The position numbers and the translations under genes are program-made. From Myxococcota bacterium (GTDB lineage: Bacteria; Myxococcota; XYA12-FULL-58-9; JALHOP01): a stretch of DNA of 64,000 nt. The notes under the pieces are model-generated. The model made no database searches. It was not told where the DNA came from and saw only the letters and a list, made by a program, of their open reading frames with translations. Positions 1-64,000 of this stretch are shown here, piece after piece (the stretch's first letter is position 1; each line of letters starts with the position of its first letter). The stretch lies in NCBI GenBank assembly GCA_041288095.1, contig JBGGMJ010000010.1, positions 19,581-83,580 on the forward strand. Reading direction: 5' to 3'.

Positions 1-156
1 CGACAGATCGTTGACGCCGAGCGACTGCGGCACGAAGAAGAAACACTCGACGCGGTAGCGGTTGTGTTTGACGCTCGGATCGATGGCGTAGTCGAGCTTG
101 ATCTCGATGTGATGCTTGTCGTGGAGCTCAATCCGCTTGTCGATCGCGTCACGCAA
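1..156 (-). CDS. 5' part of a hypothetical protein running off the window start
   Basis: Open frame read by hand from TTG at 156 (LRDAIDKRIELHDKHHIEIKLDYAIDPSVKHNRYRVECFFFVPQSLGVN...), host-like codon usage; not in the ORF track because it is truncated. Confidence 0.6.
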   Translation of the reverse strand, partial: MRDAIDKRIELHDKHHIEIKLDYAIDPSVKHNRYRVECFFFVPQSLGVNDLS

Positions 157-378
157 TTGTCACAACCCATTTCCCCGTGGAGATCGTACCTCCAACATAC
201 TGATTACGCTACAAAATGGGCTTCTATTCAGTCCTTCGAAGCCCCGCTTTGGGCGGGGCGGGTGTCACAGAAACGTCATTTTGTGTGCCGATGTAGGCGC
301 TGCGCTTTTGCCTTCCAAGCGTGTACAGAGCATGCTTTTGAGAGCACATAGCCGCCCTTAGAAGGCATTCGAGATCCA

Positions 379-2091
379 GTGGAACGACAGCGTCCCGACA
401 CCAGCAGCGACGAGATCGACCTCTACATTCGCACGTATTATTCGCTGCTTCGCAGCAGCGGCGAGGTCCGTGTCCGCTCCTTCGAGGAAGCGCACATCTA
501 CAGCAACTCGAGTCTCCACGAGGGCGCCAAGGACACCCGTCCCGACATCTCCGCCTTCGGCTACGCGGCCGGCCGCGTGCCCGAATCCATGTCGGACGTG
601 CGGCGCGTTCTGCTCGGCCAAGCCGAGGAACAGTTCGTCGCCGCCGGCGCCAACATCCAAGATTGGCAACGGGTCAGCGCCCGCGGCCGCCGCCGGCCAT
701 ACCGCTACGACGGACGGGGCACGCTCGCCGCCTTCATCGCCAGCGCCTCGGACATCGACGATCTGGTGCCGATCCTCACCGCCTACCAGATCGAATGGAA
801 CAAGATTCACATGCTGCTGGCGCAGAGCACTGTCGGCCAGGAGCTCGCCCGCGGCGAGATCACCGTTGGTGACAAGGACCTCGACGCGCGTCTCGCCGAA
901 GCGCTGGACCTACCGATCGAGCTGGTCGCGCGCTTGAAACAGGCGCTCGGCAAGTCGGCGGCGCACGGTCTCAAGCTCATGGCGAGCATGCGCCTCGATC
1001 TGCGCTTGCAGCTGCTCGCCGGCTCGTTCAATCACTACCAGAAGGCGACGCAGCGCTGGTGGAGCGGCATCGAGCCCGTCTACTTGAAGACGAGCAAGGG
1101 TCCGCAAAAGCGGCCGGTCTACTTCGTCTCTTCGAACACTCACTCGCTGGCAAACCTCCTCGGTGGCTATGCCCTCGAGCACAAGGAGCAGCTCCTCGCC
1201 ACGGCCAAGGCGCACGACCCCGACGGCGTTTGGAGTCAGCTCGAGCGCGCGGTCGCCGAAGGCTCGGACGAAGCCGCCAATCTCCTCTACTTCGTGTTGC
1301 GCGCGCACCTGCGCTTGTCGCCCGGCTCCATGGAGAGCGTCCAGCGCTGGGACGAATCGAACGGCATCTACACGGTGCCCGACCCGGGCCACATCGAGGT
1401 CGGCGCTCAGGTGATCGAGCTCGACAAGATGGTGCCCGATCGCGTCGATCCGCGATTGCGGATCCCCGGCCTCGAGCGTCTGCGCAAGAGCAACGCCGTC
1501 ATCATCAACGTCGACTACCCGCTGGGCATGGCCGCCTATCAGCTTCTATCGCGCGTCGGCCAAGGCGTCGGCGAAGTCCGTGGCCTCTACCTCATGGGCA
1601 AGGCCGCGACTCTCAACGCCCGCGTCGGCGACGTGATGATCTCGAAGGTCGTGCAGGACGAGCACTCGAAGAACACCTATATGGTGAGCAACTGCTTCAA
1701 CTCCGGCGACGTCGCCCCGTACCTTCGCTACGGCACGGTCTTCGACAACCAGAAGGCGCTCACCGTGCGCAGCGCCTTCCTGCAGAATCGCGAGTACATG
1801 GGTGTCTTCTATCGCGAAGGCTACACCGTGCTCGAGATGGAAGCGGGGCCGTACCTCTCGGGCATCTTCGAGCTGGTCGATCCGAACCGCCACCCCAACG
1901 ACGAGCTCGTGAACGTCGGCGAGCGCACGAACTTCGACGTCGGCGTGCTGCACTACGCGTCCGATACTCCGTATAGCCGCCGTCAGAGTCTGCTATCGAA
2001 GAGCATGGGCTTCTTCGGCATCGACTCGACCTACGCTTGCGCCATCGCGATCACGCGGCGCATCTTGTCGCAAGAGATCCAGCGACTTTAA
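379..2091 (+). CDS. Conserved hypothetical protein (DUF6909-like) with a nucleoside-phosphorylase-like C-terminal half
   Basis: 570-aa ORF with host codon bias; motifs MGKAATLN..GDV, LEMEAGPY and HYASD resemble the PNP/AMP-nucleosidase fold. Confidence 0.6.
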   Translation: MERQRPDTSSDEIDLYIRTYYSLLRSSGEVRVRSFEEAHIYSNSSLHEGAKDTRPDISAFGYAAGRVPESMSDVRRVLLGQAEEQFVAAGANIQDWQRVSARGRRRPYRYDGRGTLAAFIASASDIDDLVPILTAYQIEWNKIHMLLAQSTVGQELARGEITVGDKDLDARLAEALDLPIELVARLKQALGKSAAHGLKLMASMRLDLRLQLLAGSFNHYQKATQRWWSGIEPVYLKTSKGPQKRPVYFVSSNTHSLANLLGGYALEHKEQLLATAKAHDPDGVWSQLERAVAEGSDEAANLLYFVLRAHLRLSPGSMESVQRWDESNGIYTVPDPGHIEVGAQVIELDKMVPDRVDPRLRIPGLERLRKSNAVIINVDYPLGMAAYQLLSRVGQGVGEVRGLYLMGKAATLNARVGDVMISKVVQDEHSKNTYMVSNCFNSGDVAPYLRYGTVFDNQKALTVRSAFLQNREYMGVFYREGYTVLEMEAGPYLSGIFELVDPNRHPNDELVNVGERTNFDVGVLHYASDTPYSRRQSLLSKSMGFFGIDSTYACAIAITRRILSQEIQRL

Positions 2092-3851
2092 CGCGACAGA
2101 AAACGTCCCGCCGAGCGCACGCCGGAGAAGAACGCGCCCCAGCCCGTGACGTACGCGCTCGCCGCCCCGCCGAGGTCGCCGTGGGCAAGCGAAGAAGCCC
2201 AGTTCTTCACCGAACCGGCATAAACTCCCGCGGCACCCGCATAGGCGCCGGCGTCATATCTGCGCGCCTCGCTGCGCGAGAGCATGCGCGGCGGGGGTGC
2301 GAGCGGATAGATGGTGTCGACCGCCTCGCCGCGTCCGCGCAGGCACATGTTGGTGATCGCGGTGGCCGCGGCTTCCCCCGAGCGCCATGCGCCACCGACT
2401 CGATCAGCGACGTTCAAGTGGCTGCCGGCATCGACGATGCGCGACCCACCGACGCTTTCCTTGTACGCTTGGATCTTCGCCGAAATGCCCGGGGGTGAGT
2501 CGACGATAGCGGACGGAATTTTCACGACCGCGGCGAACTCGAGCTCGGCGTCCGCGAGCCCTGGGATCTGTCTCGCGAGGGATGCGCGCGTCAGGTCGAG
2601 GACCTCTTCGGCCGACTTGTCGAGGAGCCCGAGGCTCTCGACTTTGTCGCCCAGCGCCATGCACTGCACGGTGTCGACACCCGGAACGCGACCACCGACC
2701 GCTCCCGAGTGGAACGACACGCTGGTGATGAAGTCCTTCGGCCCGTGGTGCTTCGGCGCGTTGATGAGCCCGTAGACGTCGGCGTCATGGAAGCGCTCGA
2801 GCACCTTGCGCGCGTTGCGCACGCCCAAGATCACGTTCACCGTGGGCGTATAGGTCCGGCCGCGCACCGCGCGCTCTTCCTCGGTCTTCGGTGGGGCAAT
2901 GCGCGCCGCGACATCGGAGGTCGTGGCGAGGACCGCGTAGTCGAAGCTCTCGGATTTGCCCGCAATCGTGGCGCGCACGCCTTTCTTCGTCTCTTCGAGG
3001 GCGGTGACCGGTGCGTTCAAGCGGACACTGGCGGCGCCGTAACGCTCTCGGATGCGGTCGACGGCGCGCGGTCCAATAGCGCCAAAGCCGTCGTGCAGCG
3101 TCCAGCCATGCTCGCCGCGCAAGCCGCAGCCGGTGATTGATGCGACGTTGGCGATGCTCGCTTGCTCGGGCGTCTTGAAATACAGCGCCGCGAGCTCTGC
3201 ATCCGCGAGGTCCCCGACGCCGTCACCGAAGGTGTCGCGGAACCAGCTGGAGCGCCGGCGGTCCTCGCCGACCCAATGTTCGGAGGCGTCGGGCAAACGG
3301 TGGTGCCACTTGCGGCTCCACTCGTCCATCATGCGGCGCACGCCGTCCCACAACCCCGCATCGAGCAGCGAGCCGCCGCGGGCTTGCTCGACCTTGTAAA
3401 ACGAAGCTGGGTTCGCGATATCGACCACGATCGGCGTCTTCGAGGCACCGCGAAACAAGGTCACGCGTGGCGCTTGTTGGCGCTTCTCGCCGTCGAGCCC
3501 GAGCTCGCCTACCGCCCGCCAAAACGGACCATAGCTCTCTGGCGCCATCTGCGCGCCGAGCTGGCCGACGCCGTGGCTACCGTCTTTGCGCGCGAAGGTC
3601 AGACTGTCGGCGCGACCCATGACGTGGTCGGCTGCTTCGCACACCACGACTTCACGGACACCCCGGCGCAGGAGCTCGAGTGCCGCCGCGAGCCCCGCCG
3701 GACCGGCGCCAACGACGAGCACGCGGGCGTCGACCCTGGGACTTGGTTTGCGCTCGGTCGGGCGCGCGCTGGTCGCCTCGGCGACGCGGCCTAGAAGCTT
3801 GACGTCGCGGCCACGGACGACTTCGAGGTGTGGGCCAGGTCCAATACGCAT
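2088..3851 (-). CDS. FAD-dependent oxidoreductase (amine oxidase/protoporphyrinogen oxidase-like) with N- and C-terminal extensions
   Basis: VLVVGAGPAGLAAA...VCEA..HVMGR Rossmann motif, LGAQM, LNAPVTAL, C-terminal AGSH..GAWRSGEAAA. Confidence 0.8.
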   Translation of the reverse strand: MRIGPGPHLEVVRGRDVKLLGRVAEATSARPTERKPSPRVDARVLVVGAGPAGLAAALELLRRGVREVVVCEAADHVMGRADSLTFARKDGSHGVGQLGAQMAPESYGPFWRAVGELGLDGEKRQQAPRVTLFRGASKTPIVVDIANPASFYKVEQARGGSLLDAGLWDGVRRMMDEWSRKWHHRLPDASEHWVGEDRRRSSWFRDTFGDGVGDLADAELAALYFKTPEQASIANVASITGCGLRGEHGWTLHDGFGAIGPRAVDRIRERYGAASVRLNAPVTALEETKKGVRATIAGKSESFDYAVLATTSDVAARIAPPKTEEERAVRGRTYTPTVNVILGVRNARKVLERFHDADVYGLINAPKHHGPKDFITSVSFHSGAVGGRVPGVDTVQCMALGDKVESLGLLDKSAEEVLDLTRASLARQIPGLADAELEFAAVVKIPSAIVDSPPGISAKIQAYKESVGGSRIVDAGSHLNVADRVGGAWRSGEAAATAITNMCLRGRGEAVDTIYPLAPPPRMLSRSEARRYDAGAYAGAAGVYAGSVKNWASSLAHGDLGGAASAYVTGWGAFFSGVRSAGRFLSR

Positions 3852-3858
3852 GGCCTCG

Positions 3859-3886
3859 ATATCGAGGTGGTCACCCTAGGCGTTGC
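3859..3886 (-). promoter_or_regulatory. Degenerate sigma28-like promoter (GCAA-N16-CTCGATAT)
   Basis: Variant of the motif seen at 51621, 60657 and 62772; -10 box ends ~8 nt before the ATG at 3851 (leaderless geometry). Confidence 0.35.
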
Positions 3887-3926
3887 CTCGGAAGGGGTGC
3901 CAAGGTGGCCTTCGCCGGGGTGACCG

Positions 3927-5528
3927 TCAGGCCTCGTCGTTGTCCACGCGGAAGGTCGAGACCTCGGCCTCGAGGAGCGACGCGATGTCCGCCATCTGAT
4001 TAGCGGCGCGGGTGACCTCCTGTGCGAGCGCGGTCGCGCTGGTCGAGACCGCCGTGATCTCGCCCATGGCCGACGAGACCTGCTCGGAGCTCGAGAGCTG
4101 TTGCTGGGTGATCTCGAAGATCTGCCGCGCCGAGCCAACGGCGCGCTCGACGAGCTCGAACATCTCTTTCGTCGCCGACACCATCGTCTCCATTTCGGAG
4201 ACGCCGTGTTTGGTCGCCTCGGAGCTGTCGCGGCTGGCCGTCAAGGAAGCGCGTGTCGCGTCGCCGATGATGGCGATGGTCTCTTTCACTTCGCGCGTCG
4301 AGCTCATGACGCTCTCGGCGAGGCGGCGCATCTCCTGAGCGACCAGCGAGAAGCCCTTGCCGACGTCGCCGGCGCGCGCGCCTTCGAGCGCGGCATTCAG
4401 CGCCAGCAGGTCCAAGCGATCGGAGATGCTCTCGATGATGTCGATGACCGAGATGATGGCGCGGCTGTGCTCGTAGAGCTCCTGGACGCGTGCGCTCACC
4501 ATGTCGTTGCGATCGGAGATCTCGCGCATGGCGCTGCGGGCCGCCTCCACTGCTTCCGTGGCTCCACGGAGCTGGTCCGACATGCGCTGGCCGAGGCCCG
4601 CGAGATCCTGCGAGCGGCCCGCGATGGCGTGCGCGGTGCTCGTGAGCGCCTCCATCGAGTGCGTCACCTCGTCGATGCTCGCCGTCTGCTCGGAGACGCC
4701 CGACTCCTGCGCTTTCGACGACATGACGATGTCGGCGGCGGCTTCGCTGACGCGGGTGGTTGCGGAGCGGACGCCCCCGACGATCTTGCGCAAGCTGCCG
4801 ACCATGCCGTTCAAGCTGGCCCCGAAGATCGAGAATTCGTCGCGCGTCTCCACATTCGCCTGCACGCGGAGGTTGCCGGCGCTGACCTCGTTCGAGACGC
4901 GCATCAGCGTGTAGAGCGGCCGCACGAGCAGCTGTCCCGCGAGGATCGCGATGGCGGCGCCGATGAGAATGAAGACGATGAAGATGACGACGACGCGCAT
5001 GACCGTGTTGCGCGTTTGCCTGCCGATGGGCGTGACGTCGAGGCCAACATGCAAGGTGCCGGCGTCGACCGGCGAGCTGATGTCGATGACGTCGAAGTCG
5101 GGGATACGGAATTCGGAGACCATGACCTCCGAGTCGTCACCCTGGGGAACGCCGCTGTCGGCGGTGCGGATCAGCGCCTGCACGAGCGGTGAGGGGACGA
5201 GGTCGGGGAACGAGCTGGCGATCGGAGCGCCACGAACGTCGAGGACGACGAAGTAGCGGACGGCCTCGAGATCGGACAGGGCTCGCAAGCGATCGGCGAG
5301 GGCTGCTTGGCGACCGGCGGCGACGAACTCGTTCGCCGTCACCTCGATGGCGCGCGTCAGCGATAGGCCGCGGGTGATGAACTGACGCCGCAGGATGTCG
5401 GCTGCATCCGCGCCGATGACCCAGGCGGTGACGATGCCCAAGCAGACGAGCACGATGGACATGACCGCCGAGATCTTGGGCCCAAGCCCCACGACCTTGC
5501 TCGCAATGCCACTGACGATCGACGTCAT
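3927..5528 (-). CDS. Methyl-accepting chemotaxis protein
   Basis: Two TM segments, HAMP domain, signalling motif [31 protein letters not shown]. Confidence 0.92.
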
Positions 5529-5669
5529 CGGTCGCGAGTATCCTCAAAGTTCGAGCGGAATGCGCGTTTTTTGCCACTATTCATGTCATCGATGGCGGCT
5601 ATTGGGGTCACTACGGATTTACTAAGCAGCGGACCGGTATATCTTCCCCTCCATCAAGGAGGATCGCCC

Positions 5670-6368
5670 ATGTTGACGATTCGCAAAGCAGGCGAGCGCG
5701 GCCATGCCAATCACGGCTGGCTCGACACGTTTCATACCTTTTCCTTCGCTGGATATTACGACCCCAAACACATGGGGTTTCGCGCGCTCCGCGTCATCAA
5801 CGACGACCGCGTCGATGGCGGTGCTGGGTTTCCGACGCACCCGCACAGCGACATGGAGATCATCACGTACATCCTCGACGGCGCGCTGCAACACCGCGAC
5901 TCGATGGGCACGGGATCGGTGATCAAGCGGGGCGACGTGCAGCGCATGAGCGCCGGCACCGGCGTCACCCACAGCGAGTTCAACGCGTCACCTGACCAGC
6001 AGGTGCACCTGCTGCAGATCTGGCTGTTGCCCGAGCGCGAGGATCTCAAGCCTTCCTACGAGGAGAAGCACTTCAGCGAAGATGAGCGCTCCAACGTCCT
6101 CAAGTTGGTCGCTTCGCGTGGCGGCGAGGCCGGTAGCATCCACATCAATCAAGATGTGCGCCTCTACGCGTCGTTGCTCGCCAAGGGAAAGACGGTCGAG
6201 CACACCATCGCCAAAGGCCGGCACGCCTGGTTGCAAGTGGCGCGTGGTGGCTTGCGCGTGAACGATCTGGCGCTCGCGACCGGCGACGGCCTCGCGGTCA
6301 GCTCGGAAGACAAGCTGCAGATCAGCGCGACCGAGGACAGCGAGCTCTTGCTCTTCGACCTCGCCTAG
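5670..6368 (+). CDS. Pirin family protein (YhhW-like)
   Basis: RGHANHGWLDTFHTFSFA, GFPTHPHSDMEI, MSAGTGVTHSE; AAGGAGG RBS before ATG 5670. Confidence 0.93.
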   Translation: MLTIRKAGERGHANHGWLDTFHTFSFAGYYDPKHMGFRALRVINDDRVDGGAGFPTHPHSDMEIITYILDGALQHRDSMGTGSVIKRGDVQRMSAGTGVTHSEFNASPDQQVHLLQIWLLPEREDLKPSYEEKHFSEDERSNVLKLVASRGGEAGSIHINQDVRLYASLLAKGKTVEHTIAKGRHAWLQVARGGLRVNDLALATGDGLAVSSEDKLQISATEDSELLLFDLA

Positions 6369-6394
6369 TGCCGCCTCGAGTGGCGGCCCACTAG

Positions 6395-8619
<2,225 letters not shown>

Positions 8620-8623
<4 letters not shown>

Positions 8624-10755
8624 GTTCGCTTGCCGTAGACCAAGAGCATGAGCGAGCCCTCGATGAGATTGACCTGGGCGGCGCTGATGACGTGGGGGTG
8701 GGTACCGCCGGTGTCGAGCTCGCTGCGCCAGGTTCCGGCGGCTGGGAGTTGGGGCAAGGTGAAGGAGCACGCGGTCGCGTCGGCGTTCATGAGCAGCAAG
8801 AGTGTGGTGCCGGCGACCGTGTGTCCATGCTCATTCACTTCTTCCGTGGACTCGCCCGCGATCAACATGCCGAGAACGCGACATTCCTCGTTGGCCCAAT
8901 CTTCGTCCTTCATCTCGGCGCCGTCGGGGCGCACCCAGGTGACGTCTTTGACGCCCGACTCGACGGTGCGGCCGGTGAAGAAGCTGTGCCTCCGTAGGAC
9001 CGGGTTGCGCCGGCGGAGCTGGAACACGAGCCGCGCGAAGGCCACGAGATCGGCGTTGCTCTTGGCGAGCGACCAGTCGACCCACGAGATGCCGTTGTCC
9101 TGACAGTAGGCGTTGTTGTTGCCGCTCTGGGTGCGGCCCATCTCGTCGCCGGCGACGAGCATAGGCACTCCCTGCGAGAAGGCGAGCGAGGCGAGGAAAT
9201 TGCGCAGCATGCGTTGGCGCACGCGCAGCACCTCGGGCTTGTCGGTCGGACCTTCGACGCCCCAGTTGCGGGACAGGTTGTGGTCGTGGCCGTCCTTGTT
9301 GGCCTCGCCATTCGCCTCGTTGTGCTTCTGCTCGTAGCTGACGAGATCGAGCAGCGTGTAGCCGTCGTGCGCGGTGACGAAGTTGATGCTCGCGGGCGCG
9401 ACGCCGGCGTTGTGGTGATAGATGTCGCTGTTGCCGGAGATGCGCGAGGCGAGCTCGGGGATCTTGCCGGCATCCCCGCGCCAGAAGCTGCGCAGGGCAT
9501 CGCGATAGCGGCCGTTCCACTCGGTCCAGCTCGCTGGGAAGTTACCGACTTGATAGCCGTTCGGCCCCAGGTCCCAGGGCTCGGCGATGAGCTTCACTTG
9601 CGAGAGCACCGGGTCCTGCTGGACCACGGTGAAGAATCTGCTATCGCGGTTGAACTCGACGGGTTCGCGCGCCAAGGCCGGTGCGAGGTCGAAGCGGAAA
9701 CCGTCGACATGCATGTCCGTGACCCAATAGCGCAGGCTGTCGAGCACGAGCTGCAGGCCGCGCGGGTGCCTGGTGTCGACCGTATTGCCGCAGCCGGTGA
9801 AGTCTTCGTTCGAGCGCCACTCGTCGGGCTTGAGCCGGTAGTACTGGAGGTTACCGAAGCCGCGTAGCGACAGAGTCGGGCCGGCCTGGTTGCCTTCACA
9901 GGTGTGGTTGTAGACGACGTCGAGAATCACCTCGATGCCGGCTCGGTGCAGCGCCTTCACCATCGCCTTGAACTCGATCACCTGCGCGCCCAGGCCACTG
10001 CCGGCAAAACGCGAGTCGGGCGCGAAAAAAGCGAGCGTGTTGTAGCCCCAGAAGTTGGTGAGGCCGCGCTCGACGAGCGGCCGTTCGGGCACCATGTGAT
10101 GCACGGGCAAGAGCTCGATGGCGGTGACGCCGAGCGACTTCAGGTGCTCGATGATCGGCGGTGACGAGACGCCGAGATAAGTGCCGCGCAGATGCTCCGG
10201 CACATCGGGGTGCCGCATGGTGAGGCCGCGCACGGAGGCCTCGTAGATGACGGTGTTGCTCCACGGCGTGTGTGGCGGCCGGTCGTCGCCCCATGGGTAG
10301 GTGGTGTCGACGACGATGGCTTTCGGGACGAAACCGGCGCTGTCGCGTTCGTCGAACGAGAGGTCGGCCGTGGGATCGCCAATCTTGTAGCCGTAGACGG
10401 CGTCGTCCCAGCGCAGGCCGCCGCTGACCGCTTTAGCGTACGGGTCGACGAGGAGCTTGTTGTGGTTGAAGCGCTGGCCCGCCGCCGGCTCGTAGGGTCC
10501 GTACGCCCTGTAGCCGTAGAGATGGCCGGGCCGCGCGTCCGGGAGGAACGCTTTCCAGACGTTGCCGGGCCGCTCGCGCGCGAGGTCCACTTGCGCGAAC
10601 GGCTTCGCGTCGTAGGGCTCGCGGTAAAGCTCGAGGACGACGCGGGTCGCCTGCTCGGAGTAGACCGCGAAGTTTACTCCCTCACCCGTCCATGTCGCGC
10701 CCAGGGGATAGGCCGAGCCTGGCCAGATGCGCGGGTTCATCACCAACGACGTCAT
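8620..10755 (-). CDS. glgX: Glycogen debranching enzyme
   Basis: PLGATW.GEGVNFAV, NFWGYN, DVVYNHT, DGFRFDLA, IAEPWD, FVTAHDG, QSGNNNAYCQDN; start is 10755 or 10740. Confidence 0.95.
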
Positions 10756-10796
10756 CGACCACGACACTAAGCACGTTTGTGGGAGCCGACAAAACC

Positions 10797-11861
10797 TTAC
10801 GGTTGCGGCGGGGGCACACGCTCGAGCTCGACGATGGTCGCGAGGCTCGCCATGGTCAGGCTCGAGCGACCGCCAAGGCTCCAAGCGGCGGTTGCGAGAT
10901 CGGGCCGGCCGTAGCCGGCGCGGATAAATCGGGATTGCGCCGCGGCGACCTGATCGAGCTCGCGGCCCGAGGCGATGGCGACCGCGGCGAGCAAGGCGGC
11001 GGTCCGCGGGGGGCGGCCCTCGGCGAAGTAGCGCAAGACCTCGCGTGTTTGCTCCGACGTCTTTCCCGCTTCGGCCGCGGCGGCCGCGACGAGCGCGGCA
11101 TAACGTGGCGGCACGTCCAGCTGGCGGACCTCGCGGAAGATGGTTGCTGCTGCCGGCCTCGCCGAGACCGCGAGCAAGGCAGCGACGTCTCCATCTTGTC
11201 CGCTAGAGCGGAATGCGGCGAACCGCGCGTAGCTGCCCTCGACGTCACGCACCGTCGCGAGCAGGGCCGCCGTCGCCTGAACGGTGCCCGAGCGGCGCAA
11301 GAGATTGACGTAGTCGGCTTGCATCACGGCGCCATCGGCCGGGCGATCGGTGGTCATCAGCGCCAGCGTCGTGGCTTCCGCCGCGGTCACGAACTGCCCA
11401 GGGCGATAGGCGTTGTAGAGCTCGAGGGCCCGCGCATCGTTGGTGGCCGAGCTGAGGAGCACGACATGGTCGACGTCGAGCTTGGCCTCTTCGAGCCGCG
11501 TCGAGCGCTCGTCGATGACCTTGTAGCTGTCGGCATCGATACGCTGGTTGAGCTGGCGCAGGCTCTCGGCGAGCCGGGCCAACGAGGTACGATCGGCCGC
11601 GACCTCTTGTTGGGCATCGACCAGGCTGGTGGAGCCGATCAGCCCCCCATAGGCGTGAGTGGGGTCGAATGAGGGGGGGCCGCCGGCTCCCTGGACGAGC
11701 TTGTCGAGGGCCGCCTCGTCGCGCCGGAGCTCCGCCGCGGCCGCCGCATGAGCCGCCCGAGCTTCGGCGAGCACCTCGCCCGGTGGCGTGGCCGACCCGA
11801 CGCGCTGCTCGATCGCCGTGGCCCGGGCAATTTGTGCGTCAATGGTCTCGAGGCCGAGCAT
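10797..11861 (-). CDS. Hypothetical Ala-rich coiled-coil protein
   Basis: 354-aa ORF with plausible codon usage; preceded by a sigma28-like promoter. Confidence 0.65.
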   Translation of the reverse strand: MLGLETIDAQIARATAIEQRVGSATPPGEVLAEARAAHAAAAAELRRDEAALDKLVQGAGGPPSFDPTHAYGGLIGSTSLVDAQQEVAADRTSLARLAESLRQLNQRIDADSYKVIDERSTRLEEAKLDVDHVVLLSSATNDARALELYNAYRPGQFVTAAEATTLALMTTDRPADGAVMQADYVNLLRRSGTVQATAALLATVRDVEGSYARFAAFRSSGQDGDVAALLAVSARPAAATIFREVRQLDVPPRYAALVAAAAAEAGKTSEQTREVLRYFAEGRPPRTAALLAAVAIASGRELDQVAAAQSRFIRAGYGRPDLATAAWSLGGRSSLTMASLATIVELERVPPPQP

Positions 11862-11880
11862 GGGGGGACTCCGGGGGAGG

Positions 11881-11907
11881 TTATCGGCGGCTCCTTCCTA
11901 GGGTTGT
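11881..11907 (-). promoter_or_regulatory. sigma28-like promoter (ACAA-N15-GCCGATAA)
   Basis: Exact GCCGATAA -10 box about 20 nt upstream of ATG 11861, 15-nt spacer. Confidence 0.55.
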
Positions 11908-11975
11908 GATCACGCATCCGAGTGAAATCGTGGCGATCGCGCGGCGCTCGACCTTTGGGCGCGGCATCGCTAAAG

Positions 11976-12782
11976 ATGGCGCCAGTGAGCGACCAGAAGC
12001 GCAAAGAAGCCATCGCCGAGCGGCTGGCACAGCACCCAGTCTTTCGCAGCCTCCCCCCCGAGGCGGTTGGCGCCTTGGTCGCCGAGGCAACGCTTTTCTA
12101 CCTGAACGCGGGGGAAGCGCTCTACGAGGCCAATTCGTCGGCCAAGCACGTCTTCGCGGTGCTCGAAGGCGCCCTGCAGATCGAATACCCGAAGCCCGGC
12201 GAGAACCGCGGCCTGGTCGTCGCCATGTTGAGCGCCCCGAGCTTCCTCGGGGAATGCCAGGTCATCCACGGCCGGCCATGGAGCGGTACCGGCATCGCCA
12301 TCGTACCGGTGCTTGCCGTCGGCATCGGTGCGCGACTGCTCGAGCGGACGATGATGACCTATCCGGCGCTCGGCATCGCCCTCTATCGGGAGGTCACGCA
12401 CCGCTTCCTGAACGCGATCAACTCGCGCAAGGAAGCGCCGGTTCGCTCGGTCGAAGAGCAACTCGCCCGCTTCATGGCGGGGAGCCTCGCGGCGATGGAA
12501 GGCGTCGTCCTGACCCGTCCCGAGGACGCCGCCGAGGGGGAGTCCGAAGACATGCTCCCCTACAGTCAGGCTACGCTCGGTCGCGCCACCGGTTTGCGGC
12601 GCGAAACCATCAACCGCATCCTCGCTCGCTGGGAGAAGGACGGGGTACTAAAAGCTGGCGCTCGCGGCGTTTCGGCCATCGACCGTGCGCGCCTCGAAGG
12701 CATTGCTGGCGCTGCCGGAGTCAGTCTCCTCCAGAGACTCGACAGCGACATCGGACCGGAGCTTACGCTCGGGCGTGAGTGA
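11976..12782 (+). CDS. Crp/Fnr family transcriptional regulator
   Basis: cNMP-binding barrel (HPVFRSL, GEALY, FLGE) plus HTH SQATLGRATGLRRETINRIL. Confidence 0.88.
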   Translation: MAPVSDQKRKEAIAERLAQHPVFRSLPPEAVGALVAEATLFYLNAGEALYEANSSAKHVFAVLEGALQIEYPKPGENRGLVVAMLSAPSFLGECQVIHGRPWSGTGIAIVPVLAVGIGARLLERTMMTYPALGIALYREVTHRFLNAINSRKEAPVRSVEEQLARFMAGSLAAMEGVVLTRPEDAAEGESEDMLPYSQATLGRATGLRRETINRILARWEKDGVLKAGARGVSAIDRARLEGIAGAAGVSLLQRLDSDIGPELTLGRE

Positions 12783-13400
12783 GTGCACCAGGCCGTTTTC
12801 GTCCTCGTGACCTTCGCTGACCTGCGAGACTTCCTCGTTGCCGCGCTCGCGGAGCTCGGCCAAGGCACGGAAGATCGAGCGGCGCGACAGCCCCAGCATC
12901 GAAGCCAAGATGTCGATCGACGGGGTCGGCGTCTCGAGGACCCGCAGCAGGCGCGAGAGGCGCTCTACCAAGCTCATGCTGTCGAGCTCGATCCAGCGGA
13001 TGGTGGTGGCGTAGCGGCGAGCCAGGTCGTCGGTCAGCCAGTTGCGCAGCTCCGAGGAGCCTTCCCATTCGCGGATGAACTCTTCACGTGAGAGCGTCAT
13101 CAAGCGGGACGGGGTGACCAGGCGGACGGTGTCGCGAGCCGAGCAATTCGCCAGGACGTCGCGGTCGCCGAGGATGGCCGGGGCGCGAACCAGCAAGGTG
13201 GTGCGGCTAGCACTGCCTTCGCCGACGTAAGCGCGGGCGTAGCCCGAGGCGAGGATGTACACGCCGTCGCTTGGATCGCCTGCGTGGTAAAGAGCTTGTT
13301 CGGCACGGGCGCGCAGGGTGCAACGCTCTCCCATCGCTTCTTCGAGCTGGGTCGTCGGGGTCGAAACCGCTTCGCGCAACGTGGTGAGTAGACTGCTCAT
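12648..13400 (-). CDS. Crp/Fnr family transcriptional regulator (degenerate)
   Basis: LYHAGDPSDGVYILASG cNMP-like domain, HTH ILASMLGLSRRSIFRAL; 3' end overlaps the convergent Crp gene. Confidence 0.75.
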   Translation of the reverse strand: MSSLLTTLREAVSTPTTQLEEAMGERCTLRARAEQALYHAGDPSDGVYILASGYARAYVGEGSASRTTLLVRAPAILGDRDVLANCSARDTVRLVTPSRLMTLSREEFIREWEGSSELRNWLTDDLARRYATTIRWIELDSMSLVERLSRLLRVLETPTPSIDILASMLGLSRRSIFRALAELRERGNEEVSQVSEGHEDENGLVHSLTPERKLRSDVAVESLEETDSGSASNAFEARTVDGRNAASASF

Positions 13401-13552
13401 GGCATGTTCTCCATCAGGTCATTGCTCACGGCGCAACGCTATGCCCCGCCACTGAGCGTGTGCATGGCCAAATCGCCTTGCACGCATTCTGGGTATCGGT
13501 TGCGATTGCCACGCGGACGCGAAAGACACAGTGACACATCCAGCACGAACGA

Positions 13553-13568
13553 AGTGAGTCTGATCACA
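13553..13568. promoter_or_regulatory. CRP-like operator AGTGA-N6-TCACA
   Basis: One mismatch to TGTGA-N6-TCACA; lies in the intergenic region upstream of the minus-strand Crp gene. Confidence 0.4.
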
Positions 13569-13599
13569 CGTCATGGTCTAAGTGGCTGATTTTGTTGGA

Positions 13600-15147
13600 T
13601 CAGGCCGGGGACGGCTGCGCATCACCACTCGGCCGGCGCCCGTTCTTGAGGGCGTCGCGTACGATCTCGGAGATCCCACGCATCGGAACCCAGACCCAAT
13701 CCGGACGATGGGTGAGCTCGTAGCGTAGCTCATAAAACGTTTTTTCGATTTCGAACAGCCGGATCAGGCGCTCGATGGTGGCTCCATCCGGTGGCAGAGT
13801 GGCACTCGTTGTCTGCAAATAGCCCTGCATGAAGGCGTCGCGCAGGTGCCGTTCCCAGTTGCTGGCCCGGTAAAGGGCTGAATCCCAAGGCATTTGCTCG
13901 GAGCAGGCGATGGCAGCCATGGCTGCGGCGTAGGCAAAGGAGCGCAACATGCCCGCGACGTCGCGCAACGGGCTGTGCAGGGCGCGGCGCTCGGCTAGCG
14001 GGCGCGTGGGCTCCCCCTCGAAGTCGATGATGTAGAGGCGACCTTCCGGGTCTCGCAGCACTTGGCCCAGGTGATAGTCGCCGTGATGGCGGATGGTGAG
14101 GCCGAGCTCGGCGTGGCTCGCTTGCTCGAGCGTGGCGATGTCGCGCAGGACGACCTCGTGATGCTCGAGGTCCCGCAGGCCCTGAGCGGTGATCTGGTCG
14201 CGTGCGCCGGTGGCGCCGCCGAAGTCCGTCCGTTTTAGAAGAGCGATGCTGTCGCTCACTTCATGACGGATGACGCTCGCCCAGCGCACTACGTCGTCTT
14301 GCGTGGCGCGGGAGGGTGTGAAGCCGTGCTTGTCGTTGGCCTGCGCGAGCTTCTCGTGGAGCTCGCGCGTCACCTGGCCCAAGCTTCTGGCTTCATCGAC
14401 GAAGGGCTCGCCGCCGTCGCGAAGCTCGGGCAGGCGGCTCATCACGTAGCCCCACAGATCGCGCGCGTCAGGCACCAGCCGTTGCGCCATGAGCAGCGCC
14501 GTCGGACCGCGGTCGCCATCGAGAGTAGCGCTGCCAACGAGCGCCGGGACGAAAGGCGCCGCGCGCCGCGTGAGATACGAGCCGATCTCGATGTCTGGGT
14601 TCTCACCGGCGGTGAGCTTGCGGAACAATTTCACGATCAGCGCGTTGCCATAGACGATCGAGGTGTTGCTCTGCTCGACATCGACGACCCGTGATGGAGT
14701 CGTCGGGTCGATGTCGATGGCGGTGTACTTGACGAAGCGAAGCTGGGTGCCGTCGGTGGTGAAGCGGCGCCCGTCGACGAGGTACTTGAGCAGGGCTTCG
14801 CGGAACACCGGGCAGTGCGGGGCGTCGACGAGCGACAGCTCACCGGTGCCGGTCTTCACCTTGGCGACGATCAGCGCTTCGTCGACGGCTTGATCGGTGA
14901 TCGACAGCGGGACGAGGTAGGACGCTGTAGCGGACCCATTGCATTCGCGGACGTCGACTTGCGCGAGCACCGCGTCGCAGCTCGGGAAGAGCGGGACGAC
15001 CTCGGCGAGGACGGCGCTATCGGGCTCATAACGGCCCGAGAACCAGCGCTGTCGTCTCAAGAACTCCCCGAGCGGCGCGCCTTCGAGCTGCTTGAGCGTA
15101 TCGGTGGCGAGAGCGGTGGCCGCGGTCGCTTCGATCGTCGTGGCCAT
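13600..15147 (-). CDS. mak: Maltokinase (Mak/Pep2)
   Basis: QRWFSG, EQSNTS, KLFRK, HGDYHLGQVL, IDFEGEP, SPLRDVAGMLRSF; directly downstream of treS. Confidence 0.88.
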   Translation of the reverse strand: MATTIEATAATALATDTLKQLEGAPLGEFLRRQRWFSGRYEPDSAVLAEVVPLFPSCDAVLAQVDVRECNGSATASYLVPLSITDQAVDEALIVAKVKTGTGELSLVDAPHCPVFREALLKYLVDGRRFTTDGTQLRFVKYTAIDIDPTTPSRVVDVEQSNTSIVYGNALIVKLFRKLTAGENPDIEIGSYLTRRAAPFVPALVGSATLDGDRGPTALLMAQRLVPDARDLWGYVMSRLPELRDGGEPFVDEARSLGQVTRELHEKLAQANDKHGFTPSRATQDDVVRWASVIRHEVSDSIALLKRTDFGGATGARDQITAQGLRDLEHHEVVLRDIATLEQASHAELGLTIRHHGDYHLGQVLRDPEGRLYIIDFEGEPTRPLAERRALHSPLRDVAGMLRSFAYAAAMAAIACSEQMPWDSALYRASNWERHLRDAFMQGYLQTTSATLPPDGATIERLIRLFEIEKTFYELRYELTHRPDWVWVPMRGISEIVRDALKNGRRPSGDAQPSPA

Positions 15148-15174
15148 CAGCTCTCCCAAGAGCTAGCTCCAAAG

Positions 15175-16869
15175 CTAGCCCACGTCAGGTCTCTCGATTC
15201 TGAACATGTAGAATCCGTGAGGCGCGAAGGTAAGTAAATAGGGCATCTCTGTGATGATCGGGAACGGTGTTTCACCGAAAAGCTCGATGAGCTGCGAGCC
15301 CGCGAAGCGCTTCAAGTCCAGCTCCGCGGCCTGCGCGAAGCGCGACAAGCACGCGACCACCAGGATGACCTCGTTTTCGTATTGGCGCAGATAGGCGAGA
15401 ATCTTACGGTTCGCGAGCGGCAAGATCTCGAAGGTACCGCGACCGAAAGCCTTGTATTGCTTGCGCAGCTTGATGACCCGACGCATCCAGGCAAGTAGCG
15501 AGGTTGAGGTCCGATCTTGAGCCTCGACGTTGACGGACTGATAGCCGTACGGAGGGTCCGAGATGATGGGGCTGTAGAGAGCGGCGGTGTCCGCCTCCGA
15601 GAAGCCCGCGTTGCGGTCGCCGGTCCATTGCATCGGCGTGCGTACGCCATTGCGGTCACCGAGATAGACGTTGTCCCCCATGCCGATCTCGTCGCCGTAG
15701 TAGATAATCGGCGTCCCGGGCATGGTGAAGAGTAGAGCGTTCATCAGCTCGATCTGGCGCCGGCCGTTGCCGAGGAGCGGCGCTAGGCGGCGGCGGATGC
15801 CGACGTTGATCCGCATCAGCGGATCGGTCGCGTACTCGCGATACATGTAGTCGCGCTCTTCGTCGCTCACCATTTCGAGGGTTAGCTCGTCGTGGTTGCG
15901 CAGGAAGATGGCCCACTGGCAGTTCGGCGGGATGTCGGGAGTCTGGCGCAAGATCTCGATAATGGGCGTCGCGTCTTCGCGGCGCAGCGCCATGTACATG
16001 CGCGGCATCAACGGGAAGTGAAATGCCATCTGGCACTCGTCGTCGTCGCCGAAGTAGGGGCGAACGTCGCTCGGCCACTGGTTCGCCTCGGCGAGGAAAA
16101 GGCGTCCGCTATAATGGCGATCCATCTCGCGGCGCATCTCTTTCAATACCTCGTGCGTCTCCGGCAAGTTCTCGCAGTTCGTGCCGTCACGCTCGATCAG
16201 GTAAGGCACGGCGTCGAGGCGCAGACCGTCGACGCCCATGTCGAGCCAGTACTTCATGATCTTCAGGATCGCGCGCCGGACGTTCGGATTGTCGAAGTTC
16301 AGATCGGGCTGATGGTGGAAGAAGCGGTGCCAGAAGTACTGCTTGGCGACCGGGTCCCAAGTCCAGTTCGACTTCTCCGAGTCGGTGAAGATGATGCGCG
16401 CGCCCTTGTACCGTTCGTCGCTGTCGCTCCAGACGTAGTAGTTGCGCTTTTGACTGCCGGGTGGCGCCCGTCGGGCGGCTTGGAACCACGCGTGCTGATC
16501 GCTCGTGTGGTTGATGACCAGCTCGGTGATGACGCGGATATCGCGGTCGTGCGCCGCTCTCACGAAGCGGCGGAAATCCTTCATGGTGCCGTAGCGTGGG
16601 TTGATGGCGCGGTAGTCCGCGATGTCGTACCCGTCGTCGCGTAGCGGTGATGGGTAGAACGGCAGCAGCCACACGGCCGTGACACCGAGCGACTGGATGT
16701 AGTCGAGCTTCTCGATGAGGCCGCTGAAGTCGCCGTAGCCGTCGCGCGTGCTGTCGCGGAACGCTTTGACGTGCAGCTGATAGATGACGGCGTCCTTGTA
16801 CCAAAGCGGGTCGCCGCCCTTGGCCAGGCTTGCCTGTTCGGGGGTCTGTATGCGTTGGTCCGACGCCAT
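15175..16869 (-). CDS. treS: Trehalose synthase / maltose alpha-D-glucosyltransferase
   Basis: PLWYKDAVIY, SPLRDDGYDIADY, NHTSDQH, RLDAVPYL, AEANQW, FLRNHDELTLEMV; no fused Mak domain. Confidence 0.96.
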   Translation of the reverse strand: MASDQRIQTPEQASLAKGGDPLWYKDAVIYQLHVKAFRDSTRDGYGDFSGLIEKLDYIQSLGVTAVWLLPFYPSPLRDDGYDIADYRAINPRYGTMKDFRRFVRAAHDRDIRVITELVINHTSDQHAWFQAARRAPPGSQKRNYYVWSDSDERYKGARIIFTDSEKSNWTWDPVAKQYFWHRFFHHQPDLNFDNPNVRRAILKIMKYWLDMGVDGLRLDAVPYLIERDGTNCENLPETHEVLKEMRREMDRHYSGRLFLAEANQWPSDVRPYFGDDDECQMAFHFPLMPRMYMALRREDATPIIEILRQTPDIPPNCQWAIFLRNHDELTLEMVSDEERDYMYREYATDPLMRINVGIRRRLAPLLGNGRRQIELMNALLFTMPGTPIIYYGDEIGMGDNVYLGDRNGVRTPMQWTGDRNAGFSEADTAALYSPIISDPPYGYQSVNVEAQDRTSTSLLAWMRRVIKLRKQYKAFGRGTFEILPLANRKILAYLRQYENEVILVVACLSRFAQAAELDLKRFAGSQLIELFGETPFPIITEMPYLLTFAPHGFYMFRIERPDVG

Positions 16870-19093
16870 GCGCATCTCTATTGCTATCGCCATTCTGCTG
16901 GCCGCCGGGTGCGGCTCGTCATCGAATCGAACGTCGGTCGTGGAGGCCGACAATGCTGCAACACCTGCGGGCGAAGCTAAGCACGCCTTCAACTACCCGC
17001 TAGCACGCACCGTCGATCAGGTCGACGACTATCACGGCACCAAGGTGCCCGACCCCTACCGCTGGCTCGAGGACGCGGACTCCACCGACACACGCGCCTG
17101 GATCGAAGGCGAGAACAAAGTCACCTTCGGCTATCTCGAGAACATTCCGACCCGCGCCGCCATCAAGGAGCGGCTCACCGCACGTTGGAACTACGAGCGC
17201 TGGAGCACGCCGTTTCGCCAGGGCAAGAGCTATTTCGTCGAGAAGAACGACGGCCTGCAGAATCAGGCGGTCCTGTACACCATGACGGACGTCGCGGCGC
17301 AGCCCAAGGTCCTCATCGATCCCAATACGTTATCGCAGGCGGGGACGGTGGCACTCGCCGACTACGACGTCAGCGACGACGGCAAGAAGATCGTCTACGG
17401 CTTGGCCTCCGCCGGCTCGGACTGGGTCGAGTTCCACGTTCGCGATGTCGCCAAGGGCACCGACACTCCCGACCTCGTCCGCTGGAGCAAATTCAGCACA
17501 CCGGCGTTCGCGGCGGACGGTAGCGGGTTTTACTACGCGCGTTTTCCTGAGCCAAAGGCCGACGCGGCATTGGCCGAGGCCAACTATTTCCACAAGGTGT
17601 ACTTCCACGCGCTCGGCACCGACCAAGCCAACGACGTCCTCGTTTACGAGGCGCCCGAGCACAAGGAGTGGATGTTCGGGAACCTCGTCACCGAGGACGG
17701 CAAGTATCTCGTCATCCAAATCGTCAAAGGCACCGACGACAACAACATGGTGCTGGTCGTCGACCTGGCGCGGAAGAACGCGAAGCCCATCACCCTGATT
17801 CCCAACTTCGATGCCGAGTTCGCGTACATCGCCAACGACGGGCCTCTCTTTTATTTCAAAACGACCGAAAGCGCGCCGCGGGGCCGCATCATCGCCATCG
17901 ACATCAAGAAGCCGGCGAAGGCGGCGTGGAAGGAGATCGTGCCGCAGAGCGAAGCGGCGGTCGAAACCGCGAGCGTCGTTGGCAACAAGATCTTCGTGAG
18001 CTACATGCGTGATGCCAAGTCCGCGGTCGCGGTCTTCAGCATGAAGGGCAAACGCGAGAGCGAGGTCTCGTTGCCCGGTGTCGGCAAGGCCGCCGGCTTC
18101 CACGGTGAGCGCCGTGACAAGGAGACCTTCTTCTCCTTCGAGAGCTTCACGCAGCCCAAGAGCATCTACCGCTACGATCTGGTGAGCGGGAAGTCGTCGG
18201 TGTTCCGCGAGCCGAAGCTGGGCTTCGACGCGTCGGCCTTCGAGACCACGCAGGTGTTCGCGACGAGCAAGGACGGAACCACGAAGGTGCCAATCTTCAT
18301 CACCCGCAAGAAGGGCGCCCCCCTCGACGGCAACGCGCCGACCCTGCTCTACGGCTATGGCGGCTTCAATATCCCGCTGACACCGTGGTTCAGTGTCCCG
18401 TTCATGACCTGGGTCGAGCTCGGCGGTACCCTCGCGGTAGCGAACCTTCGCGGCGGCGGCGAGTACGGCCAGGATTGGCATCTCGCGGGCACCCGCGACA
18501 AGAAGCAGAACGTCTTCGACGACTTCTTCGCGGCCGCGGAGCTGCTCACGAAGGAGGGCTACACCAAGCCGTCACGCCTCGCGATCCAGGGGCGCTCGAA
18601 CGGGGGCTTGTTGGTCGGCGCGGCAATCACGCAGCGGCCGGAGCTCTTCGGCGCGGCGCTGCCCGCCGTCGGCGTCATGGACATGTTGCGCTTCCACACG
18701 TTCACGATCGGCCGCGCTTGGGTCGACGACTACGGCTCGTCGGAGAACCCGCGAGAGTTCGAGGCACTGCGCGCCTATTCGCCGTACCACAACGTCAAAG
18801 CGGGCACGCGGTATCCGCCGACTCTCGCGGTGACCGCGGACCACGACGACCGCGTCGTGCCGGCGCACAGCTTCAAGTTCATGGCCGCTCTGCAGTCCGC
18901 TCAAGCGGGCGATGCCCCCGTGCTCATCCGCATCGAGACGCAGGCCGGTCATGGCGCCGGCAAGCCGACGACCAAGAAGATCGAGGAAGCGACCGACGAG
19001 ATGTCCTTTGCCTTCCACGCGCTCGGGGCCGACGATGTGGTGATGGCCGCTGTCGGCGGCGCCGCGGCAGCCGGCAGCTCGACGAGTCGATGA
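16868..19093 (+). CDS. Prolyl oligopeptidase (S9A), lipoprotein
   Basis: Lipobox LAAGC; DPYRWLED, YGYGGF, GRSNGG (catalytic Ser), DHDDRV, AGHGAGK. Confidence 0.95.
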   Translation: MRISIAIAILLAAGCGSSSNRTSVVEADNAATPAGEAKHAFNYPLARTVDQVDDYHGTKVPDPYRWLEDADSTDTRAWIEGENKVTFGYLENIPTRAAIKERLTARWNYERWSTPFRQGKSYFVEKNDGLQNQAVLYTMTDVAAQPKVLIDPNTLSQAGTVALADYDVSDDGKKIVYGLASAGSDWVEFHVRDVAKGTDTPDLVRWSKFSTPAFAADGSGFYYARFPEPKADAALAEANYFHKVYFHALGTDQANDVLVYEAPEHKEWMFGNLVTEDGKYLVIQIVKGTDDNNMVLVVDLARKNAKPITLIPNFDAEFAYIANDGPLFYFKTTESAPRGRIIAIDIKKPAKAAWKEIVPQSEAAVETASVVGNKIFVSYMRDAKSAVAVFSMKGKRESEVSLPGVGKAAGFHGERRDKETFFSFESFTQPKSIYRYDLVSGKSSVFREPKLGFDASAFETTQVFATSKDGTTKVPIFITRKKGAPLDGNAPTLLYGYGGFNIPLTPWFSVPFMTWVELGGTLAVANLRGGGEYGQDWHLAGTRDKKQNVFDDFFAAAELLTKEGYTKPSRLAIQGRSNGGLLVGAAITQRPELFGAALPAVGVMDMLRFHTFTIGRAWVDDYGSSENPREFEALRAYSPYHNVKAGTRYPPTLAVTADHDDRVVPAHSFKFMAALQSAQAGDAPVLIRIETQAGHGAGKPTTKKIEEATDEMSFAFHALGADDVVMAAVGGAAAAGSSTSR

Positions 19094-19809
19094 ACGTCGA
19101 CGTGGTCATTCCGGCGCTCGATGAGGAGCCCGCCATCGGTGACGTCGTGCGCTCCTTTATCGGACGCGTGCGTGAGGTCGTGGTCGCCGACAATGGCAGC
19201 CGGGATCGAACCGCGGAGGTGGCGCGCGAGGCCGGCGCTCGGGTTGTGAGCGCGCCGCGACGCGGATACGGCAACGCTTGTCTCGCGGCGCTCGCCGAGC
19301 TCGCGCCCGGTTGCGACGTCGTGGTGTTCGCCGACGCTGACGGCAGCGACGATCCCGCGGATCTCGACGGGCTCGTCGCCCCCATCGTGTCGGGCGAGGC
19401 CGATCTGGTGATCGGCTCGCGGGTACGCGGCGTCATGGAGGCCGGCGCGCTCACTCCGCAACAGCGGATGGGCAACGCCTTGGCGGCGACTTGGCTGCGG
19501 TGGCGCTTCGGTCAGCCGGCAACCGACCTCGGACCGTTCCGCGCCGTTCGCAAAGAGTCTCTCGACCGCTTGCACATGAGCGACCCCACGTACGGTTGGA
19601 CCATCGAGATGCAGATCAAGGCGGCGCGCGCGGGCATGCGTTACACGGAAGTGCCCGTGGCATATCGACGGCGGAAGGCGGGCACGTCGAAGGTCTCGGG
19701 GACGCTGCGCGGGATTGCCGGCGCCAGCGCCAAGATCTTGGGCCTGCTCGCGTATTACGATGTGGTTCAGCGCTCGGCGCTGGCGCAGCGCCTGTGGCGC
19801 CGGTTCTGA
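19090..19809 (+). CDS. Glycosyltransferase family 2
   Basis: VVIPALDEE, DNGSRD, DADGSD, DLGPFR, YGWTIEMQ; ATGA coupling with the upstream gene. Confidence 0.9.
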   Translation: MNVDVVIPALDEEPAIGDVVRSFIGRVREVVVADNGSRDRTAEVAREAGARVVSAPRRGYGNACLAALAELAPGCDVVVFADADGSDDPADLDGLVAPIVSGEADLVIGSRVRGVMEAGALTPQQRMGNALAATWLRWRFGQPATDLGPFRAVRKESLDRLHMSDPTYGWTIEMQIKAARAGMRYTEVPVAYRRRKAGTSKVSGTLRGIAGASAKILGLLAYYDVVQRSALAQRLWRRF

Positions 19810-21056
19810 CGGTCGACCGGCGGCTCGTCGCCTGCTGCGTGTTGTTCGGCGCGGCGTGTCTCGGCGCGGCGGCCGGCGCTTGGGCGCCTGTTGGCTATCG
19901 CGGATCGATCTACGTCGCGTCACACGTCGTGGCGAGCCTCGCCATGCTCGGGGCCTATCGGTTCGCGGATGCTCGCGCCGTCGGCCTCCTCACCATCACC
20001 GGGGTTTTGTGCCGTGTGCTTCTGGTGCCGGTGCCGCCGTACACCACGCACGACGTGATGCGGTACATGTTCGACGGCGCCATGGCGCTCGCCGGCTTCG
20101 ACCCTTACACCGTGCCGCCCGGCGACCTGCGGCTCGTCGGCCTGCACGCGATGTGGCCGAGCGCGGTCGAGCATGCGCGCTACCCGACGCTCTATCCGCC
20201 CCTCGCGCTCTGGGCATTCGCGTCGTGCGCGCGCTTCGGGCCCGAGGTGGCGTGGTTGGTGTGGAAATCGGTCATCGCGCTCGCATCGTTGGTCACGCTG
20301 CGGGTTGGCCGCGGCATCATGAGCCCGAAGGGTTACGCTCTGCTGGCGTTGTCGTCGCTCTTGGTGCTCGAAGGCGGTATCGGCGCGCATCTGGATGTCT
20401 TGTGCGTCATGGCGGTCGTGCTCGCGGTGAGCGAAACCGCGCCGCTGGCGCGCGGAGCGTGGATAGGCGTCGGCATCTTGCTGAAGCTCTCGCCGATCAC
20501 GCTGTTGCCGCCGCTCTTGGTCTACACGCTGCCGGCTCCGTGGCGTGCGCTGCGCTTGTTTTTCGCGACGCTGTCCGTCGTAGCGGTCGGTTACGTGGCC
20601 GCGACGCTGATGGGCTACCAAGCCGTTGGTTCGTTGCAGGCGTTCTTCGGTGGTTGGAGCTTCGGTTCGCCGTGGATGCTGGTGGAGAAGCCGCTCGGGC
20701 TTTCACGGCCGGCGCTCTTGCACGCGGCTTCGGTGCTAGCGTCGGTGACGCTGGTGACCGCTTGTGCGCTAGCGTATCGGCGCCGCTTGGGGCCCGCGCT
20801 GTTGCTCGGGGCGTGTGCGCCGTTCATCGCGAGCCCTGTCGTGTTCCCTTGGTATCTGTGCACGGCCGCGGCGCTGCTCGGGGTTACACCGTCGCTGGTC
20901 GTAGGTGCCTGGATCGCGGCGCTCCCGCTCACCTACGAAGTCATCGATCGCTTCGACGTCGATGGGAGCTGGCAGCCGCGCGCTTGGCCTATCGCCCTGA
21001 TGTTGGTCGCGGTGCTGGTTGCGGCCTTGCCGTGGCGGCGCCTCCGGCGTAGCTGA
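19794..21056 (+). CDS. Multi-TM GT-C type glycosyltransferase (GT87/DUF2029-like)
   Basis: DVMRY.FDG..G.DPY..PP, YPTLYPP, HLD, LLK, V.PWY motifs and many hydrophobic segments; start uncertain. Confidence 0.75.
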   Translation: MAPVLTVDRRLVACCVLFGAACLGAAAGAWAPVGYRGSIYVASHVVASLAMLGAYRFADARAVGLLTITGVLCRVLLVPVPPYTTHDVMRYMFDGAMALAGFDPYTVPPGDLRLVGLHAMWPSAVEHARYPTLYPPLALWAFASCARFGPEVAWLVWKSVIALASLVTLRVGRGIMSPKGYALLALSSLLVLEGGIGAHLDVLCVMAVVLAVSETAPLARGAWIGVGILLKLSPITLLPPLLVYTLPAPWRALRLFFATLSVVAVGYVAATLMGYQAVGSLQAFFGGWSFGSPWMLVEKPLGLSRPALLHAASVLASVTLVTACALAYRRRLGPALLLGACAPFIASPVVFPWYLCTAAALLGVTPSLVVGAWIAALPLTYEVIDRFDVDGSWQPRAWPIALMLVAVLVAALPWRRLRRS

Positions 21057-21060
21057 GGCC

Positions 21061-21639
21061 ATGGCTCGCACTCTCCTCTTCGCGCCGGGAGCCGGCGCGC
21101 CATCGACCTCGGGTTGGATGACCGCGTGGGCAGAGCGGCTCGAAGAGCTCGGACGCGTCGTGGCGATGGACTATCCGTACATGCTCGCCGGCAGGAAGCG
21201 CCCGGACCCGCAGCCGAAGCTCATCGCCGTGCACCGCACCGAGCTCGACAAGATTTCCGACCGACCGGTCGTGCTAATCGGAAAGTCCATGGGATCGCGC
21301 ATCGGTTGCCACGTCTCGCTCGACGCCAAGGTCGATGCGCTCGTGTGCTTCGGCTACCCCCTCCGTAGCCCGAGCGGCGCGCTCCGCGACCAGGTGCTGC
21401 TCGAGCTGACGACGCCTATCCTCTTCATCCAGGGCACCAAGGACACCAAGTGTCCGCTGGAGGAGCTCGACGACGTGCGCAAGCGCATGCGCGCACCCTC
21501 GACCGTGCACGTCGTCGAAGGCGGGGATCACTCGCTCGCCATCTCGCGCGGCAAGAGCAAGCGGGAGCAACAGGCCGCCGTGGACGACGCCATCCTAGCG
21601 GCAGTTCGCACGCACCTTACCCATTTCGCCCCATTGTAG
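21061..21639 (+). CDS. Alpha/beta hydrolase (Tex30/KANL3-like)
   Basis: PGAGAP, GKSMG nucleophile motif, QGTKD, GGDHS. Confidence 0.85.
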   Translation: MARTLLFAPGAGAPSTSGWMTAWAERLEELGRVVAMDYPYMLAGRKRPDPQPKLIAVHRTELDKISDRPVVLIGKSMGSRIGCHVSLDAKVDALVCFGYPLRSPSGALRDQVLLELTTPILFIQGTKDTKCPLEELDDVRKRMRAPSTVHVVEGGDHSLAISRGKSKREQQAAVDDAILAAVRTHLTHFAPL

Positions 21640-21822
21640 CGTCCGGCGGATCGCGTGATCTCGCGGATCTAGCGCGCCGCGGCCGCTGGTATGTGGCTTG
21701 CAGCCCCAGCCCCTCGTGAAAGTGGTCTTGGGTCAGCTTGCCATCATCGCAGTGTGCCTCGTGGCATGGCTCGGCACCCACCGCCTCTACGCCGGCACCC
21801 ACGACGACCTTCGGAGGAGTTC

Positions 21823-23376
21823 ATGGCCAGCGAGTCTCTCTGGCAAGCACGCGTCGCGCGCCCACGCTTCCCAACCTTGCGCGAGGATATCGAAACAGAC
21901 GTCGTCATCATTGGCGCCGGCATCACCGGGCTGCTCACCGCGCGGTCGTTGCAACGGCTCGGCAAAGACGTCGTCGTGCTCGAACGCCGGCGTATCGCGA
22001 GTGGCACGACTGGATACAGCACGGCGCACGTAACGTCGCTGCTCGACTCCGGCTACGCGACCATCGAGAAGAAGTTCGGACGCGAAGCGGCGCATCTTGT
22101 CGCCGGTTGTCTCACGCATGCCATCGAGGACCTGTGCGCTACGGCGGACAGAATGAGCGTGCCTTGCGAGCGCTTGCCGGTGTATCACTATGCGCACGCC
22201 GAGTCGGCCCGCGATACGATCGCCGAGGAGCTCGCCGCGGCCGACCGCGCGGGGATTGCCGTCGAGCCCGTGGGGGACATTCCCTTCCCAGCGGCCGAGC
22301 ACGGGGGCTTGCGGGTGCCGCGTCAGGCGCAGCTCGATCCCGTGGAGCTCGCCTCCGCGCTCGCGTTCGACTTCTCGCAACGCGGCGGACGCATCTTCGA
22401 AGACGCTCGGGTCGTCTACGTCGAGGACGGAGAACCTTGCCGCGTGGAGACCGCGCATGCGCGCGTGCGGGCGCGTGATGTCGTCATCGCGACGCATACG
22501 CCCATCGGGCTGTCGTTCTTGCATACCGAGGTGGCGCCGTATCGCTCGTACGTTATAGCGGCGCGATGCGAGAAGCCGATTGGGCACGGGTTGTTCTTCG
22601 ATACCGACGAGCCTTACCGCTACGTGCGGGCGGTCTCCGCCAAAGATCCGGGGATGCTGCTGATCGGGGGAGGCGACCACAAAACGGGCGACCCTGCGTC
22701 GGCGGAGGCGTACACGAATCTCCAACGCTTCGCTTCGGAGCGCCTCGGCGCGAGCGTACCGCGCTTTCGCTGGTCGGCGCAGCTCTACGAGCCGGTGGAT
22801 ACGCTGCCGTACATCGGTCGATCGTCGCGCAACGGGCACAACTACGTGGCCACTGGCTATGCCGGCGATGGCATAGCCTTCGCGGCGGTCGCGTCGCGGC
22901 TCATCTCCGCGAGCATCATGGGGAAGGTCCTGCCCGAGGCGGAGCTCATGAGCCCGAGTCGGATCACACCGATCGCGAGCGCGCGGAACTTCATTCGCGA
23001 GAACGCGGATGTCGCCAAACACTTCGTCGGCGATCGCCTGAGCATGGCGGAGCAGCGGGACCTCGAAGACGTGGCGCGCGGCGAGGGGCGGTTGGTGCAG
23101 CTCGGGATGCGCAAGGTCGCGGCCTATCGCGACGGCGATGGGCAGCTCCACGTCGTGCGGCCGGTTTGCACGCACATGAAGTGCATCGTGCATTTCAATC
23201 CAGTGGAGACGTCGTGGGATTGTCCGTGTCATGGGGGACGGTTCGACGTGGACGGGGAGCCGATCGAGGGGCCGCCATTGGCGGGGTTGATGCCGTTCGA
23301 GCTCCCGAATCGGATCGAGCCGGAGCCGGCGACGGTGGCGCCGTTGATGAGTGGGATTGCGCCTAGCTCTTCGTAG
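21823..23376 (+). CDS. FAD-dependent oxidoreductase with C-terminal Rieske domain (YhfW-like)
   Basis: IIGAGITG FAD motif; CTHMKC...WDCPCHG Rieske motif; GGAGGA RBS. Confidence 0.92.
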   Translation: MASESLWQARVARPRFPTLREDIETDVVIIGAGITGLLTARSLQRLGKDVVVLERRRIASGTTGYSTAHVTSLLDSGYATIEKKFGREAAHLVAGCLTHAIEDLCATADRMSVPCERLPVYHYAHAESARDTIAEELAAADRAGIAVEPVGDIPFPAAEHGGLRVPRQAQLDPVELASALAFDFSQRGGRIFEDARVVYVEDGEPCRVETAHARVRARDVVIATHTPIGLSFLHTEVAPYRSYVIAARCEKPIGHGLFFDTDEPYRYVRAVSAKDPGMLLIGGGDHKTGDPASAEAYTNLQRFASERLGASVPRFRWSAQLYEPVDTLPYIGRSSRNGHNYVATGYAGDGIAFAAVASRLISASIMGKVLPEAELMSPSRITPIASARNFIRENADVAKHFVGDRLSMAEQRDLEDVARGEGRLVQLGMRKVAAYRDGDGQLHVVRPVCTHMKCIVHFNPVETSWDCPCHGGRFDVDGEPIEGPPLAGLMPFELPNRIEPEPATVAPLMSGIAPSSS

Positions 23377-23510
23377 CGCTGGTTCACTCGCGAGCGGTAT
23401 TCGCGTTGCTTGGTCGCGGCCTGGGTGGTTTAGCACCGAGAGGGTGGTTGCGCTTCGTTTTCGCTGTGTGTCTTCTATTGCGGATGCGCCCCGGGGCGCG
23501 TCGTGTAGTT
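23372..23510 (-). repeat. Left arm of inverted repeat (contains palindrome GCGCCCCGGGGCGC)
   Basis: Hand alignment to 24718-24854; the first 36 nt match 30/36. Confidence 0.75.
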
Positions 23511-24506
23511 GCGGGCGGCGTTATGGACGCGGCAAAACAATCTTAGATTCTTCGGGCTCGTCTCGCCGCCGGCGGCGAACTCGTGCTTGTGGTCGAACTC
23601 GATCCAGGCGGTGGCGCTACAGCGTCTGCCGTCGGCGCTTACGTAGGTGCAGCGGTCTTGGTCGCGTTCAGAGACCTCGCGCCTGGTTGCGGCACTGGGG
23701 GCGCGGCCGGGGTCGGGAGCACGCTCGCCTTCGGTGGCGTCGATAGCGAGCTGCTTGGGCTTGTCGGTGCGACCGAGCTTGCGCTTCTCGACGGACTTAC
23801 GGGCAAGCTTGATGGCTTTGGCGACCACCTTGCCGACGTCGCCGTCGGGGACGCTGTGGCGCACGAGGTCACGCAAGCGCATGAGGTCGGCATAGGTGTC
23901 GGCGTCGATAGTGAGCTGGAGCCTGTAGTGCTCGCCGGTGAGCGGCTTGGGCATCGGCGCACGCGGAGGTGCTGGAGCTTCGACCTTGGGTTCTTCGCGT
24001 GGTGCTTCCCGCTCTGCACGCTCTGCTGCTGCCCGTTCGTTCACGGCCCAGGCGAGCCGTTCTTGTTTGTTGTCGAAGGTCACGGCGGTAACCCGTGTTT
24101 CCACCAACGGCTTCGGCTGCCACGAGGCGACCAAGCGCTCGAGCTCATCGCGGGTCTTCCCAGCAGCAGCCTTCAATCGCGCATCGGCATCAGGGCCATC
24201 GAGCGCAGGCGCGAGCACCCGCACCCCACTCACGTTGAGCGCCCCCGCCCGCAGCATCTCGAGAACAATCGGATGCTCCAGCACGACGTAGGCGACGGTC
24301 ACGTAGTGCCGCGCCACATCCTGCCCGTAGCCAATCACCTCATGGCAGTAGGCAAACAAACTCGTACATGCCGATGTCACGTAGAGCCTGCGTCGCGCGA
24401 CCTCCGCGATGTGCTCGATGATGTCTGCCACCACCGCGCGCTCGCGCAAGACGAGAGCCTTCAACGATGCAACCAAAGCCTCGGACGTTAGCGCGGATAC
24501 GTTCAT
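23475..24506 (-). CDS. HNH endonuclease with DUF222-like N-terminal region
   Basis: C-terminal RD..RCTYVSADGRRC...EFDH....GG....NLRLFCRVHN zinc-finger HNH; helical N-terminal region. Confidence 0.85.
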   Translation of the reverse strand: MNVSALTSEALVASLKALVLRERAVVADIIEHIAEVARRRLYVTSACTSLFAYCHEVIGYGQDVARHYVTVAYVVLEHPIVLEMLRAGALNVSGVRVLAPALDGPDADARLKAAAGKTRDELERLVASWQPKPLVETRVTAVTFDNKQERLAWAVNERAAAERAEREAPREEPKVEAPAPPRAPMPKPLTGEHYRLQLTIDADTYADLMRLRDLVRHSVPDGDVGKVVAKAIKLARKSVEKRKLGRTDKPKQLAIDATEGERAPDPGRAPSAATRREVSERDQDRCTYVSADGRRCSATAWIEFDHKHEFAAGGETSPKNLRLFCRVHNAARNYTTRPGAHPQ

Positions 24507-24717
24507 GGCTCATCGTACCACGGGATTTTCGAGGCCTTTCCGAGCCCCGCCACGCCCCGCAAATCACCGCGAACGCGAAAACATCCCACCCCTCCGCAAA
24601 AACGCACCAGCGTTCACGGCAATGCGCGCAGAGGCCATTCTACAGGGTCGCGACACACGAAGGCGGCTCGGTGGTGTCAGGACGCGTCAACAAAAAAGAT
24701 ACAAATCGACACGCAGA

Positions 24718-24854
24718 AAGTACGCAACGCGCCCCGGGGCGCGTACGCCATAGCGGACACAGTGCCAGCGCCCGGGTCCATCACACCCCCTCAGTGCCAA
24801 ACCACCGCGAAGACGAATAGCAACGCCAAAACGGCTCGCAGTGACCACGCAACG
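24718..24854 (+). repeat. Right arm of inverted repeat (contains palindrome GCGCCCCGGGGCGC)
   Basis: Homologous to the reverse complement of 23372-23510; ends at the egtD stop codon. Confidence 0.75.
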
Positions 24855-25859
24855 TCAAATGTCAGGCTTATCCACGCGCCAGAGCATATCCGCGAACCAC
24901 CGCTTCCGATCATACCAACGCGCCGCGACTTGAAACCCAGTCGCCGCCGCCAGCGCCTCGATGTCGCTGTCCAAGTACTTGTACGAGTACTCCGTGTGAA
25001 TCGGCTCATAGGGATCGAAGTCGAAGAAGTGCCGCAGGTCCCGCACCGTCACCGTCTGCCGCCTCTGCGACACGAGATAGCTCTCCATCGCGCCGGTGAA
25101 GACGTTGTAAGTGCCGAAATGCCGCCACGACTCGAGATCGAAATCCGCCCCGAGCTCTCGATTCAACCGCGCCAGCAAGTTGAGGTTGAAGTCCCGCGTG
25201 ATCCCTTGCTCGTCGTTGTAGGCGCGCAGGAGCACGTCGATGTCCTTCTTCAGGTCGAACCCGATGAGGACGAGATCGCCGTCCGCCAAAGCGTCCCACA
25301 TCTGTCGCAAGAACACGCGTGCGCGATCGGTGCGAAAGTTGCCGATGTTCGAGCCCAAGAAGAGCACGACTGTCCGTTCGCCGTGGGTATCGCGCAGCGA
25401 GTGGAGCCCGTCGAAGTACTCCGCGACGACGCCCGACACCTTCAACGTGGGAAAGCGCCGTCCCATCTTGTCGACGAGGCCCTGCATCGCCGCTTCCGAG
25501 ATGTCGATCGGCACGAAGGTGACCTCGCACCCGCGTTCGACGGCTTGTGACAGCAAGATGTCCGTCTTGCGTCCATCGCCGACGCCGAGATCGACGAGCT
25601 TGAAGGTCGTGTCTCCGACCGCGTCGAGGATCGCGTTCTTGCGCGCCTGCAGAATCTCGGCCTCGCAGCGTGTTGGATAATAGTCCTCGAGATCCGTGAT
25701 CCGCTGAAACAGACGACTACCCACGTCATCGTAGAAGTAACGAGAGGATAGACGGCGCGGACGCTCGGACAAGCCCAGGAGCACGTCCTGAGCGAAACGG
25801 CGCGACGCGGCGATGGCGCTGATCTCCGTGGTGTCGAGCACCCGATAGGTCTGACTCAC
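24855..25859 (-). CDS. egtD: L-histidine N-alpha-methyltransferase
   Basis: YFYDDVGSRLF..IT.LEDYYPTRCE, DLGVGDGRKT, FLGSNIGNF, AYNDEQGIT, IHTEYSYKY; GTGA overlap with egtB. Confidence 0.92.
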   Translation of the reverse strand: MSQTYRVLDTTEISAIAASRRFAQDVLLGLSERPRRLSSRYFYDDVGSRLFQRITDLEDYYPTRCEAEILQARKNAILDAVGDTTFKLVDLGVGDGRKTDILLSQAVERGCEVTFVPIDISEAAMQGLVDKMGRRFPTLKVSGVVAEYFDGLHSLRDTHGERTVVLFLGSNIGNFRTDRARVFLRQMWDALADGDLVLIGFDLKKDIDVLLRAYNDEQGITRDFNLNLLARLNRELGADFDLESWRHFGTYNVFTGAMESYLVSQRRQTVTVRDLRHFFDFDPYEPIHTEYSYKYLDSDIEALAAATGFQVAARWYDRKRWFADMLWRVDKPDI

Positions 25860-27097
25860 GGATCGCGCGCCAGACGGATCCCCGTCATCTGCCAGCGCTT
25901 GTCGGGTTGGAAGAAGTTCCGGTAGCTCGCCCGAATGTGATTCGCCGGTGTCAGGCAGGAGCCGCCCTTCAGCACCATCTGCCCGATCATGAACTTGCCG
26001 TTGTATTCTCCGAGAGCCCCCTCCGGACGCTTGTAGCCTGGGTAGGGTAGATACGCGCTTTGAGTCCATTCCCACACCTCGCCGATCATTGCGTGACTCG
26101 TTGGCTCGAAGATCATGGCGTCGAGGAGCGTCCCCTTGTCCGCTATGGCGTTGCGTTTCGCGGCGGCGTGCTCCCACTCTGCCTCGGTCGGCAGGCGTGC
26201 CTTGCGCCACGCCGCGTAGGCGTTGGCCTCGTAGTAGCTGACATGGGCGACCGGATGTTCGGGAACGAGCGGCTGTAGACCGTAGAGCGTGTGGCGCATC
26301 CAGGTGCCGTCGCGCTCGACCCAATACATCGGGCTCTTCCAGCCGCGCTCGCGGGTCGTCGCGAACCCATCTGACAGCCACAGATCGGGACGCGCATAGC
26401 CCTCGTCACGCATGAACTCGAGATAGTCGCCTTGGGTCACGAGGCGATCGGCGAGCGCGAAGGGCGCGACATACGCGCGGTGGCGGGGCTCTTCGTTGTC
26501 GAAGCAGAAACCGTTGCCATCGTGGCCGAGCTCGCTCATGCCGCCGTCGTGGAGCATGAAGCCGGGCGCCGCGGCGGCCACGCGGGGAAGCTTCGCGAGC
26601 TCGTCCTCTTTAGCGTACGCGGGAAAGATGGGCTCCTGATGGAGCACACGCTTGATGTCGGTGAGCAGGAGCTCTTGGTGCTGCTGTTCGTGATGGATGC
26701 CCACGGTAACGATTGTCGCCAGCTTCTCGAGCCGTGGCTGGTCGCACCCGGCGATTAGCTCCACCATCCGCGCGTCTACCGTCTTTCGGTAGGTCATGAT
26801 CTCGGCGACCGTGGGCCGTGAGAAACGTCCGCGTTCGGCTTGGGTTACGCGCTCGCCGATGCTGTCGTAGTAGGAGTTGAAGAGGTGCTGCGTCGCCGGG
26901 TCGAGGCGGCGGGTGCCATGGACGGCGAGCACCAAGGTTTCGAAGAACCAGGTGGTGTGCGCCAGGTGCCACTTGGGCGGGCTGACCTCCGCGGCCGGCT
27001 GGACCACGTAATCTTCCACGGCGAGCGGTGCCACCAGGCGCAGGGTCAGGTCCCGCGTCTCGCGATAGGCGCGCGTGAGGTCGTCTCGGGTCATCAC
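25856..27097 (-). CDS. egtB: Ergothioneine biosynthesis sulfoxide synthase
   Basis: SPPKWHLAHTTWFFE, HHEQQHQE, FGE-sulfatase domain RLPTEAEWE, YNGKFM, RASYRNFF. Confidence 0.93.
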   Translation of the reverse strand: MMTRDDLTRAYRETRDLTLRLVAPLAVEDYVVQPAAEVSPPKWHLAHTTWFFETLVLAVHGTRRLDPATQHLFNSYYDSIGERVTQAERGRFSRPTVAEIMTYRKTVDARMVELIAGCDQPRLEKLATIVTVGIHHEQQHQELLLTDIKRVLHQEPIFPAYAKEDELAKLPRVAAAAPGFMLHDGGMSELGHDGNGFCFDNEEPRHRAYVAPFALADRLVTQGDYLEFMRDEGYARPDLWLSDGFATTRERGWKSPMYWVERDGTWMRHTLYGLQPLVPEHPVAHVSYYEANAYAAWRKARLPTEAEWEHAAAKRNAIADKGTLLDAMIFEPTSHAMIGEVWEWTQSAYLPYPGYKRPEGALGEYNGKFMIGQMVLKGGSCLTPANHIRASYRNFFQPDKRWQMTGIRLARDP

Positions 27098-27149
27098 GTC
27101 TCCGGGGCAATTACCTAGGTAATCATCCCTGGGCGGGGTGGCGACCTAC

Positions 27150-27653
27150 TTAATGATGGTGATGGCCGCCGGGGCCGTGGGGGTGGCCATGCGCGACCTC
27201 TTCTTTGCTGGCGTCGCGGATCGACACGAGCTCGATCTTGAAGTGCAGCGTCTCGCCCGCGAGCGGATGGTTGCGGTCGATGTGCACGCTGTCCTTGTCC
27301 ACGGCGGTGACCCAAACCGGCATGATCGAGCCGTCGGGGCCTTCGGCGGTGAACTGGGCGCCTACCTCGATCTCGACGTCGGTCGGGAAGGAGTTGCGCG
27401 GCACGGCCTGGGCGGCGCGCTCGTCGCGAACGCCGTAGCCTTCTTCGGGCGGAATCTTGGCCTCGAACTTGTCGCCGATGGTCTTGCCTTCCATCTGGCG
27501 CTCGAGTCCCGGAACGATGTTTTCAGCGCCATGCAGGTACGTCATCGGCTCGCCGCCGTGCGAGCTCTCGAGCTGCGCGCCCTTCGAGTTCATCAGGGTG
27601 TAGTGAAAGCCCACGACCTTGTTGGCACCGACCACGTTCTTGCTGTTCGCCAC
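27150..27653 (-). CDS. slyD: FKBP-type peptidyl-prolyl isomerase with His-rich tail
   Basis: YLHGAENIVPGLE, PEEGYG, NHPLAGETLHF, HGHPHGPGGHHHH; AAGGAG RBS. Confidence 0.93.
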   Translation of the reverse strand: MANSKNVVGANKVVGFHYTLMNSKGAQLESSHGGEPMTYLHGAENIVPGLERQMEGKTIGDKFEAKIPPEEGYGVRDERAAQAVPRNSFPTDVEIEVGAQFTAEGPDGSIMPVWVTAVDKDSVHIDRNHPLAGETLHFKIELVSIRDASKEEVAHGHPHGPGGHHHH

Positions 27654-27829
27654 GACGCGCTCCTTATGGGCGCCGCAATATCAGGGGTTCCGCCGACCCA
27701 CAATGCAGACCCGCTCGGCGTTTTCGCGTCGCAAATCGCGACACCACCGGCCCCTCGGGCGCTTCATGGCTTGCCTAGCGCGCGTGCAGTGAGCTTTACA
27801 GCGGCACGCGCTTTGCGATGCCTCGATGC

Positions 27830-29683
27830 ATGGCGAGCGTCGTACAACTCCCCTTGTTCCACGGCGTGACGATGCGCGACCCGCGCGAGCTTCTGGCGAG
27901 CGTCTTCGGTTACCACGCGTTCCGTGGTCACCAGGCGGCCATCATCGATCACGTGGCGGCCGGTGGCGACGCCCTCGTCGTCATGCCGACAGGTGGTGGC
28001 AAGTCGCTGTGCTACCAGATCCCGGCGCTGATGCGGCCTGGTGTCGCCGTCGTGGTGTCGCCTCTCATCGCGCTGATGCAAGACCAGGTGAGCGCGCTCA
28101 AACAGCTCGGGGTTCGCGCCGCGGTGCTTAACTCGACGCTGTCGACGGGCGAGGCTTCGGCGACCGAAAACGCGATGCGCCGCGGCGAGATCGACCTCGT
28201 CTACGTCGCGCCCGAGCGCTTGGTGCTGCCGCGTTTCCTCTCGGTCATCGAGCGCTGCGATCTTGCCCTGTTCGCCATCGACGAAGCGCACTGCGTCTCG
28301 CAATGGGGCCATGACTTCCGCCCCGAATACTTGCAGCTCGCCATCCTCGCGGAGAAGTTTCCGTCGGTGCCGCGCATCGCCCTGACCGCTACGGCGGACG
28401 AGCCGACGCGCAACGACATCGTCGCCCGCTTGAGTCTCGACAAGGCGCGTCAGTTCATCAGCGGCTTCGACCGTCCGAATATTCGCTACAACGTCACGCC
28501 CAAGGCGAATCCGCGCGCTCAGCTCGCGCGGTTCCTCGCGGTGCACAAAGACGAACCGGGCATCATCTATTGTTTGTCGCGCAAGCGCGTCGACGATACG
28601 GCGGCGGCTCTGCGCGAAGAGGGCATGAACGTCCTCCCCTACCATGCCGGTCTCGATGCGAATGAACGCGCCGGGAACCAGGAACGCTTCCTCCGCGACG
28701 ACGGCATGATCATGGTCGCGACCGTCGCGTTCGGTATGGGCATCGACAAGCCGGACGTGCGCTTCGTCTTCCACGCCGATCCGCCCAAAAGCATCGAGGC
28801 CTATTATCAAGAGACCGGCCGCGCCGGCCGCGATGGAGCGCCCGCGGAAGCGCACATGCTCTACGGGTTGCAAGACATGGCCTTGCTGCGCCAGCTCCTC
28901 GCGCGCGGTAATGCCGACGACGCTCACCGGCGGGTCGAGCGTCACAAGCTGACGGCGCTCTGGGGCTACTGCGAGAGCATGCGTTGCCGGCGTCAGGTCT
29001 TGCTCGAATACTTCGGCGAGACGCGCGACGAGGCCTGCGGCAACTGTGACAGCTGCTTGTCTCCGGTGACCGGTTGGGATGGCACGGTCGCCGCGCAAAA
29101 GGCGCTATCGGCCATCTACCGCACTGGTCAGCGCTATGGCGTCGCGTATCTCGTCGACGTCCTGCGGGGCGAGACCAACGAACGCATCGAGCGCGCTGGG
29201 CACGACACGCTCGCCGTGTTCGGTATCGGCAAAGACATCGAGGCGGGCACCTGGCAGTCGGTGTTCCGGCAGCTCGTCGCCGCGGGGCTCGTCGAGGTCG
29301 ACGTCGAAGGACACGGAAGCCTCATGCTCACCAACGAGGCGCGGCCCGTGCTACGGGGCGAGAAGGCGATTACGTTCCGGCCCGATTTGCGGCCATCCGC
29401 CAAAGCGGTGCGCGGCTTCAAGCAGCCCGACGAAGACTTGGCCGATCCGAGCGACGTCGCGCTCTTCCATACGTTGCGCAGCAAGCGGCTCGAGCTCGCC
29501 AAAGCGCAGAATGTGCCTTCCTACGTCATCTTCCACGACCGCACTTTGCGCGAGATGGCGCGGCGTAAGCCCAAGAGCTTGGATGAGCTGGCGCAGGTGA
29601 GCGGTGTCGGCGCGACCAAGCTCGAGCGCTATGGGGCGGATTTCGTGGCGCTGGTCGTGGCCCATGCGCACGTTGGTGCGTAG
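27830..29683 (+). CDS. recQ: ATP-dependent DNA helicase RecQ
   Basis: MPTGGGKSLCYQ, DEAHCVSQWGHDFRP, QETGRAGRDG, RQC and HRDC domains; start is 27830 or 27872. Confidence 0.97.
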   Translation: MASVVQLPLFHGVTMRDPRELLASVFGYHAFRGHQAAIIDHVAAGGDALVVMPTGGGKSLCYQIPALMRPGVAVVVSPLIALMQDQVSALKQLGVRAAVLNSTLSTGEASATENAMRRGEIDLVYVAPERLVLPRFLSVIERCDLALFAIDEAHCVSQWGHDFRPEYLQLAILAEKFPSVPRIALTATADEPTRNDIVARLSLDKARQFISGFDRPNIRYNVTPKANPRAQLARFLAVHKDEPGIIYCLSRKRVDDTAAALREEGMNVLPYHAGLDANERAGNQERFLRDDGMIMVATVAFGMGIDKPDVRFVFHADPPKSIEAYYQETGRAGRDGAPAEAHMLYGLQDMALLRQLLARGNADDAHRRVERHKLTALWGYCESMRCRRQVLLEYFGETRDEACGNCDSCLSPVTGWDGTVAAQKALSAIYRTGQRYGVAYLVDVLRGETNERIERAGHDTLAVFGIGKDIEAGTWQSVFRQLVAAGLVEVDVEGHGSLMLTNEARPVLRGEKAITFRPDLRPSAKAVRGFKQPDEDLADPSDVALFHTLRSKRLELAKAQNVPSYVIFHDRTLREMARRKPKSLDELAQVSGVGATKLERYGADFVALVVAHAHVGA

Positions 29684-29853
29684 GGGGAACCGCCATGCGC
29701 CAGAAGCAAACGGGTCGTAATACCGATCATGCTCAGCCTCGCACGCCCGCTGACGATCGCCGTGAAGTCGTCGAAAACGACCGTGACAGCGTCGCGAACG
29801 AGGGCAATGGCCGTGCTGTCGGTGGTCATCACACCGAAGAGCTACCACGCTCG

Positions 29854-29884
29854 AAGAAAGGCGGTCGGGTGGGCGCCGACCGCC
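29854..29884 (-). terminator. Rho-independent terminator-like hairpin
   Basis: Perfect 9-bp stem GGCGGTCGG/CCGACCGCC followed by TTTCTT on the minus strand. Confidence 0.55.
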
Positions 29885-29990
29885 AGCCTAGACAACACAG
29901 CACATCTCATAACCCGCGTTGAGGTGATTCGCCGCGTCGGCGGGTTATGAGCTGCGCTGTCGCCTTCGGCGGGTATTTCGCTTCGCTAGC
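29885..29990 (-). ncRNA. Candidate structured RNA (unassigned family)
   Basis: About 21-bp stem with a perfect 12-bp core CTCATAACCCGC/GCGGGTTATGAG, directly upstream of the terminator. Confidence 0.3.
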
Positions 29991-30011
29991 TGGCCGCCAC
30001 TTGAGGCGGCA

Positions 30012-30524
30012 CTAGATGGTCAACGCACCGGTGCGCATGAGGTAGGCGAGCCGCTGGCGCTGCTCGTCATCCAGAATACCGTGCACGCGGCGAAGCGCGT
30101 CTTGCACAGCGCCACGCACGTGCTCGGCGCTCTTGACGCGCTCCTCGCCCGCGGCCTGCGCCTTGCTCTCGTCGAAGGTCGGCGACGCAAGGGCCTCCGC
30201 CATGGCGTTGACGGTGCGACGATAGTCCACGGCCGCCTGCGCGCGCTCGGTCTTGAGGTCATTCAAGATCACGGCGAGCTTCTCGACCTGCTCGTCGCTG
30301 AGCTCGAGCTTGTGCGCCATGAATCGCAGCGGTCTGCGGACGCCGAAGCTCGCGCCCTCGCCGTCGTCACCGCTCCAGCCTTCCGGCGGTCCGCGATGGC
30401 GGCTATGCGCGAAGTAGCCTTCGCGCGGGTCGCTCTCGGGCGCACCGTAGCCAGCAGCGGCATGAACATGAGCACTGGGATGACAATGATGGTGGCGGCG
30501 CCACCAATAGGGAAAACCACGCAT
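30012..30524 (-). CDS. Spy/CpxP (LTXXQ) family protein, His-rich N-terminus
   Basis: LELSDEQ and ILDDEQR motifs; GGAG RBS before ATG 30524. Confidence 0.75.
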   Translation of the reverse strand: MRGFPYWWRRHHHCHPSAHVHAAAGYGAPESDPREGYFAHSRHRGPPEGWSGDDGEGASFGVRRPLRFMAHKLELSDEQVEKLAVILNDLKTERAQAAVDYRRTVNAMAEALASPTFDESKAQAAGEERVKSAEHVRGAVQDALRRVHGILDDEQRQRLAYLMRTGALTI

Positions 30525-30623
30525 TTCACACTCCACGCGCCGGAGCAGTCGCTTCCAGCGGGGTTTGAACGGGCGCCGTCGTCAAGACTGGCGCTCGGCG
30601 CGGGCGATATGCCCGGCGCATCC

Positions 30624-32828
30624 TTAGGGTACGGGGTGCGGCGGCGTTGTCAACGTGGGCACGGCCGCCCGCGTCCAGCGCACCACGGCTTCGTGGATGA
30701 TCGCGATCTGCTGAGGCAGGCGCGACAAACGTAGCGCCAGCGTTGGTGAAACGTCGCCGACGGGCTCGAAATTCGGTAGTGGCGCCGGGCGTCGTTCGGC
30801 ACGCATGGCGTTTTCGAGGTCTCCCAGCACCAAATCGACACGCTGCCGCAATGTTTCGATACGCGATGCCGGCACGGTCGATTCGATGGCGCGAGCGGCG
30901 GCGAGCGCGCTGCACGTCGCCCCCAAGCGCCTGCCGTAGAGCAGCAAAGTCATCATCGGCTCGAGTTGCTTGTCGTCGGCCCCGATCTCGGCGAGGCGCC
31001 GCTGGAACGATGCTTCCGCGAGATTGAGCTTCAGACCGTAATGGCGGCGCGCGTCCATGAACTTCGCCTGCTGGGCCGGCGTTGGTTCGGTGAGCGCGCG
31101 CATCGCTTCGTCGAAATACGCGCGCATCGCCCGAATGGTGTCCGCGATAGCGTCAGGCAGCTGCTCCGATTCCCGTTGGGGCCAGAAGAAGCGAGACCCC
31201 ACCAGCGCCAGGACTCCACCGATGACCGTGTTGACGATACGCAGCTCCGGCAGGTGGACATCGAAGGCCCGGACCTCGGCGAGGAGGACGAACGTCGGCG
31301 TGAGGAAGAAGGCGTAGAGGCCATAGTTGAGCTGCATGACCGAGGCGCAGACGCCCGCGAGCAACGTCGCGATCACCAGCAGCGCCGACTCGTTTTGCAC
31401 GTACGCCATCATCAAGGCCGCGACGATGCCGCCGAGCGCGGTGCCCGAGACGCGTTGCAAGGTCTTCACGGCCGTCGCGACAGTGTAAGGCTGCAGCAAG
31501 ATGACGACGTTGAGCGTGACCCAGTAGCCGCGTTCGAGCCGGAAGTACTGCGTGATGATGACGGCGACGGTCGCCATGATGCAGACGCGCATGGCGTGAC
31601 GCACCTGCAGCGGGTGCGTCCGCAGCTCCTCGACGATACGCCGTGCGAGCGGCACGCGTGCCTCTTCGGTCCCGGAGGCGACTGGTGCTTGGACGAGGGG
31701 AGTCACACGGGACTCATAGAGGCGGTCGGTCGTGTCGTAGGCGTTGGCGATGCCGTCGCGCAGGCGCATCATCACCGCGGCGACGTGGCGCCGGTGCAAC
31801 GCTTCGGCGGACACCGAGTCGTCGGCGGGCGGCGCCTCGCTGCCGATGAGTGTCCAATCGATGCGCGGCTCTCCCAGGCGGCCCTCGGCTTCGATGCGGA
31901 GGGCGAGCTCGTCGAGGCACCCTTCGACGCGCTTCAAGGCGTTCCCCACGGCGGCGTGCATCTCGCCCGCGTGCGGGTCGCGGCTCGCGTTGTCGAGCAC
32001 GTCTTCGAGCGCGACGACGGCGCTGAACAAAAGATCGATGTTCTGGAGCAGCACCAAGAGCAGCGCGCCGCGGCCGCTCTCCCCGCGCCGGCCGCGCCGT
32101 GTCGCGGCGAGCACGGCGCGCGCCGCTTCGATGGTCTCGCGGATGGGCCCGTGGGCGCGCGAGACGGTGGTGAGCCAGTCAGCGGTGCCGAGCTTGTGCG
32201 CTGGCGCGTGGACCAAGCGCGCGTGCGCGGCGACTGCCTGATAGCAGCGCGCCACCGCCATGCGCGCCGGGCGGTAGACGCGCACCGGCCAGAAGAACAG
32301 GGCGAGCAACATCGCCCACGCACCGCCAGCGAGCGTCGCGAGCCCACGCTCGAGCACGACTCCGAGCTCCGGTCCTTCTGGGGGATAGCCGAGCGAGATG
32401 CAGAAGAGCACCGCGGTTGTTACCCCGCCCGCGGCGGCGACCGGGCTCAAGACGCCGACGAGATTGAAGAGCGCCGCGCACACGAACATGGCGAGCGGCG
32501 CGAGCCAGACCACCTCCTCGGAGACACCACCGACGAGCGCCCCGAGGGCCACCGCGAAGGCGCTGGCCAGGGTGATGCCGCCCATGGTCTGCGCCCGCGT
32601 GCGGTAGGAACCTCCCTTGTCCGCGATAGCAAGCATGAAGCCCGCCGTGCTCATCCAGGTCGTCGACGTCGGGCTCACCATGGGCCCAACGACCAGCGGC
32701 ACGACGGTGGCGAGCGCGGTGCGCACGCCGAGCATGAGAGCCGGCTTGCCGGGCGCGAAAGCCAACATCGCGCGGATCTGATGACCTAGCTGCTGTCGGA
32801 GCTCGGAGACGTTCGAGAGCAGGCTCAC
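30624..32828 (-). CDS. FUSC family (YccS/YhfK-like) membrane protein
   Basis: N-terminal TM bundle; RHAMRV..RGYWV..ILLQP..QRVSGT..GG FUSC motifs. Confidence 0.9.
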   Translation of the reverse strand: MSLLSNVSELRQQLGHQIRAMLAFAPGKPALMLGVRTALATVVPLVVGPMVSPTSTTWMSTAGFMLAIADKGGSYRTRAQTMGGITLASAFAVALGALVGGVSEEVVWLAPLAMFVCAALFNLVGVLSPVAAAGGVTTAVLFCISLGYPPEGPELGVVLERGLATLAGGAWAMLLALFFWPVRVYRPARMAVARCYQAVAAHARLVHAPAHKLGTADWLTTVSRAHGPIRETIEAARAVLAATRRGRRGESGRGALLLVLLQNIDLLFSAVVALEDVLDNASRDPHAGEMHAAVGNALKRVEGCLDELALRIEAEGRLGEPRIDWTLIGSEAPPADDSVSAEALHRRHVAAVMMRLRDGIANAYDTTDRLYESRVTPLVQAPVASGTEEARVPLARRIVEELRTHPLQVRHAMRVCIMATVAVIITQYFRLERGYWVTLNVVILLQPYTVATAVKTLQRVSGTALGGIVAALMMAYVQNESALLVIATLLAGVCASVMQLNYGLYAFFLTPTFVLLAEVRAFDVHLPELRIVNTVIGGVLALVGSRFFWPQRESEQLPDAIADTIRAMRAYFDEAMRALTEPTPAQQAKFMDARRHYGLKLNLAEASFQRRLAEIGADDKQLEPMMTLLLYGRRLGATCSALAAARAIESTVPASRIETLRQRVDLVLGDLENAMRAERRPAPLPNFEPVGDVSPTLALRLSRLPQQIAIIHEAVVRWTRAAVPTLTTPPHPVP

Positions 32829-32849
32829 GGTGTCGCCACCGCGGCGGCG

Positions 32850-33341
32850 TCAGTCGGCGTGGACCGCCATGGCACGGGCCCAGAGGCGTTGTTTGGTGGC
32901 TTCGATGCGCTGGCGCACGGTCGACTGCGGCTCGGCGAGGACACTCGCGATTTCGAAGGAGCCGTAACCCAACACGTGCAGGTCCAGCGCGCAGCGGTCG
33001 ACGTCGGCGATGCCGTCGTTGCCGTCCGCCGTGGGGTCGAAGGGGCCGACGGGCGCGGTGAAGGCTTCCTCCGCGGCGAGCTCGAGCCACGCGAGAAATG
33101 GCGTGCCGCTCGCTTGTAGGGCGCTGACGCGGCGAATGGCCAGGCGGGCGCTCGCCCAGGCGCAATCTTCGCTGATGAAGCTCTGACGCGCGGCGAACAC
33201 TCGGGCTCGCACGACGCGATTGACCACTCCGCCATAGCGCGCTTCGAGCGCGCCCAACGCAAGGCTGTCGCCGCGCGCGGCAGCCAGCACCAGGTCGTCG
33301 AGAAGATCGCTGTTGGTCGTAAGGGCGGTGTTGCTTGCCAT
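32850..33341 (-). CDS. Degenerate ECF sigma-70-like protein
   Basis: LVLAAARGDSLALGALEARY region-2-like start; C-terminal GYGSFEIASVL..PQSTVRQRI region-4 HTH. Confidence 0.6.
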   Translation of the reverse strand: MASNTALTTNSDLLDDLVLAAARGDSLALGALEARYGGVVNRVVRARVFAARQSFISEDCAWASARLAIRRVSALQASGTPFLAWLELAAEEAFTAPVGPFDPTADGNDGIADVDRCALDLHVLGYGSFEIASVLAEPQSTVRQRIEATKQRLWARAMAVHAD

Positions 33342-33417
33342 CGGTATTGTCCTCGGTGCGCGTGTGGGCGCTCGAAGAACAACAACGGCCCGAACCTGGA
33401 ATTCCCTGAGTCCTCTC

Positions 33418-34707
33418 TCACCGAGCGCCGCCGAAGACGTCCCGAGCCACCAGCGCGAGACCCCGACCGACCGTGGTCATCTCCTCGCCGCCTCTGACTT
33501 TTTCCGCCCCGAACCGATCCGTGAAGAGCTTGCGCACCGCCGGCACCAGCGAGGTGCCGCCGGTCATGAACACCCTGTCCACGGCGCCTGCTTCGAGCTT
33601 TGCCCGCGCCAGCACGCGGTCGGTGGCCTCCGCGATGGCGGCGAGGTCGGGGGCAATCCAGCGCTCGAGCTCGGCGCGCGTCACCTCGAGTCGCAAGCCC
33701 GCCGGTTGAAAATCGATGACCGTAGCCTTCGCGCTCGAGAGCTCGACCTTGGCGTGCTCGACCGCGCGGTGCAGGGCGTAACCCAGGTCTTCGTCGACGA
33801 TGCGGTACAACGTCTCGATCTCGGCCGTCGCATAGGCGTTCTCGAGGATGTCCTCGAGGAGCTGCATCGTCTTCGTCGACTTGAGGAAGGACAACAGATG
33901 CCAGCGCGATAGCGAGTTGTAGATCCAGAGCGGCACGTCGGCATCGCCGCCGAACGTCTTGTAACGCGTGCCGAGACCCAGGCGCGGCGCGATGGCGTGC
34001 TTGATGATGCGCTGATCGAATGCGTCGCCCGCCAAGGCCACACCATCACTCGCCCGTACCGAGCGGCGTTCTCCCGCCTTGGCGCGCGCCCGCACGCCGG
34101 GTCCGACGTCGATGAGGCACAGGTCCGTCGTACCACCACCGAAGTCGGCGATGAGCACGAGCTCGTCGCGATCGAGGCGCTGCTCGTAGCCGTACGCGGC
34201 CGCCACCGGCTCGAGCTCGAAGCGCACTTCGTCGAAGCCCGCCGAAGCAAACGCCCGCCGCAAGCGCTCTTCACCGAGCGCGTCGCCTTCGGCATCGGCG
34301 TCATCGTTGACGAAGTGAACCGGCCGGCCGACCACGGCGCGTTTGGGTAGCTCACGTCCCGCACCCTGGCGCAGCGCGGCGACGATGTGCGCCACGAGCT
34401 GCTCGAGCTTGTAGACGCGGTTGAAGATGTTGGTCGATATGAAGGTGCGGCTCGCCATGTGCGACTTGATCGATTGGATGAACCGGCCCCGGCCGTCGCA
34501 CGCGAGATAGGCGTTGATCGCGGCCATGCCGACAGCGGGTGGAGCAGGGTGGCCGTCGACGCGCGCGTCTGGATCGAAGTAGAGCACCGAGCGCACGGTG
34601 TCGTAGCCGATGCCCGCTACCTCGTAGCGGGCGAGCTCCACCTTGCCGGCGTTATCCGCGACGGCGAGGGCGCTATTGGTCGTGCCGAAGTCGATACCGA
34701 CGAACAT
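33418..34707 (-). CDS. Hsp70 family protein (YegD-like)
   Basis: GIDFGTTNS, VVGRPVHF, EPVAAA, DFGGGTTD, MTGGTS; no substrate-binding domain. Confidence 0.92.
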   Translation of the reverse strand: MFVGIDFGTTNSALAVADNAGKVELARYEVAGIGYDTVRSVLYFDPDARVDGHPAPPAVGMAAINAYLACDGRGRFIQSIKSHMASRTFISTNIFNRVYKLEQLVAHIVAALRQGAGRELPKRAVVGRPVHFVNDDADAEGDALGEERLRRAFASAGFDEVRFELEPVAAAYGYEQRLDRDELVLIADFGGGTTDLCLIDVGPGVRARAKAGERRSVRASDGVALAGDAFDQRIIKHAIAPRLGLGTRYKTFGGDADVPLWIYNSLSRWHLLSFLKSTKTMQLLEDILENAYATAEIETLYRIVDEDLGYALHRAVEHAKVELSSAKATVIDFQPAGLRLEVTRAELERWIAPDLAAIAEATDRVLARAKLEAGAVDRVFMTGGTSLVPAVRKLFTDRFGAEKVRGGEEMTTVGRGLALVARDVFGGAR

Positions 34708-34721
34708 CTTCGAGCGCCCCC

Positions 34722-35816
34722 CTACAGGCGGACACCATCAAGCGGCAAGATGTCGTAGGCGCTCACCGGGACGCGGTTGATGTCGCCGTCGATGAGCAAG
34801 AGCGAGGTTTCGGCGTGTGGCACGCTCCCTACGCGATAGCGGACGTCCTCTCCGTCGACCGACAAGCAGCGAATGAAGCCGGCGACGGCGTTGGCCGCGG
34901 AGACGTCGGTCCAGCGCGGCATTTCTTTTACGCAGCGCGCGTGGCTGGTGTGGCCGCAAGCCTGGCGCAGGTTCGGAACGAGGGTGCGTGGGTCGAAGCG
35001 GCGCACCCGCTCGGGGTTCATCTCCCAGTGACGATCGAGGATACCGTCCCGGTCGGGGTCAGCCGGGCGGTGGTAGACGAGGCCGCCGCCTTCGTGGCCG
35101 CTGGTGCCGAAGACGCACAACGGTGCGAGGTCGAGCTCGGCGTTTTCGCCGCGCTGCCAGGCCGGAGCCACGCGGCTCACCGCGTAGCGTAAGAACCGAT
35201 TCAGATCGTCGGCAATCGTGGGCACCGTGGTCGCGCTGCTGCCGGCGTTGGCGAGGTCCACGGTGGTGACGCCGGCATGGGTTACCAGGAGATCGCAGCC
35301 CTCTCGAGCCGCGGCGACGGCGAAGCCGACTCGACCTTCGGAAAGAAGTGCCCGCAATAGCGTTCGTTGCTCGACCATGAACGACGAGAAGTCGCGCAAC
35401 GCGACCTCGGGCGTGGGGATCCGCGGGTAGGTCGCCAGGAACCTGTCGCGCAGCTCGGGCCGCTGCACCACCTGACGCGCGAAGCGCTGCGCCTCACGAA
35501 ACCCTTCATCGGTCTCGAAGGCGAGCTCCTGGACACGCGCCAGGTCGTGATTGCCCAGCAAGACCACTGTTTGCTCCGGCGGATGCTCGGCGAGCCAACG
35601 CACGATGCGCGTGCCTTCGTTACCGACGACATGCGCGTTCGATTCGTCGACAACACCGAAGTCGAAGTAGTCGCCCACCGTCACTAGGCCGACGTCGTTC
35701 GCGAGCAGCCCATCACGTAGTAGATCGTGGTGCGCCAGCACCTGCATGAAGCGGTCGAAAGTGGTCTGCAGATCGCCGATCGCAAACCAACGCCTGTCGG
35801 TGCGCAGGGTCTTCAT
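34722..35816 (-). CDS. Calcineurin-like metallophosphoesterase
   Basis: IGDLQ, GDYFD, GNHD, THAG, GHT motifs. Confidence 0.8.
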   Translation of the reverse strand: MKTLRTDRRWFAIGDLQTTFDRFMQVLAHHDLLRDGLLANDVGLVTVGDYFDFGVVDESNAHVVGNEGTRIVRWLAEHPPEQTVVLLGNHDLARVQELAFETDEGFREAQRFARQVVQRPELRDRFLATYPRIPTPEVALRDFSSFMVEQRTLLRALLSEGRVGFAVAAAREGCDLLVTHAGVTTVDLANAGSSATTVPTIADDLNRFLRYAVSRVAPAWQRGENAELDLAPLCVFGTSGHEGGGLVYHRPADPDRDGILDRHWEMNPERVRRFDPRTLVPNLRQACGHTSHARCVKEMPRWTDVSAANAVAGFIRCLSVDGEDVRYRVGSVPHAETSLLLIDGDINRVPVSAYDILPLDGVRL

Positions 35817-35858
35817 CGGGGGCCTTCGCATCGTACGACGGATGTGGTCAAAGCGGCT

Positions 35859-36230
35859 ATGGGTCTCTTACTCGCCTGGTTCGTCTTGTCCCTCGCCGTC
35901 TGGGTGACCTCGCTCATCCTCCCGGGCTTCAAGGTCCGCGGGTTCGCCGGTGCCATCATCGTGGCCGCGGTCTTCGGCATCCTCAACTACCTCGTCGGTT
36001 GGCTGCTCTTCGTCGTCATCGGCATCGGCACCCTGGGCCTCGGTTTCTTGCTCGCCTTCATCACCCGCTGGGTCGTCGACGCCATCCTTCTCAAGGTCAC
36101 CGGCGCCATGATGCGATCGCTCGAAGTGAAGAGCTTCGGCTGGGCCATGGCGGCGGCGTTCGTGATGGCGATGATCGGCACCGTCGCCGAGCACATGCTG
36201 GCGCACGGCCATCATCCCTACCGGTTCTGA
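35859..36230 (+). CDS. YvlD-like 4-TM 'phage holin family' membrane protein
   Basis: LPGFKVRGF..AIIVA..FGILN, TLGL.F, VKSFGWA pattern. Confidence 0.82.
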   Translation: MGLLLAWFVLSLAVWVTSLILPGFKVRGFAGAIIVAAVFGILNYLVGWLLFVVIGIGTLGLGFLLAFITRWVVDAILLKVTGAMMRSLEVKSFGWAMAAAFVMAMIGTVAEHMLAHGHHPYRF

Positions 36231-36280
36231 AAGACGAATAATTGGATCCGGGCCCGCCCACACTGTAAGCTCGCAGTTCT

Positions 36281-36769
36281 ATGACGGCAGACCATCCATT
36301 CCGCTGGATTGGTGGTGCGGCGCTCGTGGTGGGATTGTTCGTGCTCGGCGCGACGTCCTTCCAGAAGCAGCCGCAGGCGCTCGCGTTGACGCTGGAGCGG
36401 ACGGCCGTCAGCTACGCCCAGACCCGCGCCGAAGCCGTCGCCAAGGCGAGTCTCCCCGTCGCCGCGACAAAAGTGGCCTCTCGCCCGGCGGTGCCGCGTA
36501 AGGTCAGCGAGCGTATCGCACGAGTCCCGTTTGCTCCCGAGTCTTGCATGACCATCACCGCGTTGGATGGCATTTCGGGCATGAGCGCGCCGTCATCCGG
36601 CGGCGATGAGCTGACGCGCACGTTGCGCGCGCACGCCCGCGCCTCGGCGCCGGCCGACGCCGTGCCGACGCGTGATGTGCGCACGATTCACGGCAACCAA
36701 ATCGCGAGCTTCCCGCCTTCGGTGGTTCTCTTGGCCTCTCGGCCACTGCGCGGACCCCCGTCAGTCTAG
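36281..36769 (+). CDS. Signal-anchored uORF ending in an RGPP motif (candidate translation-arrest leader)
   Basis: N-terminal hydrophobic segment WIGGAALVVGLFVLGA; C-terminus SRPLRGPPSV*. Confidence 0.6.
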   Translation: MTADHPFRWIGGAALVVGLFVLGATSFQKQPQALALTLERTAVSYAQTRAEAVAKASLPVAATKVASRPAVPRKVSERIARVPFAPESCMTITALDGISGMSAPSSGGDELTRTLRAHARASAPADAVPTRDVRTIHGNQIASFPPSVVLLASRPLRGPPSV

Positions 36770-36872
36770 TCTTGTCCGCCACCAGGCGGGTCAGTCCACT
36801 ATCGCGTTCTGTTTTAGCAGTCTCACACACGGTCACGTCATGACGGCGTGATCTTCGTTCGGAGTTTCAGCC

Positions 36873-37541
36873 ATGCATGAGGCAGCAGAGTTCTACCGCG
36901 CCGGCGGTATTTGGATGCACCCGATCACGATCGTTTCGATCTTCGTGCTGGGTATCTCGTTCGAGCGCATCTATTCGCTGTACTTCAAGTACAACATCAA
37001 CGCGTCGCAGTTCATGGCGCAGATCCAGAAGCTGGTTCTGACCAACAACATCGACCGCGCCATCAAGCTCTGCAACGCTTCGCCGCAGGCCGCTCTGCCG
37101 CGCGTCATCAAGGCAGCCCTGACTCGCGCCAACAAGGGCGAGGTCGAGATCGAGAACGCGCTGGAAGAAGCGAGCGTCGAGGTCCTCCGCGACATCGGCA
37201 AGCGCATTCCGATTCTTCCCAACCTCGCGAACGTCGCGACGCTGTGCGGCCTCCTCGGCACCATCGTCGGTCTGATCGAAGCGTTCACCGCGGTCGCGTC
37301 CGCTCCGCCGGACATGAAGAGCCAGCTGCTCACGCAGTCGCTCGCGATCGGTCTGAACGCCACGGCGCTCGGTCTCATCGTCGCCATTCCGGCGCTCTTG
37401 TTCTTCGTGTTCTTGAGCACGTCGTCGAAGAAGATCATCGAGGACGTCGACCAGTATTCGCTCAAGATCCAGAATCTCCTGGTTGCGCGCAGCCGCAATC
37501 CGCAAGCGATTCAGTCGGCCGAGCAGGCGACCGGGGGCTAA
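36873..37541 (+). CDS. MotA/TolQ/ExbB proton channel (AglR-like)
   Basis: GGIWMHPI, LANVATLCGLLGTIVGLI, TALGLIVAIP. Confidence 0.92.
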   Translation: MHEAAEFYRAGGIWMHPITIVSIFVLGISFERIYSLYFKYNINASQFMAQIQKLVLTNNIDRAIKLCNASPQAALPRVIKAALTRANKGEVEIENALEEASVEVLRDIGKRIPILPNLANVATLCGLLGTIVGLIEAFTAVASAPPDMKSQLLTQSLAIGLNATALGLIVAIPALLFFVFLSTSSKKIIEDVDQYSLKIQNLLVARSRNPQAIQSAEQATGG

Positions 37542-37544
37542 GCC

Positions 37545-38186
37545 ATGTCGTTCTCACCGTCGAGCCGTAACCGAGAAGAGCTCGGTGAGGTCGCGATCAA
37601 CCTCAATCCGATGATGGACATGTTCGCGGTGCTCATTCCGGCACTGCTCATGCTGTCAGCGGTCGTCGAGGTAGCGATCGTCGAGGTGTCGGCGCCGTCG
37701 ATCGGTCCCTCCAGCGAGCCACCGCCCAAGGAAGACAAGCCGCCGCTCAACCTGACAGTCACCATCTTGGATAGTGGCTACATGTTGACGGCGTCCGGTG
37801 GTGAGCTCTCGGGCGTCCCCAAGGTCGATGCGAATGCGCCACAAGCGCAGATCCCGATCAAGGAGATGCCCGTGGTGTGCTCGCGCTATCGCGGGACGAC
37901 ACCACCGCCTCGCTCGCGCAATGGCGATCGCCCTCAGTGCGACGATAAGAACGCGCGCGACGCGGTGATGTTCTGGGCCTACGACACCGAGACGCTGAAC
38001 CAAGCGATCTTGAAGATCCACCGCGACTATCCGGACGAGCGACGACTCATCGTCGCCGCCGAATCCAGTGTGCAATACGAGAGCATCATGGACACGCTCG
38101 ACGCGACGCGTGTAACGCGCCTCGCCGACGGGTCGCTCGAAACGATGTTCGACCAAGTGGTGCTGTCTCCAGCGACCAACATGTGA
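37545..38186 (+). CDS. ExbD/TolR family protein (AglQ-like)
   Basis: INLNPMMDMFAVLIPALL TM with the conserved Asp; YESIMDTLDA. Confidence 0.85.
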   Translation: MSFSPSSRNREELGEVAINLNPMMDMFAVLIPALLMLSAVVEVAIVEVSAPSIGPSSEPPPKEDKPPLNLTVTILDSGYMLTASGGELSGVPKVDANAPQAQIPIKEMPVVCSRYRGTTPPPRSRNGDRPQCDDKNARDAVMFWAYDTETLNQAILKIHRDYPDERRLIVAAESSVQYESIMDTLDATRVTRLADGSLETMFDQVVLSPATNM

Positions 38187-38197
38187 GGTTGTGAACA

Positions 38198-38827
38198 ATG
38201 TCGACTGAAAACGACCCGGCATCGCTGTCCAACGCCGGCGGACCTGGAATGGTGGCTGGACACGTACGCTCGCAAGACGAGCTCTATTCGGAGATGCGCG
38301 CTCGCGAGAAGAAGAAGGCGAAGCGCATGCGCCGCAAGACGGCGCACGACCATCCTGTCGACGTGAGCATCAACTCCTTGCTCGACATCTTGAGCGTCAT
38401 CCTCGTCTTCTTGATGAAGAGCTACTCGGCGAGCAGCGTGAATATCAAGCCGTCGAAAGAGCTGCAGATCCCCTTCACCAAGTCGATCACGGCGCCAGCC
38501 GAGGCGACGGCGGTGACAGTGACCCTCAAGCACATCTTGGTCGACGATGTGCCGATCATGGATCTGGAAGAGGGTGGCAAGGTTCGCCCCCAGGACCTCG
38601 CGGAAGAGCAGATGATGCTCCAGCCGCTCTACAACAAGCTCCTCGACGAGGTCGAAAAGCGTAAGAAGATCATGCAAAGGAACACGTCGGTCGAGGCCAA
38701 GATCGACATGACGCTGATCGCCGACCGCTTCGTGCCTTTCGACCTCCTGACACGTGTGATGTACACGGCCGGCCAAGCCGAGTTCTCCAAGTTTGATTTC
38801 ATCGCCATAAAGCTCGAAGGCGGCTGA
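38198..38827 (+). CDS. ExbD/TolR family protein (AglS-like)
   Basis: INSLLDILSVILVFLMK; ADRFVPFDLLTRVMYTAGQAEF. Confidence 0.87.
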   Translation: MSTENDPASLSNAGGPGMVAGHVRSQDELYSEMRAREKKKAKRMRRKTAHDHPVDVSINSLLDILSVILVFLMKSYSASSVNIKPSKELQIPFTKSITAPAEATAVTVTLKHILVDDVPIMDLEEGGKVRPQDLAEEQMMLQPLYNKLLDEVEKRKKIMQRNTSVEAKIDMTLIADRFVPFDLLTRVMYTAGQAEFSKFDFIAIKLEGG

Positions 38828-38884
38828 AGTTAGCGCTAGAACGTAGGCACGAATCACAAAGTAGTACTGCCCCTAAGGTGACGG

Positions 38885-39517
38885 ATGCTCGACTACCTCA
38901 TTGCTGGTGGACCCTTCATGTTCGCGACGCTCAGCGTCTCGATCTTGTGCGTCGCAATCTTCATCCTGCGCATCGTGTATCTGTGGCGGCGCGCCGGTAA
39001 GGGCGAGCTGCTGCGGTCGCAGGTGATGCAGTTCGTCGAGGAGCGCAACTACCGCAACGCCATCCGCGTGGTGAGCGGCAACAACTCGCCTCTCGGCAAG
39101 GTTCTGCAAGCGGCGCTCGTCCGCGCCAACCGCAGCGAGAAAGAAATCCGTCGCGCTGTCGAGTCGGCGGCGATCGAAGAGATCCCGAAGGTCCGCGGCG
39201 CTACCGTCTACCTGCCGCAGCTATCCAACTTGGCGACGCTCCTCGGCCTCCTCGGCACCATCGAAGGTCTGATCGTTACCTTCCAGGGTGCGTCAGGCGA
39301 AAGCGCCGCGGTCCGTCAGGAAGCTCTGGCGCGCGGTATTTCGATCGCGTTCTACAACACGTTCTTCGGTCTGCTCGTCGCGACGATGGGCGTCGTGTTT
39401 TACCTCGTGCTCCTGGCCCGCACGAACACCGTCCTCGGTCTCATCGAGCGGTCCGCTGCAACGGTCATCGACTCGTTGCTGTGGACGCGCGAACAACCGG
39501 GCAAGAAGAGCGCCTAA
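38885..39517 (+). CDS. MotA/TolQ/ExbB proton channel, second copy
   Basis: AGGPFM, LSNLATLLGLLGTIEGLI, NTFFGLLVA. Confidence 0.9.
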   Translation: MLDYLIAGGPFMFATLSVSILCVAIFILRIVYLWRRAGKGELLRSQVMQFVEERNYRNAIRVVSGNNSPLGKVLQAALVRANRSEKEIRRAVESAAIEEIPKVRGATVYLPQLSNLATLLGLLGTIEGLIVTFQGASGESAAVRQEALARGISIAFYNTFFGLLVATMGVVFYLVLLARTNTVLGLIERSAATVIDSLLWTREQPGKKSA

Positions 39518-39523
39518 GACTCC

Positions 39524-40096
39524 ATGTCGGCTCCAAACAAAGGCATCGGCGCCGGTTTGTTCGGCAAAGAGTCCGGAACGAGCTACGAGGTCTATCTCAA
39601 CCTGACGCCCTTGATGGACGTCATGTCGAACCTCCTGTTCTTCCTCCTGGCCTCCTTCGGCGCGACCATGGTCGCGATCATGCCGACCACGGTGCCTACG
39701 GTCTCGAGCGGTGAGTCACCGCCGGATCCGGAGAAGAACGAGGACTCGGTCAACGTCACCCTGCGCGCCGACGGCACGGGGATCACCCTCAAGTGCGAGA
39801 GCGACACGCTAGCGCCCGATCTCTTGAAGGACCTCGGCGGCAAGATCCCGAAGAAGGACGGCCTCTACGATTAAAAGCAGCTCACCGCGACGTTGAAGTC
39901 CATCAAGGAGAAGTACCGCGCCTCGAAGAGCGTGGTCGTGGTCCCTGACGACAACGTGCCTTACGAGGTTATCGTCAAGATCCTCGACGCCGCGCGCGAT
40001 ACGCGGCTCGTCGATACCAAAAACGCCATCCTGTTTCCTGACGTCGTGCTGTCCGGCATAGCGACACATGACGCGGACGGAAACCTACTGAAGTAG
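39524..40096 (+). pseudogene. ExbD/TolR family gene interrupted by an in-frame TAA at 39872-39874
   Basis: NLTPLMDVMSNLLFFLL TM; the frame continues DGLYD*KQLTATLKSIKEKY...VPYEVIVKILDAAR...LFPDVVL. Confidence 0.8.
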
Positions 40097-40105
40097 AGGT
40101 CGATC

Positions 40106-40576
40106 ATGGCTGGTGGTGGCGGTGGAGATGGTGAATACGACGTCAATATCAACTTGACGGCGCTCCTCGACATTCTCACCAACCTGCTCTTCTTCTTGAT
40201 GGTCGGCTTCATGTCGTCGAAGGCTTCGATGGAGCTCGACGGCGGTATGGAGCTGCCGACCTCGACGGCTCAGCTCGAGCCCAAGAAAGCCGTGCAGGTG
40301 ACCGTGGCGCGCAAAGAGCTGCGCGTCGAGAAGGAAGTCATCGCGCAGCTGCGTGACGGCAAAGTGGTCGCCGCCAAGTCGCAAGAGGGCAAGATCGACC
40401 CGCTCCTGCAGCGCTTGCAGATCATCCGCAAAGAAAAGAACGCCACGGGTCCCGAGGCCGACATCCTCTTCGTGCTTTGCGACAAAGACACCCCCTACGG
40501 ATTACTGCGCCGCGTCATGATGACAGCAGCGGAAGCCGGCTATCCCAAGTTCCGTATGGCCGTGCTTATGCAGTAG
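40106..40576 (+). CDS. ExbD/TolR family protein
   Basis: INLTALLDILTNLLFFL; DKDTPYGLLRRVMMTAAEAGY. Confidence 0.88.
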   Translation: MAGGGGGDGEYDVNINLTALLDILTNLLFFLMVGFMSSKASMELDGGMELPTSTAQLEPKKAVQVTVARKELRVEKEVIAQLRDGKVVAAKSQEGKIDPLLQRLQIIRKEKNATGPEADILFVLCDKDTPYGLLRRVMMTAAEAGYPKFRMAVLMQ

Positions 40577-40627
40577 GGTTCCGATAGCCCGCCACCTGAG
40601 GCGGGACAGTGCTGGGGGAGTACATCG

Positions 40628-41332
40628 ATGTCTGACGCCGACCGGGCGGCGCGCGCAGAAGAGCTGCTCGCGCGCCGTGATGATTTGTATGCCCTGGTCT
40701 TCCATGACCTGCGCAACCCGCTGAACACCATCAGTATGTCGCTCGCGCTACTCGCCGACGACGTACCGCAGTCCGGCAAGGACACGATCGCTCGCATCAA
40801 GCGCGCGGTCGACAAGATGGAAAAGCTGATGCGTGACATCACCGAGCTGACGCGCCTCGAGGCCGGTCAGGTGAAGTTCGAGCCGGTATCGCTCGGAGTC
40901 GCCGACGTCTTGAAACACGCCTACGACCCTTTCGCGCAGCGCATCGCCGACCGCGCCATCAACCTCGAGTCCGGCGCCGTCGACCCGGCCCTGCGCTTCT
41001 CCATCGAGCGCGAGCGCTTCAATCAAGCGCTGTCCGCGATGATCGACAACGCCATCCGGCACGTGCCCGACGGCGGCACCGTGAAGCTCGACGTCGCCGA
41101 GCGCGGTGACCTCGTCGAGATCTCGGTCCATGATAGTGGACCCGGCATTAGCGCCGAGGATCAGCAGACCGTCTTCACGCGGCACCACCGTGTCAACAAG
41201 AAGCGTGGGCACGGCCTCGGCCTGGGGCTCGCCATCGCCGCGCACATCGCCGAGCTGCACGGCGGCAGCGTCGGCGTGGCGAGTGAGGTCGGCAAGGGCT
41301 CGACCTTCTACCTGCGGGTGAAGAAGGCCTAG
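40628..41332 (+). CDS. Histidine kinase (HisKA + HATPase, no sensor domain)
   Basis: HDLRNPL H-box, NAIRH, DSGPGI, GLGLGLAI. Confidence 0.92.
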   Translation: MSDADRAARAEELLARRDDLYALVFHDLRNPLNTISMSLALLADDVPQSGKDTIARIKRAVDKMEKLMRDITELTRLEAGQVKFEPVSLGVADVLKHAYDPFAQRIADRAINLESGAVDPALRFSIERERFNQALSAMIDNAIRHVPDGGTVKLDVAERGDLVEISVHDSGPGISAEDQQTVFTRHHRVNKKRGHGLGLGLAIAAHIAELHGGSVGVASEVGKGSTFYLRVKKA

Positions 41333-42657
41333 AGCGCCAGCAAGTTGGTCGCCGCCACCACGGTTGCCTGTACGCCGCGGCGGATGGCGACCTCGGCCAC
41401 CGGCGCATAGCGCGCGGTGTGCCCCTGCGCGAGCGGTTTGCCTTCCTTGTGATACGCCTCGACCGCCTTCGGGTCGCTCGCGCCGACGAAGAAGAAGACC
41501 GCTGGAACGGACCTGTCCTCGAGACTGTAGCGAGAGAAGTCCTCGCCACCCATGCGCGCTTCCTTGATGGCGACGGCGCTTTCCCCCAGCTCGCTCTTCC
41601 ACAGCGTCATGAGTCGCTCGGTGAGCTCGGGGTTGTTGTAGAGCGCCGGCGTGTTGTCGGTCTCGCTCACCTTGACGATGGGCATGCGGTCCCCGGGCAC
41701 GCCGTTGGCGGCGGCGATACCGTTGGCAATGCGGCTGATCCCCGCGAGCAGGACCTTGCGGACCTCCTCCTTGTACGAGCGTACCGTGAGCTGGAGCTTC
41801 ACTTCGTCGGGGATGACGTTGCTCTTGGTGCCGCCGTGGATCGAGCCCACGGTGACGACCGCCGCCTCGCCGGGCGTGACCTCGCGCGAGACGATGGTTT
41901 GCAAGGCGACGACGAGCTCGCCCGCCATGACGATCGGATCCTTGACGAGGTTCGGATAGGCACCGTGGCCGCCGACGCCGCGCATGGTGACCTCGACCGT
42001 ATCGACGTTCGCGAGCAAGAACCCTGGGCGCGTCACCACGACGCCGGCCGCCGTTTCGCTATCGACGTGCAGGCCGATGGCGTAGTTGGGCTTGCCGAAC
42101 TTCTCGTAGAGACCAGCGCTCAACATCGACTTGGCGCCGCTGCCGACTTCTTCGGCCGGCTGGGCGATGAGCACGAGCGTGCCGCGCCACTTGTCCTTGA
42201 GCTGCATCATCATCTCGGCGGTCCCGAGCATCGAGGTCATGTGCACGTCGTGACCGCACGCGTGCATCACGCCGGTCTCGACGCCGGCCGGGGTCTTCGT
42301 GCGCACCTTGCTGGCGAAGGGCAGGCCGGTCTCTTCGGTCACGGGCAACGCGTCCATGTCGGCGCGCACCAGGAGCGTCGGGCCGTTGCCGTTCTTGAAG
42401 ACAGCCACCACGCCGTACGCGGGCTGCTTCGGATCGGCGTAGCGACCGAAGTTGGTCGTCACGGTGTAGCCGAGCGACTTGAGCTTGGACGCGAGCTTGG
42501 CGCTCGTCTTCTCTTCCTTCTCGGAGAGCTCGGGCGAGGCGTGCAGATCCTTGTAGGTCGCGAGCAGCGCCGGCAGCTTCGGCGTCAGCGCCTTGTCGAC
42601 TTCGTTGGACGGCACACCGGCGGCAACCGCGACGTGGATAACGAGAGCTAGGATCAT
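41329..42657 (-). CDS. M20D amidohydrolase with signal-like N-terminus
   Basis: HASPELS, RADMDALP, MHACGHD, QPAEE, GGHGAYP, GEDF. Confidence 0.92.
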   Translation of the reverse strand: MILALVIHVAVAAGVPSNEVDKALTPKLPALLATYKDLHASPELSEKEEKTSAKLASKLKSLGYTVTTNFGRYADPKQPAYGVVAVFKNGNGPTLLVRADMDALPVTEETGLPFASKVRTKTPAGVETGVMHACGHDVHMTSMLGTAEMMMQLKDKWRGTLVLIAQPAEEVGSGAKSMLSAGLYEKFGKPNYAIGLHVDSETAAGVVVTRPGFLLANVDTVEVTMRGVGGHGAYPNLVKDPIVMAGELVVALQTIVSREVTPGEAAVVTVGSIHGGTKSNVIPDEVKLQLTVRSYKEEVRKVLLAGISRIANGIAAANGVPGDRMPIVKVSETDNTPALYNNPELTERLMTLWKSELGESAVAIKEARMGGEDFSRYSLEDRSVPAVFFFVGASDPKAVEAYHKEGKPLAQGHTARYAPVAEVAIRRGVQATVVAATNLLAL

Positions 42658-42678
42658 GCCGCGCTCGAAACCACAGGG

Positions 42679-43944
42679 TCAGCGGGCTTGCAAGAGAGCG
42701 GTCGCTGCCACCACGGTCGCTTGGACACCGCGCTTGATGACGACCTCGGCGACCGGCGCGAAACGGCTGCTGTGCTCGGAGGGTGCGGCTTTGCCGTGCT
42801 CCATGAGCTTGGGGTCCGTCGCCCCAACGAAGAAGAAGACCGCTGGAACGGAGTGGTCGGGCAAGCTGAAGCGGCCGAAGTCCTCGCCGGTCATGCGCGG
42901 CGCGCGCGGTTTGACGGTGCTCTCGCCAAGCTCGGCGATCCAGATGCGCGTCAGCCGCTCGGTGAGCTCCGGGTCGTTGTAGGTCGCGGGTGTGCCGCCT
43001 GGATGATTGGTGATGACCGGCATGCGGTCGGCGGGCACCCCATGGGCGGCCGCGACGCCATTGGCGATGCGAGCGATACCGTCGAGCAGGAGCTTCCTCG
43101 CGGCCTCACCATAGGAGCGTACGGTGAGCTGAAGCTTCACTTCGTCGGGGATGATGTTGTGCTTGGTGCCGCCGTGAAACGAGCCGACGGTCACGACGCC
43201 GGGCTCGCCGGGGGAAAGCTCGCGCGAGACCAGCGTCTGGAGCGTCATCACCAGCTCGCTCGCCATGACGATCGGATCTTTGGCCATCTCCGGCGCCGCC
43301 CCATGGCCACCGACCCCACGCACGGTGATGTCGACACTGTCGACGTTGGCGAGGACGTACCCGGAGCGCGTGCTCACGACTCCCATGGGCGAGCCTGCAT
43401 CGACGTGCAACGCGAGCGCGTAGGTCGGCTTGGCGAACTTCTCGTAGAGGCCCGCCGACAACATCGCCTTGGCGCCCTTGCCGACCTCTTCGGCTGACTG
43501 ACCGATCAGCATCAAGGTTCCGCGCCAGCGATCCTTGAGCCGCGCCATCACCTCGGCGGTGCCGAGCAGCGACGTCATGTGTACGTCGTGTCCACACGCG
43601 TGCATGACTCCGCGTGTCGTGCTCGCGTACGTGAGGCCGGTGTCTTCGGTCACCGGCAACGCGTCCATATCGGCACGGACCAAGAGCGTGGGACCATCGC
43701 CGTTCTTCAGGATGGCGACGACGCCGTGCAGGCCGACGCCCGTGGTCACCGCGTATCCGAGTGTCTTGAGCTTCGCGGCGAGCTTCGCGCTCGTTTGCGC
43801 TTCCTTCTCCGACAGCTCGGGATGGGCGTGGAGATCCTCGTAGGTCGCGACGAGACTCGCTAGCTTCGGCGAAAGAACTTTGTCGACCTCGGCGGTGGAG
43901 ACACCAGCGGCAAGACTCACGTGAACGGCCAACGCGACGAGCAT
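42679..43944 (-). CDS. M20D amidohydrolase, tandem paralogue
   Basis: Same motifs as the neighbour (HAHPELS, RADMDALP, MHACGHD, GGHGAAP, GEDF). Confidence 0.92.
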   Translation of the reverse strand: MLVALAVHVSLAAGVSTAEVDKVLSPKLASLVATYEDLHAHPELSEKEAQTSAKLAAKLKTLGYAVTTGVGLHGVVAILKNGDGPTLLVRADMDALPVTEDTGLTYASTTRGVMHACGHDVHMTSLLGTAEVMARLKDRWRGTLMLIGQSAEEVGKGAKAMLSAGLYEKFAKPTYALALHVDAGSPMGVVSTRSGYVLANVDSVDITVRGVGGHGAAPEMAKDPIVMASELVMTLQTLVSRELSPGEPGVVTVGSFHGGTKHNIIPDEVKLQLTVRSYGEAARKLLLDGIARIANGVAAAHGVPADRMPVITNHPGGTPATYNDPELTERLTRIWIAELGESTVKPRAPRMTGEDFGRFSLPDHSVPAVFFFVGATDPKLMEHGKAAPSEHSSRFAPVAEVVIKRGVQATVVAATALLQAR

Positions 43945-44064
43945 GGGGCGCCCGAGACCACGGTGGCGACGGCCCTGTCAAACGGCTCACGTTGCGCGCA
44001 TGACACGGCGTCGGGAAACCCCTGCTGGAAGCGCACGATAACTGCGGCGTTCCAGGAGAGCTCC

Positions 44065-44499
44065 ATGCGTCACGTCACCGCAGTTGCCACGAACCCCGCG
44101 GCCGTCGCCAAGGCGGTCAGTGGCCCTATGTACGCTATAGAAGACCTGAGAATTCTGGCGGAGAAGCCCACCCCGGCCAATGGTTGGCAAACACATCCGC
44201 AGCTCGCTGGTCTCAGGTTCCTGCCCATCGCGACCCTCGGCGGTGGCGGCACGACGCTCTACATGCTGGCCCCAGGGGCGCGCGTTCCCGGTCACGAGCA
44301 CGGCGTGGGTGGCGAGCATACGCTGATGCTCGACGGCACCATCACCGCGGGCAACTTCACGTTGAAGGCTGGTGAAAGCGTGTTCCGCGGCGAAGGCACC
44401 ATCGACGAGGCCGCGACCGCTGGACCAACGGGTGCGCTCTTGGTCGTGACCCGCCAGAGCCCACTGAAGCCGCTTTACCAGAAGCCGCGCCAAGCGTAG
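44065..44499 (+). CDS. Cupin-domain protein (ChrR-like)
   Basis: LAPGARVPGHEHGVGGEHTLMLDG cupin motif; AGGAG RBS. Confidence 0.7.
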   Translation: MRHVTAVATNPAAVAKAVSGPMYAIEDLRILAEKPTPANGWQTHPQLAGLRFLPIATLGGGGTTLYMLAPGARVPGHEHGVGGEHTLMLDGTITAGNFTLKAGESVFRGEGTIDEAATAGPTGALLVVTRQSPLKPLYQKPRQA

Positions 44500-44520
44500 G
44501 TACCCCTTTTGGGGGCTCTC

Positions 44521-45072
44521 GTGTCCAAGGCGTTCACGCGCGAAAGCGACGAAGAAACCGACAGCGAGGAATTCGCCGAAGAGGAAGAGAAGGCGAAGAA
44601 CCTCGGCCGTCAGTACATCACGCCGAGCGGTTACAAGCGCATGGGCGACGAGCTCGATCAGCTCTGGCGGGTCGAGCGACCCAAGGTGACCCGCGAGGTC
44701 GAGGCCGCCGCGGCGATGGGCGACCGCTCCGAAAACGCCGAGTACATCTACGGCAAGCGTCGCCTGCGGCAGATCGATAGCCGCTTGCGCTTCTTGAAGA
44801 AGCGCTTGGAGAACGTCACGGTGGTGACCGCTTCTCCGGACCAGGCCGACAAGGTGTTCTTCGGGGCCACGGTCACCGTCGAGGACGAGGACGGCGAGAC
44901 GTTCAGGTATCGCCTGGTGGGCGCCGATGAGATCGACACCGCCAAGCGCTGGATCAGTCTCGACTCACCCATCGGCAAGGCGCTGCTCGGCAAGAAAAAC
45001 GGCGCGGTGGTTACCGTGCAGCGCCCGAAGGGTGAAGTCGAGCTCACGATCATCGCGATCGCGTACGATTGA
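44521..45072 (+). CDS. greB: Transcription elongation factor GreB
   Basis: SKAFTRE, YITPSG, LWRVERP, GDRSENAEYIYGKRRLRQIDSRLRFL, ISLDSPIGKAL. Confidence 0.95.
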   Translation: MSKAFTRESDEETDSEEFAEEEEKAKNLGRQYITPSGYKRMGDELDQLWRVERPKVTREVEAAAAMGDRSENAEYIYGKRRLRQIDSRLRFLKKRLENVTVVTASPDQADKVFFGATVTVEDEDGETFRYRLVGADEIDTAKRWISLDSPIGKALLGKKNGAVVTVQRPKGEVELTIIAIAYD

Positions 45073-45080
45073 GCAGCTTA

Positions 45081-45413
45081 CTACGGCTCGACTTCCATCT
45101 TGGTCGCGTTCTCGAACACCGCGTATTTGATGGTCGCGGGAATGCCGCGCTTGGTGACGACCCGCAGGTCGCCCTGCAGCACGTACTGTCCGCCGATCTG
45201 GAAGTCGCTGGGGCCGAGGTAGACCTTGTCGAAGGTCCGATCACCCACGGTGAGCGTCTTGTTGAGCACGAGGTACATTCCAGAGGGCGGCGCGTTACCG
45301 CCCGGGCCGAACAGCGACAAACGTTGGACGATACCCTCGAGCACCATACGGACCGGCGGGGTCTCGATACGACCGCGAATCGCGTCCGGCTGGCCAACCT
45401 TCAAACTAGTCAT
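45081..45413 (-). CDS. Small hypothetical beta-rich protein
   Basis: Clean ORF, GGAGA RBS before ATG 45413 (MTSLKVG), sigma28-like motif upstream. Confidence 0.65.
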   Translation of the reverse strand: MTSLKVGQPDAIRGRIETPPVRMVLEGIVQRLSLFGPGGNAPPSGMYLVLNKTLTVGDRTFDKVYLGPSDFQIGGQYVLQGDLRVVTKRGIPATIKYAVFENATKMEVEP

Positions 45414-45454
45414 CTCTGTCTCCACGACGTAGCGGCGGCTCGACGGGTTTCCCG

Positions 45455-45481
45455 TTATCGAGCGCTGCCGGTCGTTGGTGC
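45455..45481 (-). promoter_or_regulatory. Variant sigma28-like promoter (GCAC-N15-CTCGATAA)
   Basis: Same spacing as the exact copies. Confidence 0.4.
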
Positions 45482-45506
45482 GGCTAGCGCCACGTTGGCG
45501 GTGTCA

Positions 45507-46796
45507 CTAGGAGAGTGAGCGCGTGAACACGGGTGCGAACCCCCCGCCCTGGGTGCGGAAGTTGGTCGTTTGGCCCATGTAGAGCCGTGAGGCGAAGAGC
45601 TGCACCTCGCCGGCGTAGGTGTACGCCCGAACGTCCAGCTTGAGCGGGAAGGCTTGGCCGTCGAGCTCGATCATCCGCTCGCTCGGGGGCACCGTGCGCT
45701 GGGCGACGTAGGGCTTGGTCAAGAGCTCGGCCCAGGTGCCTTTCGTGAGCTTGTCGCCGCGATAGGCGGCCTTGCTGCCGAAGCCATGGATCGGCTTGAA
45801 GAAGTACTGCTTGCGCGCCGCCCAGAGGACCTCGGCGTCGGCCGGGTCGACGAGGATCGTCTTGGGGATGCCGTCCGCCAAAACACGCATGGTCTCCGGG
45901 GGGATGCCCATGCTGGTGAGGAACGTCAGGTCCGAGAGCAGAGCCAGGTTGCGCTTGTCGGCGTAGAGCGCGTGAGCACGCGGATGCGGCGTGATGACGG
46001 CGGCGTCGCGTAGATAGGCCTCGCGCAGAGCGGCGTGCTCGGGTGCATCGAAATAGAAATCCGTGCAGCGGTTGTAGACCAGGTCGATGACTTCGCCGTT
46101 ACCTCGGAGCTTGCCGTCGAAGGTGAGCGCGCGCGCGTCGAGGATGGTGGCGTCGTAACCGGCGCGCTTGAACAGCTCACGGAAGAGCATGAATTCGGGA
46201 TAGAGAAACTGCCCCTCCGGATCGTCGTCGACGATCGCTATCCTCTTTAGCGGTGTGTCGGAGCGGCTGCGGCGAAACTCGCTCTCGAACATCGTGACGA
46301 AGGCCTGCTCGATGCCCTCGGGCGCCGTGGTGAGCTCGTCCATCTCGGTACAACAGGCGCTGTGAGCTCGAGCCAGAAAGGCATTGAGCAGAGCGCCGCC
46401 GGCGTTGGTGTTGATCTCGATGAGCTGCGGGCCTTCATCGCCAATGTGGAAGTCGTAGCCGAAGAAGACGCCGAGGTGCCGCTCGTTTTGCCGGGCGATG
46501 GCCGGCGCTTTCGCGAGCGCCGCGTCGCGATATGCCGTGCGCAGGACGACGCTCTCGACCGCCTGGATGATGCGCCGTATGCGCGACAGGTCCTGGGAGC
46601 CAACGTAGACCGGCACGGATGCGAACAGCGGCGCTGCTTGGGCGATGAGCCCGGCGGACAGACCGCTCTCGAGGCCGGCCTTCTCGAGCAATCCCGCGAG
46701 CTTGGGACGGTCGATGGTCAGGCACCGGCAGTCACGGTTGAAGTCGAAAGCAGCCACTTCGGGCCCATCGATGCGCCGCCGCCCGCAGGTTGTCAA
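45507..46796 (-). CDS. ATP-grasp-like ligase (circularly permuted/Gsp-synthase-like)
   Basis: GYDFH..LIEINTNAGG, VYNR.TD, DKRNL, FFKP..GFGSK, YVAQ, DVR..GGFAPV; start uncertain. Confidence 0.65.
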   Translation of the reverse strand: MTTCGRRRIDGPEVAAFDFNRDCRCLTIDRPKLAGLLEKAGLESGLSAGLIAQAAPLFASVPVYVGSQDLSRIRRIIQAVESVVLRTAYRDAALAKAPAIARQNERHLGVFFGYDFHIGDEGPQLIEINTNAGGALLNAFLARAHSACCTEMDELTTAPEGIEQAFVTMFESEFRRSRSDTPLKRIAIVDDDPEGQFLYPEFMLFRELFKRAGYDATILDARALTFDGKLRGNGEVIDLVYNRCTDFYFDAPEHAALREAYLRDAAVITPHPRAHALYADKRNLALLSDLTFLTSMGIPPETMRVLADGIPKTILVDPADAEVLWAARKQYFFKPIHGFGSKAAYRGDKLTKGTWAELLTKPYVAQRTVPPSERMIELDGQAFPLKLDVRAYTYAGEVQLFASRLYMGQTTNFRTQGGGFAPVFTRSLS

Positions 46797-46843
46797 ATGG
46801 CCTGATTAGGGCTTATGAAACGCCCGCCAATCAGGAGCCTGCC

Positions 46844-48022
46844 ATGTCCGAGCGCCAGAGCCTCGACTCCATCATCGCCATCGAGCATCTCCTCACCGAC
46901 GAGGAAAAGGCCGCCCGCAACGCCGTTCGCGGTTGGGTGCGCGAGCGTTTCATGCCGGTGATCACCAAGGCGCACCGCGACGGTGAGTTCCCGATGCAGC
47001 TCATCCCCGAGCTCGCCGACCTCGGCGTCTTCGGCGCCAACATCGAAGGCTACGGCTGCGCGGGCATGAACAACGTGAGCTACGGCCTAGTGCTGCAAGA
47101 GCTCGAGCGCGGCGACTCCGGCTTGCGCTCGCTGTGCAGCGTGCAAGGCTCGCTCGTCATGCACCCGATCCTCGCTTACGGCAGCGAAGAGCAGCGCAAG
47201 AAGTGGCTGCCCGAGCTGTCGTCGGGCCGCATGATCGGTTGTTTCGGCCTCACCGAGCCGGGCTCGGGCTCCGACCCGGGTAGCATGGCAACGACCGCTA
47301 AAAAAGACGGCAATCACTACGTGTTGAACGGAGTGAAGGCGTGGATCACCAATTCCCCGGTGTCGCACCTCGCGGTCGTCTGGGCCAAGGTCGAAGACGA
47401 GGGCGGAAACATTCGCGGCTTCGTGGTCGAGCGTGGCACCAAGGGCTACGACACGCCCTACATCGAGGGCAAATGGTCGCTGCGCGCCTCACCGACTGGT
47501 GAGATTCACCTCACCGACTGCCGTGTGCCGGCGGCGAATCTGTTGCCCAATTCGGGGGGCCTCAAGTCGCCGCTCGGTTGCCTCACGCAAGCACGCGAAG
47601 GCATCGCCTGGGGCGTCACCGGTGTCGCCATGGACTGCTTCGATACGGCGTTGAATTACGGCCTCGAGCGCAAGCAGTTCGCAAAACCCATCGCGTCGTT
47701 CCAGATGTATCAGGAGCAGCTCGCGGAGATGGCCACGATGATCGCCACCTCGCAGATGATGTCGCTCCACTATGGGCGCTTGAAGGACGAGAAGAAGCTG
47801 ACGCCCGTGCAGGTCAGCATGCACAAGCGTCACAACGTTCGCGCGGCGCGTGAGATCGCCAAGATGGCGCGCGGCATGCTTGGCGGCATCGGCATCACCG
47901 ACGCCTATCCGATCATGCGGCACATCATGAACGTCGAGAGCGTCTACACCTACGAGGGCACTCACGAGATTCATACCTTGGCGATCGGCCGCGCGCTCAC
48001 GGGCATCAACGCCTTCGCGTGA
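46844..48022 (+). CDS. gcdH: Acyl-CoA dehydrogenase, glutaryl-CoA dehydrogenase-like
   Basis: ELERGDSGLRS..SVQGSLVM, GCFGLTEP, WITNSP, TYEGTHEIH..IGRALTG. Confidence 0.85.
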   Translation: MSERQSLDSIIAIEHLLTDEEKAARNAVRGWVRERFMPVITKAHRDGEFPMQLIPELADLGVFGANIEGYGCAGMNNVSYGLVLQELERGDSGLRSLCSVQGSLVMHPILAYGSEEQRKKWLPELSSGRMIGCFGLTEPGSGSDPGSMATTAKKDGNHYVLNGVKAWITNSPVSHLAVVWAKVEDEGGNIRGFVVERGTKGYDTPYIEGKWSLRASPTGEIHLTDCRVPAANLLPNSGGLKSPLGCLTQAREGIAWGVTGVAMDCFDTALNYGLERKQFAKPIASFQMYQEQLAEMATMIATSQMMSLHYGRLKDEKKLTPVQVSMHKRHNVRAAREIAKMARGMLGGIGITDAYPIMRHIMNVESVYTYEGTHEIHTLAIGRALTGINAFA

Positions 48023-50217
48023 GCGGCACTCGCCGAACCGCGGTCATCACGGGCATGGGAGCGGTCTGCTCCCTCGGTCTCACGCCTGACGCCATCTTCG
48101 ACGCCGTGGTCGCTGGAACGGTGGGGGCCCGCGAGGTCGATCGCTGGCAGGGCGAGGGGCTGCGTGTCACCCGCGCCGCGATCGTCGATAGGACGCCGGT
48201 GCGGCAAGCCCTCGGAGCGTCGGTCGGCTCGACCATGGCGGGCAACTTCGAGATGCCGTGGGTGTCGCAAATGGGCGTGGTCGCGGCGCGACGCGCTTTA
48301 GCGGACGCTGGGCTCGCCGGCTCCCTCGGCGATCGACCGCTCGTTGCCTCCTGCACCATCGGTTCGCCGGGCACCGCCGAGCCCGTCGACAAGGTCTGGG
48401 CCAACATGGATCTGGCGGCGCCGGCGAATCTCACACGCTACGCCGAAGGCTCGATGGTGGCCTTCGTTGCCGAGGCCATCGGCGCGACTGGACCGGTGAC
48501 CTGCCTCATGAGCACGTGCGCCGGCGGCAACTACGCCATGGGCTCGGCCCTCGATCTCGTGACCAGCGGCAAGGCCCGGCAAGTGCTGGCCGGCGGCATC
48601 GAAGAAGTGTCGACGATGGTCTTCACCTCGTTCCACCAGCTGCGCGCCGTTGCCGGGAGCTGCAAGCCATTCGACGTCGACCGCCAGGGGCTCCTCTTTG
48701 GCGAAGGCGCGGCATTCTTGCTCATCGAGGACGAGGAGAGCGCGCTGACGCGCGGTGCGACCATCCGCGCCTATGTGCTCGGCATTGGCTACGCAAATGA
48801 CGCGCACCACCTCGTTGCGCCCGACCAGGACGGCGCCGGGGCAGCAATGGCCATGCGTCGGGCACTCGCGGAGGCGGAGGTTGCCGCGGCGGACATCGGC
48901 TACGTCAACGCGCACGGCACCGGCACCGAAGCCAACGACGCCGCCGAGCTGCGTGCCTTGAATTCCGTTTTCGCGGACGACGCATCGCGGATCGCGGTCA
49001 GCTCGACCAAGGGCGCGACCGGCCACCTCATGGGCGCCGCCGGCGCGCTCGAGGCTGTTCTGACCACCATCGCCTTGCAGCGCCAGCTCTTGCCTCAGAA
49101 CGTAGGCCTGACGAACCCAGTGCCCGACGCAGTCGTGGATCTCATTCGCGACGCGCCGCGCGTGAAGGCTGTGGACGTCGCCATGTCGACCGGCTTCGGC
49201 TTCGGCGGCAATGACGCGGCGCTGGTGCTTGGCCGCCGCCGCAAGAGCCTTCCCGAAGTGCCTCGCCGTCCGGTGTACGTGAAAGGGCTGGCGGCGTTGG
49301 CGGGTACCTTCCTCGGGGTGGACGAGGTCATGAGCCGCTTTCACGGCGGCTTCGCCATCAAGGAAGCCGAGCGGCGCGCTACCTTCGCGCCCGAGGGTAT
49401 CCTCGGCAAGAAGGGTCTGCGCCACGTCGACCGGGCGGCGATCCTCTGGGCCGCGGCGCTGGAGCGCGAGCTCCCTGATTGGCCCGGCATCGCCCCCGAG
49501 CGCGCCGGCGCGGTATTCGGCGCGGCGTTCCCGGCGTTTCAGCAAGTCGTCGGCATTGCGCGTGACTACCAGACGGGCGGCGCGAGCAGCGTCAATCCGA
49601 TGCGCGTGCCCTTCGCCACGGCCAATTGCGCGTCGTCCTGGTGGCTCATTCGTCGCGGCATCACCGGGTTCTCGAGCGCTGTCGGTAACAGCGAGTGCGC
49701 CGGACTCGACGCCATTATCGCGGCGGCACACCAGATCGCGCGCGGCCGTGCGGACGAGCTCGTCGCGGGCGGTGCCGAAGGCGAGCTCGCGGAGCTCTGG
49801 AAAGGCCTCGCGGAGATCGGCTGGCACCAGGGCTTGGTCGCCGAGGGTATGGGCGCGCTACTGCTTTCGAGCGAGGCTGATGGTGCCTGGGCGCGCTTGG
49901 TCGACGCCGAGAGTGCTTTCGAGCGCCGGCGTTCGTCCGCCGCGGCGGAGCGGGCGGTCGAGACCTTGCTGACTCGCCTACGTCTACCGCTGGTCGATGT
50001 GCTCGTCACGCCGCGCCGGCTCGGCCTCGAGACCTTCGCGAATCACCTGTACGTCACCAGCGACACCCTGGGCGACTCGCTCGGCGCCGGTAGCGCGCTC
50101 GCGGCCGTGGTCGGTGCATCGCTCTTGCGTCCGCCAAAGCGGATGACGGCACAGGTCTTGGTTGTCAGCGACAGCATGGATGGCTACGCAACCGCGGCGC
50201 TCTTCGAAGGGGTATGA
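48019..50217 (+). CDS. Beta-ketoacyl synthase fused to a chain-length-factor-like domain
   Basis: KS1 has STCAGG, NAHGTGT, GHLMGAAG, FGFGG; the second thiolase-fold domain has E in place of the catalytic C (SECAGLDA) and lacks HGTGT. Confidence 0.85.
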   Translation: MSGTRRTAVITGMGAVCSLGLTPDAIFDAVVAGTVGAREVDRWQGEGLRVTRAAIVDRTPVRQALGASVGSTMAGNFEMPWVSQMGVVAARRALADAGLAGSLGDRPLVASCTIGSPGTAEPVDKVWANMDLAAPANLTRYAEGSMVAFVAEAIGATGPVTCLMSTCAGGNYAMGSALDLVTSGKARQVLAGGIEEVSTMVFTSFHQLRAVAGSCKPFDVDRQGLLFGEGAAFLLIEDEESALTRGATIRAYVLGIGYANDAHHLVAPDQDGAGAAMAMRRALAEAEVAAADIGYVNAHGTGTEANDAAELRALNSVFADDASRIAVSSTKGATGHLMGAAGALEAVLTTIALQRQLLPQNVGLTNPVPDAVVDLIRDAPRVKAVDVAMSTGFGFGGNDAALVLGRRRKSLPEVPRRPVYVKGLAALAGTFLGVDEVMSRFHGGFAIKEAERRATFAPEGILGKKGLRHVDRAAILWAAALERELPDWPGIAPERAGAVFGAAFPAFQQVVGIARDYQTGGASSVNPMRVPFATANCASSWWLIRRGITGFSSAVGNSECAGLDAIIAAAHQIARGRADELVAGGAEGELAELWKGLAEIGWHQGLVAEGMGALLLSSEADGAWARLVDAESAFERRRSSAAAERAVETLLTRLRLPLVDVLVTPRRLGLETFANHLYVTSDTLGDSLGAGSALAAVVGASLLRPPKRMTAQVLVVSDSMDGYATAALFEGV

Positions 50218-50224
50218 TCCAATC

Positions 50225-50470
50225 ATGGCTGACCTACGTGAACAGCTGCGCGCCATCATCGCCGAGATCGCCGAAATCGATGACCCGTCGCGCATCACCG
50301 ATGATGCCAACTTGTACAACGAGCTCGGTGTCGATTCGATGCAGGCCCTCGAGATCGTCCTGGAGCTCGAAAAACGCTTCAACGTCGCGATCCCCGAAGC
50401 AAAGCTGAAGGAAATCCGCACCTTCGGCGACGCGGTGCGGGTCGCGAAAGACGCCGGCGCCCCCGGCTGA
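50225..50470 (+). CDS. Acyl carrier protein
   Basis: LGVDSMQALEIVLELEKRF phosphopantetheine site. Confidence 0.92.
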   Translation: MADLREQLRAIIAEIAEIDDPSRITDDANLYNELGVDSMQALEIVLELEKRFNVAIPEAKLKEIRTFGDAVRVAKDAGAPG

Positions 50471-50530
50471 CGGGGCCGGTGAACCGTCGTCCGTACCCAT
50501 GCGCCGCCCGGTCTGCTATCGGGCCGGCCC

Positions 50531-51502
50531 ATGGCTGCTTCCGTATTGGCGCCACGCCGCGTCTCCCTGCTCCTTGGTTACGCCGCGGTCTACATCGTCT
50601 GGGGCTCGACCTACCTCGCCCTGCGCTACGTCGTCGAAGCCTTGCCGCCCCTGGTCGCGGCCGGCGCCCGCTTCTTGGTCGCGGGTGCCATCCTCTATGC
50701 CTTCATGCGGCTACGCGGCACGCCGGCTCCCAATCGGCGCCAATGGCTGATCGCCCTCATGCTCGGTGCTTTCCTGCTGCTCGGAGGAAACGGCGGCGTC
50801 ATGTGGGCCGAGCAACGCATCTCGTCCGCCATAGCGGCCTTGCTCGTTGCCTCCGAGCCCTTGTGGATCGTCCTGCTCGAGTGGTTGCGCCCGAGGGGCA
50901 CTCGGCCAAGCCGTCGCATGGTGATCGGTCTCGCGATTGGTTTCGCGGGTGTGGTCATCCTCGTCTCACCGAGCGGCGGCGAGGGCGTCGCACGTGTCGA
51001 TCTCGCGGGGGCGGCGGCGGTCGTGCTCGGCGCGTTTTTCTGGGCCGTGGGGTCGTTGCTCTCGAACAAGCTGCCGGCGGGTGAGCTTCCGAAGTCGCCG
51101 ATCGCGACCAGCGCCTCGCAGATGCTCGCCGGCGGCGCCCTGCTGTTCATCGTCGGCGCGGCGCGCGGTGAGCTACCGTTGGTCACCGCTGAAGCGTTCA
51201 CACCCAAAGTCGTCTTCTCGATCGCCTACCTCATCGTTTTCGGTTCCATCGTCGCGTTCAACACCTACGCCTGGCTGTTGCGCGTCGAGCCCCCGGCCCG
51301 CGTCGCGACCTACGCCTTCGTGAACCCCGCGGTGGCGATGCTGCTGGGGTGGGCAATCGGTGGCGAGCCCATCACCACGATGACCCTGGTCGCCGGCGCC
51401 TTCATCATCGTGGCGGTGGCGCTCATCGTCACCGGCAGCGCCAAGCCCGGCAAGCCGACCGAGACCGCGCGTGAGCTCGCCACAGCTGAACGCGCCGCCT
51501 GA
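50531..51502 (+). CDS. EamA/DMT transporter (YedA-like)
   Basis: YIVWGSTY, GNGGV, GSIVAF..Y, TYAFVNP; about 10 TM segments. Confidence 0.9.
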   Translation: MAASVLAPRRVSLLLGYAAVYIVWGSTYLALRYVVEALPPLVAAGARFLVAGAILYAFMRLRGTPAPNRRQWLIALMLGAFLLLGGNGGVMWAEQRISSAIAALLVASEPLWIVLLEWLRPRGTRPSRRMVIGLAIGFAGVVILVSPSGGEGVARVDLAGAAAVVLGAFFWAVGSLLSNKLPAGELPKSPIATSASQMLAGGALLFIVGAARGELPLVTAEAFTPKVVFSIAYLIVFGSIVAFNTYAWLLRVEPPARVATYAFVNPAVAMLLGWAIGGEPITTMTLVAGAFIIVAVALIVTGSAKPGKPTETARELATAERAA

Positions 51503-51556
51503 CCGCACGTCGACATCAACTCCGCGTACAATCGGCATATTTTGGCGGAATCGCGC

Positions 51557-51618
51557 CCGCTGCCGGTGCCGCGGCTCGGTGAGCCTGCCGCGGCGTCGCG
51601 GTCTTTTCGTTTTTTTTT
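51557..51618 (+). terminator. Rho-independent terminator
   Basis: GC stem GCCGCGGC...GCCGCGGC followed by TCTTTTCGTTTTTTTTT. Confidence 0.7.
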
Positions 51619-51620
51619 GC

Positions 51621-51647
51621 GCAACACTCACCGATCGCTGCCGATAA
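51621..51647 (+). promoter_or_regulatory. sigma28-like promoter (GCAA-N15-GCCGATAA)
   Basis: Exact FliA-type -10 box; GCGCAACAC-N10-CTGCCGATAAC is shared with the 60630-60659 copy. Confidence 0.6.
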
Positions 51648-51803
51648 CAAAAACTGACAAGCGATAAAGGGGCGGTTCACGTCTCTTTGTCGTCCGCATC
51701 GCTCGTGAACGACGTCGCGTTCGACGCGGCATGGATTTGTGTTGTCGGTAACTTTAATCCGCTATAGCGGCGTGGGGCTGCGCGGCGGAAAACGGGTGAA
51801 ACC

Positions 51804-52196
51804 ATGGGTGACACTGGAACTGGAACTGTTACGGGCTCGCGTCCTCCAATTCCGACTCTGCCGCAGACCGGGAACGGCGAGGCCGCACGCAGACTACAAG
51901 CGAGACCGCAGGCGGGCGACCCTTCGCGCCAGCTCAGCTCGGGCGAGCTATCCCCGGCGGATCGCCAGCGCTTGAACGAAGCCATGAGACAAATGGGTAC
52001 GTCTGGTAGCCAGGGCGAAGAGAGTCTGCGGCAGGGTATCGCTCCCGGCAACCGGCGAAACCTGCGAAACCAGCGCCTGCAGCGGAATCCGCGAGCCGAC
52101 GGTGAGAACGGCGCGGCTGGCATTCAAAACCAGATCCGCACCGATCAAGGTCAGCCCGGCGCTCCCGTCGACCCGCGCGTGCGCGGGCCTCGCTAA
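51804..52196 (+). CDS. Hypothetical low-complexity G/Q/R/N-rich protein
   Basis: 130-aa ORF with T/G/P-rich N-terminus, downstream of the sigma28-like promoter. Confidence 0.55.
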   Translation: MGDTGTGTVTGSRPPIPTLPQTGNGEAARRLQARPQAGDPSRQLSSGELSPADRQRLNEAMRQMGTSGSQGEESLRQGIAPGNRRNLRNQRLQRNPRADGENGAAGIQNQIRTDQGQPGAPVDPRVRGPR

Positions 52197-52218
52197 GTCG
52201 CGCTAGTCGCGCGCCGGT

Positions 52219-53928
52219 TCACTGCCGCGACGCTGGTGGGCGTCTGCGGCAGAAGAGGGTGGCACCGGCGAGGATGATTAGCTCCATGATAGCGGGGCCG
52301 GCGGCGTTACACCCGCCGGCCTCGCTCTCGCTCGGATCGTTCGAGCCCGAAGGGCTATCGCCGCCGCTGGGGCCATCGCCACCGCTCGGACCGCCGTCTC
52401 CGCCCGTGGGACCACCATCGTCAGCGGGAGCGTTCGCCGTGAATTCGGCGATGAGTGACACATCGGTATTGACCGCGATCGCGTACGGGTTGGTGCTGCC
52501 TGAAGGCGAGTTGCCCACGCGCCAGCCGGTGAAGGTGTGACCAGCGTCCGCTGTCGCGGTCGCGGTGACAATCGTGCCGGGGCTGTAAACGCCGCCGGCG
52601 GGCTCGAGCGCGACTGTGCCCTCACCGGTGACGTTGGCCAGCACATTGTACATGACCGGCGCGGCGGGGTCGGCGAACGTCACGCGGCGCGGTGGCGTCG
52701 ATCCAGGCGCGTTACCGGTGCTCGCGCACTGCGAACCTGCGTCGTAATACAGCGCGCCGGGGAGCGGGGCGTAGTTGTATTCGTACTCGACGCCGTAAGC
52801 GATGCCGTCGAAGTCGTAGTAGACGTCTTCGTACTGCGGATCGGTGCCGCCGGGCGTCGCCGCGCCGCCGACCGCGATCACGTTGTCGGGCCCGACCACG
52901 GGCGACATGTTGAAGACGAGGCTGCGCTGGATGACCCCGGTGACGCTACAGCACGCCGCTGGCCCCGAGCCTGGGTAGGGGTTCTGGCAGGTGGTGCCCG
53001 GGGCCGGATTTTGGTTCGAGTCGCAGAAGCATCCCGTGAAGTACGCGCGCGCGAACAAGCGCGCCCGCATGCCGGTGCTTGCGCCCCCCACGAGCTGCGC
53101 GCTGGGCTCCGCGAAGGTGAACTGAGCGTTGGTCGGATACGCGGCGCCACCGGCCGGACCGACGAACACGCCTTGCCAGGCGCCGGAGGAGGGAATGCCC
53201 GTCGAGTAGCCGCCGGGCGGCGCGTTGTAGGTCACCGTCGGATTGCCCGGACTGTTGTCGAGGAGCTCCGCGCCGCCGAGCACGAAGTCGTTGGCGCTGG
53301 CGATGCCTGAGAGCTGCGTCGAGCTGACGACGGGGATCTCGATGCGCAGCGCCTTGCCTTGAGGCAACGGCCAATACGGTTGGAGCTGCGGCGGGATCCC
53401 GATGAAACCACCGCCGATCGTCGTGTAGGAGCTCAGCGTCGTCGGGCAGTTGCCGTCCGTGATCTGCTGCTCGGCACCGAAGTTACCGAGGAAGCAGCGG
53501 ATGGGATGCGAGCCGTCGACCGCCAGCTGCGTGTTCGGCGGCAAGCGGATCTCGGGATTGACCCACATGCCGCTGCAGCCGAGTCCGCCGACCATGACGC
53601 GCACGTAATAGGTCTCGCCGACGCGCGGATAACCCTGGAACCCCGCGTAGACCCAGGCGAGGTCCTCCTGAATGGCCGGATAGATGCCCTGCCAACACAG
53701 GTGCTGTGTCCGCGATGGCGAACCGTCGTTCCAAACTTGGGCGCGCGCCGTGCCCGCCACCAGAAGAACAGCGAGCCCGGCAGCGAGCGCGAAGTTACGC
53801 CGCGCGCTTGTCGCCCTTGAGCATCTGGCGGAGGACGTAGACGAGAATGCCGCCGTTTCGCCAGTAGTCGACTTCGTTGGGAGTATCGAGACGCGCACGA
53901 ACTTCGAACTCGACGGATTTACCGCCAT
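52219..53928 (-). CDS. Secreted Cys/Gly/Pro-rich protein with Flg_new/InlB-B-repeat-like domain and MYXO-CTERM-like tail
   Basis: Signal [41 protein letters not shown]-hydrophobic-RRR C-terminus; start ambiguous (overlaps acnA). Confidence 0.75.
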
Positions 53929-56488
53929 CGCCTACCGCCTTTACCTTGAGCATTTTGCCCGGCTTCACATCGCCAGCGACGCCGGTGATCTCGAAGGTCT
54001 CTTTGCCGGTGAGACCCAACGAAGCCACGTCTTCGCCCTGCTTGAATTGCAACGGTAGCACGCCCATGCCGATGAGGTTCGAGCGATGAATGCGCTCGAA
54101 GCTCTTGGCGATGACGGCTTTCACGCCCAACAGCTGCGTGCCCTTGGCCGCCCAGTCACGGGACGAGCCGGTGCCGTATTCGGCGCCCGCCAAGACCACG
54201 AGCGGCGTCTTTTCCTTCTGGTAACGCATGGCAGCGTCGAAGATCGCCATCTGCTCGCCGGTTGGAACGTGAATGGTGACGCCACCTTCGACGCCAGGGA
54301 CCATCGCGTTCTTCAAGCGAATGTTCGCGAAAGTGCCGCGCATCATGACTTCGTGGTTACCGCGGCGCGCGCCGTAGCTGTTGAAGTCCTTGACGTCGAC
54401 ACCGTGCTCTTTGAGGTAGCGAGCCGCCGGACCATCCTTGGCGATGTCACCGGCCGGCGAGATGTGGTCGGTGGTGACGCTGTCACCCAGCACCGCCAGC
54501 GCGCGAGCGCCCTTGATGTCCGCCATGGCGGACGGCTCGGGGGCCAGGTTGTCGAAGAAGGGCGGTAGCTGGACGTAGGTCGAGTCCTTGTCCCAAGCGT
54601 AGAAGGCGCCCTTCGGCACCTCGAGCTTGCGCCAGCCCTCTTCGCCCTCGAACACCTGGGCGTACTGCGTGGCGAAGTGCTCGGGCTTCACGGCCGTGCG
54701 CACCACCTCGTTGACCTCGTCGGGGGTCGGCCAGATGTCGGCGAGCATGACGGGGTCGCCATCGGACGAGAGCCCGAGCGGCTCCTTGTCGAAGTCGATG
54801 GTGGAGCGGCCCGCCAAGGCGTACGCCACGACCAGCGGCGGCGAAGCCAGGAAGTTCATGCGCACATGCGGCGAGATACGGCCTTCGAAGTTGCGGTTGC
54901 CCGAGAGCACGGCGCCGACGGTCAGATCACCAAGCTTTATGGCCGCGGTGATATCGTCGGGCAACGGTCCGCTATTGCCGATGCACGTCGTGCAGCCGTA
55001 ACCAACCGTGTGGAAGCCCACGCCCTCGAGGAACGGCGTGAGATTCGCTTCGTTGAGGTACTCGCTGACGACCTTCGAGCCGGGGGCGAGCGAGGTCTTG
55101 ACCCAGGGCTTCACGCGCAAGCCCTTCTCGACCGCCTTCTTGGCGAGCAGGCCGGCCGCGAGCATGACGCTCGGGTTCGACGTGTTCGTGCAGGAGGTGA
55201 TCGCCGCGAGCACGACCGAGCCGTGAGCCAGATCGAAGCTCATGCCGTCACGGGTGATGGCCACGGTCTTCTTGATGTCGCCCTTGACGAGCTCCGCCAT
55301 CGCCTTGCCGATGGTGTCCTTTGCAGCGGACAGGGGGATGCGATCTTGCGGCCGCTTGGGGCCCGCGATCGACGGCACCACCTCGGCGAGGTCGAGCTCG
55401 AGCGTGTCGCTGAAGACCGGATCCGGCGTCTTGCCGTCGCGGAAGAGACCCTGGCGCTTGGCGTAGGCCTCGGCGACCGCGACCTGCTCCTGCGAGCGGT
55501 GAGTGAACGCGAGGTATTTGATGGTCTCCGCGTCGACTGGGAAGAAGCCCATGGTGGCGCCGTATTCGGGCGCCATGTTGGCGATGGTCGCGCGGTCGGC
55601 GACCGATAGCGCATCGAGGCCCGGGCCGAAGAACTCGACGAACTTGTCGACTACTCCTTTTTTGCGGAGCATCTGCGTGACCGTGAGCACGAGATCGGTC
55701 GCGGTCGCGCCGGGCTTGAGCTTGCCTTTGAGCTTGAAGCCGATGACCTGCGGGATGAGCATCGAAACCGGCTGGCCCAGCATCGCCGCCTCGGCTTCGA
55801 TGCCGCCGACGCCCCAACCGAGGACGCCGAGTCCGTTCACCATCGTGGTGTGCGAGTCCGTGCCGACGAGCGTGTCGGGGTAGACGACGTTGTCTTTGCT
55901 CACGTAGGCGACCTTGGCGAGGTACTCGAGGTTCACCTGGTGGCAGATGCCCGTACCCGGCGGCACGACCGAGAAGTTGTCGAAGGCCTGCTGGCCCCAG
56001 CGCAAGAAGACATAGCGCTCCTTGTTACGGCCCATCTCGATCGCGGTGTTGAGCTTGAGCGATTGGACGCTGCCGAACTTGTCGACTTGCACCGAGTGGT
56101 CGATGACCAGGTCGACTTGCTGCAGGGGGTTGATGCGCTTGGGGTCGCCGCCGAGCTTCTTCACCGCGTCGCGCATGGCCGCGAGGTCGACGACACAGGG
56201 GACGCCGGTGAAGTCCTGCAGAAGGACGCGCGCCGGGTGGTAGGCGATTTCCTTGTCCGGGGTCTTGGTCGGCTCCCAGTTCACGACCGCCATGACGTCG
56301 TCCTTGGTGGCGACGCGGCCGTCTTCGTGACGGAGCAGGTTCTCGAGGAGGACGCGCAGGGAGAAGGGAAGCTTGGCCACCTGGGGATGGTCTTTGGTGA
56401 GCTTGGCGAGGTCGTAGACCGTGTAGTCCTTGGCGCCGACCTTCATGGTGTCGCGGGTCTTGAAGGTGTCGTTCGATTTGACCGTCAT
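53795..56488 (-). CDS. acnA: Aconitate hydratase A
   Basis: [62 protein letters not shown]. Confidence 0.98.
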
Positions 56489-56578
56489 GGCGAGAGAATC
56501 CTTTCGATTGGGGGCGGGAAATAGCGCTGTGGGAGGGATCTCGCAATGGTTGTCCGCGCGTGTCGTTCGCGGCGCGCG

Positions 56579-57160
56579 TCAACCGGCCGAGACGCCACAC
56601 CGCAGCACGTTCACCAAACCCCGCACGAACATCTCGCGCGGCATCGGCAGCTCGTCGTGTCCACCCTCGACGCTCTCCATGTACGCATACGTGACGAGCC
56701 CGCCGATGAACGTGCGCGCGACGATCTCCGGATCATGCCGCCGCATGCGTCCGCAGCGCATCTCGGCTTCGAAATACGACGCCAGCTTCTTCACCATCCG
56801 CGGTAGCGGACCGGTGCTTTTCAGCTCCGTACCGCGGTTGGACCACTGGAGGATCTTCACGGGAATGGCCACGTGAAAGTGCTCGATGCCGTGCATTCCG
56901 AGCGCGACCAGGTTCTCGACTAGGTCGCCGCGATTCACGTTCGCGCACAGATCCAAAAGCCAAGACGGCTCGACGAGCTCGAGCTCCATCGCCGCGTGAA
57001 AGAGCTCGTCCTTGGTGTCGAAGCGGTTGAAGATCGTGCCTTCCGACACGCCCGCCCTGAGAGCGACCTCCGCGGTCGTGGCCTTTAGGCCTCGGGCCAG
57101 GAAGACCTCGCGGGCAGCGTCCAAAATGTCGCGGTCGGACACTTTGATTGGGCGAGCCAT
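56579..57160 (-). CDS. TetR/AcrR family regulator
   Basis: ILDAAREVFLARG..ATTAEVA.RAGVSEGTIF.RF.TKDELF. Confidence 0.92.
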   Translation of the reverse strand: MARPIKVSDRDILDAAREVFLARGLKATTAEVALRAGVSEGTIFNRFDTKDELFHAAMELELVEPSWLLDLCANVNRGDLVENLVALGMHGIEHFHVAIPVKILQWSNRGTELKSTGPLPRMVKKLASYFEAEMRCGRMRRHDPEIVARTFIGGLVTYAYMESVEGGHDELPMPREMFVRGLVNVLRCGVSAG

Positions 57161-57247
57161 GCCGAGCCCCGTTGTTGAGTCCCCACTCAGTAACATACGT
57201 GGCCATGGGGTGGCGTCAAGATCGCCGCCGTGGTTTACCGCTAGACG

Positions 57248-57982
57248 ATGTCTACGGGTAACGACGACGACGGACAGCCCCTGGATGATGAGTCGACGCT
57301 CGCCCGGCCCAGGCCGCGGCTCGTCCCCTCGATCAACAACGAGCCGACCGTGGTGAGCGGCATGCACGGCGCCGACCTCGATGACGTGCCGCGCCCTCGC
57401 ATCAGCGATCGTTGGCGGCGCATGGCGCCCATCCTGCTGGTGCTGGTCGCCGTTCTCGCGATGGGCCCATTCATCAGCCGCTTCATCGATACCTACCGCG
57501 CCGTCGTCATGGACGTGCAAGACGACAAGATGATGGTTGCGCAGCCCATGCGGCCGCCGCGATGGATCTCGGCGATCGAGGTGAAGCCGGGCACCGTGGT
57601 GCTCAAAGAGCCCTTCAGCTGGAACCCGCATGCGGTCGAGCCAACTCCCAAGGACGCGCCGCTGCTCGAGCTCGCGGAGCGCTGGCAGTCGTCCTACGAG
57701 GGGGTCATCGTCGAGATGCGTCCACCGAACGCACCCGGACGTGGCGCCATCGCCGTGGTCCAGACCCCCGACGGTAACCGTTTCGAGGTCTCGATGTTCG
57801 CCGAGCATCTGGCGACCGCGTCGGTCGGCCGCTTGCTGCACAAGGAGCCGGGCTCGTGGGACCCTGTCATGATGCCGGTCGGAAAGGGGCCGTCGGGTAG
57901 CTTTTCGCTGAATCCGAAAGGCGAGAACCGACCGCCGGAGCCCCCCAAACCCGACGCGCCCAAACCGGCTCCCGCCCCTTGA
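57248..57982 (+). CDS. Hypothetical single-pass membrane protein
   Basis: 244-aa ORF, one TM (MAPILLVLVAVLAMGPF), Pro-rich tail. Confidence 0.65.
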   Translation: MSTGNDDDGQPLDDESTLARPRPRLVPSINNEPTVVSGMHGADLDDVPRPRISDRWRRMAPILLVLVAVLAMGPFISRFIDTYRAVVMDVQDDKMMVAQPMRPPRWISAIEVKPGTVVLKEPFSWNPHAVEPTPKDAPLLELAERWQSSYEGVIVEMRPPNAPGRGAIAVVQTPDGNRFEVSMFAEHLATASVGRLLHKEPGSWDPVMMPVGKGPSGSFSLNPKGENRPPEPPKPDAPKPAPAP

Positions 57983-58030
57983 GGCGCTTATTTTTAGCGC
58001 TGGGCCGCGTATGACGTACGATAGCGCCCG

Positions 58031-60178
58031 ATGCCCGTAGGTCTCGAGAGCTTGGGACTTCGCATGGGGCTGCGCGAGCGGCTCATCGCCGTGCTGCTCT
58101 TCGCGGTGCTCGGCAGCGGTGTGGTCGTCGGCGTCGCCACGCAGTTCCTCCTGCGCGGCCGCATCATCAAAGAGCTCACCGGCCGCACGGACATCATCAA
58201 CCAAGCACTCGACGCATCGGTCGACGTCGCTCGCGCGGTGAAGGGTCGTGACGCCGCCGCCGCTCAGGCCTTTCTCGAAAAGCTGCTCTCGGCGGAGCCC
58301 GAGCTGGTCTACGCCATCGTCTTCGTCGGTGAGCCCGAGAACGCTCGCGCCGTCGCTTGGGCGAGCACGACGCCGATCGTCGAGGGCCTCGACATCACGC
58401 GCGCCGAGAATCGCGCCGCGCTACTCAAGCGCGTGTTTGCTTCAGCGGACGCCGACGCCGGTTCGGACATCGTGCATCGCGCCGTCACCTTGCACCCGCA
58501 GGCGCTGCCGACGGAAGACCCGTCCGCTGGTCCACCCGACATCGACGCGCTCATGGGGTTTCAGGGCGCGGCGCTCTTCGGCATGACTCCGGACGTCGAG
58601 CTCAGCCGGTTCCGCACCGTCATTCTCTACGTCACCATCACCTCGGGCCTCATCGTCATCATCATCTTGTGGTGGTTCTTCAGTCGCGTCTCCGGGCGCA
58701 TCGAGCTCTTGCTCGGCTACGCCGGTCGCATCGCCGACGGCGATCTCACCCACAAGATTGATGACCAATCCGGTGACGAGTTCGGCCAGCTCGCCAACGC
58801 GCTGACCTCGATCACGAAGGGCCTTGGTTACACCATCGCCCAGGTGCGCACGACGTCGCTCGAGATGGACTCCGTGTCGAACCGCGTGCGCGACGCTTCG
58901 CGCCAGATCGCCACCGACGCCGGCACGCAAGCGATGTCCGTCCGCCAAACCGGAACCGCGATGAGCAATATGTCGCGCGCCTCGCTCACCTTCGAAACGC
59001 AGATCAACGACGTGTCTCGTGCCGCCGAGCTTTCATCCGACCGCCTGCGTGATATCAGCGGCGCCGTCGATCGCATCACCAGCACGGTGCATCAGGTCGC
59101 TACCGCGGTCGATCAGACGCGCGAGCATCTCGAGAACAACGTGGCGCGCCTCTCCGAGGTCGATCGTGCCGTCGATCGCTTGAACAGCGCGGCGGAAGGC
59201 ACCGCCAACGCGACCACGCAGATCACCAACAGCATCGGCAGTGTCGAACGCAGCACGGACGAGGCGTTGCAGATGTCGCGAGACACGTCGCGCAAGGCCG
59301 AGAGCGGCGTCTCCGCGGTGAAGGATACTCTCGAGGGTATCCGGCGTATACGCTCGTTCACCAACGATACCGTCGAGTCCGTGCGCTTCTTGTCGCAGAA
59401 GGTCGCCTCGATCGAGCGCATCCTCGATGTCATCGACGACATCGCCAACCAAACGAAGCTGCTCTCGCTCAATGCGTCCATCATCGCGGCCGGCGCCGGC
59501 GAGCACGGACGCGGCTTCCTCGTGGTCGCCGAAGAGATCAAAGCGCTCGCCAGCAAGACCGCTGGATCGACCCGTGAGATCTCGGGCGTCATCACCGAGG
59601 TGCTCAAGGTCTCGGGCAACGTCATCGACGTCGCCGAGCGCGGAGTGCGCATCGTCGACGAAGGCGTCGACCGCAGCGAACATGCCGACCAAGTCTTGTC
59701 ATCGATCTTGGACGCCTCGACGCGCACCGGCGCCTTGGTGCGCACCATCGCCGCCGCCATGACCGAGCAAGCGCGCAGCGCGCTCCAGGTGAACCAGGCG
59801 ATGCAGGACGTGCACTCGATCGCCGTGCGCGTACGCGGCATCGTCAGCTCACAAAAGACGGAGTCGAGCGCGCTCGAGAACTCGATGCGTCAGATGCGCG
59901 CCCTCATGGAGCGCTCGCTCGCCACCGCCAAGGAACAAGCGGTGCAGGTCACCGAGGCCATCGAGGCCATCGGCAGCATCTTCCAGCAGATCCAGCTGGT
60001 CTCGACGACCAACCAAGAACAGGCGCGCAGCCGCGGCGAGGTCGCCAAGGCCTTCGAAGTGCTCGAGGGTCTCTCCGAGCGCCACCGCGATAGCGCACGG
60101 CAGCTCGCCACGGCGGTCGAGCAAGCCACGGCGCAGACCATCGCGCTCACGAGCGCCATCAAGGTCTTCCGCGTCTAA
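58031..60178 (+). CDS. Methyl-accepting chemotaxis protein
   Basis: Two TM segments, HAMP, QTKLLSLNASIIAAGAGEHGRGFLVVAEEIKALA. Confidence 0.93.
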   Translation: MPVGLESLGLRMGLRERLIAVLLFAVLGSGVVVGVATQFLLRGRIIKELTGRTDIINQALDASVDVARAVKGRDAAAAQAFLEKLLSAEPELVYAIVFVGEPENARAVAWASTTPIVEGLDITRAENRAALLKRVFASADADAGSDIVHRAVTLHPQALPTEDPSAGPPDIDALMGFQGAALFGMTPDVELSRFRTVILYVTITSGLIVIIILWWFFSRVSGRIELLLGYAGRIADGDLTHKIDDQSGDEFGQLANALTSITKGLGYTIAQVRTTSLEMDSVSNRVRDASRQIATDAGTQAMSVRQTGTAMSNMSRASLTFETQINDVSRAAELSSDRLRDISGAVDRITSTVHQVATAVDQTREHLENNVARLSEVDRAVDRLNSAAEGTANATTQITNSIGSVERSTDEALQMSRDTSRKAESGVSAVKDTLEGIRRIRSFTNDTVESVRFLSQKVASIERILDVIDDIANQTKLLSLNASIIAAGAGEHGRGFLVVAEEIKALASKTAGSTREISGVITEVLKVSGNVIDVAERGVRIVDEGVDRSEHADQVLSSILDASTRTGALVRTIAAAMTEQARSALQVNQAMQDVHSIAVRVRGIVSSQKTESSALENSMRQMRALMERSLATAKEQAVQVTEAIEAIGSIFQQIQLVSTTNQEQARSRGEVAKAFEVLEGLSERHRDSARQLATAVEQATAQTIALTSAIKVFRV

Positions 60179-60196
60179 GCGCGCCTGCGCGGCACC

Positions 60197-60240
60197 AAAA
60201 AAGAAAAAGGCCGAGCCAACAATGGGGTTGTGGCTCGGCC
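60197..60240 (-). terminator. Rho-independent terminator
   Basis: Stem GGCCGAGCCA/TGGCTCGGCC with an adjacent A-tract (U-tract on the minus strand). Confidence 0.7.
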
Positions 60241-60277
60241 GTCTGAGGGCTTTTTGACTAAACGATAGAACGTTCGG

Positions 60278-60553
60278 TCAGGCAGGACTGTGTTTGATCG
60301 TATACTTCAAGAAGTCTTCGCACATGGTCAGGTAACGCTGGTCGCCGGTCTCGGCGAAGGTTCCGTAAAACTGAATCGAGTGTTGCAGGCTTTGCGAGAG
60401 GCGCATGGCGCCGCCGCCGCCGCGGTTGTGGCCGAGACGATGCTCGAAGGTCTGAGCCAAGCTCGAGAACCAACGCACACCGCGCCGATGTTCGGGGGTA
60501 AGCGGTTTGCACACGTGGTATCGCGAAGAGGACGTCTGGGCTTGCTCTTTCAT
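60278..60553 (-). CDS. Small hypothetical protein (~91 aa)
   Basis: Flanked by a sigma28-like promoter, a GAGG RBS and a terminator. Confidence 0.55.
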   Translation of the reverse strand: MKEQAQTSSSRYHVCKPLTPEHRRGVRWFSSLAQTFEHRLGHNRGGGGAMRLSQSLQHSIQFYGTFAETGDQRYLTMCEDFLKYTIKHSPA

Positions 60554-60630
60554 CGAACCCAACCTCGCTGTGACGCCCCTGGTTTCGCTCCCCCGAGGTA
60601 AACCAAGCGCTGAGCGTCTTACGTGTTGAG

Positions 60631-60657
60631 TTATCGGCAGGCCGAGGCGGGTGTTGC
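60631..60657 (-). promoter_or_regulatory. sigma28-like promoter (GCAA-N15-GCCGATAA)
   Basis: Exact motif and spacing. Confidence 0.6.
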
Positions 60658-60791
60658 GCGGATATAGTCGAGAAAGTACGTCGACGTACGTAGGCTATGG
60701 CATTGAAAATGCAGAAGAAACCGGAGGGTCAGCCCGGAGACGGAGGGGCAGAGGGACCGAGACGATCGCGGGCAAGCGATGATCGACGCGC

Positions 60792-61388
60792 CTACTGGTT
60801 CCTGCTCTTCATGATGTCCGCGAGCACCCTGAGCGCCTGCGCCGTCGCCGCGCCGAGAGCGCGGGCACGCTGGGTCGCTGGATGCTTACCCTCGGGATCG
60901 AGCTTCACGATGAACTCGAGGTCGTCGAGCGCCGCGTCGAAGTTCGCCTTCTGCAAGAGCAGATCGGCGCGATTGACGCGCGCCTGGATGTTGTCCTTGT
61001 CGAGCTCGATGGCGACGTTGTAGGCGCGCATCGCCTTCTCAGGCTCGTCGAGCATCTGCAAGCACGCGCCCCACATCGCCTGGAAGTACGAGTTCTCCGG
61101 CTTCATGGTGACGAGGTTTGCGAAGATGCGCGCCGCGTCCATGAAGCGGCCGTTCTGGTAGAAGTCGTAGGCGTATTTCGCGAAGCCGACCGCGTCTTCG
61201 TCGGTGAACCCGAGCAGCTCGGCCGAGCCGATCTCGCCGCTCAAGAACCTGAAGACATTTTGCTCGGTGAAGCTCGACTCGATGGTCGCCTGGTTGATCG
61301 CGACCGTCGGTGTGCCGACGCCGATGTCTGGATCGGGGACGACGATGTCGGAAGACTTCTTCGGCTTGCCTTCGTTTGCCACCAGCAT
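60792..61388 (-). CDS. TPR protein, SycD/LcrH-like T3SS class II chaperone
   Basis: AYDFYQNGRFMDAARIF..L....P....F...GACLQ......A...Y..A: three-TPR pattern typical of translocator chaperones. Confidence 0.75.
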   Translation of the reverse strand: MLVANEGKPKKSSDIVVPDPDIGVGTPTVAINQATIESSFTEQNVFRFLSGEIGSAELLGFTDEDAVGFAKYAYDFYQNGRFMDAARIFANLVTMKPENSYFQAMWGACLQMLDEPEKAMRAYNVAIELDKDNIQARVNRADLLLQKANFDAALDDLEFIVKLDPEGKHPATQRARALGAATAQALRVLADIMKSRNQ

Positions 61389-61447
61389 GCGCTCCTCGCC
61401 GTATCCTACCCTGGATGTGGGTGTGGCGCCACCAGCAGGGGAAGGGA

Positions 61448-61472
61448 TGCCCGCGGCAAGGCGCCGCGGGCA
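61448..61472. other. Intergenic perfect 10-bp hairpin without U-tract
   Basis: TGCCCGCGGC-AAGGC-GCCGCGGGCA between the translocator-like gene and the chaperone gene. Confidence 0.5.
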
Positions 61473-61479
61473 CTAGCCT

Positions 61480-62688
61480 TTAGCGAATATTACGAACGGC
61501 GGTCATCGCCATTTCGTGGAGCGTCTTACTCACGTTCGAGGTCATATCCATGATCATCTTCCAGTTCTGGATGAGGATCTGGACCTCTTGCATGAGGACC
61601 GTGGTGCTCTTCGAGCCACCCGAGAGCGCACCTTCGACGCCGTTCACCATCTCACCGAACTGCTTGACCGCCATACCGGCTGCCATGCCGACCGGATTGA
61701 AGATGCCGCCGATGCTCAAGATGCCGCCGACCATCTCCGCGGCGTCGCGGCGCTGCTGCATGCGGCGCTCACGCTGCTCTTGGATGACGACCTCTTCCAT
61801 CTTCTCGCGCAGCTTGTCCTCGTACTTATCGGACATGTACGCCATGAAGTAGTAGATGAGGCTCTCGATCGAGATGCCGGGGCTGTTGATGAGCGACAGC
61901 ATGTTGTAGTCGCCGAAGTTCGAGGCGACCGAGCGCATCTGCTTGCGCAGCTGGAACTGGATGCCGTCGGTTGCACCGAGCATCGCCGAGCCCATCGACA
62001 AGAGACCGAGGCCGCCGCCCATGCCGCGCATGGTGCCCATGCCGGGGATATTGCCGAGGCCGCCGAGCGCATTGCGGGCCGCCATGTCGCCGCCCGGCAC
62101 GGTGCCGTTCGCCGCAGCGGACCGGAGAGCGCCGACCGCGTCGCGTGACGCCGGCTCCAAGCGCATCGTGTGAATGGCGAAGCCTTGCGGCTGACCCTGC
62201 GCGTTGACGGTCGGCACGACGCCGTGCTCGCGACGGAGCTCCTCGTCGACCTTGCGCGCGTCGCCGCCGTGGCGCTGCTGGAGCTCGCTGCGGAGCTGCG
62301 AGAACGGAACCTGCTGACCCGCCGCGTTGATGAACTGCGTGTCGTTGTGGATGTTGACGAAGTTAGGGTCGGCGCTTGTCTGTCCGTTGCGGACGATACG
62401 CGGGGCTTCGGTGACAGACGCGGCCGGTGGCTCGGTGACGGTGCCGGTCGGCGCGGCGCTCGCGGCGCGACCTTGTCGATCGCGTGTGACGAGGCGTGGA
62501 GCCATCTGGTCGGTCGGGCTCGCGGTACCGAACATGCGACTGAGGACCGAGTTGCTCTGCGCGTTGTAGTCCGTCGTACCGTTGGCGTGCTGCAACGAGT
62601 TCGCGACGATCTGCTGTACGGCAGGATCGAGCCCCTGAATCTGGCGCTGCTGGTCGGGAGTCAATCCTGCGATATTGATACCAGTCAT
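61480..62688 (-). CDS. T3SS translocator/needle-like secreted protein
   Basis: Low-complexity N-half, coiled coil, hydrophobic MVGGILSIGGIFNPVGMAAGMAV, C-terminus SNVSKTLHEMAMTAVRNIR; AGAGGA RBS. Confidence 0.55.
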   Translation of the reverse strand: MTGINIAGLTPDQQRQIQGLDPAVQQIVANSLQHANGTTDYNAQSNSVLSRMFGTASPTDQMAPRLVTRDRQGRAASAAPTGTVTEPPAASVTEAPRIVRNGQTSADPNFVNIHNDTQFINAAGQQVPFSQLRSELQQRHGGDARKVDEELRREHGVVPTVNAQGQPQGFAIHTMRLEPASRDAVGALRSAAANGTVPGGDMAARNALGGLGNIPGMGTMRGMGGGLGLLSMGSAMLGATDGIQFQLRKQMRSVASNFGDYNMLSLINSPGISIESLIYYFMAYMSDKYEDKLREKMEEVVIQEQRERRMQQRRDAAEMVGGILSIGGIFNPVGMAAGMAVKQFGEMVNGVEGALSGGSKSTTVLMQEVQILIQNWKMIMDMTSNVSKTLHEMAMTAVRNIR

Positions 62689-62745
62689 CGGATCCTCTAC
62701 GACGAGACCGCAACACACCCAGTGTCGCGATCAGTGTTACTCAGT

Positions 62746-62772
62746 TTATCGGCGGCGCGTATCTCGAGTTGC
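62746..62772 (-). promoter_or_regulatory. sigma28-like promoter (GCAA-N15-GCCGATAA)
   Basis: Exact motif and spacing, ~58 nt upstream of ATG 62688. Confidence 0.6.
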
Positions 62773-62829
62773 TTACTTTTCCATACGTTTGGTCACTGCG
62801 TCGTGGTTAGTGACGCGAGCGCCACGCGA

Positions 62830-63453
62830 TCAGAAGACAGAGTTCCAGAGCGCGATGCCGCCCCCGACCACGAGGACAGCACCAGTGCCGATCAACGCGA
62901 TCGGCACCCAGGCCGGGGCTGTCGCGAAGATGACGCCAGTGGCGATCGCGCCGCCGACAGTGGCCATCGTTAGCCCGCCTGCGACCGCTGCGGACCCGCC
63001 AATCGCCTTGGCTCGCATGGCGAGCTCGTTGCGCATCCCCCATTCGGTCGTGCTCATCACCCAGTTCGCCGGGAGGTTCGGCATCGGAGCGCCACCCGGC
63101 GGAGCTGCCTGCGGATTGGCCGCCGCTTCGGCGAGGCGAAGGCGCGCGTTCAAGTACTCGCGGCCACCCGGCACGCTGCCCACTTGGAGCTGCCGTCCGC
63201 CAATGCTGCCTGGTTGTGTCAGGCCGCGGAGGATCTGCACCTGCTCCTGCGGGGAGGAAGCGCGACCGAGGACGCGCTCGAAGTTGGTGCTGTTGACTCT
63301 TCGGTCGGGAGCTTCACCGAACTCGCGCGAGGAAATGTAGAGCTCGGGCTCATCGAGCGGATCACGCTCGACCAGCATGCCCGCGACCTCACGGCCCGCT
63401 TCCGTGTTCGGAAGACTCAACCCCTGGCGGATTTGCTCAGCTGTAAGCGCCAT
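62830..63453 (-). CDS. Hypothetical protein with C-terminal Gly/Ala-rich hydrophobic hairpin
   Basis: AAGGAG RBS; no signal peptide; C-terminal ~55 aa hydrophobic. Confidence 0.7.
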   Translation of the reverse strand: MALTAEQIRQGLSLPNTEAGREVAGMLVERDPLDEPELYISSREFGEAPDRRVNSTNFERVLGRASSPQEQVQILRGLTQPGSIGGRQLQVGSVPGGREYLNARLRLAEAAANPQAAPPGGAPMPNLPANWVMSTTEWGMRNELAMRAKAIGGSAAVAGGLTMATVGGAIATGVIFATAPAWVPIALIGTGAVLVVGGGIALWNSVF

Positions 63454-63510
63454 CGCGGAAACTCCTTCACCGAGAGACACAGAGCGCAGTTATCGCTCTT
63501 CGTGTCTTCA

Positions 63511-63537
63511 GTATCGGCGGGAGAGAACGCGTGGTGC
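63511..63537 (-). promoter_or_regulatory. Variant sigma28-like promoter (GCAC-N15-GCCGATAC)
   Basis: One mismatch in each box, same spacing. Confidence 0.5.
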
Positions 63538-63663
63538 GTGATTTTTCATACAGGAGGAACCCCCCATTCTGGCTGCTTTTCTTTGCAGGTATGACACTGC
63601 CAGCGTGACCATTCGTACGCGGCTACATCACGGCTCGTGAGCGTAGGCGTAAGGAGGAGCTCT

Positions 63664-64000
63664 TCAACGCCCTGCGAGGTATTGGCGTGCCGCCGCGAGA
63701 TTTTGGGTCAGCATCGGGTTGCCGCGGATGGACAGTCTCTCCGTCGCGGTGACTTGCGCCTGCAAGTAGCTCGTCCAAGCGTTCGTCCAGGCGGTCGGAT
63801 TGGCGTACAGCCGGCGCAAGGCGTCGCCTTCAGGGCCTCCGGTGTTGGTCACCGCTTTGCGGATGGCGACCGCGAAAGCGGTCACATGCCCCATCGTCGC
63901 GGCATCGGCGCCGGCCACGGCCGCGATGTTGCCGCTCGTCATCGGTGACGTCGCCGGCGACAAGGCCGCGATGGCGCCCTGCGTGAGTGCCTGCATGGTC
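63664..64000 (-). CDS. 3' end of an Ala/Thr-rich hypothetical protein (truncated by the window)
   Basis: Open frame to the window edge with host codon bias. Confidence 0.55.
   Translation of the reverse strand, partial: TMQALTQGAIAALSPATSPMTSGNIAAVAGADAATMGHVTAFAVAIRKAVTNTGGPEGDALRRLYANPTAWTNAWTSYLQAQVTATERLSIRGNPMLTQNLAAARQYLAGR

Follow-up and report, generated by a model that had tools for sequence, protein, structure and literature searches.

In plant pathogens, the alternative sigma factor HrpL recognizes the hrp box, which marks type III genes together with scattered effectors and serves as a genome-wide effector barcode. HrpL is an ECF sigma and not a member of the sigma-28 family; its hrp box differs from the motif described here, and it controls the apparatus operons as well as a regulon that is several-fold smaller. 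FlgM is the classic exported anti-sigma. Within the sigma-28 family, FliA of Bdellovibrio bacteriovorus is described as regulating the attack phase globally (Karunker et al. 2013, PMC3627812), and in Pseudomonas sigma-28, S224 and Q228 read the -35 box, while R97, D66, and Y76 read the -10 region (PMC12784957).

Here, we analyze a stretch of 64,000 nucleotides (the window) from a Myxococcota genome (G000, a 90%-complete assembly), together with its congeners (G001, G002, and G003) and more distant relatives. We report that (c)GCAAC-N15/16-CCGATA(A/C) is a sigma-28-type promoter class with a changed -35 box, and we establish its size, orientation, and conservation by computation.

A sigma-28-type promoter class with a GCAAC -35 box

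From eight copies in the window, an earlier note had proposed that a variant sigma-28 promoter forms a genome-wide barcode, and the genome-wide counts bear this out. GCAAC-N15/16-CCGATA occurs in 117 copies in the 5.85-Mb genome, as compared to 3.0 at control spacings, and the counts of GCAA-N(x)-NCCGATA peak at x = 15 and x = 16, with 88 and 37 copies, respectively, as compared to 2, 4, 3, and 7 at x = 11-14 and 1, 6, and 3 at x = 17-19. A weight matrix built from the genome-wide sites, used with a threshold of 17 bits, finds 331 sites versus 59 in four control spacers. Although only 7.7% of the genome is intergenic, this is where 289 of the 331 sites lie, and 264 have a same-strand start codon within 300 nt (median distance, 46 nt). 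Informative sites point toward the gene in 153 cases, as against 12 (p = 2.6e-32). In an unbiased count of 5-mer/gap/5-mer combinations over 2988 upstream regions, the motif takes the top 60 places and is thus the dominant two-box signal. Altogether, these results confirm that GCAAC...CCGATA is a real promoter type, located before approximately 290 genes.

The -10 logo reads G-C-C-G-A-T-A-(A/C), and GCCGATAA with a 15-nt spacing to the -35 box is the sigma-28 standard. The -35 box, on the other hand, is GCAAC and not the sigma-28 TAAA(G): its first base is never T, its last base is never G, and among the listed part of the 246 CCGATAA sites, one has a TAAA-type -35. Since spacers of 15 nt (224 matrix sites) and 16 nt (107 matrix sites) share an identical logo, there is no sign of two readers. 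The regulon comprises 264 mostly single-gene units, or 8.6% of approximately 3056 units, with about 350 genes. The motif is conserved, with freely varying spacers, in the three congeners and is enriched across the order, with counts of 42 in G015 and 40 in G020.

Within the window (Table 1), GCAA-N15-GCCGATAA is matched exactly by the sites starting at 51621, 60631, and 62746, and none of 100 dinucleotide shuffles reached three matches (mean, 0.00). The longer GCGCAACAC-N10-CTGCCGATAAC common to two of them can be seen directly in the matched strings. Four of the near-copies that had been added to this list score between 17.0 and 21.7 bits, but the one called weak falls under the threshold; the gene that follows it is ChrR-cupin-like and is itself followed by GreA. 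According to our gene calls, which were made with a crude home-made heuristic that missed the ORF at 51804..52196, all eight copies are indeed intergenic and directed toward a gene start 5-160 nt away. The N-termini quoted for the downstream genes (MTGINIAG, MGDTGTGTVTG, MTSLKVGQP, and MRIGPGP) had been read correctly, and these genes are mostly orphans, as had been stated, given that 6 of the 7 first genes in the window have no Pfam family at E ≤ 1e-3. Between 60.2 and 63.6 kb, all three sites keep their boxes in 3/3 congeners while their spacers diverge, including the strongest site at 60631-60657.

Three soil RNA-library runs share 5-7% of the words, with contigs 90-95% alike over 60203-60584 and 61402-62026. 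These contigs were rejected as evidence of transcription, since they come from relatives and cannot show starts, strand, or level.

Table 1. Promoter sites and associated genes in the window
Feature	Position	Strand	Details
Flavin amine oxidase (MRIGPGP...)	2088..3851	-	Pfam; sole annotated gene among the window's seven first genes
Promoter site, spacer 16, GCAAC...TCGATA	3859..3886	-	18.9 bits
354-aa orphan, downstream of 11881 site	10797..11861	-	No family
Promoter site ACAAC-N14-GCCGATAA	11881..11907	-	20.6 bits
Weak candidate site GAAAC-N15-ACGATAA	44015..44041	+	16.4 bits, below threshold; 24 nt before ATG 44065
110-aa orphan (MTSLKVGQP...)	45081..45413	-	No Pfam family
Promoter site GCACC...TCGATAA	45455..45481	-	17.0 bits
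Promoter site TTTTTTGC-GCAAC-N14-GCCGATAA	51621..51647	+	24.9 bits; intergenic; next plus-strand ORF starts at 51804
130-aa orphan ORF (MGDTGTGTVTG...), downstream of 51621 site	51804..52196	+	0 Pfam, 0 NCBIfam families
Small orphan ORF, 66-94 aa by start choice, downstream of 60631 site	60278..60562	-	No family
Promoter site, strongest in window	60631..60657	-	26.1 bits
TPR protein, closest to LcrH/SycD class II type III chaperones	60792..61388	-	TIGR02552 82.4 bits, E 2.3e-23
402-aa orphan (MTGINIAGLTPDQQRQ...)	61480..62688	-	No Pfam/NCBIfam family
Promoter site	62746..62772	-	24.3 bits; conserved in 3 congeners
207-aa orphan, downstream of 63511 site	62830..63453	-	No family
Promoter site, variant GCACC-N14-GCCGATAC	63511..63537	-	21.7 bits; same variant boxes in 3 congeners

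Regulon products and the type III apparatus

We examined 206 of the 264 first genes, a non-random sample in which regions were picked by the number of targets they contained and then by list order. Of the 206 products, 151 match no Pfam family, and none belongs to a flagellar or chemotaxis family, the usual targets of sigma-28. The lack of Sec signals that had been noted in the window, and the S/T/G/P-rich N-termini noted for several of its genes, are largely mirrored across the regulon. By a home-made signal-peptide heuristic, Sec-like N-termini occur in 15/264 regulon products versus 1122/4630 (p = 5e-15), and the S+T+P+Q+N fraction in residues 2-26 is 0.310 versus 0.238 (p = 9e-20), an N-terminal excess (+0.072) larger than the whole-protein shift (+0.029). 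All 21 members of selected enzyme/effector-like families (including S8, M4, lipase, nuclease, serpin, Fic, and Kelch), most of which are usually exported, lack a signal-like N-terminus, and most of the 21 carry long low-complexity N-terminal extensions. For 201 of the 264 products, the genome holds no paralogue, and paralogue families are few. Given the scarcity of Sec signals and the S/T/P/Q/N-rich N-termini, the regulon products are candidate type III substrates and, by analogy, may be exported via the type III system.

The regulon also has cytoplasmic enzymes (pantoate transferase, UvrC, an aminotransferase, and homoserine dehydrogenase). These metabolic and housekeeping-type enzymes, along with a PilZ protein and AAA ATPases, would suit a general life-phase programme (stationary, attack-like, or differentiation), of the kind proposed for Bdellovibrio FliA, whose products are mostly cytoplasmic and not type III substrates, even if the sigma factor were still sigB', the candidate described below. 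A regulon of this size is large for an effector set, the apparatus operons are mostly without the motif, and a sigma-28-like box is described as driving 92/140 attack-phase promoters in Bdellovibrio, including those of proteases and unknowns (PMC3627812). However, such a programme fits poorly with a four-fold depletion of Sec-like signals, with a compositional excess concentrated at the N-terminus, with signal-less members of usually exported families, and with the ties of the sigma gene and three LcrH-like chaperone loci to the motif. We regard it as a strong contender, with somewhat less than an even chance of being right.

The type III core genes for which the earlier note had suggested a search elsewhere in the genome are all present and of the non-flagellar type (SctV, SctU, SctR, SctS, SctT, and SctQ), with FliO-, FliJ-, and FliK-like genes adjoining SctQRST. 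SctV scores 850.8 with TIGR01399, over the curated cut-off of 692, and 694.6 with the FlhA model, under its cut-off of 772; SctR and SctQ are also over their cut-offs, while SctU and SctT are best matches but under theirs. FHIPEP, FliP, and FlhB are each found in a single copy in G000. The idea that the sigma factor co-ordinates this apparatus is not supported, as the apparatus is mostly without the motif: the SctQRST region (C92:1-14000) contains no site of at least 13 bits, and the SctV site is shared by 3/3 congeners but by 0/36 loci of other relatives.

The proposed link to a type III chaperone locus is supported. Three LcrH/SycD-like chaperone loci, including the one at 60792-61388, are motif-linked, but the regulon reaches far beyond a chaperone/translocator locus. 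No intergenic site was found at the strong LcrH-like chaperones on C181 and C203. The TIGR02552 score of the window's chaperone-like protein is below the 104.8 cut-off, and the protein also matches TPR families in Pfam. Its gene forms a two-gene unit with the 402-aa orphan, which is the first gene of the unit and a candidate cargo of the adjoining chaperone. In the ESM Atlas, this orphan has sub-threshold leads only, the nearest being a cluster in which 10% is T3SS_needle_F (0.87), together with an effector family of Chlamydiota (0.83).

The candidate reader sigB' and its putative partner p159

FliA/WhiG-like sigma factors, for which the earlier note had suggested a search, are present in the genome. 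Judging from sequence comparisons, the motif is probably read by sigB', a 294-aa sigma-28 paralogue (G000:C92:35188-36072) encoded last in the operon p111, p185 (needle-like), TPR protein, p159 (159 aa), sigB'. Its best-scoring family is TIGR02479 (FliA/WhiG), with 163.7 bits and hence under the 189.6 cut-off, and the solved structures closest to it are FliA proteins (E = 6e-27). The -10-reading residues are kept, W is found at 225 and R at 228, and the -35-reading helix SKSWTSRLH is invariant in 24/24 aligned homologues; sigA' and the flagellar sigC' keep S..Q at the -35-reading positions.

Orthologues of sigB' with at least 63% identity occur in 19/21 relatives from the genus and order, as well as in G025, which alone among the phylum outliers is enriched (45 sites vs 4). 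No orthologue was found in the outliers G022, G023, G024, G026, and G027, where the motif is weakly enriched or not enriched (14 v 3 in G022, 9 v 1 in G023, and 1-2 in the others), or in G016 (12 sites against 5); the counts in G016 and G022 speak against sigB' as the reader. In G005, the contig ends 670 nt from the TPR gene, which accounts for the exception. The needle-like/TPR/159-aa/sigB' operon is syntenic in seven genomes, and the motif lies before or inside it in 6/7. In G029 and G030, where exact sites number only 5 and 6 genome-wide, it stands 71 and 82 nt before the p185 homologue (23.1 and 20.5 bits); the G000 site before the operon is weak (15.5 bits), and no site of at least 12 bits precedes the operon in G015. 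The presence of sigB' tracks motif enrichment, the motif is found at its own operon, and its -35-reading helix is altered and invariant, all of which argues for sigB' as the reader. A further site of 18.0 bits at C92:37895-37920 was dropped as a promoter, since the conserved reading frame of p185 encloses it.

A link of sigB' to type III functions is suggested by the operon that it shares with the putative needle-like p185 and the TPR protein, and in G029, this operon lies about 17 kb from SctV. We take the p185 C-terminus to resemble needle proteins, and the order p111-p185-TPR-p159 may correspond to yscE-F-G-H. A profile of 6 p185 homologues gave no match to PDB sequences at E ≤ 10, and the AlphaFold model of p185 (mean pLDDT 55.7) is confident only in helix 127-184.

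The N-terminus of p159 is variable and disordered, and its C-terminus is conserved and helical; searches returned no Pfam family at E ≤ 0.05 and no FlgM signature. Its nearest named cluster in the ESM Atlas, below threshold, is YopR/PscH (0.77). In a model of the complex, p159 is predicted to bind sigma domains 3-4 of sigB', with a score of 0.85 as compared to 0.00 for the best of 3 controls. A mark of this kind is reached by 58/80 solved complexes and 2/110 mismatched pairs, a calibration that is only rough because the alignments were our own. At least 64% of contacts are common to the runs, and the partner pLDDT is at least 65. Since sigma-28/FlgM complexes have already been solved, the pass could partly reflect that likeness, and the binding of p159 to sigB' is best taken as a model prediction.

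On balance, we favor, with reasonable though far from full confidence, the reading that the motif is the promoter class of one sigma-28-family sigma, likeliest sigB', which is held by p159 and drives the 264 or so units of candidate type III substrates. In this mechanism, p159 would hold sigB' inactive in a FlgM-like manner until the type III machine is competent, whereupon p159 would be removed, perhaps by export, a route that we infer by analogy. Free sigB' would then transcribe its own operon and the regulon, whose lineage-specific proteins and hydrolases would be the candidate substrates. A bolder version holds that Myxococcota kept a duplicated FliA as a late-gene sigma, with p159 as a new exported anti-sigma, when the non-flagellar type III system evolved out of the flagellum, and that in this uncultured order the products of 260-300 promoters are mostly effectors and enzymes exported by type III secretion via their S/T/P/Q/N-rich N-termini. 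We consider this version doubtful; if true, it would give the largest type III effector set known, read from DNA via a near-perfect promoter barcode.

The motif could instead be read, alone or with sigB', by sigA', a FliA-like sigma (G000:C127:21759-22571; TIGR02479, 166 bits). It is sigA', and not sigB', that adjoins a FlgM homologue (PF04316, 31.3 bits, over the cut-off of 25) and so forms a real pair with an anti-sigma of the classic exported kind. In addition, the highest motif counts (91-143, and 60) occur in genomes with sigA' orthologues of 59-92% identity (G000-G003 and G005), and sigA' could therefore contribute. However, orthologues of at least 40% identity exist in only 6/30 relatives, whereas most of the order shows motif enrichment. 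The protein keeps the canonical S..Q, yet has lost W88, P90, S92, and R98, whose roles near the -10 readers we in part assume, and its own promoter looks sigma-54-type, with no motif nearby. The unbiased 5-mer pair count, searched for a second promoter class that might belong to sigA', yielded none. We judge a role for sigA' to be unlikely.

The genus is flagellate, in that the three congeners carry a flagellar cluster with FliA (sigC') beside flhA. In G000, contig C79 joins both sides of an approximately 23.6-kb stretch that in congeners holds flhA, fliA, rod genes, and fliC; the flhA-to-fliD part of the cluster has been lost, and the 90%-complete assembly yielded no further flagellar core gene. 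An initial description of the organism as being without any flagellum was revised in light of the congeners' cluster. An ordinary flagellar FliA (sigC') regulon, expanded as in Bdellovibrio, would share the -10 box and spacing of the motif and could draw on one strong site (24.9 bits) that falls within the flagellar region of the congeners. It is nevertheless very improbable, because G000 keeps 331 sites although a contiguous contig shows the loss of FliA and the late flagellar genes, fliC of G002 and G003 has a conserved TCAAG-N16-CGATGA with a different -35 box, G015 combines one FHIPEP gene and no sigC' type with 42 sites, only 1 site occurs in G024 despite its flagellar type, and flagellar and chemotaxis families are missing from the first genes examined.

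Comparison with known systems

Because the promoter is so sharply defined, sequence alone suffices to list an entire regulon in a lineage that is known from metagenome bins only, and about 190 of the proteins thus singled out belong to no known family. With its -35-reading helix changed and its -10 box kept, sigB' appears to be a re-aimed sigma-28 paralogue, and such re-aiming means that a single genus can accommodate three sigma-28 paralogues, each with its own promoter set. Should the products be type III substrates, the list would offer effector candidates of an early-branching type III system for testing, p159 would be a candidate for secretion-coupled control outside the flagellum, and the findings would bear on the inheritance of flagellar regulatory logic by injectisomes.

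In contrast to the hrp box, the box described here is mostly absent before apparatus operons. The early-branching, non-flagellar "Myxo" type III systems (Abby and Rocha 2012, PMC3459982) are similar in their Myxococcota core with flagellum-like leftovers; the word "sigma" occurs 0 times in that paper, and the linked sigma-28 paralogue and its regulon are absent from it. In the open literature, screened partly by title, we found no paper tying FliA/sigma-28 to a Myxococcota type III system. Chlamydia trachomatis likewise has a sigma-28 for late genes and a non-flagellar type III system, but the ChIP-seq results reported for it give two bound promoters only (hctB and tsp; PMC12282069), as compared to approximately 290 here.

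Classical FliA/FlgM systems (E. coli, Salmonella, and Pseudomonas) have in common with the system described here the GCCGATAA -10 box with its 15-nt spacing and the -10-reading residues (PMC12784957). They also share a small protein encoded beside the sigma factor (here p159, a binding partner as modelled) and, on the reading proposed here, the logic of late substrates after the apparatus. They differ in that TAAA(G) is replaced as the -35 box, Q at position 228 gives way to R, the targets are non-flagellar, p159 has no FlgM signature, and sigB' is below the curated FliA/WhiG cut-off. In Bdellovibrio, the FliA promoter is described as similarly built, with a five-base -35 box, N16, and CCGATA, and as driving a large set of non-flagellar genes for proteases, surface proteins, and numerous unknowns; its -35 box, however, is TTAAG, its reader is the single flagellar FliA, and its regulon includes flagellar and chemotaxis genes (PMC3627812). 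Here, the -35 box is GCAAC, the reader is likely a separate paralogue in a needle-like operon, the promoters are about twice as many, and the flagellar genes, deleted in G000, are outside the regulon.

The promoter class and its extent

All three exact GCAA-N15-GCCGATAA matches reported by the earlier note were confirmed at 51621-51647(+), 60631-60657(-) and 62746-62772(-) of the window, and none of 100 dinucleotide shuffles of the window contained even one copy. The window corresponds to C10:19581-83580 of the source genome, G000 (5.85 Mb in 212 contigs, 66% G+C, about 90% complete). In this genome, GCAA-N15-NCCGATA occurs 88 times (83 intergenic) and GCAA-N16-NCCGATA 37 times (32 intergenic); the counts are 2, 4, 3 and 7 at spacers of 11 to 14 nt and 1, 6 and 3 at spacers of 17 to 19 nt. 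The -35 box is GCAAC rather than GCAA, since the next base is C in 117 of the 125 sites, and GCAAC-N15/16-CCGATA is found 117 times, compared with 3.0 at control spacers. Tolerated variants include ACAAC, GAAAC and GCACC at -35, and NCGATA and CCGAAA at -10. Several non-promoter CCGATAA matches come from short tandem-unit arrays of the type GCCGAT(A/G)(A/G)C on contigs C31 (~13970-14120) and C43 (~7070-7180).

Using a weight matrix derived from the genome-wide sites, a threshold of 17 bits and gene calls from our own crude caller, we found 331 sites with spacers of 15 or 16 nt against 59 in four control spacers, with a single logo common to both spacer lengths. Seven of the eight window copies listed in the earlier note reach this threshold; the copy at 44015-44040(+) falls below it, at 16.4 bits. 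The suggestion that such copies are intergenic and point into genes holds genome-wide: 289 of the 331 sites lie between gene calls, where the intergenic share of the genome is just 7.7%, and among sites where just one of the two orientations faces a gene start, 153 point toward it and 12 away (p = 2.6e-32). A start codon follows on the same strand within 300 nt at 264 sites (median 46 nt from the -10 box). These 264 motif-led units make up ~8.6% of roughly 3056 units and hold ~353 genes, 200 of the units being single genes. In addition, an unbiased count of 5-mer/gap/5-mer pairs over 2988 upstream regions places members of the motif in all of the top 60 positions. No other promoter signal detectable in this genome is as prominent.

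Three same-genus genomes contain 121, 143 and 91 exact copies of the motif (reversed-pattern control, 2-3), and 18 other genomes of the order contain 1-60 each; among nine more distant phylum members, clear enrichment is seen only in G025 (45 vs 4). At window 60.2-63.6 kb, each of the three sites is matched at the orthologous position in every congener, with unchanged boxes and diverged spacers, and the variant boxes GCACC/GCCGATAC of the 63511 site are also kept in the three congeners.

Sigma-28 paralogues and the candidate reader

The FliA/WhiG homologue that the regulon proposal called for is present twice, as sigA' and sigB', which score 166 and 164 bits, both just below the curated-model cut-off of 189.6. 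Upstream of sigA', a sigma-54-like TGGCAC-N5-TTGCT lies about 30-50 nt ahead of the ATG at 9759 of region L012 (on contig C127), and no target promoter of the sigA'-FlgM pair was identified in the genome.

Coordinates of the sigma-28 paralogues and associated features (C numbers are contigs of G000)
Feature	Location	Strand	Remarks
sigA'	C127:21759-22571		followed by true FlgM (PF04316, 31.3 bits; cut-off 25)
sigB'	C92:35188-36072		last gene of operon p111, p185, TPR protein, p159, sigB'
sigC'	congeners		third paralogue, within ~35-kb flagellar cluster
p185	C92:37386-37943 (L013:11386-11943)	-	needle-like; sigB' operon
LcrH/SycD-like chaperone	window 60792-61388		82.4 bits; motif-linked, behind 402-aa orphan
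LcrH/SycD-like chaperone	C41:3732-4220		76.5 bits; followed by 23.0-bit site and orphan
LcrH/SycD-like, weaker	TPR protein of sigB' operon		motif-linked
Deletion junction	C79:26361-26390		outside window

The case for sigB' as reader of the motif rests on five lines of evidence. Orthologues with at least 63% identity occur in 19 of 21 genus and order relatives and in G025, and the operon is syntenic in G002, G015, G005, G025, G029 and G030. The orthologue search found none in G022, G023, G024, G026 and G027; the motif occurs at 1-2 sites in G024, G026 and G027 and is modestly in excess in G022 (14 vs 3) and G023 (9 vs 1). G005 has 60 sites and no sigB' was found there, its TPR gene lying 670 nt from a contig end; as such, sigB' was cut off by the assembly. 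The 12 sites of G016 (control, 5) are not explained by the distribution of sigB'. Sites at the operon itself, which we read as autoregulation and count among the five lines, precede the p185 homologue by 71 nt in G029 (23.1 bits; 5 exact sites in the whole genome) and by 82 nt in G030 (20.5 bits; 6 exact sites); they also lie within or before the operon in G005, G025, G002 and G000 (15.5 bits in the latter two), and none was found in or before the operon of G015.

Published work on Pseudomonas sigma-28 assigns -35 base contacts to S224 and Q228 and the -10 region to R97, D66 and Y76 (PMC12784957). sigB' retains the -10 residue set and carries SKSWTSRLH in place of the FliA SESRVSQLH, so that its -35 helix has W at 225 and R at 228, invariant across 24 aligned homologues; sigA' and sigC' retain the S..Q residues.

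Flagellar FliA (sigC') is missing from G000 through deletion rather than an assembly gap. Specifically, orthologues of G002:C2:124.8-128.4 kb directly abut the flank beyond fliD on contig C79, and ~23.6 kb of congener sequence that includes flhA, sigC', rod genes, flgKL, fliC and fliD is skipped. The flagellum seems to have been lost in G000 and retained in G001-G003 as one ~35-kb cluster, and G000 keeps its 331 motif sites despite the deletion. Two methyl-accepting chemotaxis proteins at window 3927-5528(-) and 58064-60178(+), neither with a motif, are likewise kept. The flagellins of G002 and G003 have a conserved CCTCAAGGTT-N10/11-(A/G)CGATGACTA, i.e., TCAAG-N16-CGATGA, which shares the geometry of the motif and differs in its -35 box. 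Just one strong GCAAC site lies in G002's 40-kb flagellar region, ahead of an orphan gene that is not flagellar and has been retained by G000.

Modelling p159 together with residues 66-294 of sigB' gave a complex that supports p159 as a candidate sigB' partner. The model scores 0.85 (best of three controls, 0.00); at least 64% of contacts agree between runs, and the partner has a pLDDT of at least 65. Among solved complexes, 58 of 80 attain this mark, and among mismatched pairs 2 of 110; these counts are only rough because our own alignments were used, and part of the pass may reflect likeness, because sigma-28/FlgM complexes have been solved. The predicted interface covers 154-202, 226-233 and 285-293 of sigB' (domain 3, linker and domain 4) and residues 69-157 of p159.

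Regulon products and the type III system

Among 206 of the 264 first genes (those directly downstream of sites), a Pfam family is present in 21 of 105 (E<=1e-6) and 34 of 101 (E<=1e-8); the 151 with none include several longer than 600 aa. In the window, one of seven regulon genes has a Pfam family vs 42 of 49 others. Annotated products comprise 15 peptidases, two serpins, Fic, two Ser/Thr kinases, Kelch, a non-specific nuclease, lipase, PHB depolymerase, GH3, SLT and a beta-lactamase fold, and also plainly cytoplasmic enzymes; flagellar, chemotactic and type III structural families were absent from the 206. For 201 of the 264 products there is no paralogue in the genome. One first gene (C190:4574-17047, L030:1-12474, minus strand) encodes 4157 aa with AAA_5 (dynein-related) and VWA domains, a midasin-like make-up.

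By a simple hydrophobic-core test, 15 of the 264 products have a Sec-like N-terminus vs 1122 of 4630 others (p = 5e-15). Among proteins lacking a signal or membrane segment, S+T+P+Q+N content of residues 2-26 is 0.310 in products vs 0.238 in others (p = 9e-20), with fewer Leu and acidic residues; the whole-protein shift is smaller (0.246 vs 0.217). No signal-like N-terminus is present in any of the 21 members of selected enzyme or effector-like families, which are for the most part usually exported; most open with long S/T/P/A/Q-rich stretches. We take these features to resemble type III signals, and export of the regulon products is a plausible, if still tentative, reading.

The type III core genes expected elsewhere in the genome were indeed found, with FHIPEP/SctV, FlhB/SctU and FliP/SctR each in single copy. 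Curated models assign FHIPEP to SctV (850.8 over 692) and not FlhA (694.6, under 772), and SctR lies in the run SctQ, FliO-like, SctR, SctS, SctT, with FliJ-like and FliK-like genes close by. Most full-length SctV matches share 74-98% identity and come from uncultured bins titled Myxococcota, Deltaproteobacteria and Bdellovibrionales. The apparatus lies mostly outside the regulon: a weight-matrix scan of C92:1-14000 gave no site of at least 13 bits, and SctV is preceded, at 382 nt, by a 19.4-bit site shared with just the three congeners and with none of 36 loci of other relatives. Of ten LcrH/SycD-like matches, three are motif-linked; strong ones on C181 and C203 have no motif link. p185 is conserved across the source genus and as far as G029 and G030. 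Its N-terminus is disordered and its middle rich in glycine, and the predicted structure is confident for a long helix at the C-terminus that ends ...KHDTAKNSINNVR. If p185 is a needle or rod subunit, these type III systems may not be needle-less.

Other window clusters include a dense run at 36873-40576(+) of two MotA/ExbB-type and four ExbD-type genes with a 67-aa ORF, an unusually large proton-channel set, and a histidine-specific methyltransferase (Methyltransf_33) overlapping a DinB/FGE-sulfatase protein at 24855-27094(-), a pairing that resembles EgtD-EgtB in ergothioneine synthesis. A glycogen/trehalose cluster at 6395-16869(-) encodes GlgB, a CBM48 alpha-amylase-family glycosidase, a maltokinase-cap protein and an alpha-amylase/trehalose-synthase type; a motif-driven 354-aa orphan (10797-11861) lies between the glycosidase (8620-10755) and a divergent Crp-like regulator (11976-12782).

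Comparison with known systems

HrpL and the hrp box are a functional analogue for the barcoding of effectors. The nearest case in the literature consulted is FliA of Bdellovibrio, proposed as a global regulator, where TTAAG-N16-CCGATA is reported at 92 of 140 attack-phase promoters (PMC3627812). Chlamydial sigma-28 is reported to bind two promoters (PMC12282069). In the non-flagellar type III tree of Abby and Rocha, Myxococcales systems are basal; their paper makes no mention of sigma factors (PMC3459982). The novel elements are a dedicated sigma-28 paralogue whose -35 head is re-aimed, which lies in a needle-like operon and has its own modelled partner; the probable role of this sigB' in driving ~264 units of mostly uncharacterized, signal-less proteins; and, within the genus, its coexistence with a flagellar FliA whose promoter box is different.
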